Part shown: piece after piece, positions 1 to 51,858 of the stretch
Numbering within the stretch: position 1 is the first letter of the stretch
Layout of the letters: each line of letters begins with the position of its first letter
Origin: Cyanobacteria bacterium P01_E01_bin.6
GTDB lineage: Bacteria > Cyanobacteriota > Cyanobacteriia > CAKZMO01
Assembly: GCA_039194035.1 (NCBI GenBank)
Contig: JBCCWF010000002.1
Coordinates: forward strand, 1-51,858
Direction of reading: 5' to 3'
Length of the DNA stretch: 51,858 nt
Translations under genes and position numbers: made by a program
The notes under the pieces: generated by a model
Database searches by the model: none
Seen by the model: only the letters and a program-made list of their open reading frames with translations
Told to the model about the DNA's origin: nothing

Positions 1-75
1 CCCAGATACCCCAGTCGTGTCCATATTTTGCAAGAGTTATAAGCAATACTAGATAACGTTAATAATCAGGATTTT

Positions 76-1494
76 GTGCTAGTCTATTTTGCGTGTCACC
101 GCGTTAGAAACCCGGAGGGAAAGCCAATGCTGATCGCTGCTGACACTCGAAAGAAACGGTTGGAAGAATCGGGCATTTCTATTCTTGATGATTTAGAGCC
201 ATTAATTCGGAACAGTCGAGCCCAACAGAAGGTGCTAATGTTGGATGCGTGTTTTATGGGACAGGGCCGAGGCCAGCAAGATCCCACAGAGTTCCTGAAG
301 AAGGTCAATGAACTTGCTAGTGGGTTTGAGGTTATTAGTGCTAGCAGCGAAGACCAAGAAGCCTTGGAGTCGTCAGGTCTAAACCATAGTATTTTTTGCC
401 ACTTTGTTCTCAAAGGATTGGCAGGTGAAGCTGAGATGGGCCAGAAGGTTGTGATGCTAAGTGCTCTTAAGCGTTATGTAATGGCAGAAATTGCCGAATA
501 TACTGTACGTCTGAGTATCGAACAATCTCCGCAAGGACGTTCTGACGGGAATCTTGGGGATTTCATGCTAGTAGATTACACCGCTCATTCTCTACCTAGT
601 CTTGAAAGTCTAAGCATTCCTGATATACAGCAGGTTTCTCCTCAAGATTTTCAAGCACGCAGTGAGACAAACGAACCCAAGTCGATTGGTACTAGGTTAA
701 TTGAATCGTTATGGACTCTAGACTATACCAATCAGGTTCAACTTTTTGAGTCACGTATTCCTAGAATGCGAAGGGGTGCAGTCGTTGCAGTACGAGCAGA
801 GAATGAATTGTTGCAATCATGGTTAACAAAGCGTTTATTGAAGAAACTCCCCATTCCAGTAAACAATTTTGTTGATGCCTGTGCTGTCATATCAGCGAGT
901 GATGTTTTGGATAATTTTGAGACATTCTGGGACGGGTTAGGTAAACACTTCAAGGTCAATACATCACTTAGATCGGTTGATAGAGATGCTTCTCAAATGA
1001 TCATCGAGACAATTATTAAAAAATATCAATCGGAAAACATCATTATTGTGATCAAAAATTGGCCTCGACGGTCCGGTCTACGCAAGAGAGTGCCAGAGTT
1101 ACTCTGTAGAATTCTGAATGATTTTTGGTATCCGTTGCAGACTGAAATGCGAGCTCAAAAAGTCGCGCCACTTCGCCAGCGGTTGGTTTTGTGTTTGATG
1201 GATGCTGGAAGAAAAACAAACAACTTACAGTCTCTGAAAAATGAAAACCCTAATTTAGTAGACCTTATTGATCTATCTCCTCTTAATATTACGAGTGATG
1301 AACTTACACAATGGGTCATAAGCAATCAATGGTTGCCAGACATCCGAAAAGACGACGATTATGTTGATGAGTTTTTAAAAGACCTCAGCGAGCCTGGGAT
1401 GCTAGAGAATGCTGAGGAGGTGATTAATGACATTTGTGATTTGTTCAAAGTAAATCTGGTGGATATTGAGGCAGAGTGGAGGTGGGCAGGATGA
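76..1494 (+). CDS. Caspase-like (peptidase C14/metacaspase-type) protein with ~300 aa C-terminal region of unknown function; N-terminal part of protease fold cut off by an in-frame TAA at 40-42
   Basis: The His strand LVYFACHR and Cys strand VLMLDACFMGQG match the caspase His-Cys dyad context (YFxGHG ... LDxCxSG). The stop overlaps the next start (ATGA at 1491-1494). Confidence 0.6.
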   Translation: MLVYFACHRVRNPEGKPMLIAADTRKKRLEESGISILDDLEPLIRNSRAQQKVLMLDACFMGQGRGQQDPTEFLKKVNELASGFEVISASSEDQEALESSGLNHSIFCHFVLKGLAGEAEMGQKVVMLSALKRYVMAEIAEYTVRLSIEQSPQGRSDGNLGDFMLVDYTAHSLPSLESLSIPDIQQVSPQDFQARSETNEPKSIGTRLIESLWTLDYTNQVQLFESRIPRMRRGAVVAVRAENELLQSWLTKRLLKKLPIPVNNFVDACAVISASDVLDNFETFWDGLGKHFKVNTSLRSVDRDASQMIIETIIKKYQSENIIIVIKNWPRRSGLRKRVPELLCRILNDFWYPLQTEMRAQKVAPLRQRLVLCLMDAGRKTNNLQSLKNENPNLVDLIDLSPLNITSDELTQWVISNQWLPDIRKDDDYVDEFLKDLSEPGMLENAEEVINDICDLFKVNLVDIEAEWRWAG

Positions 1495-2585
1495 CACAAG
1501 AAATTGATTACACCTACACCGGGGACTATCGGCCTCCCTTTGAAGATGGTAAAGAACCGCTGCGTGACCATAAAGGACGGGAGTATTTTCCATATCTGCC
1601 AGAGCCTGGGCTTAAAAAAGCGCTGAACTTGGCCATTGCCCTACAGCGTCCACTCCTCTTGGAAGGAGAGCCAGGATGTGGGAAAACCCGCCTTGCCGCT
1701 TCACTCGTGTATGAACTCACCTGCAAGCAGTTGGAAGGAAACCCTCCTGATTCCAAAACAAACGCAGAAGACTGGTGGAATTTTTATATTTGGAACGTTA
1801 CATCTACCAGTCGTGCTCAAGATGGGCTGTATACCTTTGATGCCGTTGGACGACTACGGGACGCACAGCTCATGGGGACCGATCCCGTTCGCCTGCAGCA
1901 ATATATGGGTAAGCTTGAAGCCGCAGCCTTGAAAAAACGGATGCAGGACAAGACCAAGTATCTAGATTTTGGTCCCTTGGGGCTTGCCCTAAAGGATCAA
2001 ACCCATCGTCCGGTGGTGCTTATTGATGAAATTGATAAAGCAGACAGTGACTTCCCGAATGATCTGCTGCTGCAATTAGACGAATTGCGATTTGATATTC
2101 CTGAACTAGGGGAAGGTGAAACGGTTCAGCCTCCAGAAGCCCGCAATAAACCGATTATTTTAATTACGAGTAATCGAGAAAAACCCCTATCTGAGGCGTT
2201 TTTGCGACGATGTCTTTACTACTATGTGCCGTTTCCAGGTGACGAGACGTTGCGGGAGATTATTAAGGCCCGATTTGGCGAAAAGTATATAGACAAAAAA
2301 GCAGTTGTCGATCGGGCTCTAGATAAATTCAATGACGTGTATCAGTTACTGAAGAATCAACCCGGTAGTCGTCCGCCTGGGACGAGTGAGGTTCTGGAGT
2401 TTGTGACAGCATTACTACAACACCAGCAGACAGACGACGACACGTTAACTGAGCTGGATAACTTATCCGGTGAATTACATTTACTAGGAACGCTGATTAA
2501 AACAAGCGCGGATCAAGAACGCTATATCGCGACATATCCACCTAAAGAGAAGGCCGACAATGAGGTGAGTGCATCAGATGGCTGA
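1491..2585 (+). CDS. MoxR-like AAA+ ATPase
   Basis: Walker A is LLLEGEPGCGKTRLA and Walker B is VVLIDEIDKAD, followed by ILITSNREKPLSEAFLRRC (sensor/Arg region). ATG 1491 is preceded by GGAGG at 1479-1483. The ORF-track start at 1476 is a GTG further upstream. Confidence 0.8.
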   Translation: MTQEIDYTYTGDYRPPFEDGKEPLRDHKGREYFPYLPEPGLKKALNLAIALQRPLLLEGEPGCGKTRLAASLVYELTCKQLEGNPPDSKTNAEDWWNFYIWNVTSTSRAQDGLYTFDAVGRLRDAQLMGTDPVRLQQYMGKLEAAALKKRMQDKTKYLDFGPLGLALKDQTHRPVVLIDEIDKADSDFPNDLLLQLDELRFDIPELGEGETVQPPEARNKPIILITSNREKPLSEAFLRRCLYYYVPFPGDETLREIIKARFGEKYIDKKAVVDRALDKFNDVYQLLKNQPGSRPPGTSEVLEFVTALLQHQQTDDDTLTELDNLSGELHLLGTLIKTSADQERYIATYPPKEKADNEVSASDG

Positions 2586-3696
2586 GCTATCATTTCCTTT
2601 TTTGGACTTATTTCAACAGCTTCAGGGGGCGGGGATGAAGCTATCACCGGAGCAGTATGATTTGTTGCGGCAGGCTATCGGCAAAGGGTTTGGGCAGGAA
2701 GACTGGAAGTGGGATGAGTTGCGGCAGGTCTGTCGAGTGTTGTGGGTAAAGCCTAGTCGGAACTATGACGGACAAACCTTTGAGCAAGTGTTTGATCAGT
2801 ATGTGCGGCAAAAGCAGGAGGAGATTCGAGCACAACTGACCGTCACTCAGCCGGAAGCGAAAACGGCACCTCCTAAACCAGCTCAGCCAATGCGACAGTG
2901 GCCTAGGGTGCCACCGCGCAAAAAGTCGGTGAGTCAGCCAGAGGCAACGACGGCAGAGGAAAAGGTACCCACCGCATTCAAAACGGGGGTGGAGGGCTTG
3001 CCTCAGATGGATGATCCTCGATTTAAGGTGACGCCCAGACAGATGCCGCTGCCCCAGCGCACTATTTTGGATAGCTGGCAGCTTTTGCGTCGTCCGCTGC
3101 GGGAAGGCATTCGCACTGAATTGGATTTGCCAGCAACGATCCGCTGCATTTCCCAGGTAGGCTATTTTAGCGACGTGGTGATGCGTCCGGTGAAGAATAA
3201 ACGGGCGGAGCTGATTGTGTTAGTGGATGATGGCAATGTGATGTTGCCGTATCAGCCTGCGTTGCAGCCGCTGGTTCGTGCCATTGAAACTCAGCAAATT
3301 ACTCCTGCTAAGTTGTATCGGTTTACTACTTACCCGGATGAGTATCTCTATGATTGGGTTCAGCCCTCCCATGCGATTCCGCTGGACCAGGTGCTGGCGC
3401 AGATGCATGCACGGCGGACGATTGTGCTGGTGTGGGGCGATGCAGGAGTCACTCAAACCAATCCGGCGGATGCCCATCGTAAGGGCTTGCTCGATTTTTT
3501 GAATCGGTTGTGTCCCTGCGTGCGGTCTTTGATTTGGTTAAACCCATTGCCTCCCTATCGCTGGACTGGAACGTTGGCGGAGGAGGTGGCCTATTGGTTG
3601 GATGGGCGTATGACCCATTTGAATGTGTTCCAGGTGTTGACATTGGCGAAAAAGCCAGCAGGAAATGATCGCATATTTTTGAGATCGCCTGGGTAG
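2578..3696 (+). CDS. vWA-like partner protein of the MoxR ATPase (tentative)
   Basis: The gene overlaps the MoxR gene by 8 nt (ATG 2578, MoxR stop 2583-2585). Strand-like motifs ELIVLVDDGNVM and RTIVLVWGDAG are consistent with a vWA/CoxE-type fold. A canonical DxSxS MIDAS motif is not evident. The MoxR-vWA pairing is a well-known gene neighbourhood. Confidence 0.45.
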   Translation: MAELSFPFLDLFQQLQGAGMKLSPEQYDLLRQAIGKGFGQEDWKWDELRQVCRVLWVKPSRNYDGQTFEQVFDQYVRQKQEEIRAQLTVTQPEAKTAPPKPAQPMRQWPRVPPRKKSVSQPEATTAEEKVPTAFKTGVEGLPQMDDPRFKVTPRQMPLPQRTILDSWQLLRRPLREGIRTELDLPATIRCISQVGYFSDVVMRPVKNKRAELIVLVDDGNVMLPYQPALQPLVRAIETQQITPAKLYRFTTYPDEYLYDWVQPSHAIPLDQVLAQMHARRTIVLVWGDAGVTQTNPADAHRKGLLDFLNRLCPCVRSLIWLNPLPPYRWTGTLAEEVAYWLDGRMTHLNVFQVLTLAKKPAGNDRIFLRSPG

Positions 3697-3707
3697 GGAG
3701 GTAGCAG

Positions 3708-5282
3708 ATGGGACCCTCGGCACGAGAGAGACGACAAGAAAGACGGCTGCGGCGAGACCCAACCGAACGGCGGATACGAGTGTTTGAGCAGCGCTATGGC
3801 CGGATGGCAACGAATTTGGCAGCCCATGCGGCGTTTCCGCTGACGCTGACGACGGATGTGATCTATTGTTTGCGGGAATCGTTTTTACCGGATTGTCCCT
3901 GGTATGCAGCGGCGGATGTGTTGCTGTCAGGATTGTGTACTCCGGTGGGCTATGACTTGTATGAGATGGAAGCGGCAACTCGTCGCTACCTGTTGCGGTA
4001 CTTGCGGGATCAGTTTGGAGATGGGCAAGTTGAGGCGGTGGCTGACTTTATGGCGGCCTATTTACGCCATCGAGTGTTGGGGCTAAAGGATAATCGAGCC
4101 TTGATGTTGGGGGAAAAGCCCCAGTGGACGGCGTTGGCTTGTTTGCAGCCGGGGAAAGCCCGTGACGAAATCTATCAGGCGCTACAACACTTAGCCCGTC
4201 AGCAGACGTTAGACCAACAAGACCGATTTCGATTGGCTTCATTGGTGGAAAGCTATGGTGATTTTCTCGCGGACCAGGGATATCAGCATTTCATGGTGGA
4301 ATGGGCCGATAAGTTCGCCGAGGAAGAGCCGATTGATGCTCAGGCCGAGATGGTGGAGCAGCTTCAAAATGCTGGTTTCTCGGTGCGGTGGGTGGAGTTT
4401 GAGGTGGCGACGGTAGCCTTTGGGGTGGAGCAAGCCCCGATGGAAGAGAGTGAGCTATACACCGTTAATATTGAGACGGTCACGGTGAATGAGCAGGGAG
4501 AGGAAATTGCCAGAGAACCGCATACTGTCTCCTATTTTGAGGAACTGTTGGGAGACCCTATCACCCCACTGCGGCTGGTAGCAATTCCCAGTGGGGAATT
4601 TATGATGGGGTCTGGAGAAGAGGACTCTGACAAATACGGGGATGAAACACCTCAGCATTTGGTAAAAGTCAAGCCGTTTTTTATTAGCCAGTATCCTGTG
4701 ACTCAGGCCCAGTGGAAAGCTGTGGCAGCCATGCCGACGCCCACAGAAGATTTGGAGGAAGACCTCAAACCCGAGCCATCCAGATTTTCGGGTGATGAGC
4801 GCCCGGTAGAGCAGGTGTCGTGGCATGAGGCGGTGGAGTTTTGTGCTCGGTTGTCGAAGCATACAGGACGCATCTATCGGTTGCCAACGGAGGCAGAGTG
4901 GGAATATGCCTGTCGAGCAGATACGACCACGCCCTATTATTTTGGGCCGAAGATAACAGAAGCTTGGGTTAACTACAACGTTGGTGAAACTACTTCTGTA
5001 GGAAAATTTCCTCCTAATGCCTTTGGCCTGTATGACATGCACGGAAATGTGTGTGAATGGTGTGCCGATCACTGGCATGGCAATTATGAGGAGGACGGAG
5101 GACCACCAACAGACGGAAGTGCTTGGCTGACAGAGGATTCAGACGCTAGGCGAGTGAACCGCGGCGGCTCCTGGTACCCCTATCCAAGGCTTTGCCGTTC
5201 CGCGTGTCGCGACGATGACCTCCCCGGCGACCACTACGACGATATTGGTTTTCGAGTTGTATGCGAGGCCCGAGGACTCTGA
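3708..5282 (+). CDS. DGR target protein 1: N-terminal domain of unknown function plus C-terminal FGE-sulfatase (SUMF1-like, C-type-lectin fold) domain carrying VR1
   Basis: FGE-sulfatase motifs are present: LVAIPSGEFMMGS, YPVTQAQW, VSWHEAVEFCARLS, YRLPTEAEWEYACRA, GLYDMHGNVCEWCADHW, RGGSW, IGFRVV. GGGAGG lies upstream of ATG 3708. The last 41 codons equal VR1. Confidence 0.85.
   Translation: MGPSARERRQERRLRRDPTERRIRVFEQRYGRMATNLAAHAAFPLTLTTDVIYCLRESFLPDCPWYAAADVLLSGLCTPVGYDLYEMEAATRRYLLRYLRDQFGDGQVEAVADFMAAYLRHRVLGLKDNRALMLGEKPQWTALACLQPGKARDEIYQALQHLARQQTLDQQDRFRLASLVESYGDFLADQGYQHFMVEWADKFAEEEPIDAQAEMVEQLQNAGFSVRWVEFEVATVAFGVEQAPMEESELYTVNIETVTVNEQGEEIAREPHTVSYFEELLGDPITPLRLVAIPSGEFMMGSGEEDSDKYGDETPQHLVKVKPFFISQYPVTQAQWKAVAAMPTPTEDLEEDLKPEPSRFSGDERPVEQVSWHEAVEFCARLSKHTGRIYRLPTEAEWEYACRADTTTPYYFGPKITEAWVNYNVGETTSVGKFPPNAFGLYDMHGNVCEWCADHWHGNYEEDGGPPTDGSAWLTEDSDARRVNRGGSWYPYPRLCRSACRDDDLPGDHYDDIGFRVVCEARGL
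5157..5280 (+). repeat. DGR variable repeat VR1 (124 nt)
   Basis: Hand alignment to TR 6894-7017 gives 15 differences, all at TR adenines, plus one non-A difference at the 3' end (G 5275 vs C 7012). Confidence 0.9.
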
Positions 5283-5319
5283 GTATCTCTCTTTTCTTTT
5301 TCCCTCTTTCCCTCTTCTT

Positions 5320-5334
5320 TCGCGCTTCGCGCGA
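5320..5334 (+). promoter_or_regulatory. GC hairpin downstream of VR1 (TCGCGC-TTC-GCGCGA), candidate DGR retrohoming hairpin/cruciform
   Basis: It has a 6-bp perfect stem and a 3-nt loop. An equivalent hairpin sits at the same offset after VR2 (9133-9147). Confidence 0.55.
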
Positions 5335-5427
5335 TCAAAATTTTTTCAGAGTTTCCTTATCACACTCCACTTGATTATTGATGCTGAATCTTTGGTAGAG
5401 TTGGAACCCACAAAATTTCAGAGTGCT

Positions 5428-5772
5428 ATGAACGAAGAACTACCGATTATCCAGAAAACCTATGACCTGATTAAATGGGCCGTTCCGATTATTGATCGAC
5501 TGCCCCGCAGCCATCGCTTTACCTTGGGCGATCGCATTGTGAATGAACTCTACAACTTGCTCGATCAACTGATCACAGTCCGATATGCCCGATCTGGGAA
5601 ACTGACAGCCCTACAGGCATTGAATACTCGGCTCCAGGTGTTGCGCTACCAGTGTCGGCTATTGCTGGATCTTGAGCTGATTTCGGTAAAACGCTACGAG
5701 TTTATGCATCGACAAATCAATGGAATTGGCATGGAGCTGGGAGGCTGGATTAAGCAGCAAACCCCCTCATGA
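5428..5772 (+). CDS. avd: DGR accessory variability determinant (Avd; four-helix-bundle / 23S rRNA IVS-like protein)
   Basis: The 114-aa product [37 protein letters not shown]... resembles the four-helix-bundle family. Its stop overlaps the RT start (ATGA at 5769-5772). The ORF-track start at 5215 reads through VR1 and is rejected. Confidence 0.8.
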
Positions 5773-6854
5773 AACGCTACGGATATCTCTGGTCTCAGGT
5801 CACTGATTTTCAAAATTTGTGGCAAGCGGCCAGGCAAGCTCAGCGCAGTAAACGCTATCGGCCCGGCGTCTTAGCCTTTAACCATGAGCTAGAGCAAAAC
5901 TTGCTGCAATTGCAAGAGGAGTTGCACGCTAAAACCTATCAGCCGGGCGACTATCACACCTTTGAAATCACCGACCCTAAACCTCGGCTGATTTCGGCAG
6001 CTCCTTACCGAGACCGAGTGGTGCATCATGCCTTGTGCAATGTGATTATGCCCCTGATAGAGCGATCCTTTATTGACGACTCCTATGCCAATCAAGTCGG
6101 GAAGGGAACCCATCGGGCACTGAAACGGGCAATCCACTTCATTCGTTCGAGTGATTATGTCTTGCAATGTGATCTCCAAAAATATTTTCCAAGTATTGAT
6201 CACACGATTCTCAAACGACAGCTCCGACACTGGCTGAAGTGTCCGGATACCTTATGGCTGATCGACACCATTATCAACAACAGCAATGACCAGCCCCGAG
6301 AACTGACTTATTTTCCTGGCGACACCTTGCTGACTCCTCTAGAACGCCGCGCTGGATTACCCATTGGTAATTTGACCAGTCAGTTTTTTGCCAATGTCTA
6401 TCTGAATGGGCTCGATCATTTTGTTAAAGAAACGCTGCACATTGGCAGATACCTGAGGTATGTAGATGATTTTTTGCTATTCAGCAACGACCCCTACCAG
6501 CTCAGCGATGCTCGGCAGGCCATTGAAGACCATGTGACGGGGTTACGATTGCGACTGCATCCCGCCAAAACTCAACTGTTTGAAACCCAACATGGCGTTA
6601 ATTTCGTGGGATTCCGGATGATTCCAGAGGATCGGATGTGCCCCCGCGAGGTTGTCGTGAGGGTACGAAACGACAATTTACAGCGTGCCCGGAGACGATG
6701 TAAACAGTTACAACGTGAGTATGCAAACGGCACCATTGGGTTGAAGCCTCTGGTACAGCGACTACAGAGTTGGGAAGCTCACCTCAAGCATGGCGATACC
6801 CATCGGTTACGGCGGCGGATTTTTGATGAGTTGGTGTTTCGGCACGATGAGTGA
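5769..6854 (+). CDS. DGR reverse transcriptase
   Basis: RT motifs are present: [24 protein letters not shown], the DGR-typical [17 protein letters not shown], and YVDD in [10 protein letters not shown]. It is flanked by avd and TR. Confidence 0.9.
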
Positions 6855-6893
6855 GCCAGATTGCGTGTACCCTAAGGGGTGGGTCAGGCAGCC

Positions 6894-7017
6894 AAACGCG
6901 GCGGCTCCTGGAACAACAATCCAAGGAATTGCCGTTCCGCGTGTCGCAACAATAACAACCCCGGCGACCACAACAACAATATTGGTTTTCGAGTTGTATG
7001 CGAGGCCCGAGCACTCT
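6894..7017 (+). repeat. DGR template repeat (TR), non-coding template RNA region
   Basis: The 124-nt segment starts 40 nt after the RT stop. It contains 11 AAY codons in the VR reading frame (KRGGSWNNNPRNCRSACRNNNNPGDHNNNIGFRVVCEARAL). It is homologous to VR1 and VR2, with differences only at A positions. Confidence 0.9.
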
Positions 7018-7364
7018 TCAGTGAGTGGTGCTGTCAATACGACCGGATCACAGTGCCAGAGTTGATAGGTGGGAATCTATCAAGCGTGCCCCGTGAAGAG
7101 TCCAGACCTGGTCCAGTGATGCACCCGCATCCAAAAAGCAACCAGAGCCAGAGGGCTTAGTAGGTTTTTCTCGAACCGTCGTCTGGCTCATCCTAAAAGC
7201 AGGTATATGACGTATTAATTTAGCAATATTTATTATAGAAACGCTGATCTACTTGAAAAATGAAGCGGCAGAACCGTAGCCTGATAGGTTCACTCGAACA
7301 CTAACGGGTAACACACAACTTTCTTCTTCTGGTTCTACTTTCGGTTCTATTTGGGAAACGGCTA

Positions 7365-9092
7365 ATGACATCCTCATCTCCCAGTTTTAATCAATCTTCC
7401 TTTAATGCTTCAAAGCAGGATTCTCAGATAACCCTTAATGCCGTTATTGTCACTTCCCTAGCCGTTGAATCTCAAGCCGTTCGTTCATTTTTAACCAATG
7501 TTCACGAGGTCACTCATCCTACTGGAACCGTTTATGAGCGGGGTATCTTTGAGGCAGACTCATACACATGGGATGTTTACATTGTCGAAATCGAGCTAGG
7601 TAATATTATTGACGCAGCGGAAATAGAGCGTTCTCTTTCAGTGTCCAAGCCCCACGTCATCCTATTCGTAGGTCTTGCTATTGGTATCAGAAACGTCAAG
7701 ATTGGAGATGTAGTAGTCGCACCAAAGATCTATCGCTATATATTAGATACACGATCAGAAGAACCTGAATTGCGTCCTCCGCTTGGTGCAGAATCTCATG
7801 TGTTGTCAGAATATGCCAAAGCGGAAGCACAAAAAAATGAATGGTTGTCTCGATTACCAAAACCGACTGCTCCTCCCCCAGATGTCATTATTGCGCCGCT
7901 CGTTTCTAGCGAAAAAGTTGTGGCTTCGATGCAGGATCAGAACTATGAGTTTTTACGATCTCATTTTAATGACGCAGTAGCTGTAGATCTAGAAGGATAT
8001 AAATTTCTGGAGAAGATTCCTTCTATCTTTCCCTTTGTCATGGTCATTCGGGGGATTTCTGATCTCATTGATGACGTTGAGCTTAGCCAATACTACCCTG
8101 AGGGGTTAAGTAAAGAAATAGCAGCTCGACATGCTAGTGCTTTTGCAATTCACATACTCTCTAAGTTTGCTAATAGTAAGGATGAACCAGATTTTCAGGC
8201 TGAGTTTGGTGAGCAACAAGATACAGTTGAGACGTTTGGAGTTATTCAACAGTCTCAGCGATCGCAATGCTTTACCGACCCTGAGATTCACGCCAAACTT
8301 GGAATTCAGATTGATCTGATGTTGATTCCCAGAGGCACCTTTGTAATGGGGTCTCCAGAGAATGAACTCGGTCGATATGATGATGAAGATTCACTCCATG
8401 AGGTGACCGTCTCACCCTTTTTGATGGGGCGCTATCCGGTAACGCAAGCCCAATGGAGGGCGGTGGCCAACCGAGAAGACCTGAAAGTTGAGCAAGACCT
8501 TGATCCTGACCCCAGCAAAGTTAAGGGGGAAGATCATCCAGTTGAACGGGTGTCCTGGTATGAAGCGATGGAGTTTTGTCAACGGCTTTCAAGGTTAACG
8601 GGCCACCACTACCGCTTACCTACTGAAGCCGAATGGGAATATGCCTGCCGAGCCGGGACAACAACTCCGTTTCATTTTGGAGAGACCATCACCACTAATT
8701 TGGCGAACTATCGGGGAACTGATAATGAAAGTGAGCCTGAAAACTATCCTGGCAACTATGGAGATGGCCCCAAAGGTGACTATCGGGAAACAACGACTCC
8801 AGTCAATCAGTTTCATCCTCTGGCGAATGCATTTGGCCTATGCGATATGCATGGCAATGTATGGGAGTGGTGTGCCGATCACTGGCATCGCAATTATGAG
8901 GATGATGGGGGTGCGCCAATCGATGGGAATGCTTGGTTGACAGAGGATTCAGATGCTAGTCGAGTGCTACGCGGCGGCTCCTGGTACGACAATCCAAGGG
9001 ATTGCCGTTCCGCGTGTCGCAACGGTCTCAACCCCGGCGACCGCAGCTTCGATATTGGTTTTCGAGTTGTATGCGAGGCCCGAGGACTCTGA
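7365..9092 (+). CDS. DGR target protein 2: N-terminal nucleoside phosphorylase-like (PNP_UDP-type) domain fused to C-terminal FGE-sulfatase/C-type-lectin-fold domain carrying VR2
   Basis: The N-terminus has LNAVIVTSLAVESQAV, HVILFVGLAIGI, GDVVVAPKIYRY, AVAVDLEGYKF and VIRGISDLIDD, matching the phosphorylase-superfamily pattern (GIAGG, GDVVV, EMEG, RGISD) with substitutions. The C-terminus has LIPRGTFVMGS, YPVTQAQW, YRLPTEAEWEYACRAG, HGNVWEWCADHW, RGGSW and IGFRVV. Confidence 0.8.
   Translation: MTSSSPSFNQSSFNASKQDSQITLNAVIVTSLAVESQAVRSFLTNVHEVTHPTGTVYERGIFEADSYTWDVYIVEIELGNIIDAAEIERSLSVSKPHVILFVGLAIGIRNVKIGDVVVAPKIYRYILDTRSEEPELRPPLGAESHVLSEYAKAEAQKNEWLSRLPKPTAPPPDVIIAPLVSSEKVVASMQDQNYEFLRSHFNDAVAVDLEGYKFLEKIPSIFPFVMVIRGISDLIDDVELSQYYPEGLSKEIAARHASAFAIHILSKFANSKDEPDFQAEFGEQQDTVETFGVIQQSQRSQCFTDPEIHAKLGIQIDLMLIPRGTFVMGSPENELGRYDDEDSLHEVTVSPFLMGRYPVTQAQWRAVANREDLKVEQDLDPDPSKVKGEDHPVERVSWYEAMEFCQRLSRLTGHHYRLPTEAEWEYACRAGTTTPFHFGETITTNLANYRGTDNESEPENYPGNYGDGPKGDYRETTTPVNQFHPLANAFGLCDMHGNVWEWCADHWHRNYEDDGGAPIDGNAWLTEDSDASRVLRGGSWYDNPRDCRSACRNGLNPGDRSFDIGFRVVCEARGL
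8967..9090 (+). repeat. DGR variable repeat VR2 (124 nt)
   Basis: Hand alignment to TR gives 14 differences, all at TR adenines, plus the same single 3' non-A difference (G 9085 vs C 7012). It differs from VR1 at many of the same codons. Confidence 0.9.
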
Positions 9093-9132
9093 GTATCCCT
9101 CTTCTCTCTTTTTTCCCTCTTTCTCTCTTCAT

Positions 9133-9147
9133 TCGCGCTTTGCGCGA
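9133..9147 (+). promoter_or_regulatory. GC hairpin downstream of VR2 (TCGCGC-TTT-GCGCGA)
   Basis: It has a 6-bp perfect stem and a 3-nt loop, and is paralogous to 5320-5334. Confidence 0.55.
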
Positions 9148-9310
9148 TCAATTTTTTTTTTATAATCCTCTCCAAATCACTAGAGTTGTTTTTGAGGAAG
9201 CGATCGCACTTAAAATCTACCTTGCTCAGAGTTTGGTCAGAGGTTGTGGCCGAAACCATAACTATTTGTCTCTGCAGGGTTGAGGCGATCGCCCCTTAAC
9301 TCCAGAAAGC

Positions 9311-9344
9311 AAAAAAGGCTAAGGAGATGCTCCTTAGCCTTTTG
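9311..9344. terminator. Bidirectional intrinsic terminator
   Basis: A 12-bp perfect stem AAGGCTAAGGAG/CTCCTTAGCCTT with a 3-nt loop is flanked by an A-run on the left and a T-run on the right. It lies between convergent genes (7365-9092 + and 9414-9674 -). Confidence 0.65.
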
Positions 9345-9413
9345 ATGTGTGAATGAATTCAATCATTCTGCAACCTCTTCAATCACTGAAGTGGTGATTG
9401 AAACCCATACGAT

Positions 9414-9674
9414 CTAGTTTTTGGGAGTGCATCGCTGAGCCACATCGGCCACCAGCGCTTTCACCCTCTTCATGCCTTCTGGATTGACAGTCGGCTTCGC
9501 AGCATTTTGCTGTCGAATCACAATCGTTCCATCCATCGGCATCAGGTCTAACTTCAGCGTCAGCCCTCTACGGTCTTGATGTTTCCATGCAACGCCAATC
9601 TCCCGCCAAATCTCCTTCTGATTCGGGAGCTGCTTAACCGAGTAAGCAATAAACGTTGGCCGATTCTTATTCAT
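9414..9674 (-). CDS. Hypothetical small protein
   Basis: The 86-aa ORF overlaps the upstream minus-strand gene by 8 nt (operon-like). I recognise no family. Confidence 0.4.
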   Translation of the reverse strand: MNKNRPTFIAYSVKQLPNQKEIWREIGVAWKHQDRRGLTLKLDLMPMDGTIVIRQQNAAKPTVNPEGMKRVKALVADVAQRCTPKN

Positions 9675-10038
9675 GACTCCCTCCTCTCGAATATCGAGCT
9701 AGCACATAGGCATTCTCAAACCAGATCACCTGAAACATCTCTCCTTCAATCCGCTGTAAGGATGAGTAGACGGATACCTGATGTGCATCAAGCCATATTT
9801 TCATCTGAGCACCATCACCATCCATCACGACTTGAGCGACCATACCAAGCCACAGTTCCGATTCTTTAACCAAGAACCAACGTCGCCCATCATCATAGGG
9901 TTCAAGCGATTGCCGAGGTACGACATCTATTTGGCTGTGCCAATAGGTCTCCAACTGCTTGGGTAGAGCCTTTGAAGGGGCAAGCTGACTCTCCAGCAGT
10001 TGCGTTTGAGTCTCAACTTTCTTATCGTTATTGTTCAT
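9667..10038 (-). CDS. Hypothetical protein
   Basis: The 123-aa ORF has an ATG start and is coupled to 9414-9674. I recognise no family. Confidence 0.4.
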   Translation of the reverse strand: MNNNDKKVETQTQLLESQLAPSKALPKQLETYWHSQIDVVPRQSLEPYDDGRRWFLVKESELWLGMVAQVVMDGDGAQMKIWLDAHQVSVYSSLQRIEGEMFQVIWFENAYVLARYSRGGSHE

Positions 10039-10053
10039 CCGTTATTTCCTATT

Positions 10054-10085
10054 AAAAAAGAGCGACCGGGTCGGGTCGCTCTTTG
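10054..10085 (-). terminator. Intrinsic terminator after 10122-10457
   Basis: The stem AGAGCGACC/GGTCGCTCT (9 bp) has a 6-nt loop and is followed on the minus strand by TTTTTT. Confidence 0.6.
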
Positions 10086-10121
10086 GGTTGCGATTCGCAG
10101 TGCGAATCAGTAAGGTTTACT

Positions 10122-10457
10122 TCATTGCTTTTGAGAAGAGGCGGCACCGTTGATGTGGGTCTTGGGTGTTGCCTGCTTCGATTTTTTATGCCTATTAGGC
10201 ATTTGCCTTTTCTCAAGCTGTGCCGACAGTGCTTTCATCGTTCCAGTCAACTCCTTGAGTTCGTCTGAGTGATTCAACGCTCTGAGCTGAGCTGAGAGAG
10301 GCTTCAGAGCTGAGATGATTGTCTGCATCTCTTCTCGACAGCTAATCTTTGCAGCGACGCTTGAAAGCCAATTCATCCCATAGGACGCCGCCAGGGTAAT
10401 CAACGCCCCTACGATTCCACCTGAGGCGAACAGCCAATTTTCATAGGTAATTTCCAT
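10122..10457 (-). CDS. Hypothetical membrane-anchored protein
   Basis: The 111-aa ORF has an N-terminal hydrophobic segment (WLFASGGIVGALITLAASYG). AAAGGA lies upstream of the ATG. Confidence 0.45.
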   Translation of the reverse strand: MEITYENWLFASGGIVGALITLAASYGMNWLSSVAAKISCREEMQTIISALKPLSAQLRALNHSDELKELTGTMKALSAQLEKRQMPNRHKKSKQATPKTHINGAASSQKQ

Positions 10458-10498
10458 ATCGTTTCCTTTATGTTTTTCATTATTGCCAATGCGATAGG

Positions 10499-10903
10499 TT
10501 AAGCGACAATCTGCCGATGAGAACGAGCGATGCGTGCATACTCCACTAGAGTGTGCATCGGTTCAAACGACCGTTCTTTTTCAACGGATAAGCCGAGCGG
10601 GCCTCTCAACATGACCAAATCCCGGATGGAGACACTTCCTAATTCTGGAAATCCCACCCCCAAATCACAGAGCCCAAAGGCTATCTCCGGTTCCTCTGGA
10701 TCCAACTCAGACAACAGCCAGGTCATCTGAGCATTGGGAATGAACAATTTGATGAGTGGCTTCTGGGCCATCTCAATGGCTTCTCTCGTTGCAATGGAAC
10801 GAGCATTGAGGCGCTTTTCTGCCTGTTGAATCAGGGATTGAAAGTCCTTAACGCTCATCAGTTTGCGGTGTAGCGATTGATATAGGGTTTGATGGTTATT
10901 CAT
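10499..10903 (-). CDS. DUF2958-like plasmid/ICE protein
   Basis: MTWLLSELDPEEPEIAFGLCDLGVGFPELGSVSIRDL matches my recollection of the DUF2958 signature. The start is taken at the internal ATG (MNNHQ...) rather than the ORF-track start at 11035. Confidence 0.6.
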   Translation of the reverse strand: MNNHQTLYQSLHRKLMSVKDFQSLIQQAEKRLNARSIATREAIEMAQKPLIKLFIPNAQMTWLLSELDPEEPEIAFGLCDLGVGFPELGSVSIRDLVMLRGPLGLSVEKERSFEPMHTLVEYARIARSHRQIVA

Positions 10904-10971
10904 CAGTATTTCCTTATTAAAAAAGGAGGACAAAGCAATGCTTCGCCCTCCAATCGGTTTATTCAATTGTG

Positions 10972-11172
10972 CTATCTGAACTGCATCCTGAAAAACCAGA
11001 GTGCGTTCAAAAGAAGCCAAACTCCTTTCGCGCACCCATCCCAGGACATCGTCCAGAAAACAGACATCAATTCAGACCAATGCATCCCAATCGTCATCAC
11101 CAACCCAAGGGTGGTAATGGTGAGATAAAAGATGTATCGTCCTAATCGAATCAGTGGTACAGCATGTTCCAT
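10972..11172 (-). CDS. Small hydrophobic protein (hypothetical)
   Basis: The 66-aa ORF has a strong RBS AAGGAGG 6 nt upstream of the ATG and one clear hydrophobic segment. Confidence 0.4.
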   Translation of the reverse strand: MEHAVPLIRLGRYIFYLTITTLGLVMTIGMHWSELMSVFWTMSWDGCAKGVWLLLNALWFFRMQFR

Positions 11173-11179
11173 ATTATCC

Positions 11180-11680
11180 TCCTTTATTTAGGTCATTGAG
11201 TTGCTGCTCAATGGCCTTATCTTTTCAGTGAGTTCATCCAATTCCGGTTGAAATCCGATGAATCATTCCACCTGAAATACACACATCCACGACCAGAATT
11301 ACTTCCAGCAGGGACTCTGATGACAGGCTGTCCTGACATCCGTATTCAAAGATGGTTTCAGAAAAGATTGAGAAGGATATAGGCAGGAGAATTAGATATT
11401 AGAATTGTTCAGATGAAATCAATTTTCACTGTATTCATCCGGTATATATTCCGGTCTCTAATTCCATGTTTATTTCGAACAATATTCAGTTTTAATTTCG
11501 AACAGTATTCAGTTTTTAGGTGAGAGAATATACCGCTTTCGTATCCCTATAATGCTTCCCAGATCGGGCATATTTCTCTCTAGTTAACAAACGAATCAAA
11601 CCAAAAAGAAGCACTACAGAAACATCATTAGTATAGCGAAAATCTCTAAGATGAGATCGCTGAATTTAGGTTTTTAATGA
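11180..11680 (+). promoter_or_regulatory. Candidate oriT / relaxase promoter region
   Basis: This AT-rich non-coding 0.5 kb lies immediately upstream of the MobF relaxase gene. It contains tandem 23-bp repeats and TATAAT at 11548-11553. Confidence 0.35.
11472..11517 (+). repeat. Tandem direct repeat, 2 x 23 bp (ATTTCGAACAATATTCAGTTTTA / ATTTCGAACAGTATTCAGTTTTT)
   Basis: Read directly; the two units have two mismatches. Confidence 0.85.
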
Positions 11681-14203
11681 ATGTTATCCATTTCAAAAAT
11701 GGGGAAGGGAAGTGCCCTTTATTATGCGAAGCTAGCCCAAAATCAAGGAGAATTTGATGCATCACAACCGGGTGAGCCACCAGGCGAATGGTTGGGGCGG
11801 GGGGCTGCAACCCTTGGATTGACAGGCACTGTAAATCAAGCAGATTTTCTCGCACTGTTTGATGGCTTTTCAACGGATGGGCAAGCATTTCTAGCCAATG
11901 CAGGTCGAGACAATCATGTGCCGGGATGGGACTTGACGTTTTCATCAGTGAAGTCTGTGGGTGGTCTGTTGTGGGCAGTAGCTCCTGCTCATATCAAGGC
12001 AACACTTGAGTCCTGTCATCATCGGGCAGTGAAGAGGGCGATCGCCTATCTCGAAGAACAGGCGGTTAATCGAAATGGAGAGCAATGCAATTTAGTGATT
12101 GCAGCGTTTCAACATGGAAGTAACCGCAATCTCGATCCAGGGCTGCATACCCACTGTCTAGTGCTGAATCTCGCCGTAGGGCAGATGGCTGGAGAGAAAC
12201 CTCGCCCTCTTTACTCAAAACATCTCTACAAACACAAGCGAGCCGCTGGAGCACTCTACCGCAGTGAGTTTTCGTATTTGCTTCAACAGGAGTTGGGACT
12301 CTCGTTAGAGCGAGTGCGCAGTTGGTTTGAGCTGAAGGGATTTTCGAGAGAACGCGGACGCTATCAGGAACTCATGAATCACTGGTCATCTCGACGACAG
12401 GAGATCGAGACGCAAGAACCTGTGAATGCCCGTCATGCTCAGTTGTTGGCCTATCAAACTCGGCAAGAAAAAGGTGTTGTCCCACCGCGCCATGAACTCT
12501 TTGCCCAGTGGCAAGATACTGCTGCGGAGTATGGATTGACCCAGCGACAGGCCATCCGCTTAGTAAAGCCTCCAAAGCAGCCCTTAACGCTCACACAAAA
12601 GTGGGCAGAATGGCGAACTATTCGAGAAGCTGCTACTGCCGTGATACGGCATCAAAGTCACTTTACCCATCGTGAATTAGTGCAGGCTGTTGCAGAAGCT
12701 TCACAAGCTCGGACGATTTCAGCAGACCGGGTAATGGAACTGACGGAATGGTATCTCACCTCTCGGTACGTGATGCGTCTCGGCATCATTGACGGACAGA
12801 AGCGCTATGCCAATAAACGACTCTATCGCTTAGAGCAGAAACTATTGAATCAAGCCCAAACCCTTAAGCAGTCGAGAGGATATCGAGTCCGGACAAAGAC
12901 AGTCACTCAGGCCGTGATGCGTCACGGCATTAGACCGGAACAGGAGCAGGCCATCGTCACGGTGACGCAACCGTCTCGACTCTCGGTCTTATCCGGTCTT
13001 ACCGGAACGGGGAAGACCCATACCGTGAAGGTGCTCCGGGACATTTACCAGGCCAACGGGCATGAGGTGTTGGGCGTAGCAGCATCCCGACGCGGGATGG
13101 AAAAGCTGCACGAGAAAACGGAACTCAGTCATCAACGCTGGTGGGAACCCTTCGTGGAACACCCCTCAGAACAAACAATGAGTGTGCATCGTTTGTTTAC
13201 TGCCTTGGATCGAGCGCAGGAAAGCCAGTGGCAATATGGCGCTCGATCAGTCGTGCGATCGCCCCTTTCGAATCGAACCGTCGTGATCGTCGATGATGCA
13301 CAGCGCATCAATACCGCCCAGATGAATCGTCTTATCACGGAAGTCAATCAGGCTGCTGCCAAACTAATTCTTTGCGGGGATTTGAAGCAGCAACAAAGTT
13401 ATGAACACCGGGGCGCATTTGCGGCTATTGCACAGCGATTTGGCCATATCCAACTTGAGCACGTGGTACGCCAGGAAGAAGAACAGGCACAAACCATAGT
13501 GCAGCAGATTTCAGAAGGAGAGTCCCAAGCAGTGGTTCGTCGATTAGTAGAACAGGGACAACTTATCTTTGTTGAACACAAAGAAGAGGCCATGCTCCAG
13601 ACCGTTCAACAATGGAAACCGCAGGGTATTCGGCACCCACGACAGCATCTGATGATTACCGAGACCCGAGAAGATGCAAAAACGTTGAATCGGTTAGCGC
13701 AACAAGCTCGGGTTGAATCCGGTGCGTTGAGTCAGGTTGCCGTTAAAGTGAGGGGAGACCATTTTTACAAGGGCGATCGCCTTTTGCTGGCCGAATCGTC
13801 TCATACCTACGGCGTAACAAAAGGAACGTTCGGAACACTGAAGCATCTGGATTCAGTCACTCGCATGGCTGTGGTGAAGCTAGACTCAGGGCAGACTCGG
13901 TTCATCAACACCCGACTGTATCGAGGGTTGGAGTTGGGATATGCAGTGACGACAACAACCGCACGGGACATTGAAGTGAATTATGCTTATGTCATGGCCC
14001 ATGGCGATGGTCGGGAGGCGGCGTTAGTTCAACTCTCGCGAGCACAGAAGCAGACTCAGGTGATTGCCTATGGTCATGGGGTTGAGCATGACCAGACGCA
14101 GAACTTAGCCGATCAACTGAAATACTCAAAGCTTCAGGAATTTGCTGTGATTGCACATGAGCGTGGGAAAGAACAGGCGCAGGAGCAGGGGCGATCGCAC
14201 TAA
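11681..14203 (+). CDS. MobF-family conjugative relaxase (TrwC/TraI-like relaxase domain plus C-terminal P-loop helicase-like domain)
   Basis: The N-terminus MLSISKMGKGSALYYAKL, WDLTFSSVKSV and the histidine motif HGSNRNLDPGLHTHCLVLN are typical of the TrwC relaxase domain. The central P-loop is LSGLTGTGKTH with VVIVDDAQ. Confidence 0.85.
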   Translation: MLSISKMGKGSALYYAKLAQNQGEFDASQPGEPPGEWLGRGAATLGLTGTVNQADFLALFDGFSTDGQAFLANAGRDNHVPGWDLTFSSVKSVGGLLWAVAPAHIKATLESCHHRAVKRAIAYLEEQAVNRNGEQCNLVIAAFQHGSNRNLDPGLHTHCLVLNLAVGQMAGEKPRPLYSKHLYKHKRAAGALYRSEFSYLLQQELGLSLERVRSWFELKGFSRERGRYQELMNHWSSRRQEIETQEPVNARHAQLLAYQTRQEKGVVPPRHELFAQWQDTAAEYGLTQRQAIRLVKPPKQPLTLTQKWAEWRTIREAATAVIRHQSHFTHRELVQAVAEASQARTISADRVMELTEWYLTSRYVMRLGIIDGQKRYANKRLYRLEQKLLNQAQTLKQSRGYRVRTKTVTQAVMRHGIRPEQEQAIVTVTQPSRLSVLSGLTGTGKTHTVKVLRDIYQANGHEVLGVAASRRGMEKLHEKTELSHQRWWEPFVEHPSEQTMSVHRLFTALDRAQESQWQYGARSVVRSPLSNRTVVIVDDAQRINTAQMNRLITEVNQAAAKLILCGDLKQQQSYEHRGAFAAIAQRFGHIQLEHVVRQEEEQAQTIVQQISEGESQAVVRRLVEQGQLIFVEHKEEAMLQTVQQWKPQGIRHPRQHLMITETREDAKTLNRLAQQARVESGALSQVAVKVRGDHFYKGDRLLLAESSHTYGVTKGTFGTLKHLDSVTRMAVVKLDSGQTRFINTRLYRGLELGYAVTTTTARDIEVNYAYVMAHGDGREAALVQLSRAQKQTQVIAYGHGVEHDQTQNLADQLKYSKLQEFAVIAHERGKEQAQEQGRSH

Positions 14204-14466
14204 CATCAGATTGGACTCAATCGAATATTTCACTGCACTACTGCTGCATGAGCAGGCTGTGAGCGGCGATCGCTTTTTTGCTAAATGATGGGCAATACGT
14301 GCTAGCACATAGGCTAAGGCTTTTGGATATGCCCTTTGGGCGATACGTTTGGATATTGAATTGAAAGGGCGATCGCTGTTACTCTAGGAGCATGATCAAA
14401 TTGCTTGCGAAAGCCTTCTCTACGGCACAATATAGATAGGCGAAAGGTGGCTCTGAGGAATTCGAC

Positions 14467-14715
14467 ATGACAATCCAAGAACTTTTGCAGGCCGCACAAG
14501 AACTAAGCCTTGCCGATCAAATTTCGCTTGCCAGCCAGCTAATGCAATCAGCAGCTCAAAAAATACAGATTATGCCATCTGAAACTATCCCACCGGATCC
14601 GATTGATGATCCATTGGTTGGATTCTTTTCAAGCTCACCTGATTTAGCAACCCGTTCTGAAGAGATCTTGACTCAAGAACTCAATTCATCCTCTGGCTTT
14701 TCATGGAAAGGGTAA
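14467..14715 (+). CDS. Putative antitoxin of the adjacent PIN toxin
   Basis: The 82-aa ORF overlaps the PIN gene by 13 nt. The call rests on position. Confidence 0.5.
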   Translation: MTIQELLQAAQELSLADQISLASQLMQSAAQKIQIMPSETIPPDPIDDPLVGFFSSSPDLATRSEEILTQELNSSSGFSWKG

Positions 14716-15116
14716 TTGCTGATACTGGTTTTGTGGTGGCCTTGGGAAATCGTTCTGACCAGCGCCATGTCGATGTTTTCCCAATTTATCTAGAATATCC
14801 ACGTATCTTACTGCCTCAGGTCGTGTTAGTTGAAGTGGCGTATCTGATTGGTCGAGATGCCGGGATCGGCGCTGTCGTAAGTCTCCTGCTAGGTCTTCCA
14901 AACAGTCGATTTGAGCTCATGTCTGCAACAGAGACAGATATCGCTCGCACGGCTGAACTACTGGCGCAATATGCTGACAGCAAGGTTGATTTTGTGGATG
15001 CCTGTGTCATGGCCATTGCTGAGCGTCTCCAAATCAAAACGGTTCTGACCATCGATCAACGCGATTTCCGTCTTGTCAGGCCCAATCATTGCGACGGATT
15101 CACCTTACGCCCATAA
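14703..15116 (+). CDS. vapC: PIN-domain toxin (VapC-like)
   Basis: VIADTGFVVAL (first acidic residue), DFVDACVMAIAERL and TIDQRDFRLV fit the PIN-domain pattern. The size is 137 aa. Confidence 0.7.
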   Translation: MERVIADTGFVVALGNRSDQRHVDVFPIYLEYPRILLPQVVLVEVAYLIGRDAGIGAVVSLLLGLPNSRFELMSATETDIARTAELLAQYADSKVDFVDACVMAIAERLQIKTVLTIDQRDFRLVRPNHCDGFTLRP

Positions 15117-15346
15117 CATTCTGGTGAACGATACTGCTAATGCACAAGCCATGTCTTCTGTTCAGCCACTTGGACGATGCACTTTCGATGCGGATGAGAA
15201 GAGAGAGCTATGGTGGAGTGGTGAGAGGGCGATCGCTGTAGGGATAGCAGACCTCAATGTTACCATCATTGTCACATTGGATAAATGGAAGAGGCGATCG
15301 CACCCGTATTGCAACTTTCGAAAGGGTTGCTTCTGGAGAGAGAAAG

Positions 15347-17053
15347 TTACTGAAGCTGCTGTTGAATTACCTTCAAATTCCTTCGACACTGCACCGTTAA
15401 TGGATGGTCGTTGCCCAGAGAGGCTTCACGAATAGCTAGCGCCTCCTCATACAGAGATTGAGCATCTTTTGAGCGTCCTTGAAGATGATGCACCGACGCC
15501 AAATTATTGAGACAGGTCGCAACATGCGGATGCTGGTTCCCCAATAACTGTTGCTTTAATACCAGAGCCTGCTGGAAATAAGGCTGTGCATCAGCATAGC
15601 GAGTTTGCATGTAATACAGCGTCGCTAAATTATTCAGGCAAGTAGCCACATCAGGATGGTTTTCTCCCACTAGAGCCTTGGTTAGCTCTAACGCATCGCT
15701 GAATAAGGTCTCTGCTTCCTCAAACCGAGATTGGTTGTGATACACCAATCCCAGATTGTTCATACAGGTGGCAACTTCAGGATGATGGTTGCCGTGAATT
15801 TCTTGACTTATGGCTAATGCTTGCTCTAGCAAGGGTTCCGCTTCATCAAATCGGTTCTGGCTGTAATAGAGTAACCCAAGCCCATTAAGGCATGCTGCCA
15901 CATGGGGATGTCTGTCACCCACGAGCGATCGCTCCACCCTCAGAGCATCCTTAAAGCAATACTCCGCATCGGCATAGCGTCCTAGCTCACGATAGAGTGC
16001 AGCTAAATTGCTCAAGGTGAGTGCGACATCAGGGTGAGCCTCTCCAAAAATCTCCCGTCGCACATTGTAGACCGTGAGCAACGTCTGTTCTTGCTCTGGG
16101 TAACGGGCTTGAGTGTAATAAAACGCAGCTAAATTATTTAAGCTAATCAACACATGGGGGTGACGCTCTCCAAACAATTTTTTTCGCATGTTCAGTGCTG
16201 TGTTGAAGTGCTCTTCAGCCTCAGCATACCGCCCTTGTTGCTGATAAACCAATGCTAGATTGTTCAGTACTGTTGCGACATCCCCGTGCGCATCCCCTGA
16301 TAGTTGTCGGGTTTGCTCCAGGCTCTCCAAAAATAGAGCTTCAGCCTCAGCATATTGCCCCTGATCTCGATATAAAAGGGCTAGACCATTGAGGCTAACG
16401 GTAATGTGCTGATGGGGTGCATTTAATGTATGCTGTCGTAACCCTAAAGCCTTACGAAGACAGCTTTCAGCTTCCTGATATCGTCCTTGATTGTGGTATA
16501 GCACACCTAAACTATAAAGGCATGTCGCAATGTCTGGATGATGTTGTCCTAGAAGGTTTTGAGTCGTTGCTAATGCCTGTAGGAGTAATGGTTCTGCTTG
16601 AGCATATTGCCCCAGTTTTCGGTACAGTGCAGCTAGGTTAATTTGACTACTAATGACATCGGCGTGATCTGTTCCAAAGCGTTCAAGTACAGCAGCTAAA
16701 GCCGATCTCCACCACTCTTCTGCTTTTAGATAAGCGCCTTGACCCTCATGAAAATAGGCCAGCCCTAAAAAAGGGCTGAACAAATCTTCGTCCTCCAACA
16801 AGTGCAACTTTTGAGTCGCCACCATACTGAGCTGAGGAATATCAAACGCAAACTCCTCTAAATCTGTTTGATTTGGATTAGATGGAATCTCACTTGCCAT
16901 TTGAGCACAGGTTTTTGCCAGTGCCTTGTCAAGTTGGTTGGCCTGGTTGCTTGAGGAAGTCATCGAAGGAATTTTGTTATGTGAGCTATCGTCAATCGGC
17001 ACTACTGTATTTTGCATATTCTTCATCTGTGGTTTTGCCTCTGAAGAATTCAC
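15347..17053 (-). CDS. TPR-repeat protein (kinesin-light-chain type 42-aa TPRs); probably the C-terminal half of a split NB-ARC-TPR STAND protein
   Basis: There are about 10 repeats of the form NNLAxLYxxQGRYxEAExLxxxALxIxxxxLGxxHPxVAxxL. The 5' end overlaps the NB-ARC ORF by 62 nt in another frame. An alternative non-overlapping ATG is at 16963. Confidence 0.75.
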   Translation of the reverse strand: MNSSEAKPQMKNMQNTVVPIDDSSHNKIPSMTSSSNQANQLDKALAKTCAQMASEIPSNPNQTDLEEFAFDIPQLSMVATQKLHLLEDEDLFSPFLGLAYFHEGQGAYLKAEEWWRSALAAVLERFGTDHADVISSQINLAALYRKLGQYAQAEPLLLQALATTQNLLGQHHPDIATCLYSLGVLYHNQGRYQEAESCLRKALGLRQHTLNAPHQHITVSLNGLALLYRDQGQYAEAEALFLESLEQTRQLSGDAHGDVATVLNNLALVYQQQGRYAEAEEHFNTALNMRKKLFGERHPHVLISLNNLAAFYYTQARYPEQEQTLLTVYNVRREIFGEAHPDVALTLSNLAALYRELGRYADAEYCFKDALRVERSLVGDRHPHVAACLNGLGLLYYSQNRFDEAEPLLEQALAISQEIHGNHHPEVATCMNNLGLVYHNQSRFEEAETLFSDALELTKALVGENHPDVATCLNNLATLYYMQTRYADAQPYFQQALVLKQQLLGNQHPHVATCLNNLASVHHLQGRSKDAQSLYEEALAIREASLGNDHPLTVQCRRNLKVIQQQLQ

Positions 17054-18602
17054 GAATGAGAGGGTGCATGCGATAGATTCGATTATCGAATGGCTTGAGC
17101 AAACTGTACGTGATTAAAAGATTCCGAGAGCGCTGTAGTCCCTCTGGGTCATACGCGACCTCATTGGGATCTTGCTCTACCATCGTTTGATGCATTCCAT
17201 CCACCATTCGCCAGCGGATCGGTCCTGCTTCAAACCGTCCCAGCATTTTAGCTAAGAGTTGAGTCGCTTCATTCAGTTTCTCCCAGGTCAAATCGAATGC
17301 AGCTCCTAACCCTCGACGGGCAGTGAATGTCCAAGCCGGATCATTTTGATAATCACTCCCCATTGCCTCATGCTCCATCACCTCACGATTCTCCACTCGT
17401 TGATGTAGTTGCCCCAATAATTCTGCAATCGAGAGGTTCGAATCGAGCGCTAAATAAGTCCCAGTTAATTCCACGGCTAAAGGCAAATCTCCCAAAAACT
17501 CACACAAGTTATTTCCCTCATTACTGTTATGGATATCCGGTTTCTTAGATAAGAATGCTAGTAAATCTAGCGAATCGTCACGATAAAGAACGTCAACTGG
17601 AAACCACTCTACAGCAGGACCAAGCTGTACCCGTGTCGTAAGGAGAATCCGAAATCGACCGTCAGTTGGCAAAAATTCCGGGTAAATATCACTATATTTG
17701 TCAATATCGTCGTAAACCAGCAATACGTTGCCCTGTGGCCAGTGTGCCCAACAATACTGGAGTCTTTCATGAGTATTGCTTGAGGTCTCGGGTACGTCCA
17801 TTCCAAGCTTGACCCTCGCAAACGAGATAATCTGGGTAGCAAGAGTAGCTTCATTAGGGGCATCCCGTCCATAAAGCCAGCAAACCCCACCAGGGTAATT
17901 CTGAATATATCGCTTAGCGTATTGAATGGATATTTCTGTTTTGCCGATCCCTCCCATACCTGTGAGTGCAACCTGTTGATGGTGTCTTAGTGCCTTATGT
18001 AAATCAGTGAGGAGTTTCTCTCGACCAACAAAATTAGTAGCACCGCTTCTTGGAATAAATGCTGGGATGGAAGTTTGTTCACTACTCTTTTGCAATGTTT
18101 GTACTTTTAATTGCCATAGCAAATCGAGTTGAGATAAATTCTCCCTTTTTCTGGCTTGCTGGACGGCTTGCTCATCAGTGGGTTCAACCTTTACCCACAG
18201 GGTCAACCCAAATGTCCAATTGCCTGCCGTACGGCCTTTTTTGCTTTGTCTACGATCGTCTAAAATTCCTAGGAATCCGTCAAAGTAGTCTCGCAAACTA
18301 CTCCGAATAGTATCTTCCTGAAATGAAACGTTATATTTTTCTAGATATTTGGGAGATTCAAGGAGAGTTGACAAACACTTAACTGTTGTTTCTACATAAA
18401 GGCTGGGCCGTCCGTCAGAGGTATCATTTTCCCATCGTACTAAAAAACTAGATCGGGCTGGGTCGAGCAACTCATCAAGAATAACCTCCAACAAACATAT
18501 ACACCGGTTTTTCGGAACATCATCATAGGAACGTCGCATGGGTACTGATAGACTTTTCGGGAGGGTGGGTATATAGACAAGATATTGCTGCCAATCTAGC
18601 AA
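16992..18602 (-). CDS. STAND P-loop NTPase (NB-ARC-like) with ~190-aa N-terminal domain of unknown function
   Basis: Walker A is VALTGMGGIGKTEISIQYA and Walker B is VLLVYDDIDK, followed by RILLTTR and GDLPLAVEL (NB-ARC-like motifs). The start is either TTG 18602 or ATG 18539. Confidence 0.8.
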   Translation of the reverse strand: MLDWQQYLVYIPTLPKSLSVPMRRSYDDVPKNRCICLLEVILDELLDPARSSFLVRWENDTSDGRPSLYVETTVKCLSTLLESPKYLEKYNVSFQEDTIRSSLRDYFDGFLGILDDRRQSKKGRTAGNWTFGLTLWVKVEPTDEQAVQQARKRENLSQLDLLWQLKVQTLQKSSEQTSIPAFIPRSGATNFVGREKLLTDLHKALRHHQQVALTGMGGIGKTEISIQYAKRYIQNYPGGVCWLYGRDAPNEATLATQIISFARVKLGMDVPETSSNTHERLQYCWAHWPQGNVLLVYDDIDKYSDIYPEFLPTDGRFRILLTTRVQLGPAVEWFPVDVLYRDDSLDLLAFLSKKPDIHNSNEGNNLCEFLGDLPLAVELTGTYLALDSNLSIAELLGQLHQRVENREVMEHEAMGSDYQNDPAWTFTARRGLGAAFDLTWEKLNEATQLLAKMLGRFEAGPIRWRMVDGMHQTMVEQDPNEVAYDPEGLQRSRNLLITYSLLKPFDNRIYRMHPLIREFFRGKTTDEEYAKYSSAD

Positions 18603-18683
18603 AAATAGGCCGTGCAGAACCTAGATGAAATGTCGCATCGATTGAACAGGTTAAACCGATATCTAGAGCTGTAGTCCTCAGTT

Positions 18684-18736
18684 ATTAGCTATTGTGGGAT
18701 CCATCTTTCCTTATGTGGGATCCCACAATAGCTAAT
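18684..18736. repeat. Perfect 19-bp inverted repeat (ATTAGCTATTGTGGGATCC ... GGATCCCACAATAGCTAAT) with 15-bp spacer
   Basis: Read directly. It lies in a divergent intergenic region between the NB-ARC gene and 18914-19240. Confidence 0.85.
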
Positions 18737-18913
18737 GACTATGTAGAAGCTTTCTATAGAAACTGTTTCAGCACTTTATGCTCAAATAACTTGCAAGCCC
18801 CAAATTCCCACATTTAGCCTTAGACATGGAATCAGTTCCGGCACAGCATCCGAGTCATCACGGGTTGTTGTCTGGACAGGTTCCATGTTGTCCATTCTGA
18901 ATGTCCATTTCTC

Positions 18914-19240
18914 ATGACACAAAAAAACTGGGGAAAGTCCGAGCATGGCCTACATCATGACTTTCCCGTCAACCTGATCACAAAACATCAGGCCGCATCT
19001 ATCTTAGCGATTAGCCCTTCAACGCTTAAAAAATATCGACTTGCTCCAGACTCTCAGTTGATTGAAGGGGTGCACTACATACGATTCAATTCGCGTAACC
19101 TGAAATATGTCGAATCTTTAATCCGTGACTGGGCCATCAATAAAAATAACTATCAGGCCCATCAGCAAGCGATTGAAGCGTTCCTGAGTCAGTTGCCGTG
19201 TAATCAACCAAATACACGCCGAAAGAAGCACAAGAAGTAA
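18914..19240 (+). CDS. Small DNA-binding protein, excisionase/MerR-like HTH (tentative)
   Basis: The 108-aa product contains ITKHQAASILAISPSTLKKYR (HTH-like) and has a basic C-terminal tail. Confidence 0.45.
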   Translation: MTQKNWGKSEHGLHHDFPVNLITKHQAASILAISPSTLKKYRLAPDSQLIEGVHYIRFNSRNLKYVESLIRDWAINKNNYQAHQQAIEAFLSQLPCNQPNTRRKKHKK

Positions 19241-19340
19241 CGTTCTGTATTCGCGAACGTATCTCTATTTCTCTACTAAGTGGGCGATCGCCACCATTTC
19301 TGGGTATACCCTCCCGTTCACTTTATTTAGATATCACACC

Positions 19341-19754
19341 ATGAACAATAGTCCGAATGATTCTCCTCCTCCACAGGAGGAGACGGTTCACGCTGCTTTT
19401 GATGCGAAATTGAGGGCTCTTGAACATACTAGTCGGCGCACAGCTAAGACATTCAGTCTCAAGGGATTCGTCCGTCAACACTATGAGAGCCTGTCATCTG
19501 CTCATTTCAAGGGTCATACCTGGAATGCTTTAGCTGAACTTATCCAATCTGAGCTAAGTGTGACGATTGCACCTGAAACACTCCGCAAGTATATGGCTGC
19601 TATTCGAAACGAACGTGGAGAAGCAAAAGCTGAATTCATAAAATCGACGCGCCCAAACATCTCAGCACGTCACGAGGAACGGTCCTTTCCGCTCCCAAAA
19701 AATCTACAGCCTGCAATTGATCGTGAATTTCGTCGTACTCCTCGGAGGAATTAG
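19341..19754 (+). CDS. Hypothetical protein upstream of ParA-like ATPase
   Basis: The 137-aa ORF is immediately followed by the ParA-like gene. I recognise no family. Confidence 0.4.
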   Translation: MNNSPNDSPPPQEETVHAAFDAKLRALEHTSRRTAKTFSLKGFVRQHYESLSSAHFKGHTWNALAELIQSELSVTIAPETLRKYMAAIRNERGEAKAEFIKSTRPNISARHEERSFPLPKNLQPAIDREFRRTPRRN

Positions 19755-19756
19755 TC

Positions 19757-20533
19757 ATGAAGAAATCTCTTGAAGTCCGAAAGCTGAATAAAGCTGAACG
19801 ACAGCGACTGCGAATCATCGTGGTACTGAGCGACAAAGGAGGGGTCGGCAAGTCGGTTTTTGCCCGGTTGCTGTTGCAATATTTTCTAGACTGTAATCGT
19901 CCAGTCATCGGATGCGACTGTGATCGCTCGAATCAAAGCCTCCTAGACTACTATCAACGTATGGTTGAGGTTATCTTAGCCTTCTTCAGTGAAGACCCCA
20001 AAAAGGCATGGAAAGCTGACTTCATTCTGGAAGCTGTTTTAGAGCACCTCAAAGATATCATTGTTGACACCCCAGCCCAGGTGTTCAGGAGCGTGACCGC
20101 ATACCTGCATCAGGGTGGCTTAAAGGCAGCCCAGCAACAAGGCGTTGAATACCTTTTATTTATTGTCATCGCGGATCGCTATTCACTCGAACAGTTTATT
20201 GACCTCGTTCACGAATTTGGTGATGACATTCCATTCCTTATTGCATTGAATAAGGGCTGTTGTGATGACTTCGCTTTTGTCGAAGAGAGTGATGAGTTTC
20301 AGTCCATCATCAAATCTTTGAAGATTCCAGTCATCACCATTCCTGAGCTGCCTTATCGAGAACGAGAAATCATCGACCAATATCGGTTGTCATTTTCTGA
20401 AGCTCTACAATCCACTGATTTAACCATTGTGGGCAGGCAACGGGTTGCAGATTTCTTATCCGAATGCTTTGAACAACTGGATGACCTAAATCAGCTTAAG
20501 GAGGGTGATAATGGCCTATCGACAAACGCCTGA
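19757..20533 (+). CDS. ParA/MinD-superfamily P-loop ATPase (partition or TraL-like)
   Basis: It has the deviant Walker A VVLSDKGGVGKSVFA, and GGAGGA lies upstream of the ATG. Confidence 0.7.
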   Translation: MKKSLEVRKLNKAERQRLRIIVVLSDKGGVGKSVFARLLLQYFLDCNRPVIGCDCDRSNQSLLDYYQRMVEVILAFFSEDPKKAWKADFILEAVLEHLKDIIVDTPAQVFRSVTAYLHQGGLKAAQQQGVEYLLFIVIADRYSLEQFIDLVHEFGDDIPFLIALNKGCCDDFAFVEESDEFQSIIKSLKIPVITIPELPYREREIIDQYRLSFSEALQSTDLTIVGRQRVADFLSECFEQLDDLNQLKEGDNGLSTNA

Positions 20534-21002
20534 CTCTCCAAAGAAAAGAGAGCAAGATCGCTTCAATACTAGGGAAGATTTTATTCGGGAAAGAATTAAT
20601 CGGTTATCAGATGAGAAACAAAAGCGGATTTACCACGAACTCGAACGGTTTGGAATATCTCTAAAAGATCCCTCGTGTCTATTTCTTACGCTAATTCTTG
20701 AATGTGATGACAATATGAGTCGCTTGCCCGAGATGTCTGATGATGTCCAAACCGGGCTCAGAGACTTCAAAGCAACGGTCTATGACGTACAACGGCAGGG
20801 CGATCGCATTGCCCACCTCCTTCAGCGGCACCATCATGACATTCAGCTTCCCCTCTCACGAGCGATGTGGGCCACCGGTATTGCAGGACTGGTCGGAATG
20901 GTCATCGGCGCGATGCTCGTCGGCTTCTTCCTTACTTTTACGGTTCAAGCTGAGTGTAGTGCCAAAACAGGGCAGTGCGAAAAGTTACTGCTAGATCCAT
21001 AA
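20511..21002 (+). CDS. Hypothetical protein with C-terminal transmembrane segment
   Basis: ATG 20511 is preceded by AAGGAGGG. The C-terminal hydrophobic stretch is GIAGLVGMVIGAMLVGFFLTF. Confidence 0.4.
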   Translation: MAYRQTPDSPKKREQDRFNTREDFIRERINRLSDEKQKRIYHELERFGISLKDPSCLFLTLILECDDNMSRLPEMSDDVQTGLRDFKATVYDVQRQGDRIAHLLQRHHHDIQLPLSRAMWATGIAGLVGMVIGAMLVGFFLTFTVQAECSAKTGQCEKLLLDP

Positions 21003-21037
21003 GCCTGCCATCACTTCATTCAAAAAGATATGCTGTC

Positions 21038-21508
21038 ATGAATTATTTTTTACGGGCTGTAGTCATCACAGTTCTCATTGTCCCATATTGGTGGTGGCTG
21101 TATCCCTTATTATTCGATGTCGCAACGTTATTACCTGCGGATAATGGCCTCATCTATGGCCTCTATCCGCTAGGGTTCCTCGCGTCCCCCTTCTTTCGAG
21201 CCATCTTATTTTTCTTCCTCACTCGATGGAAGCTCCATTTTCTCTCAGAAGGATGGTCTGCTGAGGTAAGAGTTTTACGACTTGAAGGCGTCACCGTCCT
21301 AGCGTCCTTGCTCAGGTGGATTGTTTTAGCCGTTGTTCTGGTGTTCATCCCACCGGCGATATCAATTCTGATGTTGCACCTATTAACTCAGTACACAATG
21401 GTTCCTCAATGGCTTTCAAATCTTACCTCATGGATTGTTCTATTCAAGTTTCTTCAAATGATGTGGGTGTTTCCATACAGCCACATTGCACGGATTCGAT
21501 CGCTGTAA
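21038..21508 (+). CDS. Polytopic membrane protein (hypothetical)
   Basis: Several hydrophobic segments are present. The start is taken at ATG 21038 (MNYFLRAVVITVLIV). Confidence 0.45.
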   Translation: MNYFLRAVVITVLIVPYWWWLYPLLFDVATLLPADNGLIYGLYPLGFLASPFFRAILFFFLTRWKLHFLSEGWSAEVRVLRLEGVTVLASLLRWIVLAVVLVFIPPAISILMLHLLTQYTMVPQWLSNLTSWIVLFKFLQMMWVFPYSHIARIRSL

Positions 21509-21525
21509 ATCTTAGGAAATTCATC

Positions 21526-23400
21526 ATGATTAAAGGAGCTACGCAATTTACAATTGTTGCTGGGTTCACAGCAGCGACCCATCAACTGATTTACACCACC
21601 ACTACAGCGCTCACTGACTCATTGATTACGGCAGTTAGATTAGAGACGCTGAATTCCAATAATTGGATTGGTCAGTTTATCGGGATTGCCAGCATTGCAG
21701 GCACGACGTGGGTACTATTTCGCATCACGGGTGCAGGTTTTGGACGAAGGCGAAAACGTGTTCTTAAGACGTTGCTAACGGATTGGAGCCAACAAATTGC
21801 AAAATCCCTAGTCATTGGCCTGGGAAGCTATGCCCTATGTCACATCGTCGGGATGACCAATCCAACCGAGTTTCTCTTGAGCCTCATTTTAGGAGTTGGT
21901 ACTTCCCCTGCCGTCGTCAGTAGTGGAGGCGTTGGAGGGCTGATTCGAGGATTTCGCCTTCGGGATCCTCGCTGGATTGCCCAACAATGGTTCTGGCGGT
22001 ACACCAAAGATCTCATCCCCTGGGGAGCAGGCTTTGTTAAACCCAAATTAGAATCCACCCATTTTGCCTTAATTGGAAATACTGGTAGCGGTAAATCAAC
22101 GTTTTTGTCGGTCATGATGAGCCGATTGCGTGGCCTAAGAGGGGTTGGCATTGTCCCAGACATGCGAGCTGTTGTGCTTGATGCCAAACGTGAACTCATT
22201 CCATTCTTAGTCGCTCTGGGTGTTCACTTTCGGATTTGGAATCCTCTGGATATACGATGTGTGGCCTGGTTTATTGGCCGAGATATTCAAGGTGAAGGAA
22301 AGGCGAGCGAGTTTGCTAATGCCCTATACAGCGACGATGCAGATCAAGGTAAATCTCAAAATCCCTATTTCCCAAATACAGCTAAGATTCTAATCCGAAA
22401 CGTTGTGACAGCGCTCTGGCTTGCCTGTGGTGACCAATGGACCCTGCGCCATCTCATTTTAGTGTGCAGTACTATTTCGAATGTTCAGAAGCTCTTACAA
22501 AAGCACCATCCTCGTCCGAATGAAGTTGATGAATTGCTAAAAAGTCGCAATCAAGGACCGAATGAAGTCTTGACCACAGTCCAGTCAAAGTTACTTCCAC
22601 TATCGATGGTAGCGGCTCGATGGGACGAGGCCACAGAAAAATATAGTCTCAAAGAGTGGTTGCAGCGTGAAGAAGTGATGGTTCTGGGCAGTGATCATAC
22701 CTACCCCGATACGCTCAAACTCACTAATACCCTCATTCTTAAATTTCTGGTAGCAGAACTGAATACTCTATCAGCCAGCAATCAGCGACGCATCTGGCTG
22801 TATATCGACGAAGCCTCGGCAGCAGGTCGGTTTATACACCTGGAAAATGTAGTATCGCTGGGCCGTAGTGCTGGAGTGTGTGTTGTTATTGCTTTTCAGA
22901 ATATCGACTTGTTCCTCAGAACCTACGGTGAACACCTGGCAAAAAGTATCTTAGGGCTGTGTCGCCATTGGGCAATTTTCGGCTTGGACATGATATCCGC
23001 CCAGTGGGTCTCCAGCCTCATTGGTGAGTACGAAGAGGTGCAGACTAGCGTTAGCGAATCTCACTCGACGCAAGTTGGGCCATCAGGTTCATCAACTACA
23101 ACGGGTGTCAGCTACCAATCGCAAGTTGGACGAAGACCCACAGTATTGCCCCAACAGATGATGGATTTAAACCTCCCACAAACGGGACCTGATTCTGGTG
23201 TGTTAGCTGGGTTCTTCCTATCGCCGGGAGAAGGCATACATTTTCACCAATATGCCTGGGAACACATTCGGCGTTGGCAAGTGGATCCTGTCGATGAAAC
23301 TGAATGCCCTGCATATCTACGCATTGATGATGCAGCTCTCTCTCTATCTCTCAAACCGTTAACCGTTGAAGAACAACATCTATTCGGATTAGAACCCTAA
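21526..23400 (+). CDS. Type IV coupling protein-like ATPase (VirD4/TraD/TraG family)
   Basis: N-terminal TM segments are followed by Walker A FALIGNTGSGKST and Walker B RIWLYIDEASAAG. It is co-located with the relaxase. The start is taken at ATG 21526, not the ORF-track start at 21316. Confidence 0.65.
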   Translation: MIKGATQFTIVAGFTAATHQLIYTTTTALTDSLITAVRLETLNSNNWIGQFIGIASIAGTTWVLFRITGAGFGRRRKRVLKTLLTDWSQQIAKSLVIGLGSYALCHIVGMTNPTEFLLSLILGVGTSPAVVSSGGVGGLIRGFRLRDPRWIAQQWFWRYTKDLIPWGAGFVKPKLESTHFALIGNTGSGKSTFLSVMMSRLRGLRGVGIVPDMRAVVLDAKRELIPFLVALGVHFRIWNPLDIRCVAWFIGRDIQGEGKASEFANALYSDDADQGKSQNPYFPNTAKILIRNVVTALWLACGDQWTLRHLILVCSTISNVQKLLQKHHPRPNEVDELLKSRNQGPNEVLTTVQSKLLPLSMVAARWDEATEKYSLKEWLQREEVMVLGSDHTYPDTLKLTNTLILKFLVAELNTLSASNQRRIWLYIDEASAAGRFIHLENVVSLGRSAGVCVVIAFQNIDLFLRTYGEHLAKSILGLCRHWAIFGLDMISAQWVSSLIGEYEEVQTSVSESHSTQVGPSGSSTTTGVSYQSQVGRRPTVLPQQMMDLNLPQTGPDSGVLAGFFLSPGEGIHFHQYAWEHIRRWQVDPVDETECPAYLRIDDAALSLSLKPLTVEEQHLFGLEP

Positions 23401-23423
23401 TCTTCTTTTTTCTTACTTCATTT

Positions 23424-23456
23424 ATTGACCAATTATTGACCAATTATTGACTAATT
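23424..23456 (+). repeat. Tandem repeat 3 x 11 bp (ATTGACCAATT ATTGACCAATT ATTGACTAATT)
   Basis: Read directly. It ends 15 nt upstream of ATG 23471. Confidence 0.85.
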
Positions 23457-23470
23457 TAGGATGTAGACTC

Positions 23471-24721
23471 ATGCCGCCCTTTCAATCTATCGACGCCTTA
23501 TTAGAGTACATCGAAGCTCATCCAGAGGAGTTCATCCGATGGCTAGAGTCTACCCTCGACTATGCACAACTGAAAGAGTTAGCCGCGTCCGACCTACCAA
23601 TCCACAAACCGCGATCGCCCTTCTGGGAACCGATTGTCAATTTTTTTATCCCCGATCTCCAGAGTATCTGTGGTCGTTCCTATGCAGATGCGACGTTGAA
23701 GCAGGACATTGAGAATAAGAGCAAGTTGATTGCTGCCACCAATGCGCTCAATATTATCCCAGCCGCACCCTTAATTATCTTTGGCTTAGCTAGGGGAGTA
23801 GTCGGATGTGGGTTAGCTTTAGCTTTTGGAATCATTCTGTTCGGCGCAACTAATTGGACTGCACAACGAGCCATTACGGAGCGACCGCGAGAGAAACAAG
23901 GAGGCTTCATCACCCTAATAGGAATCTTTGTCCTACAGATGATTCCATCCTTCCTCAGTGGGCCAGGAACGATTTTACTCATTGATGAACAATCCTTAGC
24001 TCAGCGGTGGGCAGAAGCCCAAGTGGAGATAACAATTGAAGAAAATCGAGAGCTGTCATTGCAGCAGCTTGAGGTGACAGTCGAGCAAGCCCAGTCTCAT
24101 CGAGAGCGATGTGATGCATTGCTTGCAGAAGTCAATCAATATCCAGATGAAAGTGATGCCGTTGATCGCCTCTTCTGGGAAATGCGAGGATTCCACCAGG
24201 ATATTGAGATGGATCGCTCTAACACTCCGCTGGATGAACTCATCGGGGACTGTTGGAAAGCGGAGCGCTTGGAAAGCATAGTGAGTGCTGAGAGGCTCCG
24301 AATTGAGCAGGCTTACGGGCAAGCTAAGCAGGATAGTACGTCTCTTGGTGCTCTGGCCTATCTGAAGCGAACCTATCCAGAGCGATACACCCAAGAATAT
24401 ACGCCTGAGGGAACCTTGGTTTCCGGCGTACAAGCCACTCAATTGGCCACTCAATTTTTCCTGACGAAGGTGTCTCAGGGAGAGTTTGATGCGCTGATCA
24501 TTCCCTTGCTGTTTTTTCTAACCAGTACGACCCTCAGTCTATTGATGGTGCTGAAGATCAGAACCTATCGGGATCGAGTTGATGTACTCCGCAGCTTTGA
24601 TCCAGGTATTGCGCTTTTCCGTGATGAGATCTTTCATCGAGCACAAATTGGCTTACTGAAGCAACAGCAACAGCTCGAATGCTCCAATGCCATCGATGTT
24701 TCAACTCACGACAGCCCGTAA
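23471..24721 (+). CDS. Membrane protein with coiled-coil region (hypothetical, transfer-region associated)
   Basis: The ORF has hydrophobic segments near residues 95-170 and near the C-terminus. I recognise no family. Confidence 0.45.
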   Translation: MPPFQSIDALLEYIEAHPEEFIRWLESTLDYAQLKELAASDLPIHKPRSPFWEPIVNFFIPDLQSICGRSYADATLKQDIENKSKLIAATNALNIIPAAPLIIFGLARGVVGCGLALAFGIILFGATNWTAQRAITERPREKQGGFITLIGIFVLQMIPSFLSGPGTILLIDEQSLAQRWAEAQVEITIEENRELSLQQLEVTVEQAQSHRERCDALLAEVNQYPDESDAVDRLFWEMRGFHQDIEMDRSNTPLDELIGDCWKAERLESIVSAERLRIEQAYGQAKQDSTSLGALAYLKRTYPERYTQEYTPEGTLVSGVQATQLATQFFLTKVSQGEFDALIIPLLFFLTSTTLSLLMVLKIRTYRDRVDVLRSFDPGIALFRDEIFHRAQIGLLKQQQQLECSNAIDVSTHDSP

Positions 24722-24756
24722 ATCATTTTTATTCATTGACAAAAGGTTTCATTACG

Positions 24757-25422
24757 ATGAATTTTCATTCCCAATCTGCTGAGCAGCGATTGACTCAACT
24801 TCAGTATTACCAGCGTTTTCTGACTCTCTGTCACTATGCAGCGAAGGAAACCGGGCAATTCGCCTATCCACCCTTTGTTGATCTCGTTGAGCGCTGGGCA
24901 ACCCTGCCATCGAATGTTTCCCGACTCAACAAGGATGGTACTTATCCCTGGGGAGAATGCGGTCGCTCAGTTCATATTCGGCGACGATGGCGAACAGTGG
25001 GGGATTCATTTAACAGCTCATATCACAATTCCACGTTCCAGCAGGCTATTATCCGGCTTCAGCAGGTGAACTCTTCAACACATGTAAATGAGATCCAACA
25101 ACTCATTTTGATTCTTGCTCAGGAGACTCGCCGCCTAGAGGCAAATGTCCAGCTGATGGATTTAACAGCTCTAGATGATGAAGATGTCGTTTCAATGGTA
25201 CAGGAGGCGGTGGAGGTGATTCGCTACGTGCGAATATACTTACTTGCCAAGTACAGTACGCTTCATTTTTTGAATCCAGAGCGAATGAGCCAGGAACAAC
25301 CCAAGGGGTTCGAGGCTCACCGGGACCGATGCTTTAGCTACCTTACTGCATTGCAAAATGCAGTCTACTGTCTCACCGGACTGATGGCCGGTGCTTGGGT
25401 TGGGGAGGTGCCCAGGGATTAA
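24757..25422 (+). CDS. Hypothetical protein
   Basis: The ORF starts at ATG 24757 (MNFHSQSAEQ). I recognise no family. Confidence 0.4.
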   Translation: MNFHSQSAEQRLTQLQYYQRFLTLCHYAAKETGQFAYPPFVDLVERWATLPSNVSRLNKDGTYPWGECGRSVHIRRRWRTVGDSFNSSYHNSTFQQAIIRLQQVNSSTHVNEIQQLILILAQETRRLEANVQLMDLTALDDEDVVSMVQEAVEVIRYVRIYLLAKYSTLHFLNPERMSQEQPKGFEAHRDRCFSYLTALQNAVYCLTGLMAGAWVGEVPRD

Positions 25423-25539
25423 TCCTGGGCTCGTCACCAATCCTATACCGGGCTATACCGGTATCAATGACACCCAGTGACCAGGGCGTATCCAGGTCTG
25501 TATATCGGAGTTATTGTCGTTATTCCTTACAGAATTTCC

Positions 25540-26304
25540 ATGATGTTATCTATCGTATCCCAGGTTCTTTTCGCTATTGGAATCCATAAACCATCCCTAA
25601 CCCATGACGAGTTTCATTCCGCCTATGCTGAAGGTAGGCGAGACTTTAGCCACACAAGGCTTACAGGTGCTTGTCTGAAGGGGATTCCACTGATTCGGCT
25701 AAAGCTGCATAGAGCTGATTTACGCTCTGCAGACCTCCGGAACGCTGATTTCGTCGGCGCAAACTTGAGCAGTGTGGACCTCCGAGGGGCCAACCTTGCC
25801 GATATTGATTTAACCAAAGTCACCCTGGTTGGAGCCAAGCTTCAGGGAGCAAACCTTAGTCAGAGCGTCCTCCGGCAAGCCAATTTAGCCAGAGCTAATC
25901 TCCTCCGAGCGAATCTGAATGCAGCGGTATTACAGGGTGCAAATCTCAGCCATGCCAACCTGAGGCAATGCAACGGGATGGATGCCATCTTCTCCCATGC
26001 CAACCTATACAAGGCAAGGTTGAATGCGGCGAACTTAGCTTATGCCACCCTCTATGGCAGCAATTTGGGTGAAGCCCAATTGAAAGGGGTGAACCTGGTG
26101 TGTGCGGATGTACGAGAGACTGGCTTAAGTCATAGCCGACTCAAAAAACACAATAGCAAAGGGGCCATATTTATCGGCGCAAACCCAGAGGATGCCTTCA
26201 TTGAGCAGGATGCAGGTATTGTGCGGCGAAGCATCAGTTGGACGGATGCCCTACTGGGACGATTCGATGACCTCTACCCGGCATCCTCAAAACGGAAATT
26301 CTAA
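25540..26304 (+). CDS. Pentapeptide-repeat protein
   Basis: There is a long run of A(D/N)LxxANL-type pentapeptides (ADLRSADLRNADFVGANLSSVDLRGANLADIDL...). The start is ambiguous (GTG 25477 or ATG 25540). Confidence 0.8.
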   Translation: MMLSIVSQVLFAIGIHKPSLTHDEFHSAYAEGRRDFSHTRLTGACLKGIPLIRLKLHRADLRSADLRNADFVGANLSSVDLRGANLADIDLTKVTLVGAKLQGANLSQSVLRQANLARANLLRANLNAAVLQGANLSHANLRQCNGMDAIFSHANLYKARLNAANLAYATLYGSNLGEAQLKGVNLVCADVRETGLSHSRLKKHNSKGAIFIGANPEDAFIEQDAGIVRRSISWTDALLGRFDDLYPASSKRKF

Positions 26305-26500
26305 ACGACATCGGCAGGAATAAGGCGGAATCACAGGTAAAAGAATCAGGGAATTCTCTGGACACCTGATATCTCTCTAGAATTCCGCTTAAATCCTTTC
26401 AATACAAGTCTTTTCGCGTTTACAAAGTGTCCACAATTTCGCTCTTCAAGGGTGCACTATCTTATTTTATGCAGTTTTGACGTGTTTACAGTGTGCAGAA

Positions 26501-26755
26501 ATGAAACAACGACGAGCGACTGAGGTCATCAGTTTCAGATTGGAGCGTCAATTGGCAGCAGACTTACGGAAAAAGGCGCTGATAGAACGAGTGGACTTCA
26601 GCGAGTTTATCCGAGACATGCTGTTTGAAGCATTGGCCTCCCACGATATTCGGACGGACTTAGCCGAGATGCAGGTTGTCATTGAGGAAATTGCCTCCGA
26701 TGTGAGTGAACTGAAAGCGTCTGTGGAAGCAATTCAGGCGTATTTCACTGAGTGA
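26501..26755 (+). CDS. Ribbon-helix-helix (CopG/Arc-like) protein, tentative
   Basis: MKQRRATEVISFRLERQLAADLRKKAL fits an RHH N-terminal strand-helix pattern. Confidence 0.45.
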   Translation: MKQRRATEVISFRLERQLAADLRKKALIERVDFSEFIRDMLFEALASHDIRTDLAEMQVVIEEIASDVSELKASVEAIQAYFTE

Positions 26756-26843
26756 AATCAGGCAGCTTAACCTTTTCAATTGATTCTGACTCCCAATTTC
26801 GCTAATGCTGAACCGTTGATTCTCAATCAGGAGACGGATATCC

Positions 26844-27194
26844 ATGGTTAGTGTGTTTATCAATCAGCTTACCTTGACAGCGATTGTCGCCAGTGAGGTG
26901 GAGTGTCGTCAGACCAAATCTGAGAAAACCGTTGGAACCTTTAATGTCAGTATTCCAACGGTACGAGACGAGGAGACGACATGGGAAAGCTTTCAAGTTG
27001 AAGTCTGGAATGGCACTGCTGAAGCCTGTTCAACGTATCTGACTAAGGGATCAAAGGTTTTGATTCAGGGGGTATTGAAACAGGCACGATGGGAAACGGA
27101 TAGCGGGACTCGCAGTCGGGTCTATATCCGGGCCAATTTGGTGGAGTTTATTCGACTGAAAGATCCGGCTGAGCCTCAATCCGATGAGTATTGA
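26844..27194 (+). CDS. ssb: Single-stranded DNA-binding protein (OB fold)
   Basis: INQLTLTAIVASE...FQVEVWNGTAEACSTYLTKGSKVLIQGVLKQARWETDSG is the typical SSB pattern. AGGAGA lies upstream of the ATG. Confidence 0.7.
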   Translation: MVSVFINQLTLTAIVASEVECRQTKSEKTVGTFNVSIPTVRDEETTWESFQVEVWNGTAEACSTYLTKGSKVLIQGVLKQARWETDSGTRSRVYIRANLVEFIRLKDPAEPQSDEY

Positions 27195-27225
27195 GGTGGT
27201 TTATCGTAGGGTTCGATTGATTGAT

Positions 27226-27250
27226 AGGGAGGCATGTGCTTCCCTTTTTT
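27226..27250 (+). terminator. Intrinsic terminator after ssb
   Basis: The stem AGGGAGG/CTTCCCT (one G-T pair) has a 6-nt loop and is followed by a T-run. Confidence 0.5.
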
Positions 27251-27289
27251 GTGCTGTTCTTATTTTGGGGCGCTTATCCGACTACCGCT

Positions 27290-27500
27290 ACAGCCTAGGC
27301 CAGAACCTGAGCGTCAAGATGCTCTGGGGCTGACGCCGCCCTTCTCCCGGCGGTCAGCGTCACCAAGGGCTGGTCAGGGGCTAAGGTGTTGGGTGTCTTC
27401 CTGCCGTCAGCCACCCAACACCCAAGCCCTGATTCAGCCCCTTGCCCAAGACCATCTAAGCCTCTCAGATCCTGGCCTAAGCGCTCTCGTCGGGCGCTGA
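27290..27500. other. GC-rich, hairpin-dense non-coding segment (candidate structured RNA or ssDNA element)
   Basis: There is an 11-bp perfect inverted repeat GGTGTTGGGTG...CACCCAACACC. There is also a 9-bp stem CTGACGCCG/CGGC(G)GTCAG with one bulge, and AGCGC...GCGCT. Both strands give only low-complexity ORFs. Confidence 0.4.
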
Positions 27501-27516
27501 TATCGGCTTTACATTC

Positions 27517-28422
27517 ATGATTGAGTTCGATAAAACAGCTTTTCAACCAGACTCAAGATGGAGAGGGATGGAACAGCATTTTAATCGTGAATCTCAGTCG
27601 AATTCCGATCAGGGTGCATGGGAAACCTTCAGTTCTGATCAATCTTCTTCCAAAGAAACTCGATACTGTCATGCTGATTTACAGCAGTTTAGTTTGCGGG
27701 TTCGAGATTTACCTGCCAGTGAACGGCCTCGGGAACGGCTATTGAATCAAGGTGCAAATCACCTATCAAACAGCGAACTGCTTGCCATCTTATTGGGAAC
27801 TGGACAAGGCAGCTGCAAGCTATCGGCTCTTGGATTAGGGCAAGTTATTTTGCAGAAGTTAGAGCAGGATTATGGTGGTGCATTGAAGGGATTGCAAACC
27901 ATTACTCCGGAGGAGTTGATGGCCATACCGGGTATTGGGCCAGCTAAAGCTGCCGTGATTCTTGCCGCCATCGAATTCGGTAAGCGGGTTGTTTCTGCTC
28001 ATGCGAGCACCCGGATTGTCGTTGATGATCCGGCTGTTGCCGCTTCGATATTGGCGAAAGATTTGATGGGGCAGTCTCAGGAAAAGTTTGCAGTGCTCTT
28101 GCTCGATGTGAAGCACCATTTATTGGGCAGTCATGTTGTCTCTATTGGTACAGCAACGGAAACTCTGGCTCATCCTCGTGATGTTTTCCGGGAGGTGATT
28201 CGCAGGGGAGCAACGCGGGTGCTGGTAGCACACAATCACCCGTCTGGTGTGTTGTCTCCAAGCCCTGACGATCTGAGGTTGACTGAACAGCTGCTTCAGG
28301 CTGGACAGGTGTTGAGCATCCCCGTATTAGACCACCTTATTTTGGGGAATGGGCAGCACTTGAGTCTTCGGCAACAGACAACGTTATGGGAGGAGTTGCC
28401 TCAAGAGCTCGTTCAATCTTAA
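27517..28422 (+). CDS. radC: RadC-like JAB/MPN domain protein
   Basis: It contains [28 protein letters not shown] and HhH-like [12 protein letters not shown]. The JAMM motif is [16 protein letters not shown]. Confidence 0.85.
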
Positions 28423-28616
28423 GGGATAAGCGATTCGCAAATATTACACCTCTAGAAGGTATTTAACCTGGACTGCTACAACTGCTGAAACATCAAACAT
28501 ATAGAGCTTGCTTATTTTATCTTCCAATATTTTTCTCACTCTTCGAGTTGAATCAAATTTAGCTGAGAATGATGAAGCGCTAACAGTTAATTGATCACAA
28601 AGAGGAGAGCCTACTG

Positions 28617-29765
28617 TTACTCTACTTTCTCGCTTAAATCAGTTGTGTAGCTAAAGAGAGGAAGAGAGCTTAATTCAACATTGTTAGGCGTCACGGGAAT
28701 AACTGTTGTTGAAATAGCTTCAGTATCTTCGAATTTCTGCATATCCCACCAATCAGGGTAACTAAGAGATTTTTCTTGCCAGCCTTCAGGACATTTTAGG
28801 GAGGAAGTTAAGATAGCAATAGGAACAATAATTTCTTGAGGGTTAATCCCCCCCATGATAGCCGTTTTTTTATGACCACTATAGCGAAGCTTTTCAGTCC
28901 AGGGTGCAATGACTGACTTGCTATTGGCTGAAATTACGCGATCGCCTTCAATCTGAAGTTCCCCCTGTCTTGGGTTTCCTTCATCAACACGCCAGCGTTC
29001 ACCTCCGTTGGCTGATTGATATTGTGTCCCATGGTGGAGAACATGCCCATGGTCACTGGTTAAAATGACTAACCGCTCGGCATTATTGGCAGCCTGTAAA
29101 ATCGGTTCGAGGATATTGATTCGATCGCATGTCCAATCAATATCGACCTGATCCCCTTTGCTCAGTAAATCATCTACAGCATTAATAACTAGACCGACGA
29201 CCTGGTGTTTCTCAGAATTAATCGCGTTGTATAGTTCCTCAGATAGAATAGGCGGAGTTATCGAATGTAGAGCATCTTTATGAAAAAGCAGGGGAGGAGC
29301 ACTTCGTTTACAATGCTGAAACAATCCTGGGTGCTGTGAGAAGCCCTTCTTTTCATGGTGCTGTTGTCCCTGGGTTAGGGCTCCACAAATTAGACTGGTA
29401 CGAGAGACCTTAGTTTCAGATGGAATAGCAGCTAGACCAGCCCGAATGGTAGATGTTTGTGCATCGGGTGTAATGAGCTGCCAATGCTTTTGAGTAAGGT
29501 CTGACAACAGCTCGTAGACAACAGCGAAACTCATACCGTCTATGACGATTAGCAAAACTGGTTGAGTTGCAGCTAAGGGAGCAACAACGGTCTCTACAAT
29601 TTGCTCGATAGGAAGGACAGACTTACGAGTCGATCCGATAGCCGTCCAGTCTTTCAGCAATTGAGCAAATTGATAGGACTGTTTTTCTCTAATTACGGTG
29701 AGCACGTCAAATAGTTTGCCGTAGGCAGTCGAGAGATCTATATGAGGTTCAGTGATAGACAGCAT
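28617..29765 (-). CDS. PglZ-domain (alkaline-phosphatase superfamily) protein
   Basis: LLIVIDGMSFAVVYELL, AAIPSETKVSRTSLICG and LVILTSDHGHVL match the PglZ signature as I remember it. Confidence 0.6.
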   Translation of the reverse strand: MLSITEPHIDLSTAYGKLFDVLTVIREKQSYQFAQLLKDWTAIGSTRKSVLPIEQIVETVVAPLAATQPVLLIVIDGMSFAVVYELLSDLTQKHWQLITPDAQTSTIRAGLAAIPSETKVSRTSLICGALTQGQQHHEKKGFSQHPGLFQHCKRSAPPLLFHKDALHSITPPILSEELYNAINSEKHQVVGLVINAVDDLLSKGDQVDIDWTCDRINILEPILQAANNAERLVILTSDHGHVLHHGTQYQSANGGERWRVDEGNPRQGELQIEGDRVISANSKSVIAPWTEKLRYSGHKKTAIMGGINPQEIIVPIAILTSSLKCPEGWQEKSLSYPDWWDMQKFEDTEAISTTVIPVTPNNVELSSLPLFSYTTDLSEKVE

Positions 29766-29821
29766 AAGTCTTGCCCAATCAAGGAAGCCTCCTTCTTGAA
29801 CATGATAATCGATCGCATCCT

Positions 29822-30120
29822 CTAACGAATTGGGTTATCGTAGGTTCGCCTCTTTCCATCTGTTCGTTCCAAGATCAAAGTTCCAGCGTCTCCAGTGACT
29901 CGTCCAGGCCAACTTTTAATCTCAATCAGAAAAAACCTTGTGGCGTAAAGGTGAGCAGATCTACTTCGTTGATACTGCCGTCTGATGCTATGAATTCAAA
30001 ATTTGACCAGGCCCGATAGGGTTCATGGCTTGGAAACTGGCTGCGGATAAACTCAAGCGCTTCTCGCTCATGGTCAAAATTGGATTCAGTAACCGTAATC
30101 CAGTTCGATGAAGCACTCAT
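29822..30120 (-). pseudogene. Decayed NERD-domain gene (frameshift at a T6 run plus in-frame stop)
   Basis: The first frame gives ...INEVDLLTFTPQGFF-stop. A one-nt shift at GGTTTTTTCTG continues FFLIEIKSWPGRVTGDAGTL...YDNPIR-stop, restoring the NERD core pattern (D-hhhh...GhhhhE-hK). Confidence 0.5.
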
Positions 30121-30582
30121 ATACTTACAGATACCCTTAACGAATGGTCATCTCATTCTAGCCACGACTTACTATAGGTTCCACAACTTCGAGTAGTTGC
30201 AATAGGCAAAGGGTTAGAAGACCCTAGCGCATTTGGAAGTATGAAATTGGGTCCAACCGTTTCTCTAGTCTGCGCCTTTCGCTTAACGGTTGGATATCTT
30301 GGATCCCCAAAAAACTTCTGAAAAATTTAGTGATTGAAGTCGCTTGAGGGCTATATGAGAAACTCAACTTGCTTTTCTAAAAAGTGAGGATTAGAACCAT
30401 CCCTATTACTGGACTGCTTTGATTGGTTGTGGTGACTGGCGTTTTTTTCAAATGAACAGATAGAGGAAACATTGTTAGACTTAATAAATCAGTAGGATTC
30501 TGCCCATAAGGCTCGCTGCAAGAGCTAGAATAACTTTGTCTTCTTGGCTCAGCTAGCCGCTTACACCCAGTTATTGAAGCTT

Positions 30583-33500
30583 ATGAATGCCCCCAGTCTT
30601 TGGTTTATTTCTGGCATATTGAAAGGCACGTCGATCGCTCTGACTACTACCAGCGCAATCTTTTTCGGCAGTGGCAGTGGTGCTGTCACAGCACCCCCTC
30701 AACTCTTAGCTCAACAAGCCTCTGAACGTACACCACAAACAATAACAGGCCAACTAGATCAGAGCTCTCCTGTCTTAGAAGATGATGGTAGCTACTACGC
30801 AACCCACACCTTTGCGGGCATTGCGGGAGAATCAATCACAATTAACCTTACCAGCAACGACTTTGATACCTACCTGCTGTTGCAAAGTCCTACGGGAGAT
30901 GTGATTGCTCAAGATGATGACGGTGCGGGAGACACAAATTCTCGTATTACACTGACCTTACCTACAACGGGAATTTACATACTGATTATAAACAGCTACG
31001 CAGCGAATGAAACAGGAATCTATTATCTGGAGTGGAAAGCAGCAAGCTCTGTAGAGTTGGAACTAGCACTAGCGTCTCAACTTAACGAGCAGGTCATCGC
31101 TCTCTATGAGGCTGGTAACTATGAAGCTGCGATTTCTCCAGCCGAGAACGCTCTGATGATCCGAGAGCAACAACTCGGATCCGATCATCTCTTGACTGCT
31201 GCTAGCCTCAACAATTTAGCTGCACTTTATCGGTCGATGGTACAGTATGAAAAAGCCGAACTACTTTATCAGCGTGCACTAGAAATTAGAGAGCGCCAAT
31301 TAGGTGCCAACCATCTCTTGACCGCTGCTAGCCTTAACAATCTCGCCTTACTATACGAATCTATGGGGCTTTATGGCAACGCAGAATCTCTCTATCAGCG
31401 CGCCTTGGAAATTCATGAACAACAGCTTGATTCTATACATCCTTCGATAGCCTCCAACCTCAATAATCTAGCTGCACTGTATCAATCAATAGGTCGCTAT
31501 GGGGAGGCAGAGCTACTTTATCAGCGTACCCTAAACATCTGGGATCAACAGCTAGAGCCCCAATATGCTGAGACCGTCAAAACCCTCGGGAATTTAGCTT
31601 TGTTGTATCGGTCGATGGGTCGCTATGCGGATGCAGAACCGTTTCTGCAACGTGCCCTATTAACGAGTGAACAACATTTGGGGGGCGACCACCCCTTAAC
31701 TGCCACCAGTCTTAATAATCTCGCATTGCTGTACGAGTCTATAGGTCGCTATAGGGAGGCAGAACTACTCTATCAACGCGCCCTAAACATTTGGGAGCAA
31801 CAGCTAGGTCCCGACCATTCTGATACTGTCACCAGCCTCAACAATCTCGCCGCACTGTATTATCGGGTGGGCCGCTACGCGGAAGCGGAACCGATATATC
31901 ATCGGGTCCTAGATATCTGGGAGCGACAACTAGGTTCCGACCATCCTTTAACAGCTACAGGTCTCAACAATCTCGCTGAGTTATATCGGTCTATGGGCCG
32001 ATATGAGAACGCTGAATTGCTGATGCAGCGAGCCCTAAAGATAAGTGAGCAACAGTTGGGAGCCGACCATCCCAATACCGCATCCAGTCTCAATAATCTC
32101 GCATTGCTGTATGAGTCTATGAGTCGCTATGGGGAAGCAGAACTCCTCTATAAAAAAGCCTTAGGGATTAGAGAGCACCAGTTGGGATCTGACCATCCAG
32201 ACACTGCACAAAGCTTCATTAATCTCGCTTCATTGTTTTACGCCCAAGAGCAACTGAAATTAGCCCTTAGCTATCTCAACAAAGGAGTTACCGCACAAGA
32301 AAGGGGGCTTAGTCAGAATTTAGTTGGGGGTTCAGATGCGAATAAACGTGATTACCTTGCCACGATGGTAGGTACGATGGATGTGGTGATGAGCCTCCAT
32401 CTTAACGCTCTATCCACTGATTCAGACGCTGCGTACCTAGCGCTGACTACACTCCTTCAACTTAAGGGTCGCATCCTCGACTTCTTTACAAACCTGCGCG
32501 CCCAATTAGCAAATGATCCTGTAGCCCTAGATCTCTTTGATGAGTTGACTGCAACAAGCACCCAGCTTTCAAACCTGACTCTAAACCAATTTGTCGATGT
32601 CTCGGTTGATAGTTATCAAGATCAACTTGACGATCTACAGGTTCGGGTTGGTACTTTGGAAAATCAACTCAGTCGCTTGAGCTCCGATTTTGCTAACCTG
32701 ACTGCTTCTCCTACTTTGATAGAGATTCAGACAGCTTTGCCCTCAGCAACTGCCCTGGTGGAGTTCATTCGCTATCGACCGTTGAACCCTACTGCCTCTG
32801 TTCAAGAGCGATTTGGTGATGATCGCTATGCCGCCTATATTTTGCAGCCCAATGGCACGATTCATGGCCTGGATTTAGGACCAGCTGAAGCCATTGATAC
32901 TGCCGTAAGTTCCTTATCGAATAGTTTGGCGTCATCAGATACTCCATTATTTCAAATTAAGGAGGAGGCTCAGACCCTTGAGAGTCTGGTAATGGCTCCA
33001 GTGCGTGACACATTGGGCGCAACAAATACCATCTTCCTCTCTCCTGACGGGACCCTTAACCTAATTCCCTTCGAAGCTCTGGTGGATGAGTCTGGCAACT
33101 ATCTGGTAGAGTCCTATCAGTTCCGATATCTTACCTCTGGTCGTGACCTAATGAGGTTGGACAATGTAACAGTTGCTTCCAATCCAGCACTCTTAATTGG
33201 CAATCCCACGTATGGCCTTCCTGGTGAGTTGGTAGCCCAAGCGGATACTCCCTCTACTCGATCAAACACCTTTAACTTCATCGAGCGCATCTTTCCAGTC
33301 TTGCCCGGTACCCAGGACGAGGTAGAACTGATTGCACCTAAGCTCTCTGATGCATTGGTCTACACCCAGACCAACGCAACCGAAGACATAATTAAAGAGC
33401 AGAGTCAGCCCAGCATTTTGCACATCGCTACCCACGGTTTCTTTGAACCAACTGAAGAAACAATAAATCCTCTCTTACAATCCGGGTTAATTTTGGCTGG

Positions 33501-33894
33501 TGCTGGCGCTGGTGGTCAAAGTGGCCCCGATCAGGATGGCATTCTAACGGCTCTGGAAGTTACTGGGATGAACTTGAGCGGCACTCAACTGGTAGTGCTC
33601 TCGGCCTGCGAAACAGGATTGGGTAAGTTGACAGCAGGTGAAGGAGTCTATGGCTTACGTCGGGCATTAGTTTTAGCGGGTTCTCAAAGTCAGGTCATCA
33701 GCTTATGGAAGGTAGATGACGCAGCAACCCAAGAATTGATGGTCAATTATTACGATCGCCTCCTCTCTGGCTCTCCCCGAGATGCTGCTTTACGAGAAAC
33801 CCAACTCGAATTTCTTGAGAGTGAAGAATACAGCCATCCCTACTACTGGGCTGCTTTTATCGGCTCTGGGGACTGGCGTCCTTTACAGCAATGA
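30583..33894 (+). CDS. CHAT paralog 1: N-terminal signal/TM segment, PPC (pre-peptidase C-terminal-like) domain, TPR array, CHAT protease domain
   Basis: The PPC-like region is ITGQLDQSSPVLEDDGSYYATHTF...DTYLLLQSPTG...DDDGAGDTNSRI. It has 42-aa TPRs. The CHAT His is ILHIATHGFF and the Cys is VVLSACETGLG, followed by SHPYYWAAFIGSGDW. Confidence 0.85.
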   Translation: MNAPSLWFISGILKGTSIALTTTSAIFFGSGSGAVTAPPQLLAQQASERTPQTITGQLDQSSPVLEDDGSYYATHTFAGIAGESITINLTSNDFDTYLLLQSPTGDVIAQDDDGAGDTNSRITLTLPTTGIYILIINSYAANETGIYYLEWKAASSVELELALASQLNEQVIALYEAGNYEAAISPAENALMIREQQLGSDHLLTAASLNNLAALYRSMVQYEKAELLYQRALEIRERQLGANHLLTAASLNNLALLYESMGLYGNAESLYQRALEIHEQQLDSIHPSIASNLNNLAALYQSIGRYGEAELLYQRTLNIWDQQLEPQYAETVKTLGNLALLYRSMGRYADAEPFLQRALLTSEQHLGGDHPLTATSLNNLALLYESIGRYREAELLYQRALNIWEQQLGPDHSDTVTSLNNLAALYYRVGRYAEAEPIYHRVLDIWERQLGSDHPLTATGLNNLAELYRSMGRYENAELLMQRALKISEQQLGADHPNTASSLNNLALLYESMSRYGEAELLYKKALGIREHQLGSDHPDTAQSFINLASLFYAQEQLKLALSYLNKGVTAQERGLSQNLVGGSDANKRDYLATMVGTMDVVMSLHLNALSTDSDAAYLALTTLLQLKGRILDFFTNLRAQLANDPVALDLFDELTATSTQLSNLTLNQFVDVSVDSYQDQLDDLQVRVGTLENQLSRLSSDFANLTASPTLIEIQTALPSATALVEFIRYRPLNPTASVQERFGDDRYAAYILQPNGTIHGLDLGPAEAIDTAVSSLSNSLASSDTPLFQIKEEAQTLESLVMAPVRDTLGATNTIFLSPDGTLNLIPFEALVDESGNYLVESYQFRYLTSGRDLMRLDNVTVASNPALLIGNPTYGLPGELVAQADTPSTRSNTFNFIERIFPVLPGTQDEVELIAPKLSDALVYTQTNATEDIIKEQSQPSILHIATHGFFEPTEETINPLLQSGLILAGAGAGGQSGPDQDGILTALEVTGMNLSGTQLVVLSACETGLGKLTAGEGVYGLRRALVLAGSQSQVISLWKVDDAATQELMVNYYDRLLSGSPRDAALRETQLEFLESEEYSHPYYWAAFIGSGDWRPLQQ

Positions 33895-33948
33895 CCAAAG
33901 CGACCATCGCTTCATTTAGAATCATGTCATTGCTGTGTTCTCAAACCC

Positions 33949-35232
33949 ATGACCCAACAGACCCTTGGTGCAGCCTTAACTGCCTATAGAGCTGCTCTTA
34001 AATCGGAGATTTCTGAGCCACAGCATGTGTTGGAAATTCTGAGTGCTCGCGATCGCCTTCATACTGCTCTAAAAGACGTACCAACCCCAGGGAATTATCT
34101 TCTCACTGAAATTCACAGTCTTGATCAAGTACTCAACAATAAAGCTACAGCTCTCATCTCAACATTAGATTTCAGCACCTATCGAAAAAGTTTCCCGAAG
34201 TCTTCAGAGCAGTGGTGGTGGTTTCTAGATGAGTCCTTGAAACCCAAATATGAGTGGGCTTGGAAAGGGTTCATCACTCTGCTATGGGCGATTAATTTGG
34301 GATTCTTGGTCAACATTAGTGGGCGCTTTTTGCTAGGGGGTGCTGGGGTGGCAGGGCTGTCTGCCGTTGCACTCACCAACCTATTGACGTTACTCAAAGC
34401 TCGCAATGATGTGACCAACGCGGGTCGTGAAGGGATTCAGTTTTTATTTGACCGATTTAAGATTGAAAAGAATCAGCAGTTGCAAGCGAAATTTGGAACT
34501 ACAGCTCTACTTACTGGAGGGCTTTGCACCTTTTGGTTGGCACTTCCATGGATTTCCAATATTTACAATCAGCGTGGACTCACAGCACAGCAAACAGGAA
34601 AGCTGGGCTCCGCCGAGCAGCGCTACACTCTTGCCATTTCCCTCAATGTTGACAATGTTGATGCCCATTACAACCTCGGAACTCTTTACGAAGATATTCA
34701 AGAACTTGATAAAGCTGAAACGCATTATGCGATCGCCATCCGAGGAGATTTGCCAGAAGCCTACAACAATTTAGCCCGACTCTATCTGCAATCGTCAGAG
34801 CCTGAGTTGAATAAAGCATTAGCATTACTCAATCAGGGTTTAAAATTGGCGGATGAACAGCAAAGCTATCCGGAAATTAAATATAGCCTCTATAAAAATC
34901 TGGGTTGGGCTCTGTATCAACAAGCAGAGCAAGACTCTTCACCATCGGCATTTAATGCTGCACAGTCTGCGTTGGATACTGCGATCGCCATTAGTGAGCA
35001 GCCAGAAGCAGAGTCCTATGTCAACAACCCTGGTTCTGCTCATTGCTTGCTGGCGCAAACCTTAGAAGCTCAGGGGCAGACAGATACCCTGCTGGTCTGG
35101 CAACGATGCTGCCAATTGGGCGATCGAAGTATACCTGAAGAAAATGGCTGGCTGACGCTAGCTCGTCAACGTTTTGAATCTGAAAACCTAGACTACAACG
35201 AAGTATGCCGATCTACCGCTACCCCGCTCTAA
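33949..35232 (+). CDS. Membrane protein with C-terminal TPR-like repeats (hypothetical)
   Basis: Hydrophobic segments include FITLLWAINLGFLVNISG and ALLTGGLCTFWLALPW. TPR-like segments include AHYNLGTLYEDIQELDKAETHYAIAI and EAYNNLARLYL. Confidence 0.5.
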   Translation: MTQQTLGAALTAYRAALKSEISEPQHVLEILSARDRLHTALKDVPTPGNYLLTEIHSLDQVLNNKATALISTLDFSTYRKSFPKSSEQWWWFLDESLKPKYEWAWKGFITLLWAINLGFLVNISGRFLLGGAGVAGLSAVALTNLLTLLKARNDVTNAGREGIQFLFDRFKIEKNQQLQAKFGTTALLTGGLCTFWLALPWISNIYNQRGLTAQQTGKLGSAEQRYTLAISLNVDNVDAHYNLGTLYEDIQELDKAETHYAIAIRGDLPEAYNNLARLYLQSSEPELNKALALLNQGLKLADEQQSYPEIKYSLYKNLGWALYQQAEQDSSPSAFNAAQSALDTAIAISEQPEAESYVNNPGSAHCLLAQTLEAQGQTDTLLVWQRCCQLGDRSIPEENGWLTLARQRFESENLDYNEVCRSTATPL

Positions 35233-36317
35233 TCATTTCTGTTGCCTTAACTTTAAGTAGTCTAGCCGTGACTGCTTTACCGGCTTGGAGTCAGACACGA
35301 GGCGGTAACTTCCTCAACCGCGTTCAAGGTGATGTTGTGGTGGGTCGATTTCTTATTACGCCTGATCAAGCAACAGAGGGAATGCTGTTGTCCACCAGTC
35401 ATCAGATTCGGGTAGGCACAAATAGTCAAGCGACACTGAATTGCCGAAACGGCGGCATTCATACCTTTGATCGTGCAGACACATACAATGTCGGTGATTA
35501 TTGCTCTGCTGGAAACGATGTCCGTGCTGAGTCACGAAGAGGTCCATCGCGTGGGACTTTCAACGCATCCTTGCCCTATGTTTTGACTCCTCGCAACACG
35601 GCACTCATCCCAACAGATTCTTTAGTCTTGCAATGGCATCCGGTAGAGGAAGCTACATCTTACGAGATCACCTTGAGTGGGTCTGGCGTTAACTGGACAA
35701 CTCAGGTTAGCGAGGCCCAAGTGAGCTACCCTGACATCGCAGCATTGAGGCCAGATTATCGCTACACCATAGTCATCACATCTGACAATGGACTCTCGTC
35801 TGCTTCGGTGCAATCTATAGGTTTTGCAGTTCTCTCTCCATCTGAAGACGATCGCGTTAATACACGAGTAGAAGAAATCGAGGCAAGGCAGCTAGGCCCC
35901 GATGTGGAGGCCATCGCCCTAGCATTGGAATACATCAACTTTCAACACAGCGATCCGGATCGTCAAAGCTATGCGCTCAATCAGGCAGCCCTAGATGTCT
36001 TAGAGGAACGAATTGACGCAGGAACTAACAATAGTCTGATTTATCTACTTCAAGCTGAGACTTATTTTACAGTTGGGTTACCACTGATGGCTCAAGAACG
36101 TTATGAGCAAGCGTTGATATTTGCTCAAGAAGCAGAGCAGCGAGAATTGCAGGCTGAAAGTTATTTGGGTTTAGCGACAGTCGCTGATGGACAAACAGAA
36201 TATAGAGATGCGATCGCACATCTGCAATCAGCTCAGCAGTTGTATGAAGAGTTGGGCGATTACGAACAAGCTGAGGCATTGCAGGTTCGAATTAATCTAG
36301 TAGAAGAAATACTGTGA
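35205..36317 (+). CDS. Secreted protein (signal peptide) with C-terminal TPR-like region, function unknown
   Basis: The N-terminus MPIYRYPALIISVALTLSSLAVTALPAWSQ is signal-peptide-like. The gene overlaps the upstream gene by 28 nt. Confidence 0.5.
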   Translation: MPIYRYPALIISVALTLSSLAVTALPAWSQTRGGNFLNRVQGDVVVGRFLITPDQATEGMLLSTSHQIRVGTNSQATLNCRNGGIHTFDRADTYNVGDYCSAGNDVRAESRRGPSRGTFNASLPYVLTPRNTALIPTDSLVLQWHPVEEATSYEITLSGSGVNWTTQVSEAQVSYPDIAALRPDYRYTIVITSDNGLSSASVQSIGFAVLSPSEDDRVNTRVEEIEARQLGPDVEAIALALEYINFQHSDPDRQSYALNQAALDVLEERIDAGTNNSLIYLLQAETYFTVGLPLMAQERYEQALIFAQEAEQRELQAESYLGLATVADGQTEYRDAIAHLQSAQQLYEELGDYEQAEALQVRINLVEEIL

Positions 36318-36433
36318 TCTTTTTTGCCATGGAGATGTTAGATGCCATCCTAAGCTAAACCTGCGTTACTGGTATCCAAACAGTCCCTAATTTTACTGAT
36401 TCCTCTTATACCCATTGATTGCCAGCTACTAAT

Positions 36434-39400
36434 ATGACCACACCCTATCGCGACAAAACTAAAGTATTATCTTACTTCTTGACAATAATAGGACTTTGTA
36501 CAGTTTCACTTAGTCATGCTAGCTCAGCCAACTCGGCTCAACCTATACCCATTGCCCAGTTAACAGATAGTCGAAGTCTGGAAAATTTTACCGGAGAGCT
36601 CTCATCCAGATCTTCTATTTTGGAAGATGATGGTAGCTACTATGAAACTCACACTTTTGAGGGGACCGCTGGCGAAGCGATCACTATCGAACTCACCAGT
36701 GAAGAATTTGACACTTACCTCATCTTGTTGAGCTCAAACGGAACAAGGCTCGCTCATGATAATGATGGAGCAGAAGGTACTAATTCCCGCATAACTGTAA
36801 CGCTCCGAGAAACTGGAATCTATATGGTCTTAGTTAACTCTTTTGAAGCTAATCAGGTAGGAGGTTACAATCTCGAATTGAGAGCAGCAACTGAACGAGA
36901 GAGTAACTTAGCACTCGCAGCTCAGCTTAGTCAACAGGGCTTAGATTTGCTTAACTCAGGCCGGTATGAGGAGGCCTTTCCTCTAGCTGAGCGTGTTGTG
37001 AACATATTAGAAGAAGAGCTCGGAGCAGAACACCTAGATACAGCTATTGGTTTACATAACTTGGGCTTTTTGCAGCATTTAAGGGGAATGTATGAAGAAT
37101 CCGAACAACTTTATCTGCGTGCTTTGGATATACGAAAACAATACTTGGGTTTTGATCACCCTGATACTCTGAGCATCATGGATGATTTGGCATTTGCGTA
37201 CACCGCAATGGGCAATTTCGTAGAATCTGAAGCACTTTCTCTTCAGGTTTTATCGATCCGTGAACAAAATTTTCCTGCGGGCAATCCTCAAATCGCCAGT
37301 ACTCTTCACAGACTAGCAGTGTTGTATAGATCCTCCGGTCGTTACGAGGAAGCTGAGAGTTTTTTCCGTCGTGCGCTTTTTATTCTCGAACGTGACTTAG
37401 GTCTTGACCATCTTGAAACAGCTGGTACCATGAACAGTCTGGCTGAAGTTTATCGATTGATGGGACGTTACCGAGAAGCTGAACCCCTTTATCTTCAGGC
37501 TTTAGCGATTGCTGAAGAAAAATACCCTCCTAATCATCCTAATACTGCTACTGCATTAAGTAATTTAGCAACACTATACGATTCAACAAACCGTTATCGA
37601 GAAGCAGAGGAAATCTACTTTCGTGCCATCGGAATTACAGAACAGTTAGGTTCCCAACATCCTCTACACGGGACTGTACTAAATAATTTGGCCGCGCATT
37701 ATGTCTCGAGAGGTTATTTTGCAGTAGCTGAGCCTCTATATCTTTATGCACTTGAGATTACAGAGCAATTAGGCCCTGAACATCCACTTGTTAGCAAAAG
37801 TTTAAATAATCTTGCGGGACTGTATATGGAGATGGGGCGTTACGAGGAAGCAGAATCTTTATTAGTACAATCTTTGAGTATTGCAGAGAAACAACTAGGC
37901 CCTAGTCATCCGTTCACTGCTACTGCTCTACTCAATTTAAGTAGTGTGAATTATTTAGAAGGTCGTTCTGAGCTAGCTCTTGATTTCTTAAATCAGGCTT
38001 TGAAAGTTCAAGAAACGGTTCTTAGCAATAATTTTGTAAGTGGTTCAGATGCTAGCAAGCGCGATTTCCTGGATGCTGTTTCTATCACAACTAATACACT
38101 TATCTCACTCAATTTACGTGAATTTCTAAATGACCCCGAAGCCACTCAATTAGCGCTTGACACCATACTTCAACGCAAAGGTCGTATTCTTGATTTTTTC
38201 ACAAACATACGAACTAGTTTATCTGCTGACGCTGACTCAGCAAGCCTATTAGACAACCTTAGAATATCCACTAATCAACTTTCTACTATTCTTTTTAATC
38301 CACCCAGAAATGTCCCAGTAGAGTCCTATCAAGCTGAGATCGAACTTCTGCAAAATAATATTAGGACCCTTGAAGAACAGCTAAGTCAGCGTAGTTCAGA
38401 ATTTGCTGAGCTTACTAATTCTCCAAGTTGGAATGATATTCGGAAACAGCTCTCTAATGGAACAGCTCTAGTAGAGTACATTCGCTACCGTAACATCGAC
38501 TCTAGATTGCCCCAACCACTGCGCCATGGCGCATATCACTATGCTGCCTACATTTTGCAATCAGATGGGACAATCCACAGCATAGATTTAGGACCGGCTG
38601 AAGCCATTAATGCCGCTGTACAAGATTTATCTAGTAGCTTGACATCATCGGATACACCACTGTTTCAAGTCAAAGAAGAGGCTCAGGCTCTTGAGAGGTT
38701 GGTGATGGCTCCAGTGCGAGCTGCTTTGGGAGACACCACTACGCTTTTTCTCTCTCCTGACAGTGCCCTTAACTTGATTCCCTTTGAATCATTGGTAGAT
38801 GAATCTGGTAACTATTTGGTGGAAACTTATCAATTTCGCTACCTTACCTCTGGTCGTGACTTAATGCGCCTTGACAATACTAATGCCAGCAGCAATCCTG
38901 CTTTACTGATAGGTAATCCGACTTATGGACGATCTGGAGAACAAGTCGCTCAAGCTGATACGTCAGCGCAGACCAATACTCGTGGCATAGATTTCGAAAA
39001 CCGCATTTTTCCATCACTTTCGGGCACTCAAACTGAGGTAGATCGAATTGCTACGTTGCTTCCAGGAATTACCCCTTACACAGGAACTGATGCCACAGAA
39101 GCGTTGCTCAAACAGCAGGATCAGCCCAACCTCATGCATATCGCTACTCACGGTTTCTTTGAAGCCACTGAAGAATCCTTCAATCCTCTATTGCAGTCTG
39201 GGCTGATTCTTGCGGGAGCGTCTCTAGGCCAAAGTGGCCCTGACCAGGATGGGATCCTGACAGCTTTGGAAGTCACGGGACTGAACTTGAGAGGCACTCA
39301 GCTTGTTGTCCTCTCTGCTTGTGAGACAGGCTTAGGAGAATTGGCTGCTGGAGAAGGAGTCTATGGACTGCGTCGTGCTCTGGTGCTAGCTGGTTCTCAG

Positions 39401-39604
39401 AGTCAGGTCATCAGCTTATGGAAGGTCAATGACACGGCTACTCAAGAATTGATGGTCGAATACTACGATCGCCTCCTCTCAGGTACTCCTCGCGATGCGG
39501 CTCTGAGGGAAACCCAACTCGCTTTTCTAGAGAGTGAAGAATACAGCCATCCTTACTACTGGGCGGCTTTCATCGGATCTGGTGACTGGCGACCACTTGA
39601 GTAG
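36434..39604 (+). CDS. CHAT paralog 2: signal/TM, PPC-like, TPR array, CHAT protease
   Basis: It has the same architecture as paralog 1: LEDDGSYYETHTFEGTAGEAITIEL, LMHIATHGFF, VVLSACETGLG and SHPYYWAAFIGSGDW. Confidence 0.85.
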   Translation: MTTPYRDKTKVLSYFLTIIGLCTVSLSHASSANSAQPIPIAQLTDSRSLENFTGELSSRSSILEDDGSYYETHTFEGTAGEAITIELTSEEFDTYLILLSSNGTRLAHDNDGAEGTNSRITVTLRETGIYMVLVNSFEANQVGGYNLELRAATERESNLALAAQLSQQGLDLLNSGRYEEAFPLAERVVNILEEELGAEHLDTAIGLHNLGFLQHLRGMYEESEQLYLRALDIRKQYLGFDHPDTLSIMDDLAFAYTAMGNFVESEALSLQVLSIREQNFPAGNPQIASTLHRLAVLYRSSGRYEEAESFFRRALFILERDLGLDHLETAGTMNSLAEVYRLMGRYREAEPLYLQALAIAEEKYPPNHPNTATALSNLATLYDSTNRYREAEEIYFRAIGITEQLGSQHPLHGTVLNNLAAHYVSRGYFAVAEPLYLYALEITEQLGPEHPLVSKSLNNLAGLYMEMGRYEEAESLLVQSLSIAEKQLGPSHPFTATALLNLSSVNYLEGRSELALDFLNQALKVQETVLSNNFVSGSDASKRDFLDAVSITTNTLISLNLREFLNDPEATQLALDTILQRKGRILDFFTNIRTSLSADADSASLLDNLRISTNQLSTILFNPPRNVPVESYQAEIELLQNNIRTLEEQLSQRSSEFAELTNSPSWNDIRKQLSNGTALVEYIRYRNIDSRLPQPLRHGAYHYAAYILQSDGTIHSIDLGPAEAINAAVQDLSSSLTSSDTPLFQVKEEAQALERLVMAPVRAALGDTTTLFLSPDSALNLIPFESLVDESGNYLVETYQFRYLTSGRDLMRLDNTNASSNPALLIGNPTYGRSGEQVAQADTSAQTNTRGIDFENRIFPSLSGTQTEVDRIATLLPGITPYTGTDATEALLKQQDQPNLMHIATHGFFEATEESFNPLLQSGLILAGASLGQSGPDQDGILTALEVTGLNLRGTQLVVLSACETGLGELAAGEGVYGLRRALVLAGSQSQVISLWKVNDTATQELMVEYYDRLLSGTPRDAALRETQLAFLESEEYSHPYYWAAFIGSGDWRPLE

Positions 39605-39728
39605 CAAGGCTAATCATTAGCGATCATTGAGTCAAGCCGATTCAGCTTATCCATTGCTAATATATGCTCATCGGGGTTAGTCAAAAGTTTGCAGTTTTGA
39701 AAACCTTACAGCTATCAAATAATTCAAC

Positions 39729-42258
39729 ATGAAAAAGCTGCTTTGTTTGCTGCTCCTGTCTCAAGGATTGTTTTCTATTGCGAGTTCTGCTCTAGCCCAA
39801 ACAGCCGATGATTCCCCACAAGCGACAGACGGAAGGTATTCACAAATCGAAGAGGGTTTCATCTCAGACTGTATGAATCAGCCGATGCCTGCTGCGTTGT
39901 CAGGTGTTCGCATTTCCGACTCAGTTCGAACTAACTACTGCAATTGTTGGTTTGATTACGTCAAATCAAACTTTTCATACGAAGAGTTTTCTGAGCTAAA
40001 CGACACGATTACTGCTGATCCAACGGCGGTTATGACCCTGAACCCGCAAACCTTAAACTTGATGGCTCAAGGCTTTCAAGAGTGCTACGACTATGCCATC
40101 GAAGCGCAACAAAATGCAGAGCCAGAGCAAAATCTGGCAGCAGAGATCGAACAACTCGAAGAGCAGATCGCTGCTCTACTCAACCAAAGACAGTTTGAAG
40201 AAGCCACGTTAGTTGCAGAGCAAATTGTAGAAAAAAAAACTCTTGAAGGGGGATACGCATCAATCTTTAGCTGAGCCTATTTACAATCTAGCAGAGCTTT
40301 ATAGACAGCAGGGAAGGTATCTTGAAGCTGAACCGCTATATCAAGAGGCGCTGACCATCTTGGATCTACACTTTGGTGAAACTCTCGATACAGCAGCAAC
40401 TCTCCATAGCTTAGGGCTACTCTCTTATTCGCTAGAGCAATACAGTGATGCCGAGAATTACTTTCAGCGATCGCTAGAAATCGTTAACAGAGGCTATGAA
40501 ATAATCAATAGCCTCGACCCTGCGCTAAATGCGATTCTGACTGAACAGATAGAAAATACCTTCCTAGAAACCTCACCTGCTGTTTACGTCAGTCTGGCGG
40601 GTCTTTACCACAAGCAACAGGAATACGATCGCGCTTTTAGCTTTCTGAAGCAGGCTATTGATAGAGAAGAAGCTTCACTTGTTCGAAATTTGGTAGCGGG
40701 GTCTGATGCCGACAAACAGAATTACCTCAAGAGTGTCGTTGGGACAACCAATGTAGCCATCAGTCTTCATCTCAATCATTTGTCCACATCAACTGAATCC
40801 GCTGAACTTGCACTTTCAACAATTTTGCAGCGGAAGGGCCGGGTTCTCGACCTTTTTACCAACCTTCGTGCCCAGCTTGCTGACGATCCTACAGCCGTCG
40901 AGTTGTTCGATGAATTGCGTGAGGCTAGTAATCGGTTATCAACATTAGCGTACAACCTTTCGTTGAGGCTCTCTGCACAAGAACGTCGAACTCAAATTGG
41001 TACATTACAGGAACGCATTGGAATACTTGAAGATCAGTTGAGTCGCCGCAGCTCAGAGTTTGCTGAACTCACCACATCCCCTACTCTAGAAGACATTCAA
41101 TCGCTATTACCTTCCGACACCGTCTTGATAGATTTCATTCGCTATCAACCCTTAGTAACTGAAGCCGGAGCCGAAGATCGGTTTGCCCCTCCCCGCTATG
41201 CCGCCTACCTGTTCCATACTGACGGCACCGTTCAAGGCATAGATTTAGGGTCAGCCGTAATAATCGACGAAGCAGTCAAAACACTTTCTAGGAGCCTTGC
41301 CTCGCCTGACACACCTCTCTTTCAGGTAAAAGAAAACGCGCGATCGTTGGATGCTCTGGTAATGGCTCCAGTTCGAGATGCACTGGGAGATATCAAAACA
41401 CTCTACATCTCTCCTGATAGTACGCTTAACCTGCTGCCCTTCGAAGCTCTCGTCGATGAGTCGGGGAGCTATCTCATCGAGACCTATCAGTTTCGCTACC
41501 TCACCTCTGGTCGCGACTTGCTGCGAATCAGGAATTCCTCCACCAGCACCAACCCTGCTTTGCTGATTGGTAACCCTGCTTATTCTCGACCTGGAGAAAC
41601 TATTGCTCAAGCCGATAGTAGCCCGAGAAGAAGCATCAACTTGGGCGATCGCATCTTTCCATCTTTACCAGGTACTCAGGAAGAAGTAGTGCGAGTTGCA
41701 TCCCTCCTTCCGAATGCCGAGGTTTATACACAGGCTAATGCCACTGAAGCTGCGGTCAAGCAACAGTCCCAGCCCAGTATTCTGCACATCGCTACTCATG
41801 GTTTCTTTGAACAAATAGGAGAAATTGAAAATCCTCTGTTGCGATCAGGGCTTATCCTAGCTGGTGCTTCTGAAAGCCAAAGCGGTCCTGAGCAGGACGG
41901 TATTCTCACTGCTCTAGAGGTAACAGAACTAAATCTACAAGATACTCAATTGGTAGTGCTCTCGGCCTGTGAAACAGGTTTGGGAGAGCTAGCGTTTGGA
42001 GAAGGATTGTATGGATTACGCCGTGCCCTGGTGTTAGCTGGCTCTCAGAGTCAGGTGATCAGCTTGTGGAAAGTAGATGATTCCGCTACCCAAGAGTTGA
42101 TGGTCAACTACTACGATCGCCTCCTCGCTAATGCTCCACGCGATGCCGCTCTACGAGACACCCAACTTGCTTTTCTAGAAAGCGAAGACTACAGCCATCC
42201 CTACTACTGGACAGCATTCATTGGCTCGGGTGATTGGCGATCATTACAAATGAATTAA
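39729..42258 (+). pseudogene. CHAT paralog 3 with a different N-terminus (signal peptide plus Cys-containing domain, few TPRs), split into two ORFs (39729-40274, 40243-42258) by a frameshift at an A9 tract
   Basis: The signal peptide is MKKLLCLLLLSQGLFSIASSALAQ. The second ORF opens immediately after the TAG at 40228-40230 in its frame. Removing one A gives a continuous ...AEQIVEKKLLKGDTHQSLAEPIYNLAELY. The CHAT motifs are intact. Confidence 0.65.
40231..40239 (+). repeat. A9 homopolymer at the frame switch of CHAT paralog 3
   Basis: Read directly (GTAG AAAAAAAAA CTCTTG). Confidence 0.9.
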
Positions 42259-42379
42259 GCACAACAAATTAGCATCGTCTGAAGCGAAAGAAATCGCGCC
42301 ATAATGCTCGAGGTAGGGGCAAGCATAGATTCGTCTACTCTGTTCCACTAAACATATTTACCCTCAGTACGTGAAGGTT

Positions 42380-42903
42380 ATGAAATCCCTCAATCTCTGG
42401 TTTATTCCTGGCAATTTAAAAGGTGTAATGATCGTTTTGACCACGATCAGCACAGTCTTTTTCGGCAACAGCAATGTTATTGCCATGGCGCCACCTCAAC
42501 TTGCTGCTCAACAAGCATCAGCGAGAACACCGCAGACAATAACAGGTGAATTAGACCAGAATTCTCGTGTCATGGAAGACGATAACAACTACTACGAAAC
42601 TCATACCTTTGAGGGCATCGCGGGGGAAACCATAACCATTGAACTAACCAGCGATGACTTTGATACTTACCTCATCTTAGAAAGTCCCACTGAAGAGTGG
42701 ATTGCTCAAGACGATGATGGAGCCGGTGGCACCAACGCTCAAATCATCCTTACATTGCCAAAAACAGGGACTTATCAGCTGATTGTAAACAGTTATCAAG
42801 CAGGTGAGACTGGAGATTATCAGCTGGAGTGGAGGACTGCAACCGCTACTGAGCAGCCCTTGGCAAATGCAGCACAGCTTAATCAACGCACCATGGAGTT
42901 GTA
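42380..42903 (+). pseudogene. 5' fragment of CHAT paralog 4 (signal/TM plus PPC-like domain), truncated by IS insertion
   Basis: MKSLNLWFIPGNLKG... and MEDDNNYYETHTFEGIAGETITIEL are present. Homology to the paralogs ends at ...AAQLNQRTMELY, exactly at the IS end. The remaining ORF-track residues are read-through into the IS. Confidence 0.8.
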
Positions 42904-44552
42904 TTGGACTTTTAACAAAAAAATGAGTCAGGAGTGTCTATCTCTGCCGATTGCAGAGTGTGTTGTCACGAAGCAATATGAGTGAATTCAATCAACGTTA
43001 AGCTGCTTTTTTCTTCTTTTTCAGTCTAGCCCGCCCCCGTTTGATGATGGGTCGTCGCGGTCTGTGGGATAAGGTGGTTCCAGCGGTGCGACCCGGAGAT
43101 TTACCTCGGGGTTTGGACTCAGCAGCCGGGGTGCCAATCTGCCGAATAATTCGCGTGAAGTCACGCTGAACCATGGCGGGTGTGCAGTGGTGTTGTGTGT
43201 AGTCTGGTAAGAATCGTTGCCACGGTTGAGGGAGTCCCTGCGCCAACAATCGTGCCATCCACAATTGGACATAGGCTAACCAGGAGAATTGAACCCACGC
43301 TTCCTCTTGAGTGACATCAGGGGTTTGTAGGTCATTCATCATTAGGTTCTGCTTAGTGAAGCGAATGCCGTGTTCAAGATTGAAACGCTCGGTATAGCCT
43401 TGGTAGACGTTGCGAGTATCTAGCTGCTGCCGAGAGTGACCAAAGACGATTAACCATTGAGGTTTGAAGAGCCGGTGTCCGGTGGGGTCAGCGAGCTGGA
43501 CTTGGACGAGGTCAAAGGGATGAGCATGCATGGGTTGGGCCTGTGAGCCTTTCATCAAAAGAGCATACCAACGGGTTAAGGTAACGGTCCGAACGTGGCC
43601 TTTGGTGGTGGTGGTTTCAAATTTGATTTGCTCGTCAGGCTCCCCCCACGTGGTCTCATCTTTAAGGTCGAAGCGCTGGCCATACCAACGAGGATGGCCA
43701 CGTCGCTTCTCAGTAGACGCCTGCGGTATCCGATAGAAAACACGATTGGCGCGACTGCGGGTGACAATCACTCGATTTTCCTGAGTGCTGAAGGGATATA
43801 AAAATCGGCGATGACTATAATCACTATCGACCACCAGCACACACCGCTGACTATGCCAGGGTAAGGTCTCGTCATCGAGCAGACGCTCTACCTGCTGCTG
43901 CCCCACCTCGACCTTGCTCTCAAAACTGGTGACACGTTCCACGCTGAGTGGAACAATCCAACGACGCCCTCCCGTGACCTCAGCTTCGGGGATAGCGGCC
44001 ATCAGTGAATAGTTGTGCCCCAAGGTGATCGGTTTTTGGCCTGCAACCACCGTGGGTTTGTAGACCGACTCACGATCCTTGAGAGTGATGGCATGGGGGC
44101 GATTCACCGGGGTGACATCCACACCAAATAACCAATAATCCCGATGGGACGGGGGCGGTACTCCCTTGGCAATTGACTGTATCCAAGTCTGAGGAAATCG
44201 AGACTGAGGAGGACTCCCGTCAGGTTGGTCTGACGCGCTCACCTCATCGCGGGTTGCCCTCAAGGCTCCGATAGCCCCATATAACGATCCATACTCTCGC
44301 CGAAACATAGGGTTGAGGCTTAACTCAACAACAGACCTGGCATGGGTATTCCCACACAGGGCATCTAACAAATCCATCAGACTATCGGACCGTTGATTGA
44401 AACTCGCGTAAACCTGCTCTCGAAATTGGTTGAGTTGATTGATACGATCTTGCACATTCATGGCAATAGGCTGAGCTTCTTTTGGTTTTGCTCTTTATCG
44501 CCTATTGCCGCTTCCTAGTACATTGCTCTCTTCAAATTTGTACAAAGTCCAA
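42904..44552 (-). mobile_element. Insertion sequence (1649 bp) with imperfect terminal inverted repeats and 7-bp target-site duplication AGTTGTA
   Basis: The ends are TTGGACTTTTAACAAA... and ...TTTGTACAAAGTCCAA (first 9 nt perfect). AGTTGTA occurs at 42897-42903 and 44553-44559. Removing the IS plus one duplicate restores the reading frame ...MELYQAGLY... Confidence 0.85.
42998..44461 (-). CDS. DDE transposase (IS4/IS701-like, family assignment tentative)
   Basis: This 487-aa ORF fills the IS and has a basic C-terminal tail. The family guess comes from overall resemblance to cyanobacterial DDE transposases and is not verified. Confidence 0.7.
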   Translation of the reverse strand: MNVQDRINQLNQFREQVYASFNQRSDSLMDLLDALCGNTHARSVVELSLNPMFRREYGSLYGAIGALRATRDEVSASDQPDGSPPQSRFPQTWIQSIAKGVPPPSHRDYWLFGVDVTPVNRPHAITLKDRESVYKPTVVAGQKPITLGHNYSLMAAIPEAEVTGGRRWIVPLSVERVTSFESKVEVGQQQVERLLDDETLPWHSQRCVLVVDSDYSHRRFLYPFSTQENRVIVTRSRANRVFYRIPQASTEKRRGHPRWYGQRFDLKDETTWGEPDEQIKFETTTTKGHVRTVTLTRWYALLMKGSQAQPMHAHPFDLVQVQLADPTGHRLFKPQWLIVFGHSRQQLDTRNVYQGYTERFNLEHGIRFTKQNLMMNDLQTPDVTQEEAWVQFSWLAYVQLWMARLLAQGLPQPWQRFLPDYTQHHCTPAMVQRDFTRIIRQIGTPAAESKPRGKSPGRTAGTTLSHRPRRPIIKRGRARLKKKKKAA

Positions 44553-47452
44553 AGTTGTATCAGGCGGGTCTTTACGCAGAGGCAGTTCCCATAGCCGAAC
44601 AAGCTCTGACAGTTCGTGAAGAGGCATTAGGACTCAACCATCTCCTCACTGCTACTAGCCTGAATAATCTGGCCTCTCTGCACCTCTCTCTGGGACACTA
44701 TGAAGAGGCCGAACCTCTCTTTCAAACGGCTCTGACAGTTACTATGCAGATTTTGGGTCTTGACCATCCCAAGACCGCCACCAACTTCAATAATCTGGCT
44801 AATCTTTATTTGTCGCAGGGCCGTTATGAGGAGGCCGAACCTCTCTTTCAAAGAGCATTGGCAGTCACTGAACAAGCCTTAAGTCCTAACCATCCTCATA
44901 CTGCCCAAAGTTTGAATAATCTGGCTAATCTTTATTTGTCGCAGAGCCGTTATGAGGAGGCCGAACCTCTCTTTCAAAGAGCATTGGCAATCCGTGAGGC
45001 AGTCTTAGGCTCTGATGATCGCATGACTACCTCCAGCCTCAATAATCTGGCCGAACTGTACCGGTTACAGGGCCGTTATAGGGAGGCCGAACCTCTCTTT
45101 CAAAGAGCATTGGCAATCGCTGAACAAGCCTTAGATTCTAACCATCCTTATATAGCAACCTACTCTAATGATTTGGCTGAGCTGTATCGGTTGCAGGGCC
45201 GTTATGGAGAGGCTGAGCCTCTCTATCAAAGGGCACAGGCTATTTACGAAAATTCCTTAGGTATCAACCATCCCTTTACTGCTACTAACCTCAATAATTT
45301 GGCTGCGCTATACAACTCACAGGGACGCTATGAAGAAGCCGAACTCCTCTTTCGTCAAGTGTTGACAATCCGTGAAGCAGTTTTAGGCATCAATCATCCC
45401 GACACGGTTTCTAGCCTTAATAATCTGGCCGAGCTGTATCGATTGCAGGGACAATATGAAGAGGCCGAATCTCTCTATCAAAAGGCCTTATCTATTAACG
45501 AGCAATTATCGAGAGCCAATCATCCCGAGGCAGCCCTCACTCTAAATAATCTGGCCGAGCTGTATCGGTTGCAGGGACAATATGAAGAGGCCGAATCTCT
45601 CTATCAAAGAGCGCTGACAATTACGGAACAAACCTTTGGGGTTAGACATCCCAATACAGCTCTCATTTTAAATAATTTGGCCTTGCTGCACAGCTTACAG
45701 AGACACTATGAAGAAGCTGAATCTCTCTATCAGACGGCCTTATCCATTCATATTCAAACCTTGGGGCTTGAACATCCCAATGTAGCTCTCAGCCTGAATA
45801 ATCTAGCTGAGATGTATCACGTTCAAGGTCAATTTCAGCTGACTCTTTCTTACCTGCGTCGAGGGTTGACTGTCGAAGAGACCGTCCTCAGTCGTAATCT
45901 AGTGGGTGGTTCTGATGCCGACAAACGCGATTATCTGAGGACAATGATAGGCACGACCAACGCGGTTGTAAGCTTGCACCTCAACGATCTTAACACTGAT
46001 TTCGAGGCTACTCACCTGGCGCTCACAACACTGCTACAACGAAAAGGCCGCATCCTTGACATTTTCACGAATTTGCGAGCCGAACTTTCCAATACCCCTT
46101 TAGCCCTAAGTCTCTTGGATGAGTTGAGTGCGACTGTCACCCAGCTTTCAAACTTAACCTTAAACCCGTTTGTCGATGCCTCGGTTGATAGCTATCGAAC
46201 TCAACTTGAAGATCTTCAAGCTCGTGTTGGTACTCTAGAAGACCGACTCAGTCGCTTGAGTACTGATTTTGCTAACTTAACCGCTTCTCCTGCTTTGCCA
46301 GAGATTCAGGAAGCTTTGCCCCAATCCACTGCTTTAGTTGAGTTCACTCGTTATAAACCGTTTAATCTCACTGCCTCTGCTCAAGGACAATTTGGTTCCG
46401 ATCGCTATGCTGCCTATATTCTGCAGCCCAACGGTACGATTCAGGGCTTGGATTTGGGGGCAGCTGAGGACATTGATACCGCTGCACGCGCCTTATCTAA
46501 AAGCTTGGCATCATCGGAGACTCCACTATTTCAGGTCAAAGAAGAGGCTCAAGCTCTTGAGAGTCTGGTGATAGCTCCGGTGCTTAATGTTTTGGGGAAC
46601 ATTACTACGCTGTTTCTCTCGCCCGATGGTGCTCTTAACCTGATTCCTTTTGAAGCTCTGGTAGATGAGTCTGGTAACTATCTTGTGGAGACCTATCAGT
46701 TCCGATATCTCACCTCTGGTCGTGACCTGATGCGATTAGATAACGCAACCGTAGCATCCAATCCAGCTCTCCTAATCGGCAATCCCTCTTACGGTCGTCC
46801 AGGTGAACTGGTTGCTCAAGCTGACACTCGAGCTATCGATTTCGAGAACCGCAACTTTCCGTCGCTACCCGGCACCCAGAGAGAGGTAGACTTAATTGCT
46901 TCCAGACTTGTGAATGCCCAGGTTTACACCGAGACTAACGCTACTGAAGCGGTGCTCAAGCAACAATCTCAGCCAAGCATCTTGCACATTGCCACCCACG
47001 GCTTCTTTGAGCCCGTCGAGGAAACGCTCAATCCTTTGTTACAGTCAGGGCTTATTTTGGCTGGGGCCGCTGCGGGTGGACAGAGTGGTCCGGACCAAGA
47101 TGGTATTCTCACTGCACTGGAAGTCACTGGCATGAATTTGCGGGGGACACATGTCGTTCTCTCTGCTTGTGAAACGGGACTGGGAGAATTGGCTGCTGGG
47201 GAAGGTGTTTATGGCCTTCGTCGTGCCCTGGTGCTAGCGGGTTCTCAGAGTCAGGTCATCAGTTTATGGAAGGTAGATGACACGGCTACTCAAGAATTGA
47301 TGGTCGAGTACTATGATCGCCTTCTCTCTGAAACTCCTCGCGATGCAGCTCTACGAGAAACCCAACTCGCTTTTCTAGAGAGTGAAGAATACAGCCATCC
47401 CTACTACTGGGCTGCGTTCATCGGTTCTGGCGACTGGCGACCGTTACAATAA
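44553..47452 (+). pseudogene. 3' portion of CHAT paralog 4 (TPR array plus CHAT domain) downstream of the IS
   Basis: It resumes at ...YQAGLYAEAVPIAEQAL in frame with the 5' fragment once the IS is removed. The motifs ILHIATHGFF, VVLSACETGLG and SHPYYWAAFIGSGDW are present. Confidence 0.8.
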
Positions 47453-47540
47453 TCTGAGACATAATGTCTCTAAGCTAGAATCAATGCTTTTCCATTCCTT
47501 AAATTGACAAATTAATACTGACCATGGACTAATTGAGATC

Positions 47541-48524
47541 TTAATAACAGATCCTAAAAGAAGGACTATCTTCAATCTTTGATCGACGTTTGTCATACAT
47601 TCGTGTCGTTGAGATATTTGCATGGCCCATCCATTCCTGCACTTGAGCAATATCCGCATGATGCTCCAGCGCATTCGTCGCTGCCGTCACCCGCAGAGAG
47701 TGAACACAAAACCCATGAGTCCCGGCTGTAATACCAACTGCCTTCGCATAGAGCATGACAATCTCGTGATAGACAGAATCTGGATGAAGAGCTTTATCGA
47801 GCGTTCCCGTTCGATTATTTCGGATCGGTCGAAACAGCGCACCTTCCAAATCCTCTCGATGTCCTGCAACAGCTAAATATTCTGTGATGAGTCGTTGGGC
47901 GATCGCCGCTGCTGGAATATCTCGTATCTTATCTCGCTTACCATGAACCCGCAGATGAGGGACACCCTGCAACGTCAGATAGTCTCTAACTCTTAATCGA
48001 CACAGTTCCTCGCGTCTTAGCGCATGATAGAGCAGCGTTGATAGAATAGCGCGATCGCGCTTTCCCTTCAGAGTATTTGAATCTGGCGCGTCTAACAGTC
48101 TTTTAGCCTCTTCATTACTGATAGCCGGAGTAAGTCCATCATTAGAACGCTTCTTGGGACGTTTCACACCATAAACTGGATTGTGGCTGATTGCGTTGCA
48201 GTTGCAGAGAAACGTGAATAGATCAGAGAGCGCAGACAATTTTCGTCGAATGCTTGAGCCAGCCAACCCTTGCTGCTTTAAGCGATCGCGCCAAGCAATC
48301 ACATGAGCCCGAGTTACCTTCCGCATTTCCTCCGGTATTTTAATCCCGACAAAGCTAATGAACTGGCTCACATCATGACGATAAGCCTTGGCCGTCTTTG
48401 GATTTTCAATGTTGGCTAGCCACTCTACCTCAGGCGGAACTTCAGAGAGCCGATGAAACTCTGGTGCTGTCAGCATTCGATTGCTAGAACACACATCCAT
48501 TAGTGCATTGTCGTCTTGGTTCAT
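47541..48524 (-). CDS. Tyrosine site-specific recombinase / integrase
   Basis: The C-terminal catalytic pattern is [39 protein letters not shown] (H-x-x-R ... GH ... Y), with an upstream R in ALRREEL. ATG 48524 is preceded by GGGAGG. Confidence 0.85.
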
Positions 48525-48674
48525 ACCGTTCACCTCCCGATTCTGATTCGTTTGTCTAACACCTGATAATCGGTTTTATCCGGTTTAGCAAGACACTTGC
48601 ATGACTAAAACTGAACGGTAATACTACCGTACGTACGATACACACATGAGGTCTGTAATACTTGCGAGTCAATA

Positions 48675-49631
48675 ATGGTAGCCATTGTCTTAACTCCTGA
48701 AAAAGCGTTTCATGTCATCCAGGAGCTGCAACACCAAAGAAAGCGGATTTCTGGTCGACTCGTATGGCAGCACTGTGGTGAAATTGGCTCCATTTCCACA
48801 GCAGTGAAGTGGGTGAAGATTTCGAAGGCGATCGCCCAGGGAGACGAATCGATTGATCAGGAGTTAGTGGACCTATGGGAGGCGATCGCCCGAGGTGACG
48901 ATATCACCGATTCAAAACCTACTCCTGTTGAACTACCTTCTCAGTTGCAGGAATTATTTGTATGGTTTTCTCAGAAAGTGGCGATCGCCATCCAAGAGGC
49001 CATTGCAGAAGGAATAATCGATGCCCAAAAGACAGCCGCATGTGAAATTGAGGCCGCAGAGGAAGAATCTATCAAAGCCCAAGATCAAGCTCGTGTTCTA
49101 GAACAGGAACTCCAACAACAACAGGCGCTGATCGAACAGCACGGTCAAACCATTGCTGAGCTAAAGGACTTAACGATTACACTTCATACCAGACAGGATC
49201 AGCTAGCTCAGCAGCTCAAGCAATCGGAAAGAGAAAAAGCTGAGGTCGAAGCCAAGAATCAAGAATTATCTCAGCGCGTCGGTATGCTGTCAGAAAAGGC
49301 CAATCAGCTTGTTACGACCCTCGATGAAAAACAAACTGAAACGCAAAATCTACTCAGGCAGTTAACCGAGGCAAACGAAACAAATCGTGCTGATAAAACT
49401 AAGATCCGAGAATTGGAACAGTCCAACGCCATCTGCCAAGCGAGGTTGAAAGACATTCAAAACGCATTGGATTGTGAACATCAGAATCGCCGCCTTTCAG
49501 AAAAGCGGTGTGACGAGTTAAGCAAATTATTAACCCAAACAACAGGTGAAGCTGCAGCCGCCGTAGAGCGAGCCAAGCATTTCGAGGCCCGGATTTCAGA
49601 ACTAAAAACTGAGCTAAAGCAGAAAGAATAA
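48675..49631 (+). CDS. KfrA-like protein: N-terminal DNA-binding region plus long coiled coil (tentative)
   Basis: A small N-terminal globular region is followed by about 200 aa of Q/E/K-rich heptad-like sequence. It sits in a plasmid-backbone context. Confidence 0.45.
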   Translation: MVAIVLTPEKAFHVIQELQHQRKRISGRLVWQHCGEIGSISTAVKWVKISKAIAQGDESIDQELVDLWEAIARGDDITDSKPTPVELPSQLQELFVWFSQKVAIAIQEAIAEGIIDAQKTAACEIEAAEEESIKAQDQARVLEQELQQQQALIEQHGQTIAELKDLTITLHTRQDQLAQQLKQSEREKAEVEAKNQELSQRVGMLSEKANQLVTTLDEKQTETQNLLRQLTEANETNRADKTKIRELEQSNAICQARLKDIQNALDCEHQNRRLSEKRCDELSKLLTQTTGEAAAAVERAKHFEARISELKTELKQKE

Positions 49632-49736
49632 GGAGTGAGTATTTGCGATATGGGAAGGGAACGTGTCTAGAAGCAGAAACCATGCAGGGTGGCGCAACAA
49701 TGAACCGTTACTCAAATACCCCGCATAGTTGTGATA

Positions 49737-50114
49737 TCAATACTCAGATGGCAAAAGAAGAACCCCCTGCTGGAAATACAACTTGATAGACCGAAGCGGA
49801 AAGTCAGTCATGGCAATGCTCTGAGTCACAACAACATCATCCGTATCCCGCTCGCAAACGAGGACAGCAGAGCTATCGTCGTTGACCGTCAACGCCCAAA
49901 ACTGGATTTCTTGGAGCATCGGGTCTTCACGAACCTGAGGCTCAAACTGCCAGGAGGCAATGGCTTCAATCAGCCAATATGCTCCTGCATGTTCTGCCAT
50001 ATACTGAACACCTTCGGTATATCGAATATTGAACACAGGATGCTTGTAAATCACATCACTGCCGGTAAATCGAGCCAGGTCAGATTCCGTTAAATCATGT
50101 CGGGAACTCGTCAT
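49737..50114 (-). CDS. Conserved plasmid/ICE protein (DUF6876-like, tentative)
   Basis: The start is taken at the internal ATG 50114 (MTSSRHDLTESDLARFTGSD...YTEGVQYMAEHAGAYWLIEAI), preceded by AAAGGA. Confidence 0.45.
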   Translation of the reverse strand: MTSSRHDLTESDLARFTGSDVIYKHPVFNIRYTEGVQYMAEHAGAYWLIEAIASWQFEPQVREDPMLQEIQFWALTVNDDSSAVLVCERDTDDVVVTQSIAMTDFPLRSIKLYFQQGVLLLPSEY

Positions 50115-50366
50115 ACGGGTATGTCCTTTCAACGTGACAATTCCCGAATTGCAAAAAGCAATTCGAGACCATGCCCAGAAAAGCGTTGGTAAAACCTTTT
50201 TTGCTTTACCCAGCATGGTTTCCGTACCCATGCACAGGACAACTACCCGTTCCGCAATCCGCTCCAGATTATCCAAGGCATTCCCTCAGTTCAAGAGTCA
50301 TTTTGGATTGACAAGTGTGTCCAAATGGCTAAAATCACGCTGATGAACCAATACGATTTCTAGAGA

Positions 50367-50858
50367 ATGCAAATGCTGTGGGGAATTCACATCGGCAGTC
50401 TTTCAGAATTACTCATGGTTACTCTGACCTTGGTGGCTACTGCTGCCAATATTTTTCTCTGGTTCACGACACGAGAATCCCTTCAAATTCTGATCAAGCA
50501 AGTCAATCATCAAATTGCAAGCGAATACAGCTCGGCTCAGTTCAATATAGTGGATGCTCATCGGCAGTTGTTCTTTGGAATTTTGGCAAATCCTGCACTA
50601 ATTAAAGCTTTTACCGAAGCCAACGACTTGAATCCGAAAACCTGGACATTGGAAAAGATTTCGGAATTTCTCATCAATCAAGCATTAGTCTGCTATCTCA
50701 ATTTCACGAATGGCATTATCAGCAGTGCTCATTTCGAAGGATTCAAACGAGATGCTCGGTCGTTGTTTGACCATCAGTCCGTCCGGGCGCACTGGGAAAA
50801 AATCAAGCCATTTCATTCGATGGAATTTTGCCGATTCGTAGAGACTGAATTGCTGTAA
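50367..50858 (+). CDS. Hypothetical protein with N-terminal TM segment
   Basis: The 163-aa ORF has the hydrophobic N-terminus LLMVTLTLVATAANIFLWF. Confidence 0.4.
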   Translation: MQMLWGIHIGSLSELLMVTLTLVATAANIFLWFTTRESLQILIKQVNHQIASEYSSAQFNIVDAHRQLFFGILANPALIKAFTEANDLNPKTWTLEKISEFLINQALVCYLNFTNGIISSAHFEGFKRDARSLFDHQSVRAHWEKIKPFHSMEFCRFVETELL

Positions 50859-50934
50859 GCGTATCTATGTTGCAACGACAAAGCTCCTAACCTCACACAA
50901 GATTAGGAGCCACATTATCCAATCAAAATGCGAG

Positions 50935-51144
50935 TTATGCCTGAGAACGGAGAAATGAAAGTAGGTCGGGACTAATTTCGACGACTTCTTCGTGGTTCGC
51001 CACAGATAGATTCGAGCGATCGCCATCACTCAGTCGATTGCCTTGAACAAATACCCTCCCCTGGTCATCTTGATAAAGCGTTGGACACATACCGCTATTA
51101 CATGGGCGAACAAGGACCTTCAGATTTACCGGATTAGTCGTCAT
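50935..51144 (-). CDS. Hypothetical small protein
   Basis: This is a 69-aa ORF. I recognise no family. Confidence 0.3.
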   Translation of the reverse strand: MTTNPVNLKVLVRPCNSGMCPTLYQDDQGRVFVQGNRLSDGDRSNLSVANHEEVVEISPDLLSFLRSQA

Positions 51145-51237
51145 ACGGGTCTCCTAAGCAATTCAAGTAGATAAGATTTGAGCACTTAGTCAACACTGAC
51201 TTTGTCAGTGAACTATAAGTCAATGTAACACAAGTGC

Positions 51238-51278
51238 TGTGTTTCGCAGCTAAGTGCAGTACTTAGCTGCGAAACACA
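51238..51278. other. Perfect 18-bp stem / 5-nt loop hairpin (TGTGTTTCGCAGCTAAGT-GCAGT-ACTTAGCTGCGAAACACA)
   Basis: Read directly. A 7-bp hairpin CACTGAC-TTT-GTCAGTG lies just upstream at 51194-51210. Confidence 0.85.
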
Positions 51279-51342
51279 TTACCTCGCAGGGATTAGCAGT
51301 GGATAAGATGTTGCACGCAGTTAGTAAAGCAGCAATTTGAGA

Positions 51343-51501
51343 ATGACGACGCAAATGGAGCCAATCACGGTATATGTCGAGCCTGAAGTCAAAGAAGGGT
51401 TGGCACGATGGGCAAAAAAAGAACGACGTTCGCTTTCAAGTTTGGCTGCATATCTTCTAAGCAAGGCATACCAAGATTATCAGCAGAACATCGAACAATA
51501 G
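51343..51501 (+). CDS. Small ribbon-helix-helix-like protein (52 aa; below ORF-track cutoff)
   Basis: My own translation is MTTQMEPITVYVEPEVKEGLARWAKKERRSLSSLAAYLLSKAYQDYQQNIEQ. It has a beta-strand then helix pattern typical of CopG/Arc-type antitoxins or repressors. Confidence 0.4.
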   Translation: MTTQMEPITVYVEPEVKEGLARWAKKERRSLSSLAAYLLSKAYQDYQQNIEQ

Positions 51502-51631
51502 TACTGGTATAGATGCAAAGCCCATGAATCATACTGTGAATTATGGGCAAATATGGACTATTTTTTGGGGTAAAGATGGGGTAAGAGTTTTCGGAAAACG
51601 TTGAAAGCTTTTCCCTTAGAAGAGGATGCAC

Positions 51632-51678
51632 TCGATTCGTAATCGAGCGGTCGGGGGTTCAAATCCCCCCATCGGCTT
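51632..51678 (+). other. 3' fragment of a tRNA-Thr(CGU) gene (anticodon arm, variable loop, T arm, acceptor 3' strand); no matching 5' half; putative att core
   Basis: The elements are CTCGA-TTCGTAA-TCGAG (anticodon CGT at 51639-51641), CGGTC, GGGGG-TTCAAAT-CCCCC and CATCGGC. The required 5' acceptor strand GCCGATG and a D arm are absent upstream. Confidence 0.6.
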
Positions 51679-51769
51679 TAACTGAAGCGACCATTCATCA
51701 AGCAAGGGTTTTCGAGATCGATGCTGATAAGGGCTTAGCAATCCACAGCGCTTCGCACCTTCAGGGTGA

Positions 51770-51821
51770 AACAAACAAGATTCTAGCTAAGAATAAATAC
51801 TTAGCTAGAATCTTGTTTGTT
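51770..51821. other. Perfect 22-bp stem / 8-nt loop hairpin (AACAAACAAGATTCTAGCTAAG-AATAAATA-CTTAGCTAGAATCTTGTTTGTT)
   Basis: Read directly. It lies about 90 nt downstream of the tRNA fragment. Confidence 0.85.
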
Positions 51822-51858
51822 AGAAGATTAATTGATGATGAAGTTAAGCAGAGACGAG

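Follow-up and report, generated by a model that had tools for sequence, protein, structure and literature searches.

The locus at positions 1-9150 of the window, which is a whole contig of 51,858 nt from Cyanobacteria bacterium P01_E01_bin.6, raises the question of whether a protein diversified by a diversity-generating retroelement (DGR) serves as the recognition subunit of a conflict system. The ORF listing gave four ORFs on the + strand: gene 1 (1-1494), gene 2 (1491-2585), gene 3 (2578-3696) and gene 4, or DGR target 1 (3708-5282). The tight packing described in the original prediction was confirmed at every junction. Genes 1 and 2 meet in an ATGA at 1491-1494, genes 2 and 3 overlap by 8 nt (2578-2585) and genes 3 and 4 are 11 nt apart (3697-3707). 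A Shine-Dalgarno sequence, GGGAGG, lies 6 nt upstream of the gene 4 ATG at 3708, and no strong internal terminator was found within the operon. Contrary to the prediction, avd-RT does not follow directly: a 145-nt spacer (5283-5427) separates target 1 from avd and holds a GC hairpin (TCGCGC-TTC-GCGCGA, 5320-5334, + strand) 38 nt past the target 1 stop codon. The profile search that had been proposed as a check (Pfam/NCBIfam) matched Peptidase_C14, iSTAND, AAA_5, VWA_CoxE, FGE-sulfatase, bAvd and RVT_1, and thereby recovered all four predicted identities: C14 caspase, MoxR AAA+ ATPase, vWA-like protein and FGE-sulfatase protein. In PADLOC-DB 2.0, genes 1, 3 and 4 had no match and gene 2 had weak generic AAA matches only.

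The retroelement, like the four genes, lies on the + strand. It comprises avd (5428-5772; bAvd E = 8e-21; NF033474, 132 bits with a cut-off of 80), a reverse transcriptase with the YVDD motif (5769-6854; RVT_1) whose start overlaps the avd stop codon, and a template repeat (TR, about 6894-7017) with 35 adenines and 11 AAY codons. Variable repeat VR1 occupies the 3′ end of target 1 (5159-5280) and differs from TR at 16 positions, 15 of them TR adenines; 14 of these 15 mismatches fall at codon position 1 or 2. DGR target 2 (7365-9092) has an N-terminal nucleoside-phosphorylase/MTA-nucleosidase-like domain followed by the FGE-sulfatase fold. Its repeat, VR2 (8969-9090), shows 15 differences from TR, 14 at adenines. 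Both repeats keep the reading frame and share the one non-adenine difference, a C>G at 7012 near the 3′ boundary. A second hairpin, TCGCGC-TTT-GCGCGA followed by a T-run (9133-9147), is located downstream of VR2 and is nearly identical to the one past VR1. The locus therefore has what defines a DGR, namely RT with Avd, adenine-specific TR/VR differences and a VR at the 3′ end of a target with the C-type-lectin fold. With the avd-RT-TR cassette downstream and the VR1 mismatches at TR adenines, the claim that target 1 is DGR-diversified was borne out. Only one further short contig was found to carry this RT.

Two regions were said to match nothing, and both gave matches that bear on the class of the system. 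The first is the C-terminal part of gene 1 (about 694-1485), where the last ~270 aa matched inactive STAND (iSTAND, PF19995; E = 4e-9, 37.5 bits with a cut-off of 24). This region lacks a GK[ST] P-loop and reads IIIVIKNW at the Walker B position. The VMAP family was absent from gene 1 (Pfam, E ≤ 0.01), leaving iSTAND as the sole third-component match. A VMAP-type ternary system was thus rejected, as the third component is iSTAND and the VMAP-C domain had no match. Gene 2 encodes a MoxR-clade AAA+ ATPase (AAA_5, E = 5e-12), and in its translation Walker A (GEPGCGKT) and Walker B (VVLIDEID) are intact. Its relatives are annotated as MoxR family ATPases on cyanobacterial plasmids, and VMAP-type N- and C-terminal extension motifs were not seen in it by eye. 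Gene 3 combines an N-terminal helical region with a CoxE-type vWA (VWA_CoxE, E = 1.2e-7, 31.9 bits with a cut-off of 26.4). Both MIDAS aspartates are present (LVDD, WGDAG), but the serines of DxSxS are lost (the sequence reads DDGNV), so the classical, metal-dependent mode of capturing peptides may not hold here.

The second region is the N-terminal ~290 aa of target 1. Gene 4 consists of a helical connector, a beta extension and the FGE-sulfatase/C-type-lectin fold (about 4473-5270; FGE-sulfatase profile at aa 290-518). The fold had been put forward as the only recognisable domain of this protein; the fold itself was confirmed, but the connector (about 3756-4313), a conserved helical module in the N-terminal ~215 aa, is recognisable too. 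NCBIfam NF041121 matched colinearly over two genes, with positions 29-183 on gene 3 and 352-470 on gene 4. In two distant relatives, in Aetokthonos and Limnofasciculus, the connector is fused directly behind the vWA in single ORFs of 907 and 962 aa, to which genes 3 and 4 align colinearly (aa 8-338 of gene 3 with 6-329 of the 907-aa homologue). Therefore, genes 3 and 4 can be regarded as one "vWA component" in two parts. Homology to the fused forms shows that the separate FGS payload gene, with its gap and its own Shine-Dalgarno sequence, is in all probability the same component after gene fission. The fused form occurred in only two of the 73 surveyed loci. The split arrangement is conserved, since full-length close homologues of gene 4 all measured 489-510 aa. 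Altogether, 1335 representative clusters carry the connector, mostly at the N-terminus, or ~400 aa in where it is fused. It was followed by FGE-sulfatase in 18/73 and preceded by VWA_CoxE in 6/73; other domains after it were TPR, CHAT, pentapeptide, GUN4, receiver, kinase, NB-ARC and Macro. Its fold model was moderate (pLDDT 68.5) and gave no significant structural match.

We also surveyed the neighborhoods of related genes in cyanobacterial genomes, as had been suggested. In 54 of 57 loci the target was immediately preceded by iSTAND-MoxR-vWA, in that order, and the connector-payload gene was always 3′ of the vWA gene. Together with the overlapping starts and stops and the lack of a strong internal terminator, this conserved order upholds the predicted coupling of genes 1-4 as an operon and the grouping of a conflict operon with a DGR target. 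An RT was located within 6 kb in about a third of the loci (20/59), meaning that the cassette functions or is retained even where no DGR lies close by. Among the family proteins, 52 of 58 matched iSTAND. Their N-termini carried caspase (13), CHAT (1), trypsin (3), TIR (1), EAD1/4/7/8 (together 7) or HTH (3), which is what one would expect at the site of an effector or adaptor.

As the C-terminus of gene 1 is iSTAND and genes 3 and 4 form a split vWA component, the locus is probably an iSTAND-type MoxR–vWA ternary conflict system joined to its own DGR, which would diversify the FGS/C-type-lectin payload. This class was defined from genomes (Kaur, Burroughs, Iyer & Aravind, eLife 2020; PMC7159879); FGS is its commonest payload, it is concentrated in cyanobacteria and it is linked to DGRs. 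The expectation that a MoxR-vWA pair with a third subunit would be a conflict system thus agrees with a published class, and the module presented as unrecognised is that ternary system with its vWA component split in two genes. The locus resembles the published systems in the order iSTAND, MoxR, vWA, in its inactive iSTAND with a putative N-terminal caspase and in its CoxE-type vWA. It differs from them in that the vWA component is not one polypeptide but two genes (vWA and connector-FGS), the MIDAS serines are lost and the caspase ORF is interrupted.

The idea of a variable sensor feeding an effector is likewise in print, as an antigen-sensor reinterpretation (Doré et al., PNAS 2024; PMC10907252). 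In the DGRs of Thiohalocapsa PB-PSB1 and clade 5E cyanobacteria (PMC10907252), as here, a C-type-lectin target adjoins MoxR, vWA and a peptidase; those loci were described mostly as VMAP-type or as lacking a recognisable third component, whereas the present one is clearly iSTAND. Published experimental data also exist for a locus of closely similar layout. The DGR of Nostoc punctiforme PCC 73102 includes CHAT Npun_F4885, MoxR F4887, VWA F4888, targets F4889/F4890 and RT F4892; CHAT, MoxR, VWA and target 2 are reported to be co-expressed, and both targets to show low-level adenine-specific mutation at their VRs (mBio 2025, PMC12691664). By gene arrangement the two loci are alike, with a protease-family gene, MoxR, a separate vWA, two FGS targets and avd-RT on one strand. 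However, both targets precede avd-RT in N. punctiforme, while here avd-RT-TR separates the two targets, and the N. punctiforme locus is described as chromosomal, while ours is on a contig bearing relaxase and T4CP genes. With the sensor model published and these data available, the novelty of the recognition arm had been overstated. The DGR itself has the same parts as those of Bordetella phage BPP-1 Mtd and Treponema TvpA, namely Avd, RT, TR and a VR at the C-terminal end of a C-type-lectin/FGE fold. It also shares with them adenine-specific mutagenesis, AAY codons and a GC hairpin downstream of the VR. Here, however, the diversified protein is neither a phage tail fibre nor a surface lipoprotein; it looks like a cytoplasmic protein and is a subunit of an ATPase/protease module.

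Gene 1 bears on whether the present copy is functional. It had been treated as a whole gene; however, the contig begins inside it, and as the window is that entire contig, ~60 residues of the N-terminus are lost. The caspase domain (about 1-580) contains an in-frame TAA (40-42), with homology to relatives on both sides, and the first start after it is GTG 76. Full-length relatives are 533-542 aa and comprise C14 plus iSTAND. The caspase assignment was partly upheld: the domain matched NCBIfam caspase_w_EACC1 at E = 1e-20 and Peptidase_C14 at E = 1.5e-4, the latter marginally above the Pfam cut-off, and the dyad His (ACH) and Cys (LDACF) are kept, but besides the TAA the residue after the catalytic His is Arg, compared with Gly or Ala in 17 of 17 relatives. 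From these two changes, the protease arm may be dead in this copy. It is possible, though it seems somewhat unlikely, that the whole locus is decaying, with the caspase-iSTAND gene a pseudogene and the cassette a relic on a mobile element. Other conflict genes on the contig also seem to be damaged: a DDE transposase interrupts a TPR-CHAT paralogue, and the ORFs for EAD4-NB-ARC and for a TPR protein overlap. Against decay, the TAA is 40 nt from the contig end, where assembly errors are common; a second copy of the sequence, sought to check it, was not found. The ORFs of genes 2-4, avd, RT and target 2 are unbroken and their motifs preserved, and both VRs are in frame, differing from TR at adenines except for the common C>G. 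In addition, iSTAND proteins without a caspase are the majority (41/54, compared with 13/54 that have one), so an N-terminally shortened gene 1 product could still act as a scaffold. As the caspase frame is interrupted, the protease output may be lost and an iSTAND-only scaffold left, as in the caspase-less relatives.

The signalling direction, i.e. whether the lectin is a sensor or a released effector, is not settled by the sequence. In the model of the class-defining paper (PMC7159879), the logic is opposite to that of a lectin sensor: iSTAND/caspase senses the invader, MoxR remodels, and the caspase cleaves or frees the vWA-linked payload. The diversified lectin would then act by binding, as an effector or decoy, and neutralise molecules of the invader. 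Effector-like enzymatic domains (CHAT, kinase, Macro) among the post-connector payloads agree with this, and a payload already on a separate polypeptide needs no cleavage for release. The split form, however, leaves the protease nothing to release. Furthermore, iSTAND N-termini bear executioner domains (caspase, trypsin, TIR) or EAD adaptors, and a hypervariable non-enzymatic lectin surface fits recognition better than execution. We consider the opposite direction unlikely.

Less likely again is a role in regulation or signal transduction, in which the DGR target and its partner proteins would tune a pathway responsive to environmental or developmental cues instead of serving immunity. This was proposed for cyanobacterial DGR targets by Vallota-Eastman et al. 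2020, and receiver, kinase and GUN4 domains are among the post-connector payloads. However, the locus lies on a conjugative-type, plasmid-like cyanobacterial element beside NB-ARC/EAD4, CHAT and PglZ genes, and the contig as a whole is mobile and rich in conflict genes. The TIR, caspase and EAD domains of iSTAND N-termini are typical of conflict systems, and anticipatory hypervariation suits a moving biological target. It is extremely improbable that this is a housekeeping MoxR–vWA chaperone pair (CoxD/CoxE, NorQ/NorD, CbbQ/CbbO or RavA/ViaA type) serving the maturation of an enzyme encoded close by, and that the DGR is a chance neighbor, despite the CoxE-type vWA match and the MoxR-like ATPase; the gene context contradicts it, with iSTAND and lectin target flanking MoxR–vWA in 54/57 loci, the connector-payload gene never elsewhere than after the vWA gene, and no CO dehydrogenase, NOR, Rubisco or other client gene among the ORFs of at least 180 aa in the 51.9-kb window or in related loci.

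The reading of the DGR target as the putative variable ligand-binding arm of a caspase/MoxR/vWA conflict-type operon therefore holds at the level of sequence. In such an iSTAND-type system, gene 1 would be the scaffold carrying an N-terminal caspase effector, gene 2 the MoxR AAA+ motor, and genes 3 and 4 the vWA component, which in most cyanobacteria of this gene family is split into a vWA protein and a connector and payload protein. The last ~40 codons of gene 4 (VR1) would be rewritten from TR by Avd-RT through adenine-specific mutagenesis, with a potential of about 10^17 possible protein variants. Judging from the families involved, the connector might dock the variable lectin subunit on the vWA/MoxR/iSTAND complex. 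A ligand bound to the diversified lectin would trigger ATP-driven remodelling by MoxR and activate the iSTAND caspase. An abortive-infection function is suggested, in which the cell recognising the invader would undergo proteolysis, stop growing or die.

All genes of the locus lie on the plus strand. Searches of Pfam and NCBIfam confirmed the domains called in the original prediction, namely a caspase fragment in gene 1 (ORF ending at 1494), an AAA_5/MoxR ATPase in gene 2 (1491-2585), a CoxE-type vWA protein in gene 3 (2578-3696) and, in gene 4, which is DGR target 1 (3708-5282), an FGE-sulfatase fold spanning aa 290-518. The same databases assigned bAvd to avd (5428-5772) and RVT_1 to the RT gene (5769-6854); DGR target 2, a second FGE-sulfatase gene, follows at 7365-9092. 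The junctions are exactly as previously quoted: genes 1 and 2 share ATGA (1491-1494), genes 2 and 3 overlap by 8 nt (2578-2585), and 11 nt separate gene 3 from the gene 4 ATG (3708). Six nucleotides 5′ of that ATG is a Shine-Dalgarno sequence, GGGAGG, and the translation of gene 2 has intact Walker A and Walker B motifs. Two regions had been said to match nothing recognisable, which did not hold. Towards its C-terminus, gene 1 encodes an inactive STAND (iSTAND) domain (PF19995, E 4e-9, over the curated Pfam cut-off), and the N-terminal part of gene 4 matches the C-terminal section (positions 352-470) of the NCBIfam model NF041121.

The system belongs to exactly the iSTAND ternary class (iSTAND, MoxR and a vWA component) defined by Kaur et al. 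(eLife 2020, PMC7159879). In that class, the MoxR protein lacks VMAP-type extensions, the vWA protein has a CoxE-type N-terminal helical domain and the N-terminus of the iSTAND protein carries a caspase, trypsin, TIR or EAD domain. The commonest vWA-linked payload described there is the FGE-sulfatase domain (FGS), and the systems are linked to DGRs, in cyanobacteria above all. No system was assigned by PADLOC, whose models do not cover genes 1, 3 or 4.

We surveyed the family with a profile of the gene 4 N-terminal domain (A3), and 262 species-level genomes yielded relatives. Of the loci, 80 were retained, all cyanobacterial and mostly from filamentous species, and annotated by iterated HMMs built from the window proteins. 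The analysis established the domain content of the locus and showed the gene order to be conserved. Among the loci with enough flanking DNA, iSTAND, MoxR and vWA genes were immediately 5′ on the same strand in 54 of 57, an RT was present within 6 kb in 20 of 59, and a caspase headed the iSTAND protein in 13 of 54. According to Pfam, the N-termini of 58 iSTAND proteins included caspase (13), CHAT (1), trypsin (3), TIR (1), EAD4 (4), EAD1, EAD7 and EAD8 (one each) and HTH_26 (3) domains. The four-gene cassette was also found on pREC3, a conjugative (MOBF) plasmid of Acaryochloris marina.

Positions 29-183 of NF041121 are matched by the gene 3 vWA protein. As the model thus spans both proteins, genes 3 and 4 look like one ancestral protein. 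Two of the loci recovered by the family scan, from Aetokthonos hydrillicola and Limnofasciculus baicalensis, have fused single ORFs (907 and 962 aa) to which gene 3 aligns colinearly over aa 8-338 and gene 4 over aa 29-519. We rejected the idea that a fused gene had recently been frameshifted, because the close full-length homologues of gene 4 are all about 500 aa long (489-510 aa) and gene 4 starts at an ATG with a Shine-Dalgarno sequence of its own; the split is no recent accident. The fission itself, like the DGR signature, was demonstrated by the present analysis, and these comparisons are evidence that the vWA component is split as a rule in this cyanobacterial family. The vWA domain of gene 3 keeps both MIDAS aspartates and has lost the serines (DDGNV), a trait present in part of the family; peptide capture may therefore be non-canonical.

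The N-terminus of the gene 4 protein is a helical domain of about 190 aa, here called the connector, which has no Pfam family. When aa 22-215 were searched against 1.8 billion representative proteins (E≤1e-3), at least 1335 clusters carried it, almost always N-terminally, or about 400 aa in for the fused vWA forms. Among 73 sampled connector proteins, the companion domains were FGE-sulfatase (18), TPR (8), CHAT (5), pentapeptide (5), GUN4 (4), receiver (4), kinase (3), NB-ARC (3), Macro and others, amounting to 132 Pfam families in all; VWA_CoxE preceded the connector in six. One related locus (L006), on the Tolypothrix sp. PCC 7712 plasmid NZ_CP063787 (7971-12325), encodes MoxR, a 709-aa vWA protein and a connector-GUN4 protein. 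GUN4 replaces the lectin there, an example of the connector staying the same while its payload is exchanged. A head that stays constant, a tail that varies and a position directly behind a vWA gene or domain are what a docking module would be expected to show, and the pattern supports the earlier guess that this region is an adaptor surface. It is possible, if somewhat doubtful, that exchangeable payload subunits plug through the connector, as separate polypeptides, into a constant iSTAND–MoxR–vWA chassis. The AlphaFold2 model of the connector had a moderate pLDDT of 68.5 and was confident for aa ~21-120 only. Foldseek found nothing below E 0.1 in the PDB, and a weak, partial likeness of the predicted fold to winged-helix domains (FOXN1, MarR) may serve as a lead only. 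As a defined and widespread domain, the connector could guide pull-down or complex-prediction work.

The DGR signature is textbook. VR1 (5159-5280) differs from the TR (~6894-7017) at 15 positions, all of them TR adenines and 14 on codon position 1 or 2, and VR2 (8969-9090) differs at 14 adenines. The TR has 11 AAY codons, with about 10^17 possible protein variants. The one non-adenine difference is at the 3′ end of the repeat, where the TR has C (7012) and both VRs have G (5275 and 9085). Such a difference is expected for the distinction between IMH and IMH*, which gives retrohoming its direction. GC hairpins (TCGCGC-N3-GCGCGA) follow VR1 (5320-5334) and VR2 (9133-9147). They are near-identical, with a 6-bp stem and a 3-nt loop, about 40 nt 3′ of their VRs, and the two targets also share about 40 nt of conserved sequence next to them. 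They resemble the cruciform element that is known to aid retrohoming in DGRs. The N-terminus of target 2 (7365-8330) is nucleoside-phosphorylase/MTA-nucleosidase-like (NCBIfam PRK05584, E 4e-11) and also matches the PADLOC model 'PN-superfamily effector' (E 7e-6). With an enzyme-like domain fused to its own diversified lectin domain, target 2 may be a self-contained sensor-effector.

From what is known of the family, the connector would dock the lectin subunit onto the vWA/MoxR/iSTAND complex, and ATP hydrolysis by MoxR would convert ligand binding into activation of the iSTAND-borne caspase. The main rival follows the original logic of Kaur et al., with the lectin acting as a binder that is released. 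A sensor role for the lectin is favoured by the split architecture and by the executioner-type domains that iSTAND carries.

The window copy of the system may also be decaying, which would be compatible with a released binder; a stop codon and a His-Arg change in gene 1 point in this direction. The 5′ end of gene 1 is missing because the window is the entire contig, and about 60 residues are absent, given that full-length relatives have 533-542 aa. An in-frame TAA lies at 40-42, and homology to seven relatives is continuous across it (PRYPSRVHILQEL*AILDNV aligned to KRYPSRTNILAELKSLLDKV). The catalytic His and Cys are retained; the residue after the His is Arg in gene 1 and Gly or Ala in 17 of 17 relatives examined. 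An exact look-up of the MoxR protein gave no record for the contig, and the sole match to the RT was a 1.7-kb Logan contig, so that neither look-up extended the left flank. The same RT is present in sequencing run SRR22824306. Megablast of 1-9200 against PLSDB found no near-identical DNA or other match, and scans of metagenome contigs with exact 32-mers and the gene 1 protein found no second copy of the locus DNA. The stop is either real or a contig-end error, and the caspase appears to be disabled. The locus is also a warning that individual copies of the system can lose their protease arm or have it broken. A housekeeping MoxR-vWA chaperone pair was rejected on gene context, and no candidate client enzyme was found among the contig ORFs scanned.

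The rest of the contig encodes a TrwC-type relaxase (11681-14203), ParA (19757-20533), a TrwB/TraG type IV coupling protein (21316-23400), a tyrosine integrase (47541-48533) and RadC. It looks like a conjugative plasmid or an ICE-like element rich in conflict genes. Two minus-strand ORFs overlapping by 62 nt, EAD4–NB-ARC (15347-17053) and TPR-repeat (16992-18602), have the look of a single STAND NTPase (EAD4–NB-ARC–TPR) that a frameshift or an assembly error has divided. Four paralogues combine TPR with caspase-like CHAT domains (30544-33894, 36419-39604, 40243-42258 and 42371-42985 plus 44555-47452), with DNA blocks 65-79% identical; an opposite-strand DDE_5 transposase (42998-44461) apparently disrupts one of them. 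A 382-aa minus-strand ORF (28617-29765) matches only positions 424-764 of the 910 in the PADLOC PglZ model (E 7e-114) and is a stand-alone or truncated BREX-type PglZ domain. No further BREX genes were found among the contig ORFs scanned. A pentapeptide-repeat protein is encoded at 25477-26304, and on the Acaryochloris (L005) and Tolypothrix (L006) plasmids, large pentapeptide-repeat proteins also occur a few kb 5′ of the homologous cassettes.

The original observation was right in its essentials and its interpretation, a hypervariable sensor wired to an NTPase-protease conflict system, was reasonable, but the class had already been published and a closely similar counterpart studied. Doré et al. 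(PNAS 2024, PMC10907252) proposed that a DGR-diversified lectin is an antigen sensor signalling via MoxR to a peptidase, and reported the lectin/MoxR/peptidase context in most clade 5E cyanobacterial DGRs. In Nostoc punctiforme (mBio 2025, PMC12691664), the order is CHAT, MoxR, VWA, target 1, target 2 and RT; CHAT, MoxR, VWA and target 2 are co-expressed, and both VRs show low-level adenine-specific variation. The close likeness of that locus to the present one is a likeness of gene arrangement. We found no published functional test of a DGR-linked MoxR–vWA system in the literature.

What the locus newly contributes is modest and consists of the split vWA component, the wide distribution of the connector, the mobile-element location and the apparently disabled caspase. 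Conceptually the locus adds little; it is a compact mobile-element example, with both targets, the TR and all parts in 9 kb. Among the candidates for a form of adaptive, receptor-diversifying immunity in multicellular bacteria, DGR-linked MoxR–vWA systems are a leading one. If the connector is indeed a docking module, lectin sensors, CHAT, kinases, GUN4 and receivers would be among its payloads. The cyanobacterial systems would then be machines of four subunits, one of them a detachable receptor that the DGR can reprogramme, and would be the closest that bacteria come to a receptor chain kept apart from its signalling core.

Follow-up and report, generated by a model that had tools for sequence, protein, structure and literature searches.

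An intact-looking diversity-generating retroelement with two lectin-fold targets in a putative cyanobacterial defence-gene cluster

Two genes on a cyanobacterial contig end in near-copies of a repeat that follows a reverse transcriptase (RT) gene, raising the question of whether this locus is a diversity-generating retroelement (DGR), as a first-pass annotation had proposed. We analyzed the entire 51,858-nt stretch (the window; Cyanobacteria bacterium P01_E01_bin.6, contig JBCCWF010000002.1, positions 1–51,858), in which all features described below lie on the plus strand. Positions 5428–7189 very probably form the core of a complete cyanobacterial avd–RT–TR DGR with one target gene on each side. 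All defining sequence-level features that were testable were found, supporting the DGR interpretation, and the coordinates first assigned to avd, the RT, the template repeat (TR) and the two variable repeats (VR1 and VR2) were all confirmed. The element is intact-looking, and it would diversify the tips with which two sensor-like proteins, encoded in a putative cyanobacterial defence-gene cluster, bind their ligands. It is a further example of an already described kind of DGR and not a new system.

The accessory variability determinant gene, avd (5428–5772; Pfam bAvd, 8e-21), encodes a protein that matches NCBIfam DivGenRetAVD (6.7e-39) at 132 bits, above the equivalog cutoff of 80. It overlaps by 4 nt the DGR RT gene (5769–6854; Pfam RVT_1, 1e-22), whose product finds its best solved-structure match, full length over residues 2–347, in Bordetella bRT (8ub7; E = 1.7e-46). 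The motif-A Asp (LQCD135) and the IGNLTSQ and YVDD (231–234) motifs of the RT are intact, with columns invariant across 14 homologues, and the protein is 60–80% identical to many cyanobacterial RTs. Judged by sequence, both genes are intact.

The TR (6894–7017; 122–124 nt) lies 39 nt 3′ of the RT stop codon; it sits within a spurious 93-aa open reading frame (6879–7160). VR1 (5157–5280) and VR2 (8967–9090) are the 3′ ends of two FGE-sulfatase/C-type-lectin genes, the last base of each VR being the first base of its gene's stop codon, and no further VR copy was found in the window. Exact ungapped alignment, tabulated by TR base, gave 16 mismatches between VR1 and the TR (15 at TR adenines plus C7012>G) and 15 between VR2 and the TR (14 at adenines plus the same C7012>G). 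TR adenines account for 29 of the 31 mismatches of both VRs pooled. The A-site counts and codon examples given in the first-pass annotation were exact; its statement that every mismatch falls at a TR adenine was wrong, as both VRs share one mismatch at a non-A base 6 nt before the 3′ end, and apart from this the alignment is A-specific. In a hypergeometric test on the 122-nt core, which contains 33 A, 15 of 16 VR1 mismatches (P = 2.3e-9) and 12 of 13 VR2 mismatches (P = 2.9e-7) fell at adenines, a bias far beyond chance. Two A-site mismatches of VR2 (6894–6895) and one of VR1 (6896) are at the extreme 5′ end of the repeat, possibly outside the homologous part; homology is unambiguous from 6897 on. 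The 11 AAY codons previously counted in the TR are all in the VR reading frame, and nearly all changes fall at their codon positions 1 and 2.

Each VR divides into a mutagenised part (5157–5241 in VR1, 8967–9051 in VR2) and an IMH-like 3′ segment of 39 nt (5242–5280 and 9052–9090), which is unmutated apart from a conserved TR/VR marker base (G5275 and G9085). The IMH*-like counterpart in the TR spans 6979–7017 and carries the marker as C7012; the last A-site change of VR1 corresponds to TR 6978. At the 89 non-A positions, each VR equals the TR at 88. A direct comparison of VR1 with VR2 gives differences at 19 of 35 A sites and none at the 89 non-A sites, in line with the earlier proposal that they were rewritten independently. 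The paralogous target genes are only 82% identical (116/141) in the 141 nt directly upstream of the VRs. The non-A identity of the VRs beside this diverged flank indicates that both were homogenised recently by the TR, so that retrohoming was probably recent in evolutionary terms.

Directly 3′ of the TR, covariation supports a structured RNA whose elements include a TR:spacer primer duplex, a stem-loop of the GNRA type and a stop duplex. The TR 3′ end ACUCUUC (7013–7019), the predicted template strand of a TR:spacer template:primer duplex, pairs with 7095–7101, the predicted primer strand; the latter belongs to a spacer block, GAAGAGUCCAGA (7095–7106), whose columns are invariant or nearly so in our alignment (A2). 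This helix is 96.8% paired across 37 loci, with compensatory changes at 4 pairs. Hairpin P1 (7062–7083), in which a GGGA (GNRA) tetraloop caps a 9-bp stem, shows compensatory changes at 9/9 pairs and is 98.8% paired in the 37 loci; it is the predicted analogue of the Avd-binding stem-loop, a type of element described previously (bioRxiv 10.1101/2023.10.23.563531). The predicted stop duplex joins TGGGTCAGG (6880–6888) to CCUGGUCCA (7107–7115) and resembles the ‘cPRT Stop’ of the Bordetella phage BPP-1 DGR. Most of 36 loci share this pairing at 9–19 nt 5′ of the TR, and compensatory changes in it are numerous; the duplex reaches at least 9 bp in 29 of the 36 versus 8.7% of shuffles. Hairpin P2 and its A-run (7116–7137; 7116–7123 pairing with 7126–7132, A-run 7133–7137) and the long hairpin P3 (7145–7189), which has a conserved UAGUAGG/CGAA internal loop and delimits the conserved DGR RNA on its 3′ side, carry compensatory changes at 6/7 and 15/16 pairs, respectively. 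Over the whole model, paired cells make up 95.6% in the 37 loci, and double changes occur in 34 of 39 pairs; the covariation score is 0.567 versus 0.268 for shuffles (0/500 as high), and slid registers reach at most 0.139. A minimum-free-energy fold of the window RNA alone, as a single sequence, recovered the TR:spacer helix, P1 and P3.

The sole non-A difference, C7012 to G in both VRs, has counterparts elsewhere: of 75 TR/VR pairs in related loci, 54 likewise have a pyrimidine in the TR and G in the VR at this position. We therefore read C7012/G not as noise but as a clade-wide marker that distinguishes donor from recipient in the manner of IMH*/IMH. In the RNA model, the TR marker C7012 stands opposite C7102 of the spacer, and the marker base is mismatched with the spacer C in 31 of 34 TR RNAs. 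In BPP-1, cDNA synthesis was almost lost when the analogous Sp57:TR117 position was forced into a Watson–Crick pair (PMC6182149).

By analogy with the BPP-1 DGR, we propose a plausible mechanism for this locus. A single transcript would carry avd, the RT, the TR and the spacer. It would fold through pairing of 6880–6888 with 7107–7115 and of the TR 3′ end (7013–7019) with 7095–7101, and the GNRA stem-loop at 7062–7083 and two further hairpins would dock it on the Avd–RT complex. The spacer itself would serve as the primer, with priming predicted at or beside U7101 and copying predicted to begin at or beside C7012, the base left unpaired opposite C7102. The RT would then proceed 5′-ward across the TR, misincorporating opposite A, and would halt at the 6880–6888:7107–7115 duplex. 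Finally, the cDNA would replace the homologous sequence of VR1 or VR2 5′ of the invariant, IMH-like 39-nt segment.

The two targets are paralogues whose lectin domains are 59% identical. Their assignment to the FGE-sulfatase/C-type-lectin fold, made in the first pass, holds by Pfam and by a match to Treponema denticola TvpA. Target 1 (3708–5282) begins 11 nt after the vWA gene upstream and encodes a region of unknown function (aa 1–289) followed by the domain that contains VR1 (Pfam FGE-sulfatase, 3.3e-52, aa 290–518; PDB PvdO, 9e-39; TvpA, 2y3c, E = 9.2e-23). In target 2 (7365–9092), the VR2-containing domain (Pfam FGE-sulfatase, 6.2e-56) follows an N-terminal MTA/SAH-nucleosidase-like (PNP-superfamily) domain (Pfam PNP_UDP_1, 0.0033; NCBIfam PRK05584, 4.2e-11; PADLOC PN-superfamily effector, 7.4e-6; PDB 4wkb, 3.6e-6). 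Both VR ends share a module of 39 invariant nt, the marker G, a CT-rich tract and a GC hairpin. The tract after VR1 (5283–5319) is 95% C/T in units of ~7 nt, and that after VR2 (9093–9132) is 92% C/T and 86% identical to the former (family D19); across the clade, median pyrimidine content is 84% after VRs, where the tract is conserved, versus 38% after TRs, where it is absent. The hairpins are TCGCGC-TTC-GCGCGA followed by TCAAAATTTTTT (5320–5334; DNA fold of 5281–5350, z = −2.8) and TCGCGC-TTT-GCGCGA followed by TCAATTTTTTTTTT (9133–9147; z = −4.4). An equivalent hairpin follows 63 of 90 VRs in related loci, with the same loop types throughout the clade. As T-runs come after them, the two hairpins could instead be simple terminators.

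Target 1 is the last gene of an operon-like run. The run begins with a caspase-like peptidase/iSTAND gene (76–1494; Pfam iSTAND, 4.2e-9; NCBIfam caspase_w_EACC1, 5.3e-19) and continues with a MoxR-like AAA+ ATPase gene that overlaps both of its neighbours (1476–2585; Pfam AAA_5, 5.5e-12) and a vWA-domain protein gene (2569–3696; Pfam VWA_CoxE, 1.2e-7; NCBIfam SAV_2336_NTERM, model positions 29–183). The caspase part matches only positions 73–209 of the caspase_w_EACC1 model; its N-terminal part is missing, and an in-frame stop lies just upstream (40–42), at the contig edge. The associated conflict system may therefore be incomplete.

Could the repeats have arisen otherwise? They might be three ordinary paralogues of one FGE-sulfatase C-terminus, including a gene fragment, that diverged by normal mutation or gene conversion without reverse transcription. 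The targets are indeed paralogous, the TR does fall within an open reading frame, and in a close relative (L081) gene calling even made the TR a 50-aa gene, which weakly matches FGE-sulfatase. However, a single copy supplies the adenines at which 29 of 31 mismatches fall (P = 2e-9 and 3e-7), Avd, a DGR-type RT and a DGR RNA adjoin the repeats, and dozens of related loci show the same pattern. This makes the reading hardly credible, and the hypergeometric A-bias effectively refutes it. A retron, group II intron or defence-associated (DRT) RT beside the repeats by coincidence has a similarly negligible probability. Homologues bear the JGI label ‘retron-type reverse transcriptase’, and there are sub-cutoff NCBIfam matches to group II and DRT RTs and PADLOC matches to DRT families. 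Yet the group II match reaches 137 bits where the cutoff is 300, solved group II RTs match at 6e-14 versus 1.7e-46 for bRT, avd overlaps the RT gene, and the TR directly follows it. No intron or retron RNA families were found in positions 1–12,000.

A cassette that looks intact but has ceased retrohoming, its VR differences being relics that now evolve as ordinary sequence, is the least improbable of these alternatives, though still unlikely. The RT, Avd and target 1 each occur as a singleton in a 15-billion-protein collection, the adjacent caspase/iSTAND gene is truncated or disrupted where the contig begins, and the hairpin loops differ from the GRNA type needed in BPP-1. Against this, TTC/TTT-type loops are clade-wide, the RT, Avd and every RNA helix are intact, and the 89 non-A positions hold no VR difference save the fixed marker, whereas the paralogous flank has diverged by 18%. 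A complete DGR remains our preferred reading.

Among the closest described systems is the DGR lineage of cyanobacteria and multicellular bacteria (clade 5E; Dore et al. 2024, PMC10907252; Vallota-Eastman et al. 2020, PMC7517822). Members have CLec/FGE targets, often two, with MoxR ATPase, vWA and peptidase-type effector genes beside them (PMC10907252), and some are plasmid-borne; the layout found here, with its avd–RT–TR order (architecture B2, PMC5758913), MoxR/vWA neighbourhood and two targets, matches published cyanobacterial DGRs. In about 50 of 80 related loci the TR lies just after the RT, many having 2–3 VRs, and the nearest relatives (L081 and L083) share the same 122-nt TR and C>G marker. 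Unlike the short, CLec-only second targets of the nearest relatives, target 2 has an N-terminal nucleosidase domain (a few PNP–FGE fusions exist elsewhere, P0135 and P0138); the vWA domain is a separate protein outside the target, and a 35-nt insertion separates the TR from the first RNA hairpin. The RNA also resembles Rfam RT-14 (RF02921), whose model positions 1–144 match 7043–7189 full length on the correct strand (31.5 bits), with the same hairpin order and UAGUAG...CGAA loop. RT-14 matches likewise directly follow the TR in three related loci (L018, L008 and L010), all scores being 31.5–44.8 bits, under the gathering score of 48.1; RT-14 omits the pairings with the TR 3′ end and with the sequence 5′ of the TR.

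With the prototype BPP-1 DGR, the locus shares an RT plus Avd, A-specific TR-to-VR transfer, IMH/IMH*-type 3′ asymmetry and a GC inverted repeat after the VR. The RNAs are alike in the TR:spacer template:primer duplex, the Avd-binding stem-loop, and the stop duplex with its stem-loop and adenosines. In contrast to the phage-borne BPP-1 element, the locus is cellular, possibly on a plasmid or ICE, is ordered avd–RT–TR and not avd–TR–brt, has two FGE-type targets in place of Mtd, and has a predicted priming nucleotide of U and not A. One base distinguishes its TR 3′ end from those of the VRs; in BPP-1, IMH and IMH* are described as ‘somewhat’ different (PMC5758913). Phage DGR hairpins have 7–10 bp and a GRNA loop and lie 4–34 bp away, the tetraloop being important in BPP-1; the hairpins here lack it, having 6 bp and 3-nt TTC/TTT loops, and lie 39–42 nt from the VR, behind the CT-rich tract and before T-runs. 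TvpA has the same FGE-sulfatase-type C-type-lectin fold with C-terminal variable residues, but is a lipoprotein of an HRDC-type DGR (architecture C), whereas the present targets have intracellular-type partner domains and avd as the accessory gene.

The upstream run is similar to vWA–MoxR ternary conflict systems of the VMAP/iSTAND type (PMC10907252), combining peptidase/iSTAND, MoxR-like ATPase, vWA and lectin-domain proteins, with genes overlapping or closely spaced; unlike in those systems, whose roles are putative, no VMAP domain was detected at this locus and the caspase-like domain, at the contig edge, is only partial. The position of target 1 at the end of this run and the effector–lectin fusion in target 2 suggest, by analogy, that the diversified proteins most likely sense ligands for conflict or defence systems, a role already proposed in the literature for this DGR clade. 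Each AAY codon can be turned into codons for any of 15 amino acids and never into a stop codon, so that 11 such codons give ~8.6e12 variants of the lectin-fold binding face per target.

Exact ungapped alignment and an independent repeat search (family D13, with three copies in the window) place the template repeat (TR) at 6894/6896-7017, starting 39 nt past the RT stop codon, and the two variable repeats at 5157/5159-5280 (VR1) and 8967/8969-9090 (VR2), all on the plus strand. When mismatches are tabulated by TR base, 15 of the 16 differences between VR1 and the TR, and 14 of the 15 between VR2 and the TR, fall on TR adenines; the remaining one, C7012 to G, is the same in both. The first-pass annotation had both adenine-site counts and its codon examples right, but its statement that every mismatch lies at a TR adenine overlooked this shared difference. 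That is the single correction to its DGR interpretation, which is supported together with the layout and coordinates of the target ORFs, avd, the RT, the TR and both VRs (exact alignment, Pfam and repeat search). With 33 adenines among 122 core positions, the hypergeometric probability of the bias is 2.3e-9 for VR1 and 2.9e-7 for VR2, effectively excluding ordinary divergence of paralogues. Most of the changes hit the first or second base of the 11 AAY codons that lie in frame, a design that keeps the frame without creating stop codons, and both VRs reach the stop codon of an ORF encoding an FGE-sulfatase domain. No VR copies beyond the three known repeats turned up when the window was searched with an A>N degenerate TR, used both entire and as separate halves.

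At the 89 non-adenine positions each VR equals the TR at 88 and the VRs equal each other at all 89, whereas they agree at only 16 of the 35 adenine positions, bearing out the earlier view that each was rewritten separately. The 141 nt directly upstream of the VRs are 82% identical (116/141) between the paralogous targets, whose lectin domains share 59% protein identity. Taken together, near-identity at non-adenine sites, divergence at adenine sites and the lower identity of the flanks argue that the TR has overwritten both VRs since the target genes diverged, each independently of the other. Thirteen TR adenines are unaltered in both VRs; they include every one of the six within the final 39 nt, where four sit at synonymous third positions. 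These 39 nt, unmutated in both VRs and with one fixed TR/VR difference at 7012, probably function as a mutagenesis-bounding segment resembling the invariant 3' parts of VR and TR known as IMH and IMH*.

The RT (5769-6854, plus strand) gives a bRT match and carries DGR-type motifs and YVDD. Its best PDB match is the Bordetella bRT (8ub7; E = 1.7e-46, residues 2-347), compared with 6e-14 for group II intron RTs, which effectively excludes a non-DGR class of RT. The fingertip PKPRLIS, the IGxLTSQ motif and the catalytic Asp residues are conserved, and IGNLTSQ and YVDD occupy invariant alignment columns; judged from its sequence, the enzyme belongs to the DGR clade and has an intact active site. 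The accessory gene avd (5428-5772, plus strand) adjoins the RT and matches Pfam bAvd (8e-21) and NCBIfam DivGenRetAVD (132 bits, above the cutoff of 80).

Both targets adopt the FGE-sulfatase/C-type-lectin fold, as had been proposed. Target 1 (3708-5282, plus strand, 524 aa) matches Pfam FGE-sulfatase at 3.3e-52, and its lectin domain also gives matches to PvdO (9e-39) and to TvpA, the variable protein of the Treponema DGR (2y3c, 9e-23). Target 2 (7365-9092, plus strand, 575 aa) matches FGE-sulfatase at 6.2e-56, and its N-terminus is an MTA/SAH-nucleosidase-like domain of the PNP superfamily (NCBIfam 4.2e-11; PDB 4wkb, 3.6e-6; PADLOC effector, 7.4e-6). In the nearest relatives (loci L081 and L083), by contrast, the second target is short and lectin-only. 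The nucleosidase domain belongs to a large, mainly cyanobacterial family (proteins P0121-P0240) in which it is fused to EAD adaptors, TIR, NB-ARC, SEFIR, GUN4 and FGE-sulfatase domains, a pattern typical of shuffled effector modules. Since at least two other proteins (P0135 and P0138) carry the nucleosidase-FGE-sulfatase fusion, it is uncommon but not unique.

The RT alignment was used to fetch 80 related loci, which were scanned with a simple detector of adenine-biased TR/VR mismatch pairs. About 50 of the 80 have a TR 15-300 nt after the RT and a VR ~0.5-0.7 kb upstream of it, often with a second or third VR, so the layout of the window is the norm for this clade. Plasmid-borne RTs of the clade, 60-64% identical, occur in Acaryochloris, Anabaena, Nostoc, Microcystis and Fischerella; a phage origin was rejected, phage RTs being less than 40% identical. 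The clade is largely cyanobacterial; its RTs (~60% identity) are also found in MAGs that carry the labels Thiomargarita, Chloroflexaceae, Acidobacteria, Blastocatellia, Moduliflexus and Heliomicrobium (L011, L041, L047, L051, L053 and L025), consistent with either horizontal spread among filamentous or multicellular bacteria or binning errors. In a related DGR from a Methyloligellaceae MAG (L072), a group II intron lies between VR and RT (1748-3545, minus strand), with Rfam D1-D4 and domain V/VI matches above gathering scores. The comparison also exposed two annotation pitfalls: RTs of this clade are widely labelled 'retron-type', and TRs are called as small FGE-sulfatase genes. The TR of the window lies inside a spurious 93-aa ORF (6879-7160, plus strand) that reads like an FGE-sulfatase C-terminus, and in L081 (1916-2068) the TR was annotated as a gene of 50 aa that gives a weak FGE-sulfatase match.

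The RNA encoded 3' of the TR is structured. A permissive-threshold Rfam search returned one match, to RT-14 (RF02921), covering the full model at 7043-7189, directly 3' of the TR; its 31.5 bits fall short of the gathering score of 48.1 that formal membership of the family demands, and no match was obtained at gathering threshold. RT-14 also matches directly after the TR in the relatives L018 (44.8 bits), L008 (38.9 bits) and L010 (35.0 bits). Because the matches are full-length and always directly 3' of the TR, homology to RT-14 is likely. A literature search found nothing that treats RT-14 together with DGRs. In an alignment of 210 nt around the TR end from 37 loci, RNAalifold predicted three hairpins (P1-P3) with compensatory changes at 30 of 32 pairs. 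Pairs were counted on a structure in which the TR 3' end also forms a helix with a near-invariant GAAGAGUCC block in the spacer, the RNA segment following the TR; across the 37 loci 95.6% of cells are paired and 34 of 39 pairs show double changes. The covariation score is 0.567 against 0.268 for shuffles (0/500 reach the observed value) and at most 0.139 for slid registers.

In the window, all on the plus strand, covariation defines the TR:spacer duplex (7013-7019 with 7095-7101, plus 7011 with 7103), P1 with a GGGA tetraloop (7062-7070 with 7075-7083), P2 (7116-7123 with 7126-7132) followed by an A-run (7133-7137), and P3 (7145-7157 with 7177-7189). The TR:spacer helix is 96.8% paired among the loci and shows compensatory changes at four pairs, exemplified by CTCTCC/GGAGAG in L019 and CTTTTC/GAAAAG in L035. 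Pairing across related loci defines a second long-range duplex, here called the stop duplex, between sequence 9-19 nt 5' of the TR and a spacer segment starting 12 nt after GAAGAG (6880-6888 with 7107-7115 in the window, plus strand); its length is 9 bp or more in 29 of 36 loci versus 8.7% of shuffles, with 31 distinct arm pairs. Folded by itself, the window RNA has a minimum free energy structure that contains the TR:spacer helix, P1 and P3. Between the TR end and the first conserved hairpin, the window also carries a ~35-nt insertion with its own small hairpin (7020-7055); most relatives, including L081, do not have it, and insertions at this site are also seen in L004, L030 and L083. For BPP-1, the prototype Bordetella phage DGR, cryo-EM of the bRT-Avd-RNA complex shows a template:primer duplex, a GNRA-capped Avd-binding stem-loop just after the TR, and a 'cPRT Stop' duplex next to which lie a stem-loop and adenosines, elements reported to be conserved in Cyanobacteriota DGRs (bioRxiv 10.1101/2023.10.23.563531). 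The RNA elements of the window correspond to these one-to-one: the TR:spacer primer duplex, the predicted Avd-binding stem-loop and the stop duplex are all present.

The base at 7012 is the sole systematic non-adenine difference between TR and VR, and it lies inside the primer duplex. Among the related loci, 54 of 75 ungapped TR/VR pairs (37 of 54 loci) show a C or T in the TR against a G in the VR, within AG[Y]ACTCT and a few bases short of the repeat's 3' end. L081 (a Spirulina MAG) and L083, the closest relatives, whose RTs are 80% identical, share the 122-nt TR as well as the C>G change. This marker base is mismatched opposite a spacer C in 31 of 34 TR RNAs (C7012 opposite C7102 in the window), where the G of a VR would pair. 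It is the single-base equivalent of the IMH/IMH* asymmetry, which has been described for DGRs generally (PMC5758913), and its conserved mismatch suggests that it marks the cDNA start site or keeps that site open. In BPP-1, cDNA synthesis was almost lost when a Watson-Crick pair was introduced (Sp G57C) between the nucleotide following the primer and the template's first base (PMC6182149). By analogy, a pyrimidine at 7012 would keep the start site open, which could account for its presence in the TR rather than the VR.

Each VR is followed by a stop codon, a pyrimidine tract (5283-5319 and 9093-9132; 92-95% C/T), a GC hairpin (6-bp stem, 3-nt loop; 5320-5334 and 9133-9147) and TCAA(A) with a T-run, all on the plus strand. 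The two copies are 86% identical (repeat family D19), and an equivalent GC inverted repeat is absent after the TR. In the relatives, such a hairpin follows 63 of 90 VRs at a median of 51 nt past the repeat, and the stretch between VR and hairpin has a median pyrimidine content of 84%, against 38% after TRs and 49% overall. A conserved tract, 84-95% pyrimidine, is seen after VRs in L002-L079 and is absent after TRs; it consists of ~7-nt units of the form RCYCTTT (CCCTT, z = 14.5; GCCCT, z = 23; modal spacing 7). In the library searched, no literature linked DGRs to a pyrimidine tract, a result that is not proof of novelty. Pairing of the tract with the spacer primer strand (RNA-DNA), which would make the two covary, was dropped as an unsupported explanation; inspected by eye, the variant-spacer loci L019 (GGAGAG) and L035 (GAAAAG) showed no matching tract units. 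A GC inverted repeat after the VR is required for efficient homing of BPP-1, where the hairpin has 7-10 bp, a GRNA loop and a distance of 4-34 bp from the VR (PMC3240598). The window hairpins are shorter, have a triloop and lie further from the VR, so that stem, loop and distance are all off the BPP-1 optimum. They may instead be plain terminators, and the one at 9133-9147 does score as terminator-like; however, a conserved TCGA/TCAA(A)n spacer parts the T-run from the stem, and the element is conserved with the VR and not with the type of gene.

Upstream of target 1, three genes overlap in series on the plus strand: a caspase-like/iSTAND gene (76-1494), a MoxR-like AAA+ ATPase gene (AAA_5, 1476-2585) and a vWA gene (VWA_CoxE, 2569-3696). 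In the first, the caspase domain is truncated where the contig begins; about 72 initial positions of the caspase model are missing, and there is an in-frame stop at 40-42. This gene is either interrupted and incomplete at the contig edge, or a pseudogene. Compared with vWA-MoxR ternary systems, in which a VMAP or iSTAND/effector protein is the third member, the run has AAA_5, VWA_CoxE, iSTAND and a partial caspase-like domain in consecutive overlapping genes, with the effector truncated by the contig; no VMAP domain was detected in it. Cyanobacterial clade 5E DGRs lie beside MoxR, vWA and effector genes and have been proposed to diversify the sensors of ternary conflict systems (PMC10907252). 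The neighbourhood of the window fits that description, supported by synteny with L083 (MoxR?-vWA-target-avd-RT-TR-target). NCBIfam SAV_2336_NTERM is matched in consecutive parts by the vWA protein (model positions 29-183) and by the N-terminal region of target 1 (3708-4050; model positions 352-470); their genes are 11 nt apart in different frames and may represent a split of the single vWA-lectin target of other DGR loci.

Elsewhere on the 51.9-kb contig lie genes for a TrwC-type relaxase (11681-14203), a ParA-like ATPase (19757-20533), a type IV coupling protein (21316-23400), a DDE transposase (42998-44461, minus strand) and a tyrosine integrase (47541-48533, minus strand). The contig resembles a piece of a conjugative plasmid or ICE; a check for overlap between its two ends, which would indicate circularity, found none. 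It has 30 sites of HIP1 (GCGATCGC), a cyanobacterial hallmark, and 47% GC. Conflict-system genes form a dense island around the DGR, with four paralogous TPR-CHAT (caspase-like) proteins containing 126-nt TPR repeat arrays (30544-33894, 36419-39604, 40243-42258 and 44555-47452, plus strand) and an NB-ARC/EAD4 STAND protein adjoining a TPR protein (15347-18602, minus strand). PglZ, RadC and pentapeptide-repeat genes are also present.

The best explanation for the parts and their integrity, the adenine-specific pattern, the recent homogenisation and the RNA structure documented here is a functional-looking DGR that works as in BPP-1, with clade-specific cis-elements. Its parts would be co-transcribed, the RNA would prime itself near U7101, copying would start near C7012 and terminate at the stop duplex, and the cDNA would integrate upstream of the 39-nt IMH-like segment; the targets would act as sensors. 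The main rival is a DGR of the same make-up that was recently silenced. Public collections contain no VR variants from the same strain or population: the RT, Avd and target 1 are singletons, the exact target 2 sequence is absent, and the nearest RT homologue is 80% identical.

Within the reading of a working DGR, we also considered, as a speculative and on balance unlikely idea, that donor/recipient asymmetry and target recognition are encoded differently in this clade than in the phage prototype. One base may tell TR from VR, C7012 keeping the initiating template nucleotide unpaired opposite C7102, so that only the TR could be reverse-transcribed; the G of a VR would pair perfectly with this block of the spacer. 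What follows each VR, namely repeated ~7-nt RCYCTTT units, a triloop GC hairpin and an A/T run, may be a clade-specific module on which the cDNA-RNA-protein complex lands. The marker base at the priming site and the CT-heptamer/hairpin module may thus be the clade-specific determinants of donor/recipient choice. If both ideas were true, integration of the cDNA at its 3' end would become open to concrete tests.

Published work already covers cyanobacterial DGRs of the avd-RT-TR type in which lectin-fold proteins beside MoxR/vWA conflict genes are diversified, and little here is new in kind. The value of the locus is that of a clean, fully resolved example, in which each protein, RNA and DNA element has coordinates and both targets have been independently rewritten. 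Comparison with the 80 related loci adds three testable predictions: a priming site near U7101 with copying from near C7012, a single TR-specific pyrimidine as donor mark, and a conserved CT-heptamer tract with a hairpin after every VR. In target 2 the hypervariable lectin domain is joined directly to a nucleosidase effector; as a compact candidate sensor-effector, it would suit experiments on what these diversified proteins detect.

What the first reader, a model, noticed from the sequence alone, without database searches (positions are those of the whole stretch)
7365..9092. Second DGR target fuses a nucleoside-phosphorylase-like putative effector domain to the hypervariable lectin fold
The N-terminal ~270 aa follow the PNP/UDP phosphorylase-superfamily pattern (HVILFVGLAIGI, GDVVVAPKIY, AVAVDLEGYKF, VIRGISDLIDD). 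The C-terminus is the FGE-sulfatase domain ending in VR2. PNP-like domains act as nucleotide-depleting effectors in several anti-phage systems (ATP nucleosidases of Detocs- and CBASS-type systems) and sit at the N-termini of many STAND/NLR proteins. A single polypeptide that joins such a domain to a DGR-diversified binding domain would be a minimal sensor-effector with programmable specificity. Several consensus positions are substituted (GLAIGI for GIAGG, DLEG for EMEG). The domain may therefore have altered chemistry or be a non-catalytic adaptor.
Basis: partly seen in the sequence, partly recalled or inferred. Interest (0 to 1): 0.8.

Follow-up and report, generated by a model that had tools for sequence, protein, structure and literature searches.

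The report
Nucleosidase fused to hypervariable lectin receptor
This cyanobacterial gene joins a Cap17-like nucleosidase domain to a binding domain that a retroelement keeps mutating, a real sensor-plus-effector immune architecture of an already described kind, though this copy's enzyme half is unusually divergent.

Summary
ORF 7365-9092 (575 aa) has an N-terminal PNP/MTA-nucleosidase-fold domain (about residues 24-272). A disordered linker joins it to a C-terminal FGE-sulfatase/C-type-lectin domain (318-571). The last 122 nt are VR2 of a diversity-generating retroelement (DGR): TR 6896-7017, with 12 of 13 mismatches at template adenines.

The protein belongs to a recurrent cyanobacterial PNP-FGS family of about 27 clusters. 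Its PNP domain falls in the Cap17-like family of immune ATP nucleosidases. The catalytic Glu35, Glu210, Arg229 and Asp233 are kept.

The gene is not stand-alone. It is the last gene of a cassette conserved on at least three other contigs: caspase-iSTAND, MoxR, vWA, FGS target 1, Avd, RT, TR, PNP-FGS. This is a DGR-linked iSTAND ternary conflict system of the type in Kaur et al. 2020.

In this cassette clade the PNP domain evolves unusually fast. The window copy differs at 29 of 103 near-invariant family positions (family median 2). Four relatives have replaced a catalytic Glu or Asp, so a non-catalytic role remains possible.

I rate it a new member of a known kind, of moderate interest.

The parts
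7365..9092 (+). PNP-FGS gene, second DGR variable protein (575 aa)
   Evidence: It is a single ORF. Full-length homologues cover 92-97% of it at 40-58% identity in about 27 clusters.
7434..8180 (+). PNP/MTA-nucleosidase-fold domain (residues 24-272), Cap17-like family, divergent copy
   Evidence: Fold and family assignment rest. Glu35, Glu210, Arg229 and Asp233 are retained. The domain differs from the family at 29 of 103 conserved positions.
8181..8315 (+). Inter-domain linker (residues 273-317), partly helical then disordered
   Evidence: AlphaFold pLDDT is 56-58 for residues 281-300 and below 50 for 288-294. Length and sequence vary among homologues.
8316..9077 (+). FGE-sulfatase / C-type-lectin-fold (FGS) ligand-binding domain (residues 318-571)
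   Evidence: Pfam gives E 6e-56. Foldseek matches PvdO at 2e-21 and TvpA at 4e-17. The first catalytic Cys of FGE aligns with Asp542, a DGR-variable codon.
8969..9090 (+). VR2, variable region
   Evidence: It is 89% identical to TR. Twelve mismatches are A-to-N and one is a shared C/G mismatch. Variable bases fall at codon positions 1 and 2 of residues 541-563.
9133..9147 (+). GC hairpin (6 bp, 3-nt loop) plus T-run after VR2, preceded by a polypyrimidine tract. It is a DGR target-recognition hairpin and/or a terminator.
   Evidence: Folding gives z = -5.75. The same element follows VR1 at 5320-5334 (D19, 63, 81).
6896..7017 (+). TR, template repeat (33 adenines)
   Evidence: (D13)
7043..7189 (+). 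Conserved structured RNA element 3' of TR (RT-14-like)
   Evidence: Rfam RF02921 matches full length at 31.5 bits, E 0.02, below the gathering score. The element is conserved in L006 and L007, and 4 pairs show compensatory changes.
5769..6854 (+). DGR reverse transcriptase
   Evidence: RVT_1 E 1e-22. PADLOC RT E 8e-51. It is 73-76% identical to the cassette orthologues.
5428..5772 (+). Accessory variability determinant (bAvd). The likely start is Met72 of ORF 5215..5772.
   Evidence: bAvd E 2e-20. Orthologues are 114 aa.
3708..5282 (+). First DGR target T1 (524 aa): the C-terminal part of a SAV_2336-type N-terminal region plus an FGS domain ending in VR1 (5159-5280)
2569..3696 (+). vWA (CoxE-type) component. 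Together with T1 it corresponds to a split vWA-FGS protein.
   Evidence: The split is also present in L006, L007 and L069.
1476..2585 (+). MoxR-like AAA+ ATPase
   Evidence: AAA_5 E 5.5e-12. MadB-family ATPase E 7e-25.
76..1494 (+). iSTAND protein with an N-terminally truncated EACC1-type caspase domain
   Evidence: iSTAND E 4e-9. caspase_w_EACC1 E 5e-19 over profile positions 73-209 of 211. It lacks about 78 N-terminal residues relative to the L006 orthologue.

Best explanation
The gene encodes a cytoplasmic two-domain immune-type receptor-enzyme.

**Sensor (shown).** The C-terminal lectin-fold (FGS) domain is the sensor. Its ligand-binding face, at variable codons within residues 541-563, is rewritten by the adjacent DGR. 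An adenine-mutagenised cDNA of TR replaces VR2.

**Output (fold and family shown, activity inferred).** The N-terminal domain is a Cap17-like member of the PNP/MTA-nucleosidase superfamily and provides the output.

**Context (shown).** The protein is the last gene of a conserved cassette. The cassette combines an iSTAND-MoxR-vWA ternary conflict system, whose own vWA-associated FGS protein carries VR1, with a single DGR that diversifies both receptors.

**Mechanism (inferred).** A foreign ligand, such as a phage protein or glycan, binds the diversified face. This clusters or releases the PNP domain. MTAN-type active sites are completed across a dimer interface, so clustering could activate it. 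The active domain cleaves the N-glycosidic bond of ATP or a related adenine nucleotide. The result is growth arrest or abortive infection, or a nucleotide-derived signal.

The two receptors give the element two independently diversified specificities and two outputs, protease/ATPase-gated and nucleosidase.
For: **DGR targeting.**
- TR, VR1 and VR2 carry adenine-specific mismatches, and both VRs share the same 3' mismatch.
- Avd and RT lie beside them.
- The same hairpin follows both VRs.
- Orthologous PNP-FGS genes in L006 and L007/L008 are also VR-bearing, with 12/17 and 14/15 mismatches at TR adenines.

**Fold.** AlphaFold gives pLDDT 88.6. Foldseek matches MTANs for the N-terminal half and PvdO, TvpA and FGE for the C-terminal half.

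**Family.**
- About 27 PNP+FGS clusters occur in filamentous cyanobacteria.
- 16 of 16 family PNP domains hit the PADLOC CBASS PN-effector model, best E 1.7e-20.
- The family profile scores the Cap17 fragment at 36.6 bits against 22.0 bits for the first 150 residues of E. coli MtnN.
- The catalytic Asp mutated in Cap17 (D472, in I-S-D) and in DtcC (D353) corresponds to window Asp233.
- Glu35, Glu210 and Arg229, the equivalents of MTAN Glu12, Glu174 and Arg193, are kept.

**Not an FGE enzyme.** FGE's first catalytic Cys aligns with a VR codon.

**Cassette conservation.** The cassette is found in the window, L006, L007/L008 and L069.

**Literature.**
- Cap17-clade PNP domains are ATP nucleosidase effectors (Rousset 2023).
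- FGS is proposed as a DGR-diversified invader sensor in ternary and NTPase systems (Kaur 2020 and 2021, Dore 2024).
Against: - No activity, ligand or phenotype is known for any PNP-FGS protein.
- The window PNP domain is the weakest PADLOC match in its family (E about 1e-6).
- It differs at 29 of 103 positions that are at least 90% conserved. The changes include G106I, E126I, F134P, R150Y, G182S, E208D, M209L, G213K and K238V.
- Four of eight cassette-clade members have replaced a catalytic Glu or Asp: P0122, P0125, P0130 and L069. Catalysis is therefore dispensable for at least some members.
- The caspase domain of the locus's iSTAND protein is 5'-truncated, so the cassette may be partly decayed.
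- The link between ligand binding and PNP activation is pure inference.
- Placement in the Cap17 clade rests on profile scores and motifs. It was not tested with a supported phylogeny, and a neighbour-joining tree was uninformative.
Confidence: 0.55

Rival explanations
1. The PNP domain is a pseudo-enzyme or adaptor. In the iSTAND-DGR cassette it no longer works as a nucleosidase. It serves as a nucleotide-binding regulatory module, an oligomerisation or adaptor surface for the ternary system, or a decoy. The caspase, MoxR and vWA components provide the real output.
For: - The cassette-clade members are the seven most divergent of the 147 family PNP domains and the window copy, with 12-42 deviations against a family median of 2.
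- Catalytic Glu210 or Asp233 is replaced in P0125 (G and E), P0122 (D to E), P0130 (D to E) and L069 (E to A).
- Within cassette orthologues the FGS half is 72-74% identical but the PNP half only 39-45%.
- Kaur 2020 notes that enzymatic domains in these systems are often predicted to be inactive.
Against: - The window copy keeps all four principal catalytic residues.
- P0121, P0123 and P0124 keep them too.
- The fold is predicted with high confidence, with pLDDT mostly 84-96.
- Fast evolution is also expected for an effector in an arms race with inhibitors.
Confidence: 0.25
2. The PNP domain is a signal generator rather than a depleting effector. It releases a base or ribose-phosphate derivative that acts as a second messenger. 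Another component reads the messenger, as proposed for PNPase domains by Burroughs 2015 and Kaur 2020.
For: - Kaur 2020 predicts this role for PNPase domains.
- In about 35 of 78 genome loci and 23 of 78 metagenome loci, genes of this PNP family are paired with a conserved, uncharacterised 183-aa predicted multi-pass membrane protein, usually divergently transcribed just upstream. It could be such a reader or pore.
Against: - That membrane protein is absent from the window and from the other cassettes.
- The characterised members of the clade, Cap17 and DtcC, act by ATP depletion.
- No nucleotide-sensor domain was found in the cassette.
Confidence: 0.12
3. The protein is a regulatory or environment-sensing signalling protein rather than an immune one. 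DGR-diversified lectin domains in cyanobacteria may tune signal transduction (Vallota-Eastman 2020). On this reading the PNP domain links ligand sensing to nucleoside or SAM-cycle metabolism.
For: - Vallota-Eastman 2020 argues for signalling roles.
- The best NCBIfam and PDB matches by name are housekeeping MTA/SAH nucleosidases.
Against: - The family matches defence-effector models.
- Its partner domains are TIR, SEFIR, EAD and NB-ARC.
- The locus sits on a conjugative element full of conflict genes: iSTAND, caspase, EAD4-NB-ARC-TPR, four TPR-CHAT proteins and PglZ.
Confidence: 0.06
4. The protein is a metabolic bifunctional enzyme: an MTA/SAH nucleosidase fused to an active SUMF1/EgtB/PvdO-type oxidase. 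This is what the database name 'SUMF1/EgtB/PvdO family nonheme iron enzyme' suggests.
For: Source annotations of the homologues carry this name.
Against: - The position of FGE's first catalytic Cys is a DGR-variable codon, Asp542.
- There is no EgtB DinB-type domain.
- The C-terminal end is a VR with a cognate TR.
Confidence: 0.02

Closest known systems
Cap17 (type III CBASS) and DtcC (Detocs) ATP nucleosidase effectors, the 'Cap17 clade' of PNP domains (Rousset et al. 2023)
   Same: - It has the PNP/MTAN fold.
- It has the same I-S-D catalytic Asp motif.
- It shares the Y-x-Y-E-S/T-G...F-x-P-R/E-P segment that Cap17 and DtcC also carry.
- The family matches the PADLOC CBASS PN-effector model.
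- The PNP domain is fused to a sensing or regulatory domain.
   Different: - The regulatory partner is a DGR-diversified lectin domain. Cap17 uses a TPALS/SLOG domain and DtcC a receiver domain.
- The PNP domain is N-terminal rather than C-terminal.
- The window copy is highly divergent, and its activity is untested.
iSTAND-MoxR-vWA ternary conflict systems with FGS domains linked to DGRs (Kaur, Burroughs, Iyer, Aravind 2020 and 2021)
   Same: - iSTAND, MoxR AAA+, CoxE-type vWA and FGS components are all present and in order.
- A DGR (Avd, RT, TR) is embedded in the cassette.
- The host is cyanobacterial.
- PNPase belongs to the effector vocabulary of these systems.
   Different: - The vWA and FGS parts are two ORFs here.
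- An extra PNP-FGS protein follows the RT as a second target. The text of those papers does not describe this two-domain architecture.
- The caspase on the iSTAND protein is truncated in this copy.
Cyanobacterial DGR variable proteins with N-terminal signalling or effector domains such as kinase, orthocaspase, TIR, CHAT and GUN4 (Vallota-Eastman 2020; Dore 2024)
   Same: - A C-terminal CLec/FGS domain carries the VR at the extreme C-terminus.
- An N-terminal grafted domain is present.
- Several targets are served by one TR.
- It occurs in filamentous cyanobacteria.
   Different: The N-terminal partner is a PNP nucleosidase. Those surveys do not list this partner: a text search for phosphorylase, PNP and nucleosidase gave zero hits.
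Treponema denticola TvpA and Bordetella phage Mtd (classical DGR variable proteins)
   Same: It has the lectin/FGE fold and a C-terminal VR. Foldseek matches TvpA (2y3c) at E 4e-17.
   Different: Those are surface or tail-fibre adhesins with no enzymatic domain. This protein has no Pfam-detected signal or anchor domain and carries an intracellular-type effector domain. I ran no signal-peptide predictor.
5'-methylthioadenosine/S-adenosylhomocysteine nucleosidase (MtnN/Pfs)
   Same: It is the best solved structural match. Equivalents of Glu12, Glu174, Arg193 and Asp197 are conserved.
   Different: - Identity is only about 20%.
- NCBIfam scores are far below the equivalog cut-off (42.8 against 169 bits).
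- It is fused to a DGR target and sits in a conflict-system context.

Membership tests
DGR variable protein (target) | A variable region matches a template repeat, with differences confined to template adenines | tested here: met
   VR2 8969-9090 against TR 6896-7017: 12 of 13 mismatches fall at TR adenines, plus 2 more just upstream. The one non-A mismatch is shared with VR1 near the 3' end.
DGR variable protein (target) | A DGR-type reverse transcriptase and accessory protein (Avd) lie in the locus | tested here: met
   RVT_1 E 1e-22, bAvd E 2e-20. PADLOC RT E 8e-51.
DGR variable protein (target) | The VR lies in a C-type-lectin/FGE-sulfatase fold at the C-terminus | tested here: met
   Pfam E 6e-56. 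Foldseek matches TvpA 2y3c at 4e-17. The VR ends 2 nt before the stop codon.
DGR variable protein (target) | Ongoing mutagenic retrohoming, seen as population-level VR variation | not testable with these tools
   Only one sequence of this locus is available. The absence of non-A mismatches suggests recent homing.
Cap17-clade immune PNP domain (ATP nucleosidase) | PNP/MTAN alpha-beta fold | tested here: met
   A family profile against the PDB gives E 1e-14 over full length. Foldseek gives 2.6e-15 and TM 0.76.
Cap17-clade immune PNP domain (ATP nucleosidase) | Catalytic Asp (Cap17 D472, DtcC D353) and the Glu residues of the MTAN-type site | tested here: met
   Asp233 lies in R-G-I-S-D. The Cap17 primer encodes I-S-(D>A)-F-G-D-S. 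Glu35, Glu210 and Arg229 are present.
Cap17-clade immune PNP domain (ATP nucleosidase) | Phylogenetic placement inside the Cap17 clade rather than the MtnN, DeoD or XapA clades | tested here: inconclusive
   16 of 16 family members hit the PADLOC CBASS PN-effector model. The family profile favours the Cap17 fragment over the first 150 residues of E. coli MtnN, 36.6 against 22.0 bits.
Cap17-clade immune PNP domain (ATP nucleosidase) | Cleaves ATP/dATP into adenine plus ribose-5'-triphosphate, and is toxic when activated | not testable with these tools
   This needs a biochemical assay.
iSTAND-MoxR-vWA ternary conflict system (Kaur 2020) | Adjacent genes for an inactive STAND protein, a MoxR AAA+ ATPase and a CoxE-type vWA protein | tested here: met
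   PF19995 E 4e-9, AAA_5 E 5.5e-12, VWA_CoxE E 1e-7, at 76-3696 in that order. The same order occurs in L006, L007 and L069.
iSTAND-MoxR-vWA ternary conflict system (Kaur 2020) | A variable effector or sensor domain (commonly FGS) fused to the C-terminus of the vWA component | tested here: inconclusive
   The FGS protein T1 follows 11 nt after the vWA stop as a separate ORF. The vWA ORF and the T1 N-terminus map to consecutive parts of one NCBIfam model, SAV_2336_NTERM. The split is conserved in the orthologous cassettes.
Formylglycine-generating enzyme / EgtB / PvdO enzymes | The catalytic Cys pair of FGE | tested here: not met
   The first Cys aligns with Asp542, a VR codon. Only the second Cys (Cys547) is present.
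Housekeeping MTA/SAH nucleosidase (MtnN) | The score reaches the equivalog cut-off of the curated model | tested here: not met
   NF004079 scores 42.8 bits against a cut-off of 169. TIGR01704 scores 16 against 73.8.

The most novel reading that the evidence does not exclude
PNP-FGS proteins are autonomous, DGR-programmable receptor-enzymes. Binding of an invader molecule to the hypermutated lectin face directly switches on a nucleosidase by ligand-induced dimerisation, with no NTPase switch. This would be a bacterial analogue of an antibody fused to its own effector. Two evolutionary trajectories follow. One is a two-gene module with a conserved, uncharacterised 183-aa membrane partner. The other is a cassette-embedded form, as in this window, whose enzyme half is under accelerated evolution. 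That acceleration could reflect an arms race with phage inhibitors or a transition to a pseudo-enzyme.
Probability: 0.25. Interest if true: 0.65.

Novelty: new member of a known kind. Interest (0 to 1): 0.4.

Why it matters
If the protein works as proposed, it is a compact test case. Specificity could be reprogrammed through TR and VR, and the output read as ATP loss or adenine release. That would let the 'DGR-diversified lectin domains are antigen sensors' hypothesis (Kaur 2021, Dore 2024) be tested in one polypeptide, without reconstituting a STAND or ternary machine.

The contrast between the well-conserved PNP domains of the stand-alone family and the fast-evolving, sometimes catalytically dead domains of the cassette clade is a natural experiment. 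It bears on whether such effectors become adaptors once they are embedded in larger systems.

The concept itself is already in the literature. The value is as a well-defined, experimentally tractable instance rather than a new principle.

Tried and rejected
- **Source of the window.** A megablast of window 1-25000 against PLSDB plasmids gave no match. An exact-protein look-up of the window protein found nothing. The genome-representative scan found no identical copy. The source organism is unidentified. It is cyanobacterial only by the taxonomy of its homologues.
- **Look-up failures.** P0130's contig was not on record. One cluster look-up was wasted because the stop codon was included in the coordinates.
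- **PNP phylogeny.** A neighbour-joining tree of 147 PNP domains did not resolve whether PNP-FGS fusions are monophyletic. The window falls at the base on a long branch. I do not rely on it.
- **Literature.** The supplement of Kaur 2020 that is held contains no PNP entries. The supplement of Rousset 2023 has no 'FGE' entry, and its Cap17 sequence is truncated. A formal Cap17-clade phylogeny was therefore not possible. No paper in the library combines DGR, nucleosidase and C-type lectin.
- **Metagenome scan.** It added no further cassette copies beyond L006 (= L137).
- **Small ORFs and unassigned regions.** Pfam, NCBIfam and PADLOC gave nothing useful for the 183-aa membrane partner. Pfam also gave nothing for the small ORFs downstream of the gene. 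The N-terminal region of T1 had no Pfam or PADLOC hit and only a weak NCBIfam SAV_2336_NTERM match over residues 5-116.
- **Rejected readings.** An active FGE/EgtB enzyme is rejected because the catalytic Cys position is a VR codon. A housekeeping MtnN is rejected because scores are far below the cut-off and the context is a conflict system.
Full report
**1. The observation**

The window has one uninterrupted ORF at 7365..9092 on the + strand (575 aa).

Pfam places an FGE-sulfatase domain at residues 318-569 (E 6e-56). Its PNP_UDP_1 match covers 28-191 at only E 0.0033, below the gathering score. Taken alone, that hit is weak. Other evidence is strong:
- The NCBIfam MTA/SAH nucleosidase model covers residues 28-267 at E 4e-11.
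- PADLOC's CBASS 'PN-superfamily' effector model matches at E 7e-6.
- A search with residues 1-298 found 299 homologues, the best at E 1e-60 and 42-49% identity. All 120 listed carry PF01048.
- A profile of the family hits solved MTA/SAH nucleosidases over their whole length at E 1e-14.
- An AlphaFold model of the full protein has mean pLDDT 88.6. Foldseek matches its N-terminal half to MTANs (4g89, E 2.6e-15, TM 0.76). It matches the C-terminal half to PvdO, to the Treponema DGR variable protein TvpA (2y3c) and to FGEs.

The two-domain description is correct and far beyond chance.

**2. The DGR**

Three copies of a 122-nt repeat are present: 5159-5280, 6896-7017 and 8969-9090 (family D13).
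- The middle copy is adenine-rich (33 A) and lies just after a reverse-transcriptase gene (5769..6854). That gene is preceded by a bAvd gene.
- VR2 differs from TR at 13 positions. Twelve are TR adenines.
- VR1 differs at 16 positions. Fifteen are TR adenines.
- The single non-adenine difference (TR C7012, G in both VRs) lies near the 3' end. This is expected for an IMH/IMH* pair.
- The variable bases fall at codon positions 1 and 2 of Asn-type codons, at residues 541-563.
- Both VRs are followed by the same polypyrimidine tract and a 6-bp GC hairpin (5320-5334 and 9133-9147).

'Second DGR target' is confirmed.

FGE's first catalytic cysteine aligns with Asp542, one of the DGR-variable codons. 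The C-terminal domain is therefore a binding scaffold, not an FGE-type enzyme.

**3. What it belongs to**

A full-length search shows the architecture recurs. About 27 protein clusters carry both PF01048 and PF03781. Around 23 of them cover 92-97% of the query at 40-58% identity. They come from Leptolyngbya, Gloeotrichia, Coleofasciculus, Aetokthonos, Calothrix and cyanobacterial MAGs, and are annotated only as 'SUMF1/EgtB/PvdO family'.

Their genomic contexts fall into two classes.

*Cassette class.* The window's closest relatives sit in the same eight-gene cassette as the window: (caspase-)iSTAND, MoxR-type AAA+, CoxE-type vWA, FGS target 1, Avd, RT, TR, PNP-FGS.
- The cassette occurs in L006, L007/L008 and L069.
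- L006 and L007/L008 have their own TR/VR pairs with adenine-biased mismatches.
- In L069 (Nodosilinea) the Avd and RT genes and most of TR have been deleted, leaving a TR remnant.

*Two-gene class.* The other members have no RT or ternary system within 10 kb. This holds for Aetokthonos, Calothrix NIES-4071, Gloeotrichia and others.
- They are instead preceded by a divergently transcribed, highly conserved 183-aa predicted multi-pass membrane protein.
- That protein accompanies genes of this PNP family in about 35 of 78 genome loci and 23 of 78 metagenome loci, usually divergently and just upstream.
- It is absent from the window.

Within the window cassette, two details link it to the canonical systems.
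- The vWA ORF and the N-terminus of target 1 match consecutive parts of one NCBIfam model, SAV_2336_NTERM. Together they correspond to the vWA-FGS fusion that Kaur et al. 2020 describe for iSTAND ternary systems.
- The iSTAND protein carries an EACC1-type caspase domain. It lacks about 78 N-terminal residues relative to its L006 orthologue.

**4. Is the PNP domain an effector of the Cap17 type, and is it active?**

*Evidence for a Cap17-type effector.*
- Partner domains of the closest PNP homologues are TIR, SEFIR, GUN4, effector-associated domains and NB-ARC. This is the vocabulary of conflict systems in multicellular bacteria.
- All 16 family PNP domains tested hit the PADLOC CBASS PN-effector model (best E 1.7e-20) and a PADLOC candidate system, PDC-M60C.
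- Sequences are given in the supplement of Rousset et al. 2023. The family profile scores the available Cap17 fragment at 36.6 bits. The first 150 residues of E. coli MtnN score 22.0 bits.
- The family shares the Y-x-Y-E-S-G...F-x-P-R-P segment with Cap17 and DtcC.
- The Cap17 D472A primer encodes I-S-(D>A)-F-G-D-S. Cap17's catalytic Asp therefore sits in the same I-S-D motif as window Asp233.
- MTAN's Glu12, Glu174 and Arg193 correspond to window Glu35, Glu210 and Arg229.

The principal catalytic residues are present.

*Evidence for divergence.*
- 103 alignment columns are at least 90% conserved among 147 family members. The median member deviates at 2 of them and the 90th percentile at 8.
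- The window deviates at 29. The changes include G106I, E126I, F134P, R150Y, G182S, E208D, M209L, G213K and K238V.
- The other cassette-clade proteins are the next most divergent, with 12-42 deviations.
- Four of eight cassette-clade members have replaced a catalytic residue. P0125 has Glu to Gly and Asp to Glu. P0122 and P0130 have Asp to Glu. L069 has Glu to Ala.
- Across cassette orthologues the FGS half is 72-74% identical, RT 73-76% and Avd 72-79%. The PNP half is only 39-45% identical.

The enzyme half evolves much faster in the cassette context than elsewhere. This fits an arms race, a changed substrate, or relaxed catalytic constraint.

**5. Mechanism**

*Shown.*
- The fold of both halves.
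- DGR targeting of the C-terminal face.
- Membership of a recurrent family.
- Embedding in a conserved iSTAND ternary plus DGR cassette on what looks like a conjugative element. That element carries a TrwC relaxase, a coupling protein, ParA, PIN and RadC. It also carries EAD4-NB-ARC-TPR and four TPR-CHAT genes.

*Inferred.*
- The hypervariable lectin face binds an invader molecule.
- Binding activates the nucleosidase, plausibly by bringing PNP domains together. MTAN-type sites are built across a dimer interface; this is established for MTAN and assumed here.
- The output is adenine-nucleotide cleavage, as in Cap17 and DtcC.

I put 0.55 on this reading and 0.25 on the pseudo-enzyme or adaptor rival. 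Smaller weights go to a signal-generating role, a non-immune signalling role and a metabolic enzyme fusion. The last of these is contradicted by the data.

**6. Comparison with what is known**

- Kaur et al. 2020 describe iSTAND-MoxR-vWA systems. FGS is their commonest variable domain, they are linked to DGRs, and in cyanobacteria FGS has at least ten different N-terminal partners. PNPase is listed among the effector domains.
- Kaur et al. 2021 explicitly propose FGS as a DGR-hypermutated invader sensor that recruits catalytic effectors.
- Vallota-Eastman 2020 and Dore 2024 catalogue multidomain DGR targets but do not mention PNP.
- Rousset 2023 shows that Cap17-clade PNP domains are ATP nucleosidases. 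It lists 'FGE-S' among the domains drawn in example cassettes of that clade, without comment in the text.

The principle and both parts are therefore published. The specific PNP-FGS DGR target, its conserved cassette, its two context classes and the accelerated evolution of its PNP half are, as far as the searchable library shows, not described.

**7. Verdict**

It is a new member of a known kind, with interest about 0.4. It is a good experimental handle on the DGR-sensor hypothesis. One caution applies: this particular copy may not be the best-behaved enzyme of its family.

Noticed in passing
L001:9407-9955 (-), L003:9109-9657 (-), L004:8505-9053 (-), L005:9288-9836 (-), and about 55 further loci. 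Not in the window.: A conserved 183-aa predicted multi-pass membrane protein (54-100% identical to the L001 copy in tblastn) accompanies genes of this PNP effector family, usually divergently and just upstream. It does so whatever C-terminal domain the PNP protein carries. It has no Pfam or PADLOC hit and only a negligible NCBIfam match (E 0.07), and is annotated 'hypothetical/integral membrane protein'. It may be a partner effector or a reader of the PNP product.
   Followed up: partly
window 7043-7189 (+): A structured, conserved non-coding element lies directly 3' of TR. It matches Rfam RT-14 RNA (RF02921) over the full model at 31.5 bits, below the gathering score of 48.1. It is conserved in L006 and L007, and four pairs show compensatory changes. 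It is probably the part of the DGR RNA needed for cDNA priming.
   Followed up: partly
window 43-1494 (+): The iSTAND gene carries an EACC1-associated-type caspase domain that starts at profile position 73 of 211. It lacks about 78 N-terminal residues relative to the L006 orthologue. An in-frame stop lies at 40-42 and AT-rich sequence lies upstream. The His (ACH) and Cys (DAC) motifs remain. The gene may be 5'-truncated, and any upstream EACC1 gene lies outside the window.
   Followed up: partly
window 2569-5282 (+): The vWA protein and DGR target 1 are separate ORFs 11 nt apart. They map to consecutive parts of one NCBIfam model (SAV_2336_NTERM), so they form a split vWA-FGS protein. The split is conserved in L006, L007 and L069.
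   Followed up: partly
L069:7605-7774: In a Nodosilinea MAG the orthologous cassette has lost Avd, RT and most of TR, leaving a TR remnant. Its PNP-FGS has Ala in place of the catalytic Glu (AVEMAG). It looks like a decaying cassette.
   Followed up: partly
window 30544-47452: Four paralogous TPR-CHAT (caspase-like) proteins are present: 30544..33894, 36419..39604, 40243..42258 and 44555..47452. Arrays of 126-nt TPR repeats cause most of the direct repeats in the window. A DDE_5 transposase lies among them at 42998..44461. The fourth ORF was inferred from repeat paralogy only.
   Followed up: no
window 15347-18602 (-): An EAD4-NB-ARC protein (16992..18602) overlaps a TPR-repeat ORF (15347..17053) on the minus strand. 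This is probably one STAND/NLR-like gene, or a split one.
   Followed up: no
window 10499-29765: Conjugative-element genes surround the cassette: DUF2958, TrwC relaxase-helicase (11681..14203), a PIN toxin, ParA-like, a TrwB/TraD coupling protein (21316..23400), a pentapeptide-repeat protein, RadC and a PglZ-domain protein. The cassette is likely carried on a plasmid or ICE. There is no PLSDB match.
   Followed up: partly
L004:1-544 and 10001-11767: Gloeotrichia echinulata carries two PNP-FGS paralogues about 10 kb apart. Their C-terminal 150 nt are 86% identical, with differences of all base types. This would fit two remote targets diversified from a TR located elsewhere in the genome.
   Followed up: no

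What the first reader, a model, noticed from the sequence alone, without database searches (positions are those of the whole stretch)
30544..47452. Array of four paralogous CHAT protease genes (three exported PPC-TPR-CHAT) on a mobile element, two of them disrupted
Four same-strand genes share a highly similar CHAT domain, with His in (I/L)(L/M)HIATHGFF and Cys in VVLSACETGLG. Their 3' ends are clearly homologous at the nucleotide level, but the numbers of 42-aa TPRs vary. Paralogs 1, 2 and 4 begin with a hydrophobic signal/TM segment and a PPC-like beta-sandwich (EDDGSYY.THTF.G.AGE.ITI.L.S..FDTYL). Paralog 3 has a different signal-peptide-bearing N-terminus. TPR-CHAT proteins are usually discussed as cytoplasmic caspase-like effectors, for example the protease partner of type III-E CRISPR systems. 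Here the leader peptides and PPC domains argue for export. The expansion, the variable sensor arrays and the ongoing inactivation (A9 frameshift, IS hit) are the pattern expected of a fast-evolving conflict or surface-interaction family.
Basis: partly seen in the sequence, partly recalled or inferred. Interest (0 to 1): 0.7.

Follow-up and report, generated by a model that had tools for sequence, protein, structure and literature searches.

The report
Exported caspase-like protease gene array
A plasmid-like cyanobacterial contig carries four copies of a caspase-like (CHAT) protease that is built for export out of the cytoplasm, arranged around two conserved envelope partner genes; the only studied relative of this large, almost unstudied family is a phage-defence anti-sigma factor.

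Summary
There are four same-strand TPR-CHAT genes. P1, P2 and P4 begin with a leader and a PPC domain. P3 is split at an A9 run. P4 is split by a 1,648-bp IS with an 8-bp target duplication.

Export is supported beyond the leaders. About 90% of full-length relatives start with a signal-peptide-like segment. The mature ~1,000-residue proteins keep only the catalytic cysteine.

gA is a 3-TM protein with a periplasmic, Cys-containing TPR domain. gB is secreted, with two beta-sandwiches plus TPR. gA-gB-CHAT is a conserved, mostly chromosomal cyanobacterial cassette. In Acidobacteriota the homologous exported CHAT gene follows an ECF sigma/anti-sigma pair. This is a split form of Myxococcus DdvS/DdvA, the only characterised periplasmic TPR-CHAT.

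The "fast-evolving, mobile-element" reading is weak:
- Synonymous sites are saturated.
- dN/dS is 0.04-0.18.
- There are no recent conversion tracts.
- The linker+CHAT family holds about 25,000 clusters.

The P3 "frameshift" lies in an A9 tract. The same tract is also out of frame in a deeply diverged ortholog, which suggests a slippery or phase-variable switch rather than decay.

Most likely function: ligand-gated periplasmic proteases that signal through gA/gB. This mechanism is inferred, not shown.

The parts
30544..33894 (+). P1: leader (weak) - PPC-like beta-sandwich - about 9 KLC-type 42-aa TPR units - helical linker - CHAT protease. Intact, 1116 aa from the TTG start. The likely true start is the ATG at 30583 (residue M14), by alignment with P4.
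   Evidence: CHAT E 1.1e-79; PPC 17.6 bits, below cutoff but homologous to the P2 and P4 domains; single Cys = the catalytic C1022.
33949..35232 (+). gA: conserved partner. Cytoplasmic N-terminal helical domain (about 1-96), three TM helices (about 104-125, 127-150, 184-204), C-terminal TPR domain (about 210-427) with conserved cysteines, predicted to face the periplasm.
   Evidence: More than 620 cyanobacterial homologs. AF2 pLDDT 89. The K/R-rich 150-183 loop indicates an N-in/C-out topology. No Pfam or NCBIfam family covers the N-terminal half.
35205..36317 (+). gB: conserved partner. Signal peptide, two beta-sandwich (Ig/Big-like) domains with a Cys pair, then four TPR-like hairpins.
   Evidence: 40 homolog clusters, all cyanobacterial. 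AF2 pLDDT 85.8. Best PDB fold match is the MtxA C-terminal domain 4z29 (E 4e-6).
36419..39604 (+). P2: signal peptide - PPC - about 8 TPR units - linker - CHAT. Intact, 1061 aa.
   Evidence: PPC 27.0 bits (above cutoff); CHAT E 3.5e-81; Cys only in the leader (C27) and at the catalytic site (C968).
39729..40274 (+). P3 N-terminal ORF: signal peptide plus a Cys-rich domain (4 Cys after the leader) with no known family, plus the start of the first TPR. It ends 11 codons after the A9 tract.
   Evidence: The only homolog found is the 155-aa ORF of L090.
40231..40239 (+). A9 homopolymer at the P3 frame break. A8 or A11 would fuse the two ORFs into an 842-aa protein. A homologous A9 tract, off frame in the other direction, sits at the same codon in the L090 ortholog.
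40243..42258 (+). P3 C-terminal ORF: 2-4 TPR units - linker - CHAT, with an intact His/Cys dyad.
   Evidence: CHAT E 4.6e-84. dN/dS against the other paralogs is 0.05-0.15.
42371..42904 (+). P4 5' part: signal peptide - PPC - start of the first TPR, up to the IS insertion point.
   Evidence: PPC 24.5 bits.
42905..44552 (-). Insertion sequence (1,648 bp) that interrupts P4. Transposase at 42998-44461 on the minus strand. Terminal inverted repeats. 8-bp target duplication AGTTGTAT at 42897-42904 and 44553-44560.
   Evidence: NF041680 440.8 bits (cutoff 440); DDE_5 E 5e-23.
44561..47452 (+). P4 3' part: about 10 TPR units - linker - CHAT. After precise IS excision, P4 is a 1,141-aa ORF.
47541..48533 (-). 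Tyrosine recombinase flanking the array (context, not part of the module).
   Evidence: It is only 24% identical to the integrase beside the syntenic array in L081, so it is not a conserved partner.

Best explanation
The locus is an expanded, plasmid-borne copy of a conserved cyanobacterial envelope module, gA-gB-(TPR-)CHAT.

What the parts are. The CHAT proteins are translocated by Sec into the periplasm; in a cyanobacterium the thylakoid lumen cannot be excluded. Each mature protein carries:
- a PPC beta-sandwich (in P3, a Cys-rich domain instead);
- a variable array of 42-aa TPR units that acts as the ligand- or partner-binding sensor;
- a helical linker;
- a caspase-like His-Cys protease.

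gA spans the membrane, with a cytoplasmic N-terminal helical domain and a periplasmic, probably disulfide-bonded TPR domain. gB is a secreted beta-sandwich plus TPR adaptor.

Proposed mechanism (inferred). A periplasmic protein signal binds the TPR/PPC sensor and activates the resting CHAT protease. The protease then cuts a periplasmic target, most plausibly gA or gB. The event is relayed across the membrane, by analogy with site-1 cleavage of an anti-sigma factor. The several paralogs, with different TPR arrays and N-terminal domains, would give several input specificities to one gA/gB transducer.

State of the copies. P1 and P2 are intact. P4 was recently knocked out by an IS. P3 is gated by a slippery A9 tract.

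Shown: gene architecture, leaders, Cys depletion, conserved synteny, and envelope features of the partners. Inferred: localisation, the substrate and the signalling output.
For: Architecture and catalytic dyad.

Export:
- Leaders in P2, P3, P4 and gB.
- 63/70 genome relatives are signal-peptide-like against 115/247 controls, p = 8e-12.
- 102/116 of the best representatives are signal-peptide-like.
- The mature P1-P4 contain only the catalytic Cys. P(<=1 Cys in about 1,000 residues) is about 1e-3 at the control frequency.
- 37/70 and 59/116 relatives have exactly one Cys, whereas the window's cytoplasmic TPR_12 protein has 9.

Partners:
- gA and gB homologs lie immediately upstream of a CHAT gene in L002-L005, L008, L081, L083, L084, L087 and L088. 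gA-gB are paired in 13/13 contexts, with a CHAT gene next in 11/13.
- gA topology and conserved Cys.
- gB signal peptide and beta-sandwich fold.

Link to signalling:
- In 18-19 acidobacterial loci the homologous exported TPR-CHAT gene directly follows, on the same strand, a divergent ECF sigma (9/18 match Sigma70_r2, 8/18 match r4_2) and a zf-HC2 anti-sigma-like TM protein (7/14).
- DdvA of M. xanthus is a TM anti-sigma with a periplasmic TPR-CHAT that is proposed to self-cleave as the site-1 step (PMC11506125).
- ECF54 sigmas are reported to have CHAT proteins in their conserved context (PMC8999054).

Selection: dN/dS 0.04-0.18 in all paralog pairs, including P3 and P4.
Against: - No signal-peptide predictor and no experiment was available. 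The P1 leader fails my crude test, and that test has a 47% positive rate in the control ORFs.
- gA is not homologous to the acidobacterial anti-sigma proteins (hhalign probability 0.2%). It has no zinc-finger anti-sigma motif.
- No sigma factor lies beside the cyanobacterial cassettes, so the cytoplasmic output is unknown.
- Fold searches of gA and gB return only generic TPR and Ig-like matches.
- No substrate is identified.
- Sequence similarity to DdvA and Csx29 is marginal (E 0.1-0.5).
- Even for DdvA the trigger and the autoproteolysis are unproven.
Confidence: 0.5

Rival explanations
1. Periplasmic housekeeping proteolysis. The exported TPR-CHAT enzymes, with gA and gB as TPR adaptors, degrade or process envelope proteins such as cell-wall hydrolases, septal or outer-membrane proteins. 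This would be analogous to the Prc-NlpI, CtpA-LbcA or BepA systems. There would be no dedicated signal relay.
For: - The cassette is chromosomal, widely conserved in cyanobacteria and sits among housekeeping genes.
- Purifying selection is strong.
- The partners are pure TPR/Ig scaffolds with no enzymatic or DNA-binding domain.
- No PADLOC defence model matches.
- HetF shows that a cyanobacterial CHAT protease can serve cell division and development (PMC9457339 and PMC8406250, listed).
- The TPR-adaptor protease pairs named above come from general knowledge and were not tested here.
Against: - gA has a conserved cytoplasmic domain of about 100 residues, which an adaptor would not need.
- Acidobacterial homologs are operonic with sigma/anti-sigma pairs.
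- Variable multi-copy sensor arrays are atypical for housekeeping proteases.
Confidence: 0.22
2. This is a fast-evolving conflict or surface-interaction family: secreted or surface proteases that act on competitors, phages or hosts, diversifying by duplication, repeat shuffling and loss on mobile elements.
For: - TPR unit numbers differ between paralogs. The P4 units are 72-82% identical at the nucleotide level, and variability is concentrated at a few repeat positions.
- Tandem arrays and IS hits recur, including on a Tolypothrix plasmid.
- Paralogs cluster by genome.
- The contig is rich in conflict systems: a DGR, STAND proteins and a PglZ fragment.
- In Moorena a TPS-domain exoprotein gene lies inside the cassette.
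Against: - dS is saturated, dN/dS is 0.04-0.18 and there are no conversion tracts.
- The cassette is mostly chromosomal and often has one CHAT gene.
- There is no immunity-like or toxin-like partner.
- There is no PADLOC match.
Confidence: 0.13
3. Cytoplasmic caspase-like immune effectors, Craspase/Csx29-like or NLR-like. On this view the hydrophobic N-termini are not export signals.
For: The TPR-CHAT layout is shared with Csx29 and separase. There is weak sequence similarity to Csx29 around the catalytic Cys (E about 0.1).
Against: - Signal-peptide-like starts in about 90% of relatives.
- Cys depletion.
- A PPC domain typical of secreted proteases.
- Envelope partners.
- No cas or gRAMP genes, gasdermin or NTPase domain in the proteins or next to them.
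Confidence: 0.03
4. A decaying paralog cluster. The array is redundant cargo being lost from a plasmid, and both the A9 frameshift and the IS are simple inactivating lesions.
For: Two of the four copies are interrupted. P4 has a one-residue deletion next to the catalytic Cys. There is a truncated PglZ gene nearby.
Against: - P1 and P2 are intact.
- All copies show low dN/dS.
- The P4 ORF is restored perfectly by IS excision, so the insertion is recent.
- The P3 tract and both flanking ORFs are conserved in a deeply diverged ortholog.
Confidence: 0.08

Closest known systems
DdvA/DdvS of Myxococcus xanthus (PDB 8ROT; PMC11506125)
   Same: The TPR-CHAT domain is located in the periplasm and has a His-Cys dyad. 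It is proposed to sense a periplasmic protein signal and to act as a site-1 protease in trans-envelope signalling. Acidobacterial homologs of the window's proteins sit in sigma/anti-sigma operons.
   Different: - DdvA is one polypeptide (zinc anti-sigma domain - TM - scaffold - TPR-CHAT) paired with an ECF sigma.
- Here the CHAT protein is a separate secreted protein with a signal peptide and a PPC domain.
- The membrane partner gA is unrelated to anti-sigma factors, and no sigma gene is adjacent.
- Sequence similarity is marginal (E 0.46).
- DdvA-like fusions were reported only in Myxococcota and one Comamonas species.
Craspase protease Csx29 (type III-E CRISPR TPR-CHAT) and separase
   Same: A TPR superhelix followed by a CHAT caspase-fold protease held in a resting state.
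   Different: These are cytoplasmic and are activated by gRAMP/target RNA or by securin. The window has no cas genes. Sequence similarity is only E about 0.1 around the catalytic Cys. Leaders, the PPC domain and Cys depletion are found only in the window's family.
HetF (Anabaena CHAT protease; PMC9457339, PMC8406250)
   Same: A cyanobacterial CHAT protease associated with the membrane or divisome, with a specific protein substrate (PatU3).
   Different: The domain layout differs: HetF has no signal peptide-PPC-TPR array and no gA/gB partners. The comparison rests on the literature listing, not on an alignment made here.
ECF54-type sigma factors with CHAT, subtilase or carboxypeptidase genes in their conserved context (PMC8999054, citing Casas-Pastor 2021)
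   Same: There is a genomic association between ECF sigma factors and CHAT proteases. This matches the acidobacterial sigma/anti-sigma/CHAT operons found here.
   Different: I did not test whether the acidobacterial sigmas belong to ECF54. The cyanobacterial cassette in the window has no sigma gene.
Periplasmic protease plus TPR-adaptor pairs (Prc-NlpI, CtpA-LbcA, BepA); general knowledge
   Same: TPR proteins that direct a periplasmic protease to envelope substrates.
   Different: The protease classes are unrelated (serine or metallo). No homology was tested or expected. This is a functional analogy only.

Membership tests
CHAT domain proteases (Pfam PF12770, clan CD caspase fold) | Match to the CHAT profile above the gathering score | tested here: met
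   268-283 bits against a cutoff of 24 in all four paralogs.
CHAT domain proteases (Pfam PF12770, clan CD caspase fold) | Conserved catalytic His and Cys | tested here: met
   H964 and C1022 (P1 numbering) are invariant in the four paralogs and in the L090 ortholog.
PPC, bacterial pre-peptidase C-terminal domain (PF04151) | Profile match above the gathering score (25.9 bits) | tested here: inconclusive
   P2 27.0 bits (met), P4 24.5 and P1 17.6 (below cutoff). All three are mutually homologous, and the same domain is found in 7 other cyanobacterial CHAT loci and in 18/150 representatives. Acidobacterial N-terminal domains match weakly in 2/9.
Sec-exported proteins | N-terminal signal peptide (n-region, h-region, AXA-like site) | tested here: inconclusive
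   A crude rule-based test passes P2, P3, P4 and gB and fails P1. Family-wide enrichment is p = 8e-12. No SignalP was available and there is no experiment.
Sec-exported proteins | Composition consistent with an oxidising compartment (Cys depleted or paired) | tested here: met
   The mature CHAT proteins have only the catalytic Cys. gA, gB and the P3 N-terminal domain have conserved Cys sets.
DdvA-type transmembrane anti-sigma with periplasmic TPR-CHAT | N-terminal zinc anti-sigma domain and a TM helix fused to TPR-CHAT | tested here: not met
   There is no zf-HC2 or anti-sigma domain in P1-P4. They start with leaders.
DdvA-type transmembrane anti-sigma with periplasmic TPR-CHAT | Adjacent cognate ECF sigma gene | tested here: not met
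   None was found among the window ORFs scanned or beside the cyanobacterial cassettes. Only L088 has an ECF/RskA pair, about 6 kb away. The feature is met in split form in acidobacterial relatives.
Type III-E Craspase (Csx29) | Genomic and physical association with gRAMP/Cas7-11 and a CRISPR array | tested here: not met
   No cas-related domains were found in the window ORFs scanned. Tandem-repeat hits in the array are the 126-nt TPR units only.
Bacterial gasdermin-associated CHAT proteases | Adjacent gasdermin gene | tested here: not met
   The neighbours are gA, gB, an IS and a recombinase. There is no PADLOC hit.
IS with NF041680/DDE_5 transposase | Transposase above the curated cutoff, terminal inverted repeats, target-site duplication | tested here: met
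   440.8 bits against a cutoff of 440; IR 16 nt at 88%; 8-bp TSD and clean excision.
Phase-variable (contingency) or slippage-controlled gene | Homopolymer tract inside the coding region at the frame break | tested here: met
   A9 at 40231-40239, the only A run of 8 or more in 51.8 kb.
Phase-variable (contingency) or slippage-controlled gene | Tract-length variation between or within strains, or frame-corrected mRNA or protein | tested here: inconclusive
   Only one ortholog was found (L090). It also has A9, but needs +1 where the window needs -1. No further orthologs were found. There are no read or RNA data.
Conjugative or mobilisable plasmid, or ICE | Relaxase, coupling protein and partition genes on the same replicon | tested here: met
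   TrwC/MobF relaxase, TrwB-type T4CP and ParA-like protein. Circular closure and a T4SS were not shown.

The most novel reading that the evidence does not exclude
Cyanobacteria carry a widespread, undescribed three-component envelope sensing system. One or several secreted, cysteine-free TPR-caspase proteases act as ligand-gated site-1 proteases on a dedicated 3-TM transducer (gA), with a secreted adaptor (gB). This would be a sigma-independent, split counterpart of the DdvA anti-sigma and of the acidobacterial sigma/anti-sigma/CHAT operons. In the window's lineage the system has several inputs (four paralogs), and one input (P3) is switched by a conserved slippery A9 tract through phase variation or transcriptional slippage.
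Probability: 0.3. Interest if true: 0.75.

Novelty: new variant of a known kind. Interest (0 to 1): 0.6.

Why it matters
Caspase-like CHAT proteases are now central to prokaryotic immunity (Craspase, gasdermin activation), and they are treated as cytoplasmic enzymes. The data here show that the window's proteins belong to a very large family built for the periplasm.

- The family holds about 25,000 clusters at 50% identity that match both linker and CHAT at E<=1e-30.
- Its only studied member is DdvA, whose trigger and substrate are still unknown.
- The conserved gA-gB-CHAT cassette gives a compact three-gene system that occurs in culturable strains (Leptolyngbya PCC 7375, Moorena producens JHB, Sphaerospermopsis and Anabaena relatives). 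In such strains localisation, substrates and signalling output could be tested directly.
- The acidobacterial sigma/anti-sigma/CHAT operons supply a natural split version of DdvA for testing the idea that a CHAT protease acts as the site-1 protease.
- The single-cysteine composition is a simple sequence marker that could sort exported from cytoplasmic CHAT proteases in databases.

Tried and rejected
- Megablast of the 20.6-kb region against PLSDB plasmids: no match.
- Exact look-up of P2 in public assemblies: not on record, probably because the called start differs.
- Word-indexed search with the signal peptide + PPC module: only two short fragments.
- Pfam at E<=10 and NCBIfam on the N-terminal halves of gA and gB and on the P3 N-terminal domain: nothing useful.
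- PADLOC on the CHAT protein, gA and gB: only generic TPR hits.
- Foldseek of the gA and gB models against PDB: generic TPR; for gB, also the Ig+TPR protein MtxA, whose function is itself unknown.
- hhalign of gA against the acidobacterial anti-sigma family: no relationship. 'gA is an anti-sigma homolog' was rejected.
- Promoter and terminator scan of the array: no more sites than in shuffles.
- Recent gene conversion as the cause of 3' similarity: rejected, because dS is saturated and the longest identical run is 44 nt.
- A conserved integrase as part of the module: rejected, at 24% identity.
- Further P3 orthologs, wanted so that A-tract lengths could be read. All searches failed:
  - the DNA pattern scan and the protein-guided scan of metagenome contigs;
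  - tblastn against plasmids;
  - 90% clusters, which are singletons.
- The tRNA scan was empty and there is no terminal overlap, so neither an integration site nor circularity could be established.

Full report
1. What is there.

The region holds four same-strand genes for TPR-CHAT proteins:
- P1: 30544-33894.
- P2: 36419-39604.
- P3: 39729-40274 plus 40243-42258.
- P4: 42371-42985 plus 44555-47452.

Pfam finds a CHAT domain in each (E 1e-79 to 5e-84) and many TPR_10/TPR_12 units. It finds a PPC domain at the N-terminus of P2 (27.0 bits, cutoff 25.9), P4 (24.5) and P1 (17.6). In the alignment the catalytic His (HIATHGFF) and Cys (VVLSACETGLG) are invariant.

P3 is broken inside A9 at 40231-40239, the only A run of 8 or more in the window. 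One A fewer gives an 842-aa ORF. P4 is interrupted by a 1,648-bp IS (42905-44552) with inverted repeats, an 8-bp duplication AGTTGTAT and an NF041680/DDE_5 transposase. Precise excision restores a 1,141-aa ORF.

2. Context.

The window appears to be a whole 51,858-bp contig, because the window's own proteins are on record with that contig length. It carries the following:
- a MobF/TrwC relaxase (nearest plasmid relatives are Leptolyngbya boryana plasmids, 34% identity);
- a TrwB-type coupling protein and a ParA-like protein;
- a tyrosine recombinase;
- a DGR with two FGE-sulfatase/CLec targets behind an iSTAND-AAA-vWA trio;
- an EAD4-NB-ARC plus TPR pair;
- a truncated BREX-2 PglZ.

A mobile, conflict-rich replicon is a fair description. 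Circularity was not shown.

3. Are the proteins exported?

Four independent lines agree.

(a) Leaders. P2, P3, P4 and gB pass a simple n/h/c-region test. P1 has a weaker h-region and fails.

(b) The leader is a family trait. It is found in 63 of 70 full-length relatives from other genomes against 115 of 247 neighbouring control ORFs (Fisher p = 8e-12). It is also found in 102 of 116 N-terminally complete proteins among the best 150 representatives of an independent 1.8-billion-protein library.

(c) Cysteine content. The mature P1-P4 contain only the catalytic cysteine. The chance of at most one Cys in about 1,000 residues is about 1e-3 at the control frequency. Across relatives the Cys frequency is 0.19-0.20% against 0.86% in controls, and about half of the relatives have exactly one Cys. 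The window's cytoplasmic TPR_12 protein has nine. This is what one expects of a thiol protease that must work in an oxidising compartment.

(d) The partners are envelope proteins (section 4).

No signal-peptide predictor or experiment was available, so export is well supported but not proven. In a cyanobacterium the thylakoid lumen remains an alternative destination.

4. The partner genes.

Homologs of gA and gB sit in the order gA-gB-CHAT in the closest cyanobacterial loci: L002-L005, L008, L081, L083, L084, L087 and L088. In the 13 contexts read, gA and gB are always adjacent. A CHAT gene follows in 11; the other two are cut by an IS or by the contig end.

Most of these loci are chromosomal, among housekeeping genes. 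Examples are the Moorena producens JHB chromosome and a 1.2-Mb Sphaerospermopsis contig.

gA has more than 620 full-length cyanobacterial homologs. gB has 40 homolog clusters. Neither has a specific Pfam or NCBIfam family outside its TPRs.

AlphaFold models:
- gA (pLDDT 89) has an N-terminal helical domain, three TM helices with a K/R-rich loop between TM2 and TM3 (topology N-in, C-out), and a C-terminal TPR domain with conserved cysteines.
- gB (pLDDT 86) has a signal peptide, two beta-sandwich domains with a Cys pair, and four TPR hairpins. Its best PDB match is the Ig+TPR protein MtxA.

Both partners are scaffolds, not enzymes.

5. How old and how dynamic is the array?

Nucleotide identity in the linker+CHAT module is 63-75%, rising to 80-91% at the 3' end. 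Synonymous sites are saturated in every region (pS 0.57-0.79). dN/dS is 0.04-0.18, lowest in the CHAT core. The longest identical run between any two copies is 44 nt. The 3' similarity therefore reflects protein constraint, not recent gene conversion, and the enzyme part is not fast-evolving.

Syntenic arrays exist elsewhere. L081 has CHAT, CHAT, gA, gB, CHAT. L002 has CHAT, gA, gB, CHAT, CHAT. In both, the paralogs cluster by genome (88-90% identity within L081). This points to lineage-specific duplication or older concerted evolution.

TPR unit numbers differ between paralogs. The P4 units are 72-82% alike at the DNA level, and variation is concentrated at a few repeat positions. The sensor part is therefore the plastic part.

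6. Family size and spread.

They fall in Cyanobacteria, Acidobacteriota and Myxococcota. The same profile finds 25,313 clusters at E<=1e-30 in the representative library. The window-type PPC N-terminus is a cyanobacterial subfamily.

It does not affect the export reading.

7. What it most likely does.

The key comparative result comes from Acidobacteriota. In 18-19 loci the homologous exported TPR-CHAT gene is directly preceded, on the same strand, by two genes:
- a protein of about 200 aa that half of the members identify as a divergent ECF sigma (Sigma70_r2 in 9/18, r4_2 in 8/18);
- a TM protein of about 330 aa with a zf-HC2 anti-sigma motif (7/14).

The only characterised periplasmic TPR-CHAT is DdvA of Myxococcus xanthus. 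DdvA is a TM anti-sigma whose periplasmic TPR-CHAT is proposed to sense a phage-associated protein and to clip its own linker as the site-1 step before RseP cleavage. Its authors call it the only such structure and found DdvA-like fusions only in Myxococcota and one Comamonas species (PMC11506125). ECF54 sigmas are also reported to have CHAT genes in their context (PMC8999054).

The acidobacterial operons look like DdvS/DdvA split into three genes. The cyanobacterial cassette replaces sigma/anti-sigma with gA/gB.

I therefore propose that the window's CHAT proteins are ligand-gated periplasmic proteases. Their TPR/PPC parts sense a periplasmic protein, and their cleavage target is an envelope protein, most plausibly gA or gB. 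gA would relay the event to the cytoplasm.

Weak points:
- gA is not homologous to anti-sigma factors.
- No sigma gene is adjacent in cyanobacteria.
- No substrate is known.
- The DdvA mechanism is itself unproven.

The main rival is a housekeeping envelope protease with TPR adaptors.

8. The P3 'frameshift'.

An ortholog with the same Cys-rich N-terminal domain exists in L090, an ENA contig of 36.5 kb that is syntenic (gB, IS, PPC-TPR-CHAT, then the split gene). It is split at the homologous codon, again in a run of nine A.

The window needs one A fewer (or two more) to fuse the ORFs. L090 needs one A more (or two fewer). The two orthologs are only about 51-61% identical, yet both keep intact ORFs and catalytic motifs on both sides of the tract.

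The window's exact 181-aa N-terminal product is also on record from an independent Logan assembly. This argues against a simple assembly error in the window.

The pattern fits a hypermutable or slippery tract (phase variation or transcriptional slippage) better than a private inactivating lesion. With two sequences, and with possible long-read homopolymer errors in L090, it stays unproven. Searches for more orthologs failed.

9. Verdict.

- The export idea is well supported and is the valuable part.
- The 'fast-evolving, mobile, decaying' framing is largely not supported.
- The system is not a Craspase, not a gasdermin protease and not a DdvA-type fusion; the defining features were tested and not met.
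- It is best filed as a new variant of the periplasmic TPR-CHAT kind, with a conserved and apparently undescribed partner pair.

My literature searches found no description of secreted PPC-TPR-CHAT proteins or of the gA-gB cassette. The library searched is incomplete.

Noticed in passing
window 40231-40239; L090 5989-5997: The A9 tract at the P3 frame break is conserved at the same codon in a deeply diverged ortholog. That ortholog is also out of frame, but in the other direction (window needs -1 nt, L090 needs +1 nt). Both flanking ORFs are intact in both genomes. Possible phase-variable or slippage-controlled expression.
   Followed up: partly
window 76-9092: A complete diversity-generating retroelement. 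It has a bAvd gene (5215-5772), an RT (5769-6854), a template repeat at 6896-7017 and two variable repeats (5159-5280 and 8969-9090, 87-89% identical to the template repeat) at the 3' ends of two FGE-sulfatase/CLec genes (3708-5282, 7365-9092). It lies downstream of an iSTAND - AAA(MoxR-like) - vWA trio (76-3696). This is the class of DGR-diversified 'antigen sensors' described in PMC10907252.
   Followed up: partly
L018, L022, L025, L044, L045, L052, L053, L056, L057, L061, L063, L064, L066, L071, L073, L075, L080 (upstream of the CHAT gene): In Acidobacteriota the homologous exported TPR-CHAT gene is the third gene of an apparent operon: divergent ECF sigma (about 200 aa) - zf-HC2 anti-sigma-like TM protein (about 330 aa) - CHAT. 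This is a split version of the Myxococcus DdvS/DdvA system.
   Followed up: partly
window 15347-18602 (minus strand): An EAD4-NB-ARC ORF (16992-18602) and a 10-unit TPR_12 ORF (15347-17053) overlap by 62 nt. This is probably one STAND/NLR-like gene, either split by a frameshift that is not at a homopolymer, or two coupled genes. The TPR part has 9 Cys, unlike the exported CHAT proteins.
   Followed up: no
window 28617-29765 (minus strand): A truncated BREX-2 PglZ gene. It matches residues 411-753 of the 890-position profile at 366 bits. No other BREX genes were seen in the window.
   Followed up: no
L083 10884-13760 (Moorena producens JHB chromosome): A 958-aa protein with a TPS (two-partner-secretion, haemagglutination-activity) domain is inserted between gB and the TPR-CHAT gene of the cassette. 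This hints that some cassettes involve secretion beyond the periplasm.
   Followed up: no
window 30544-47452 and relatives (L001-L080, P0163-P0312): About half of all relatives of roughly 1,000 aa contain exactly one cysteine, the catalytic one. This composition could serve as a sequence marker for exported CHAT proteases.
   Followed up: yes
L086 9599-10636; L090 527-1834; L089 15022-16419: IS or transposase insertions inside or next to gA-gB-CHAT cassettes recur in other cyanobacteria (Leptolyngbya PCC 7375, the L090 contig, a Tolypothrix PCC 7601 plasmid). The IS hit in P4 is therefore not unusual for this kind of locus.
   Followed up: no
window 35205-35268: The public gene call for gB (349 aa, P0003) starts 21 codons downstream of the ATG used here and would remove the signal peptide. 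Homologs such as P0005 start at the upstream Met, so the 370-aa version is probably correct.
   Followed up: partly
window 9152-9161: A T10 run, the only other homopolymer of 8 or more in the window. It lies just after the second DGR target gene, inside a 57-nt repeat that follows both target genes (5290-5346 and 9103-9159).
   Followed up: no
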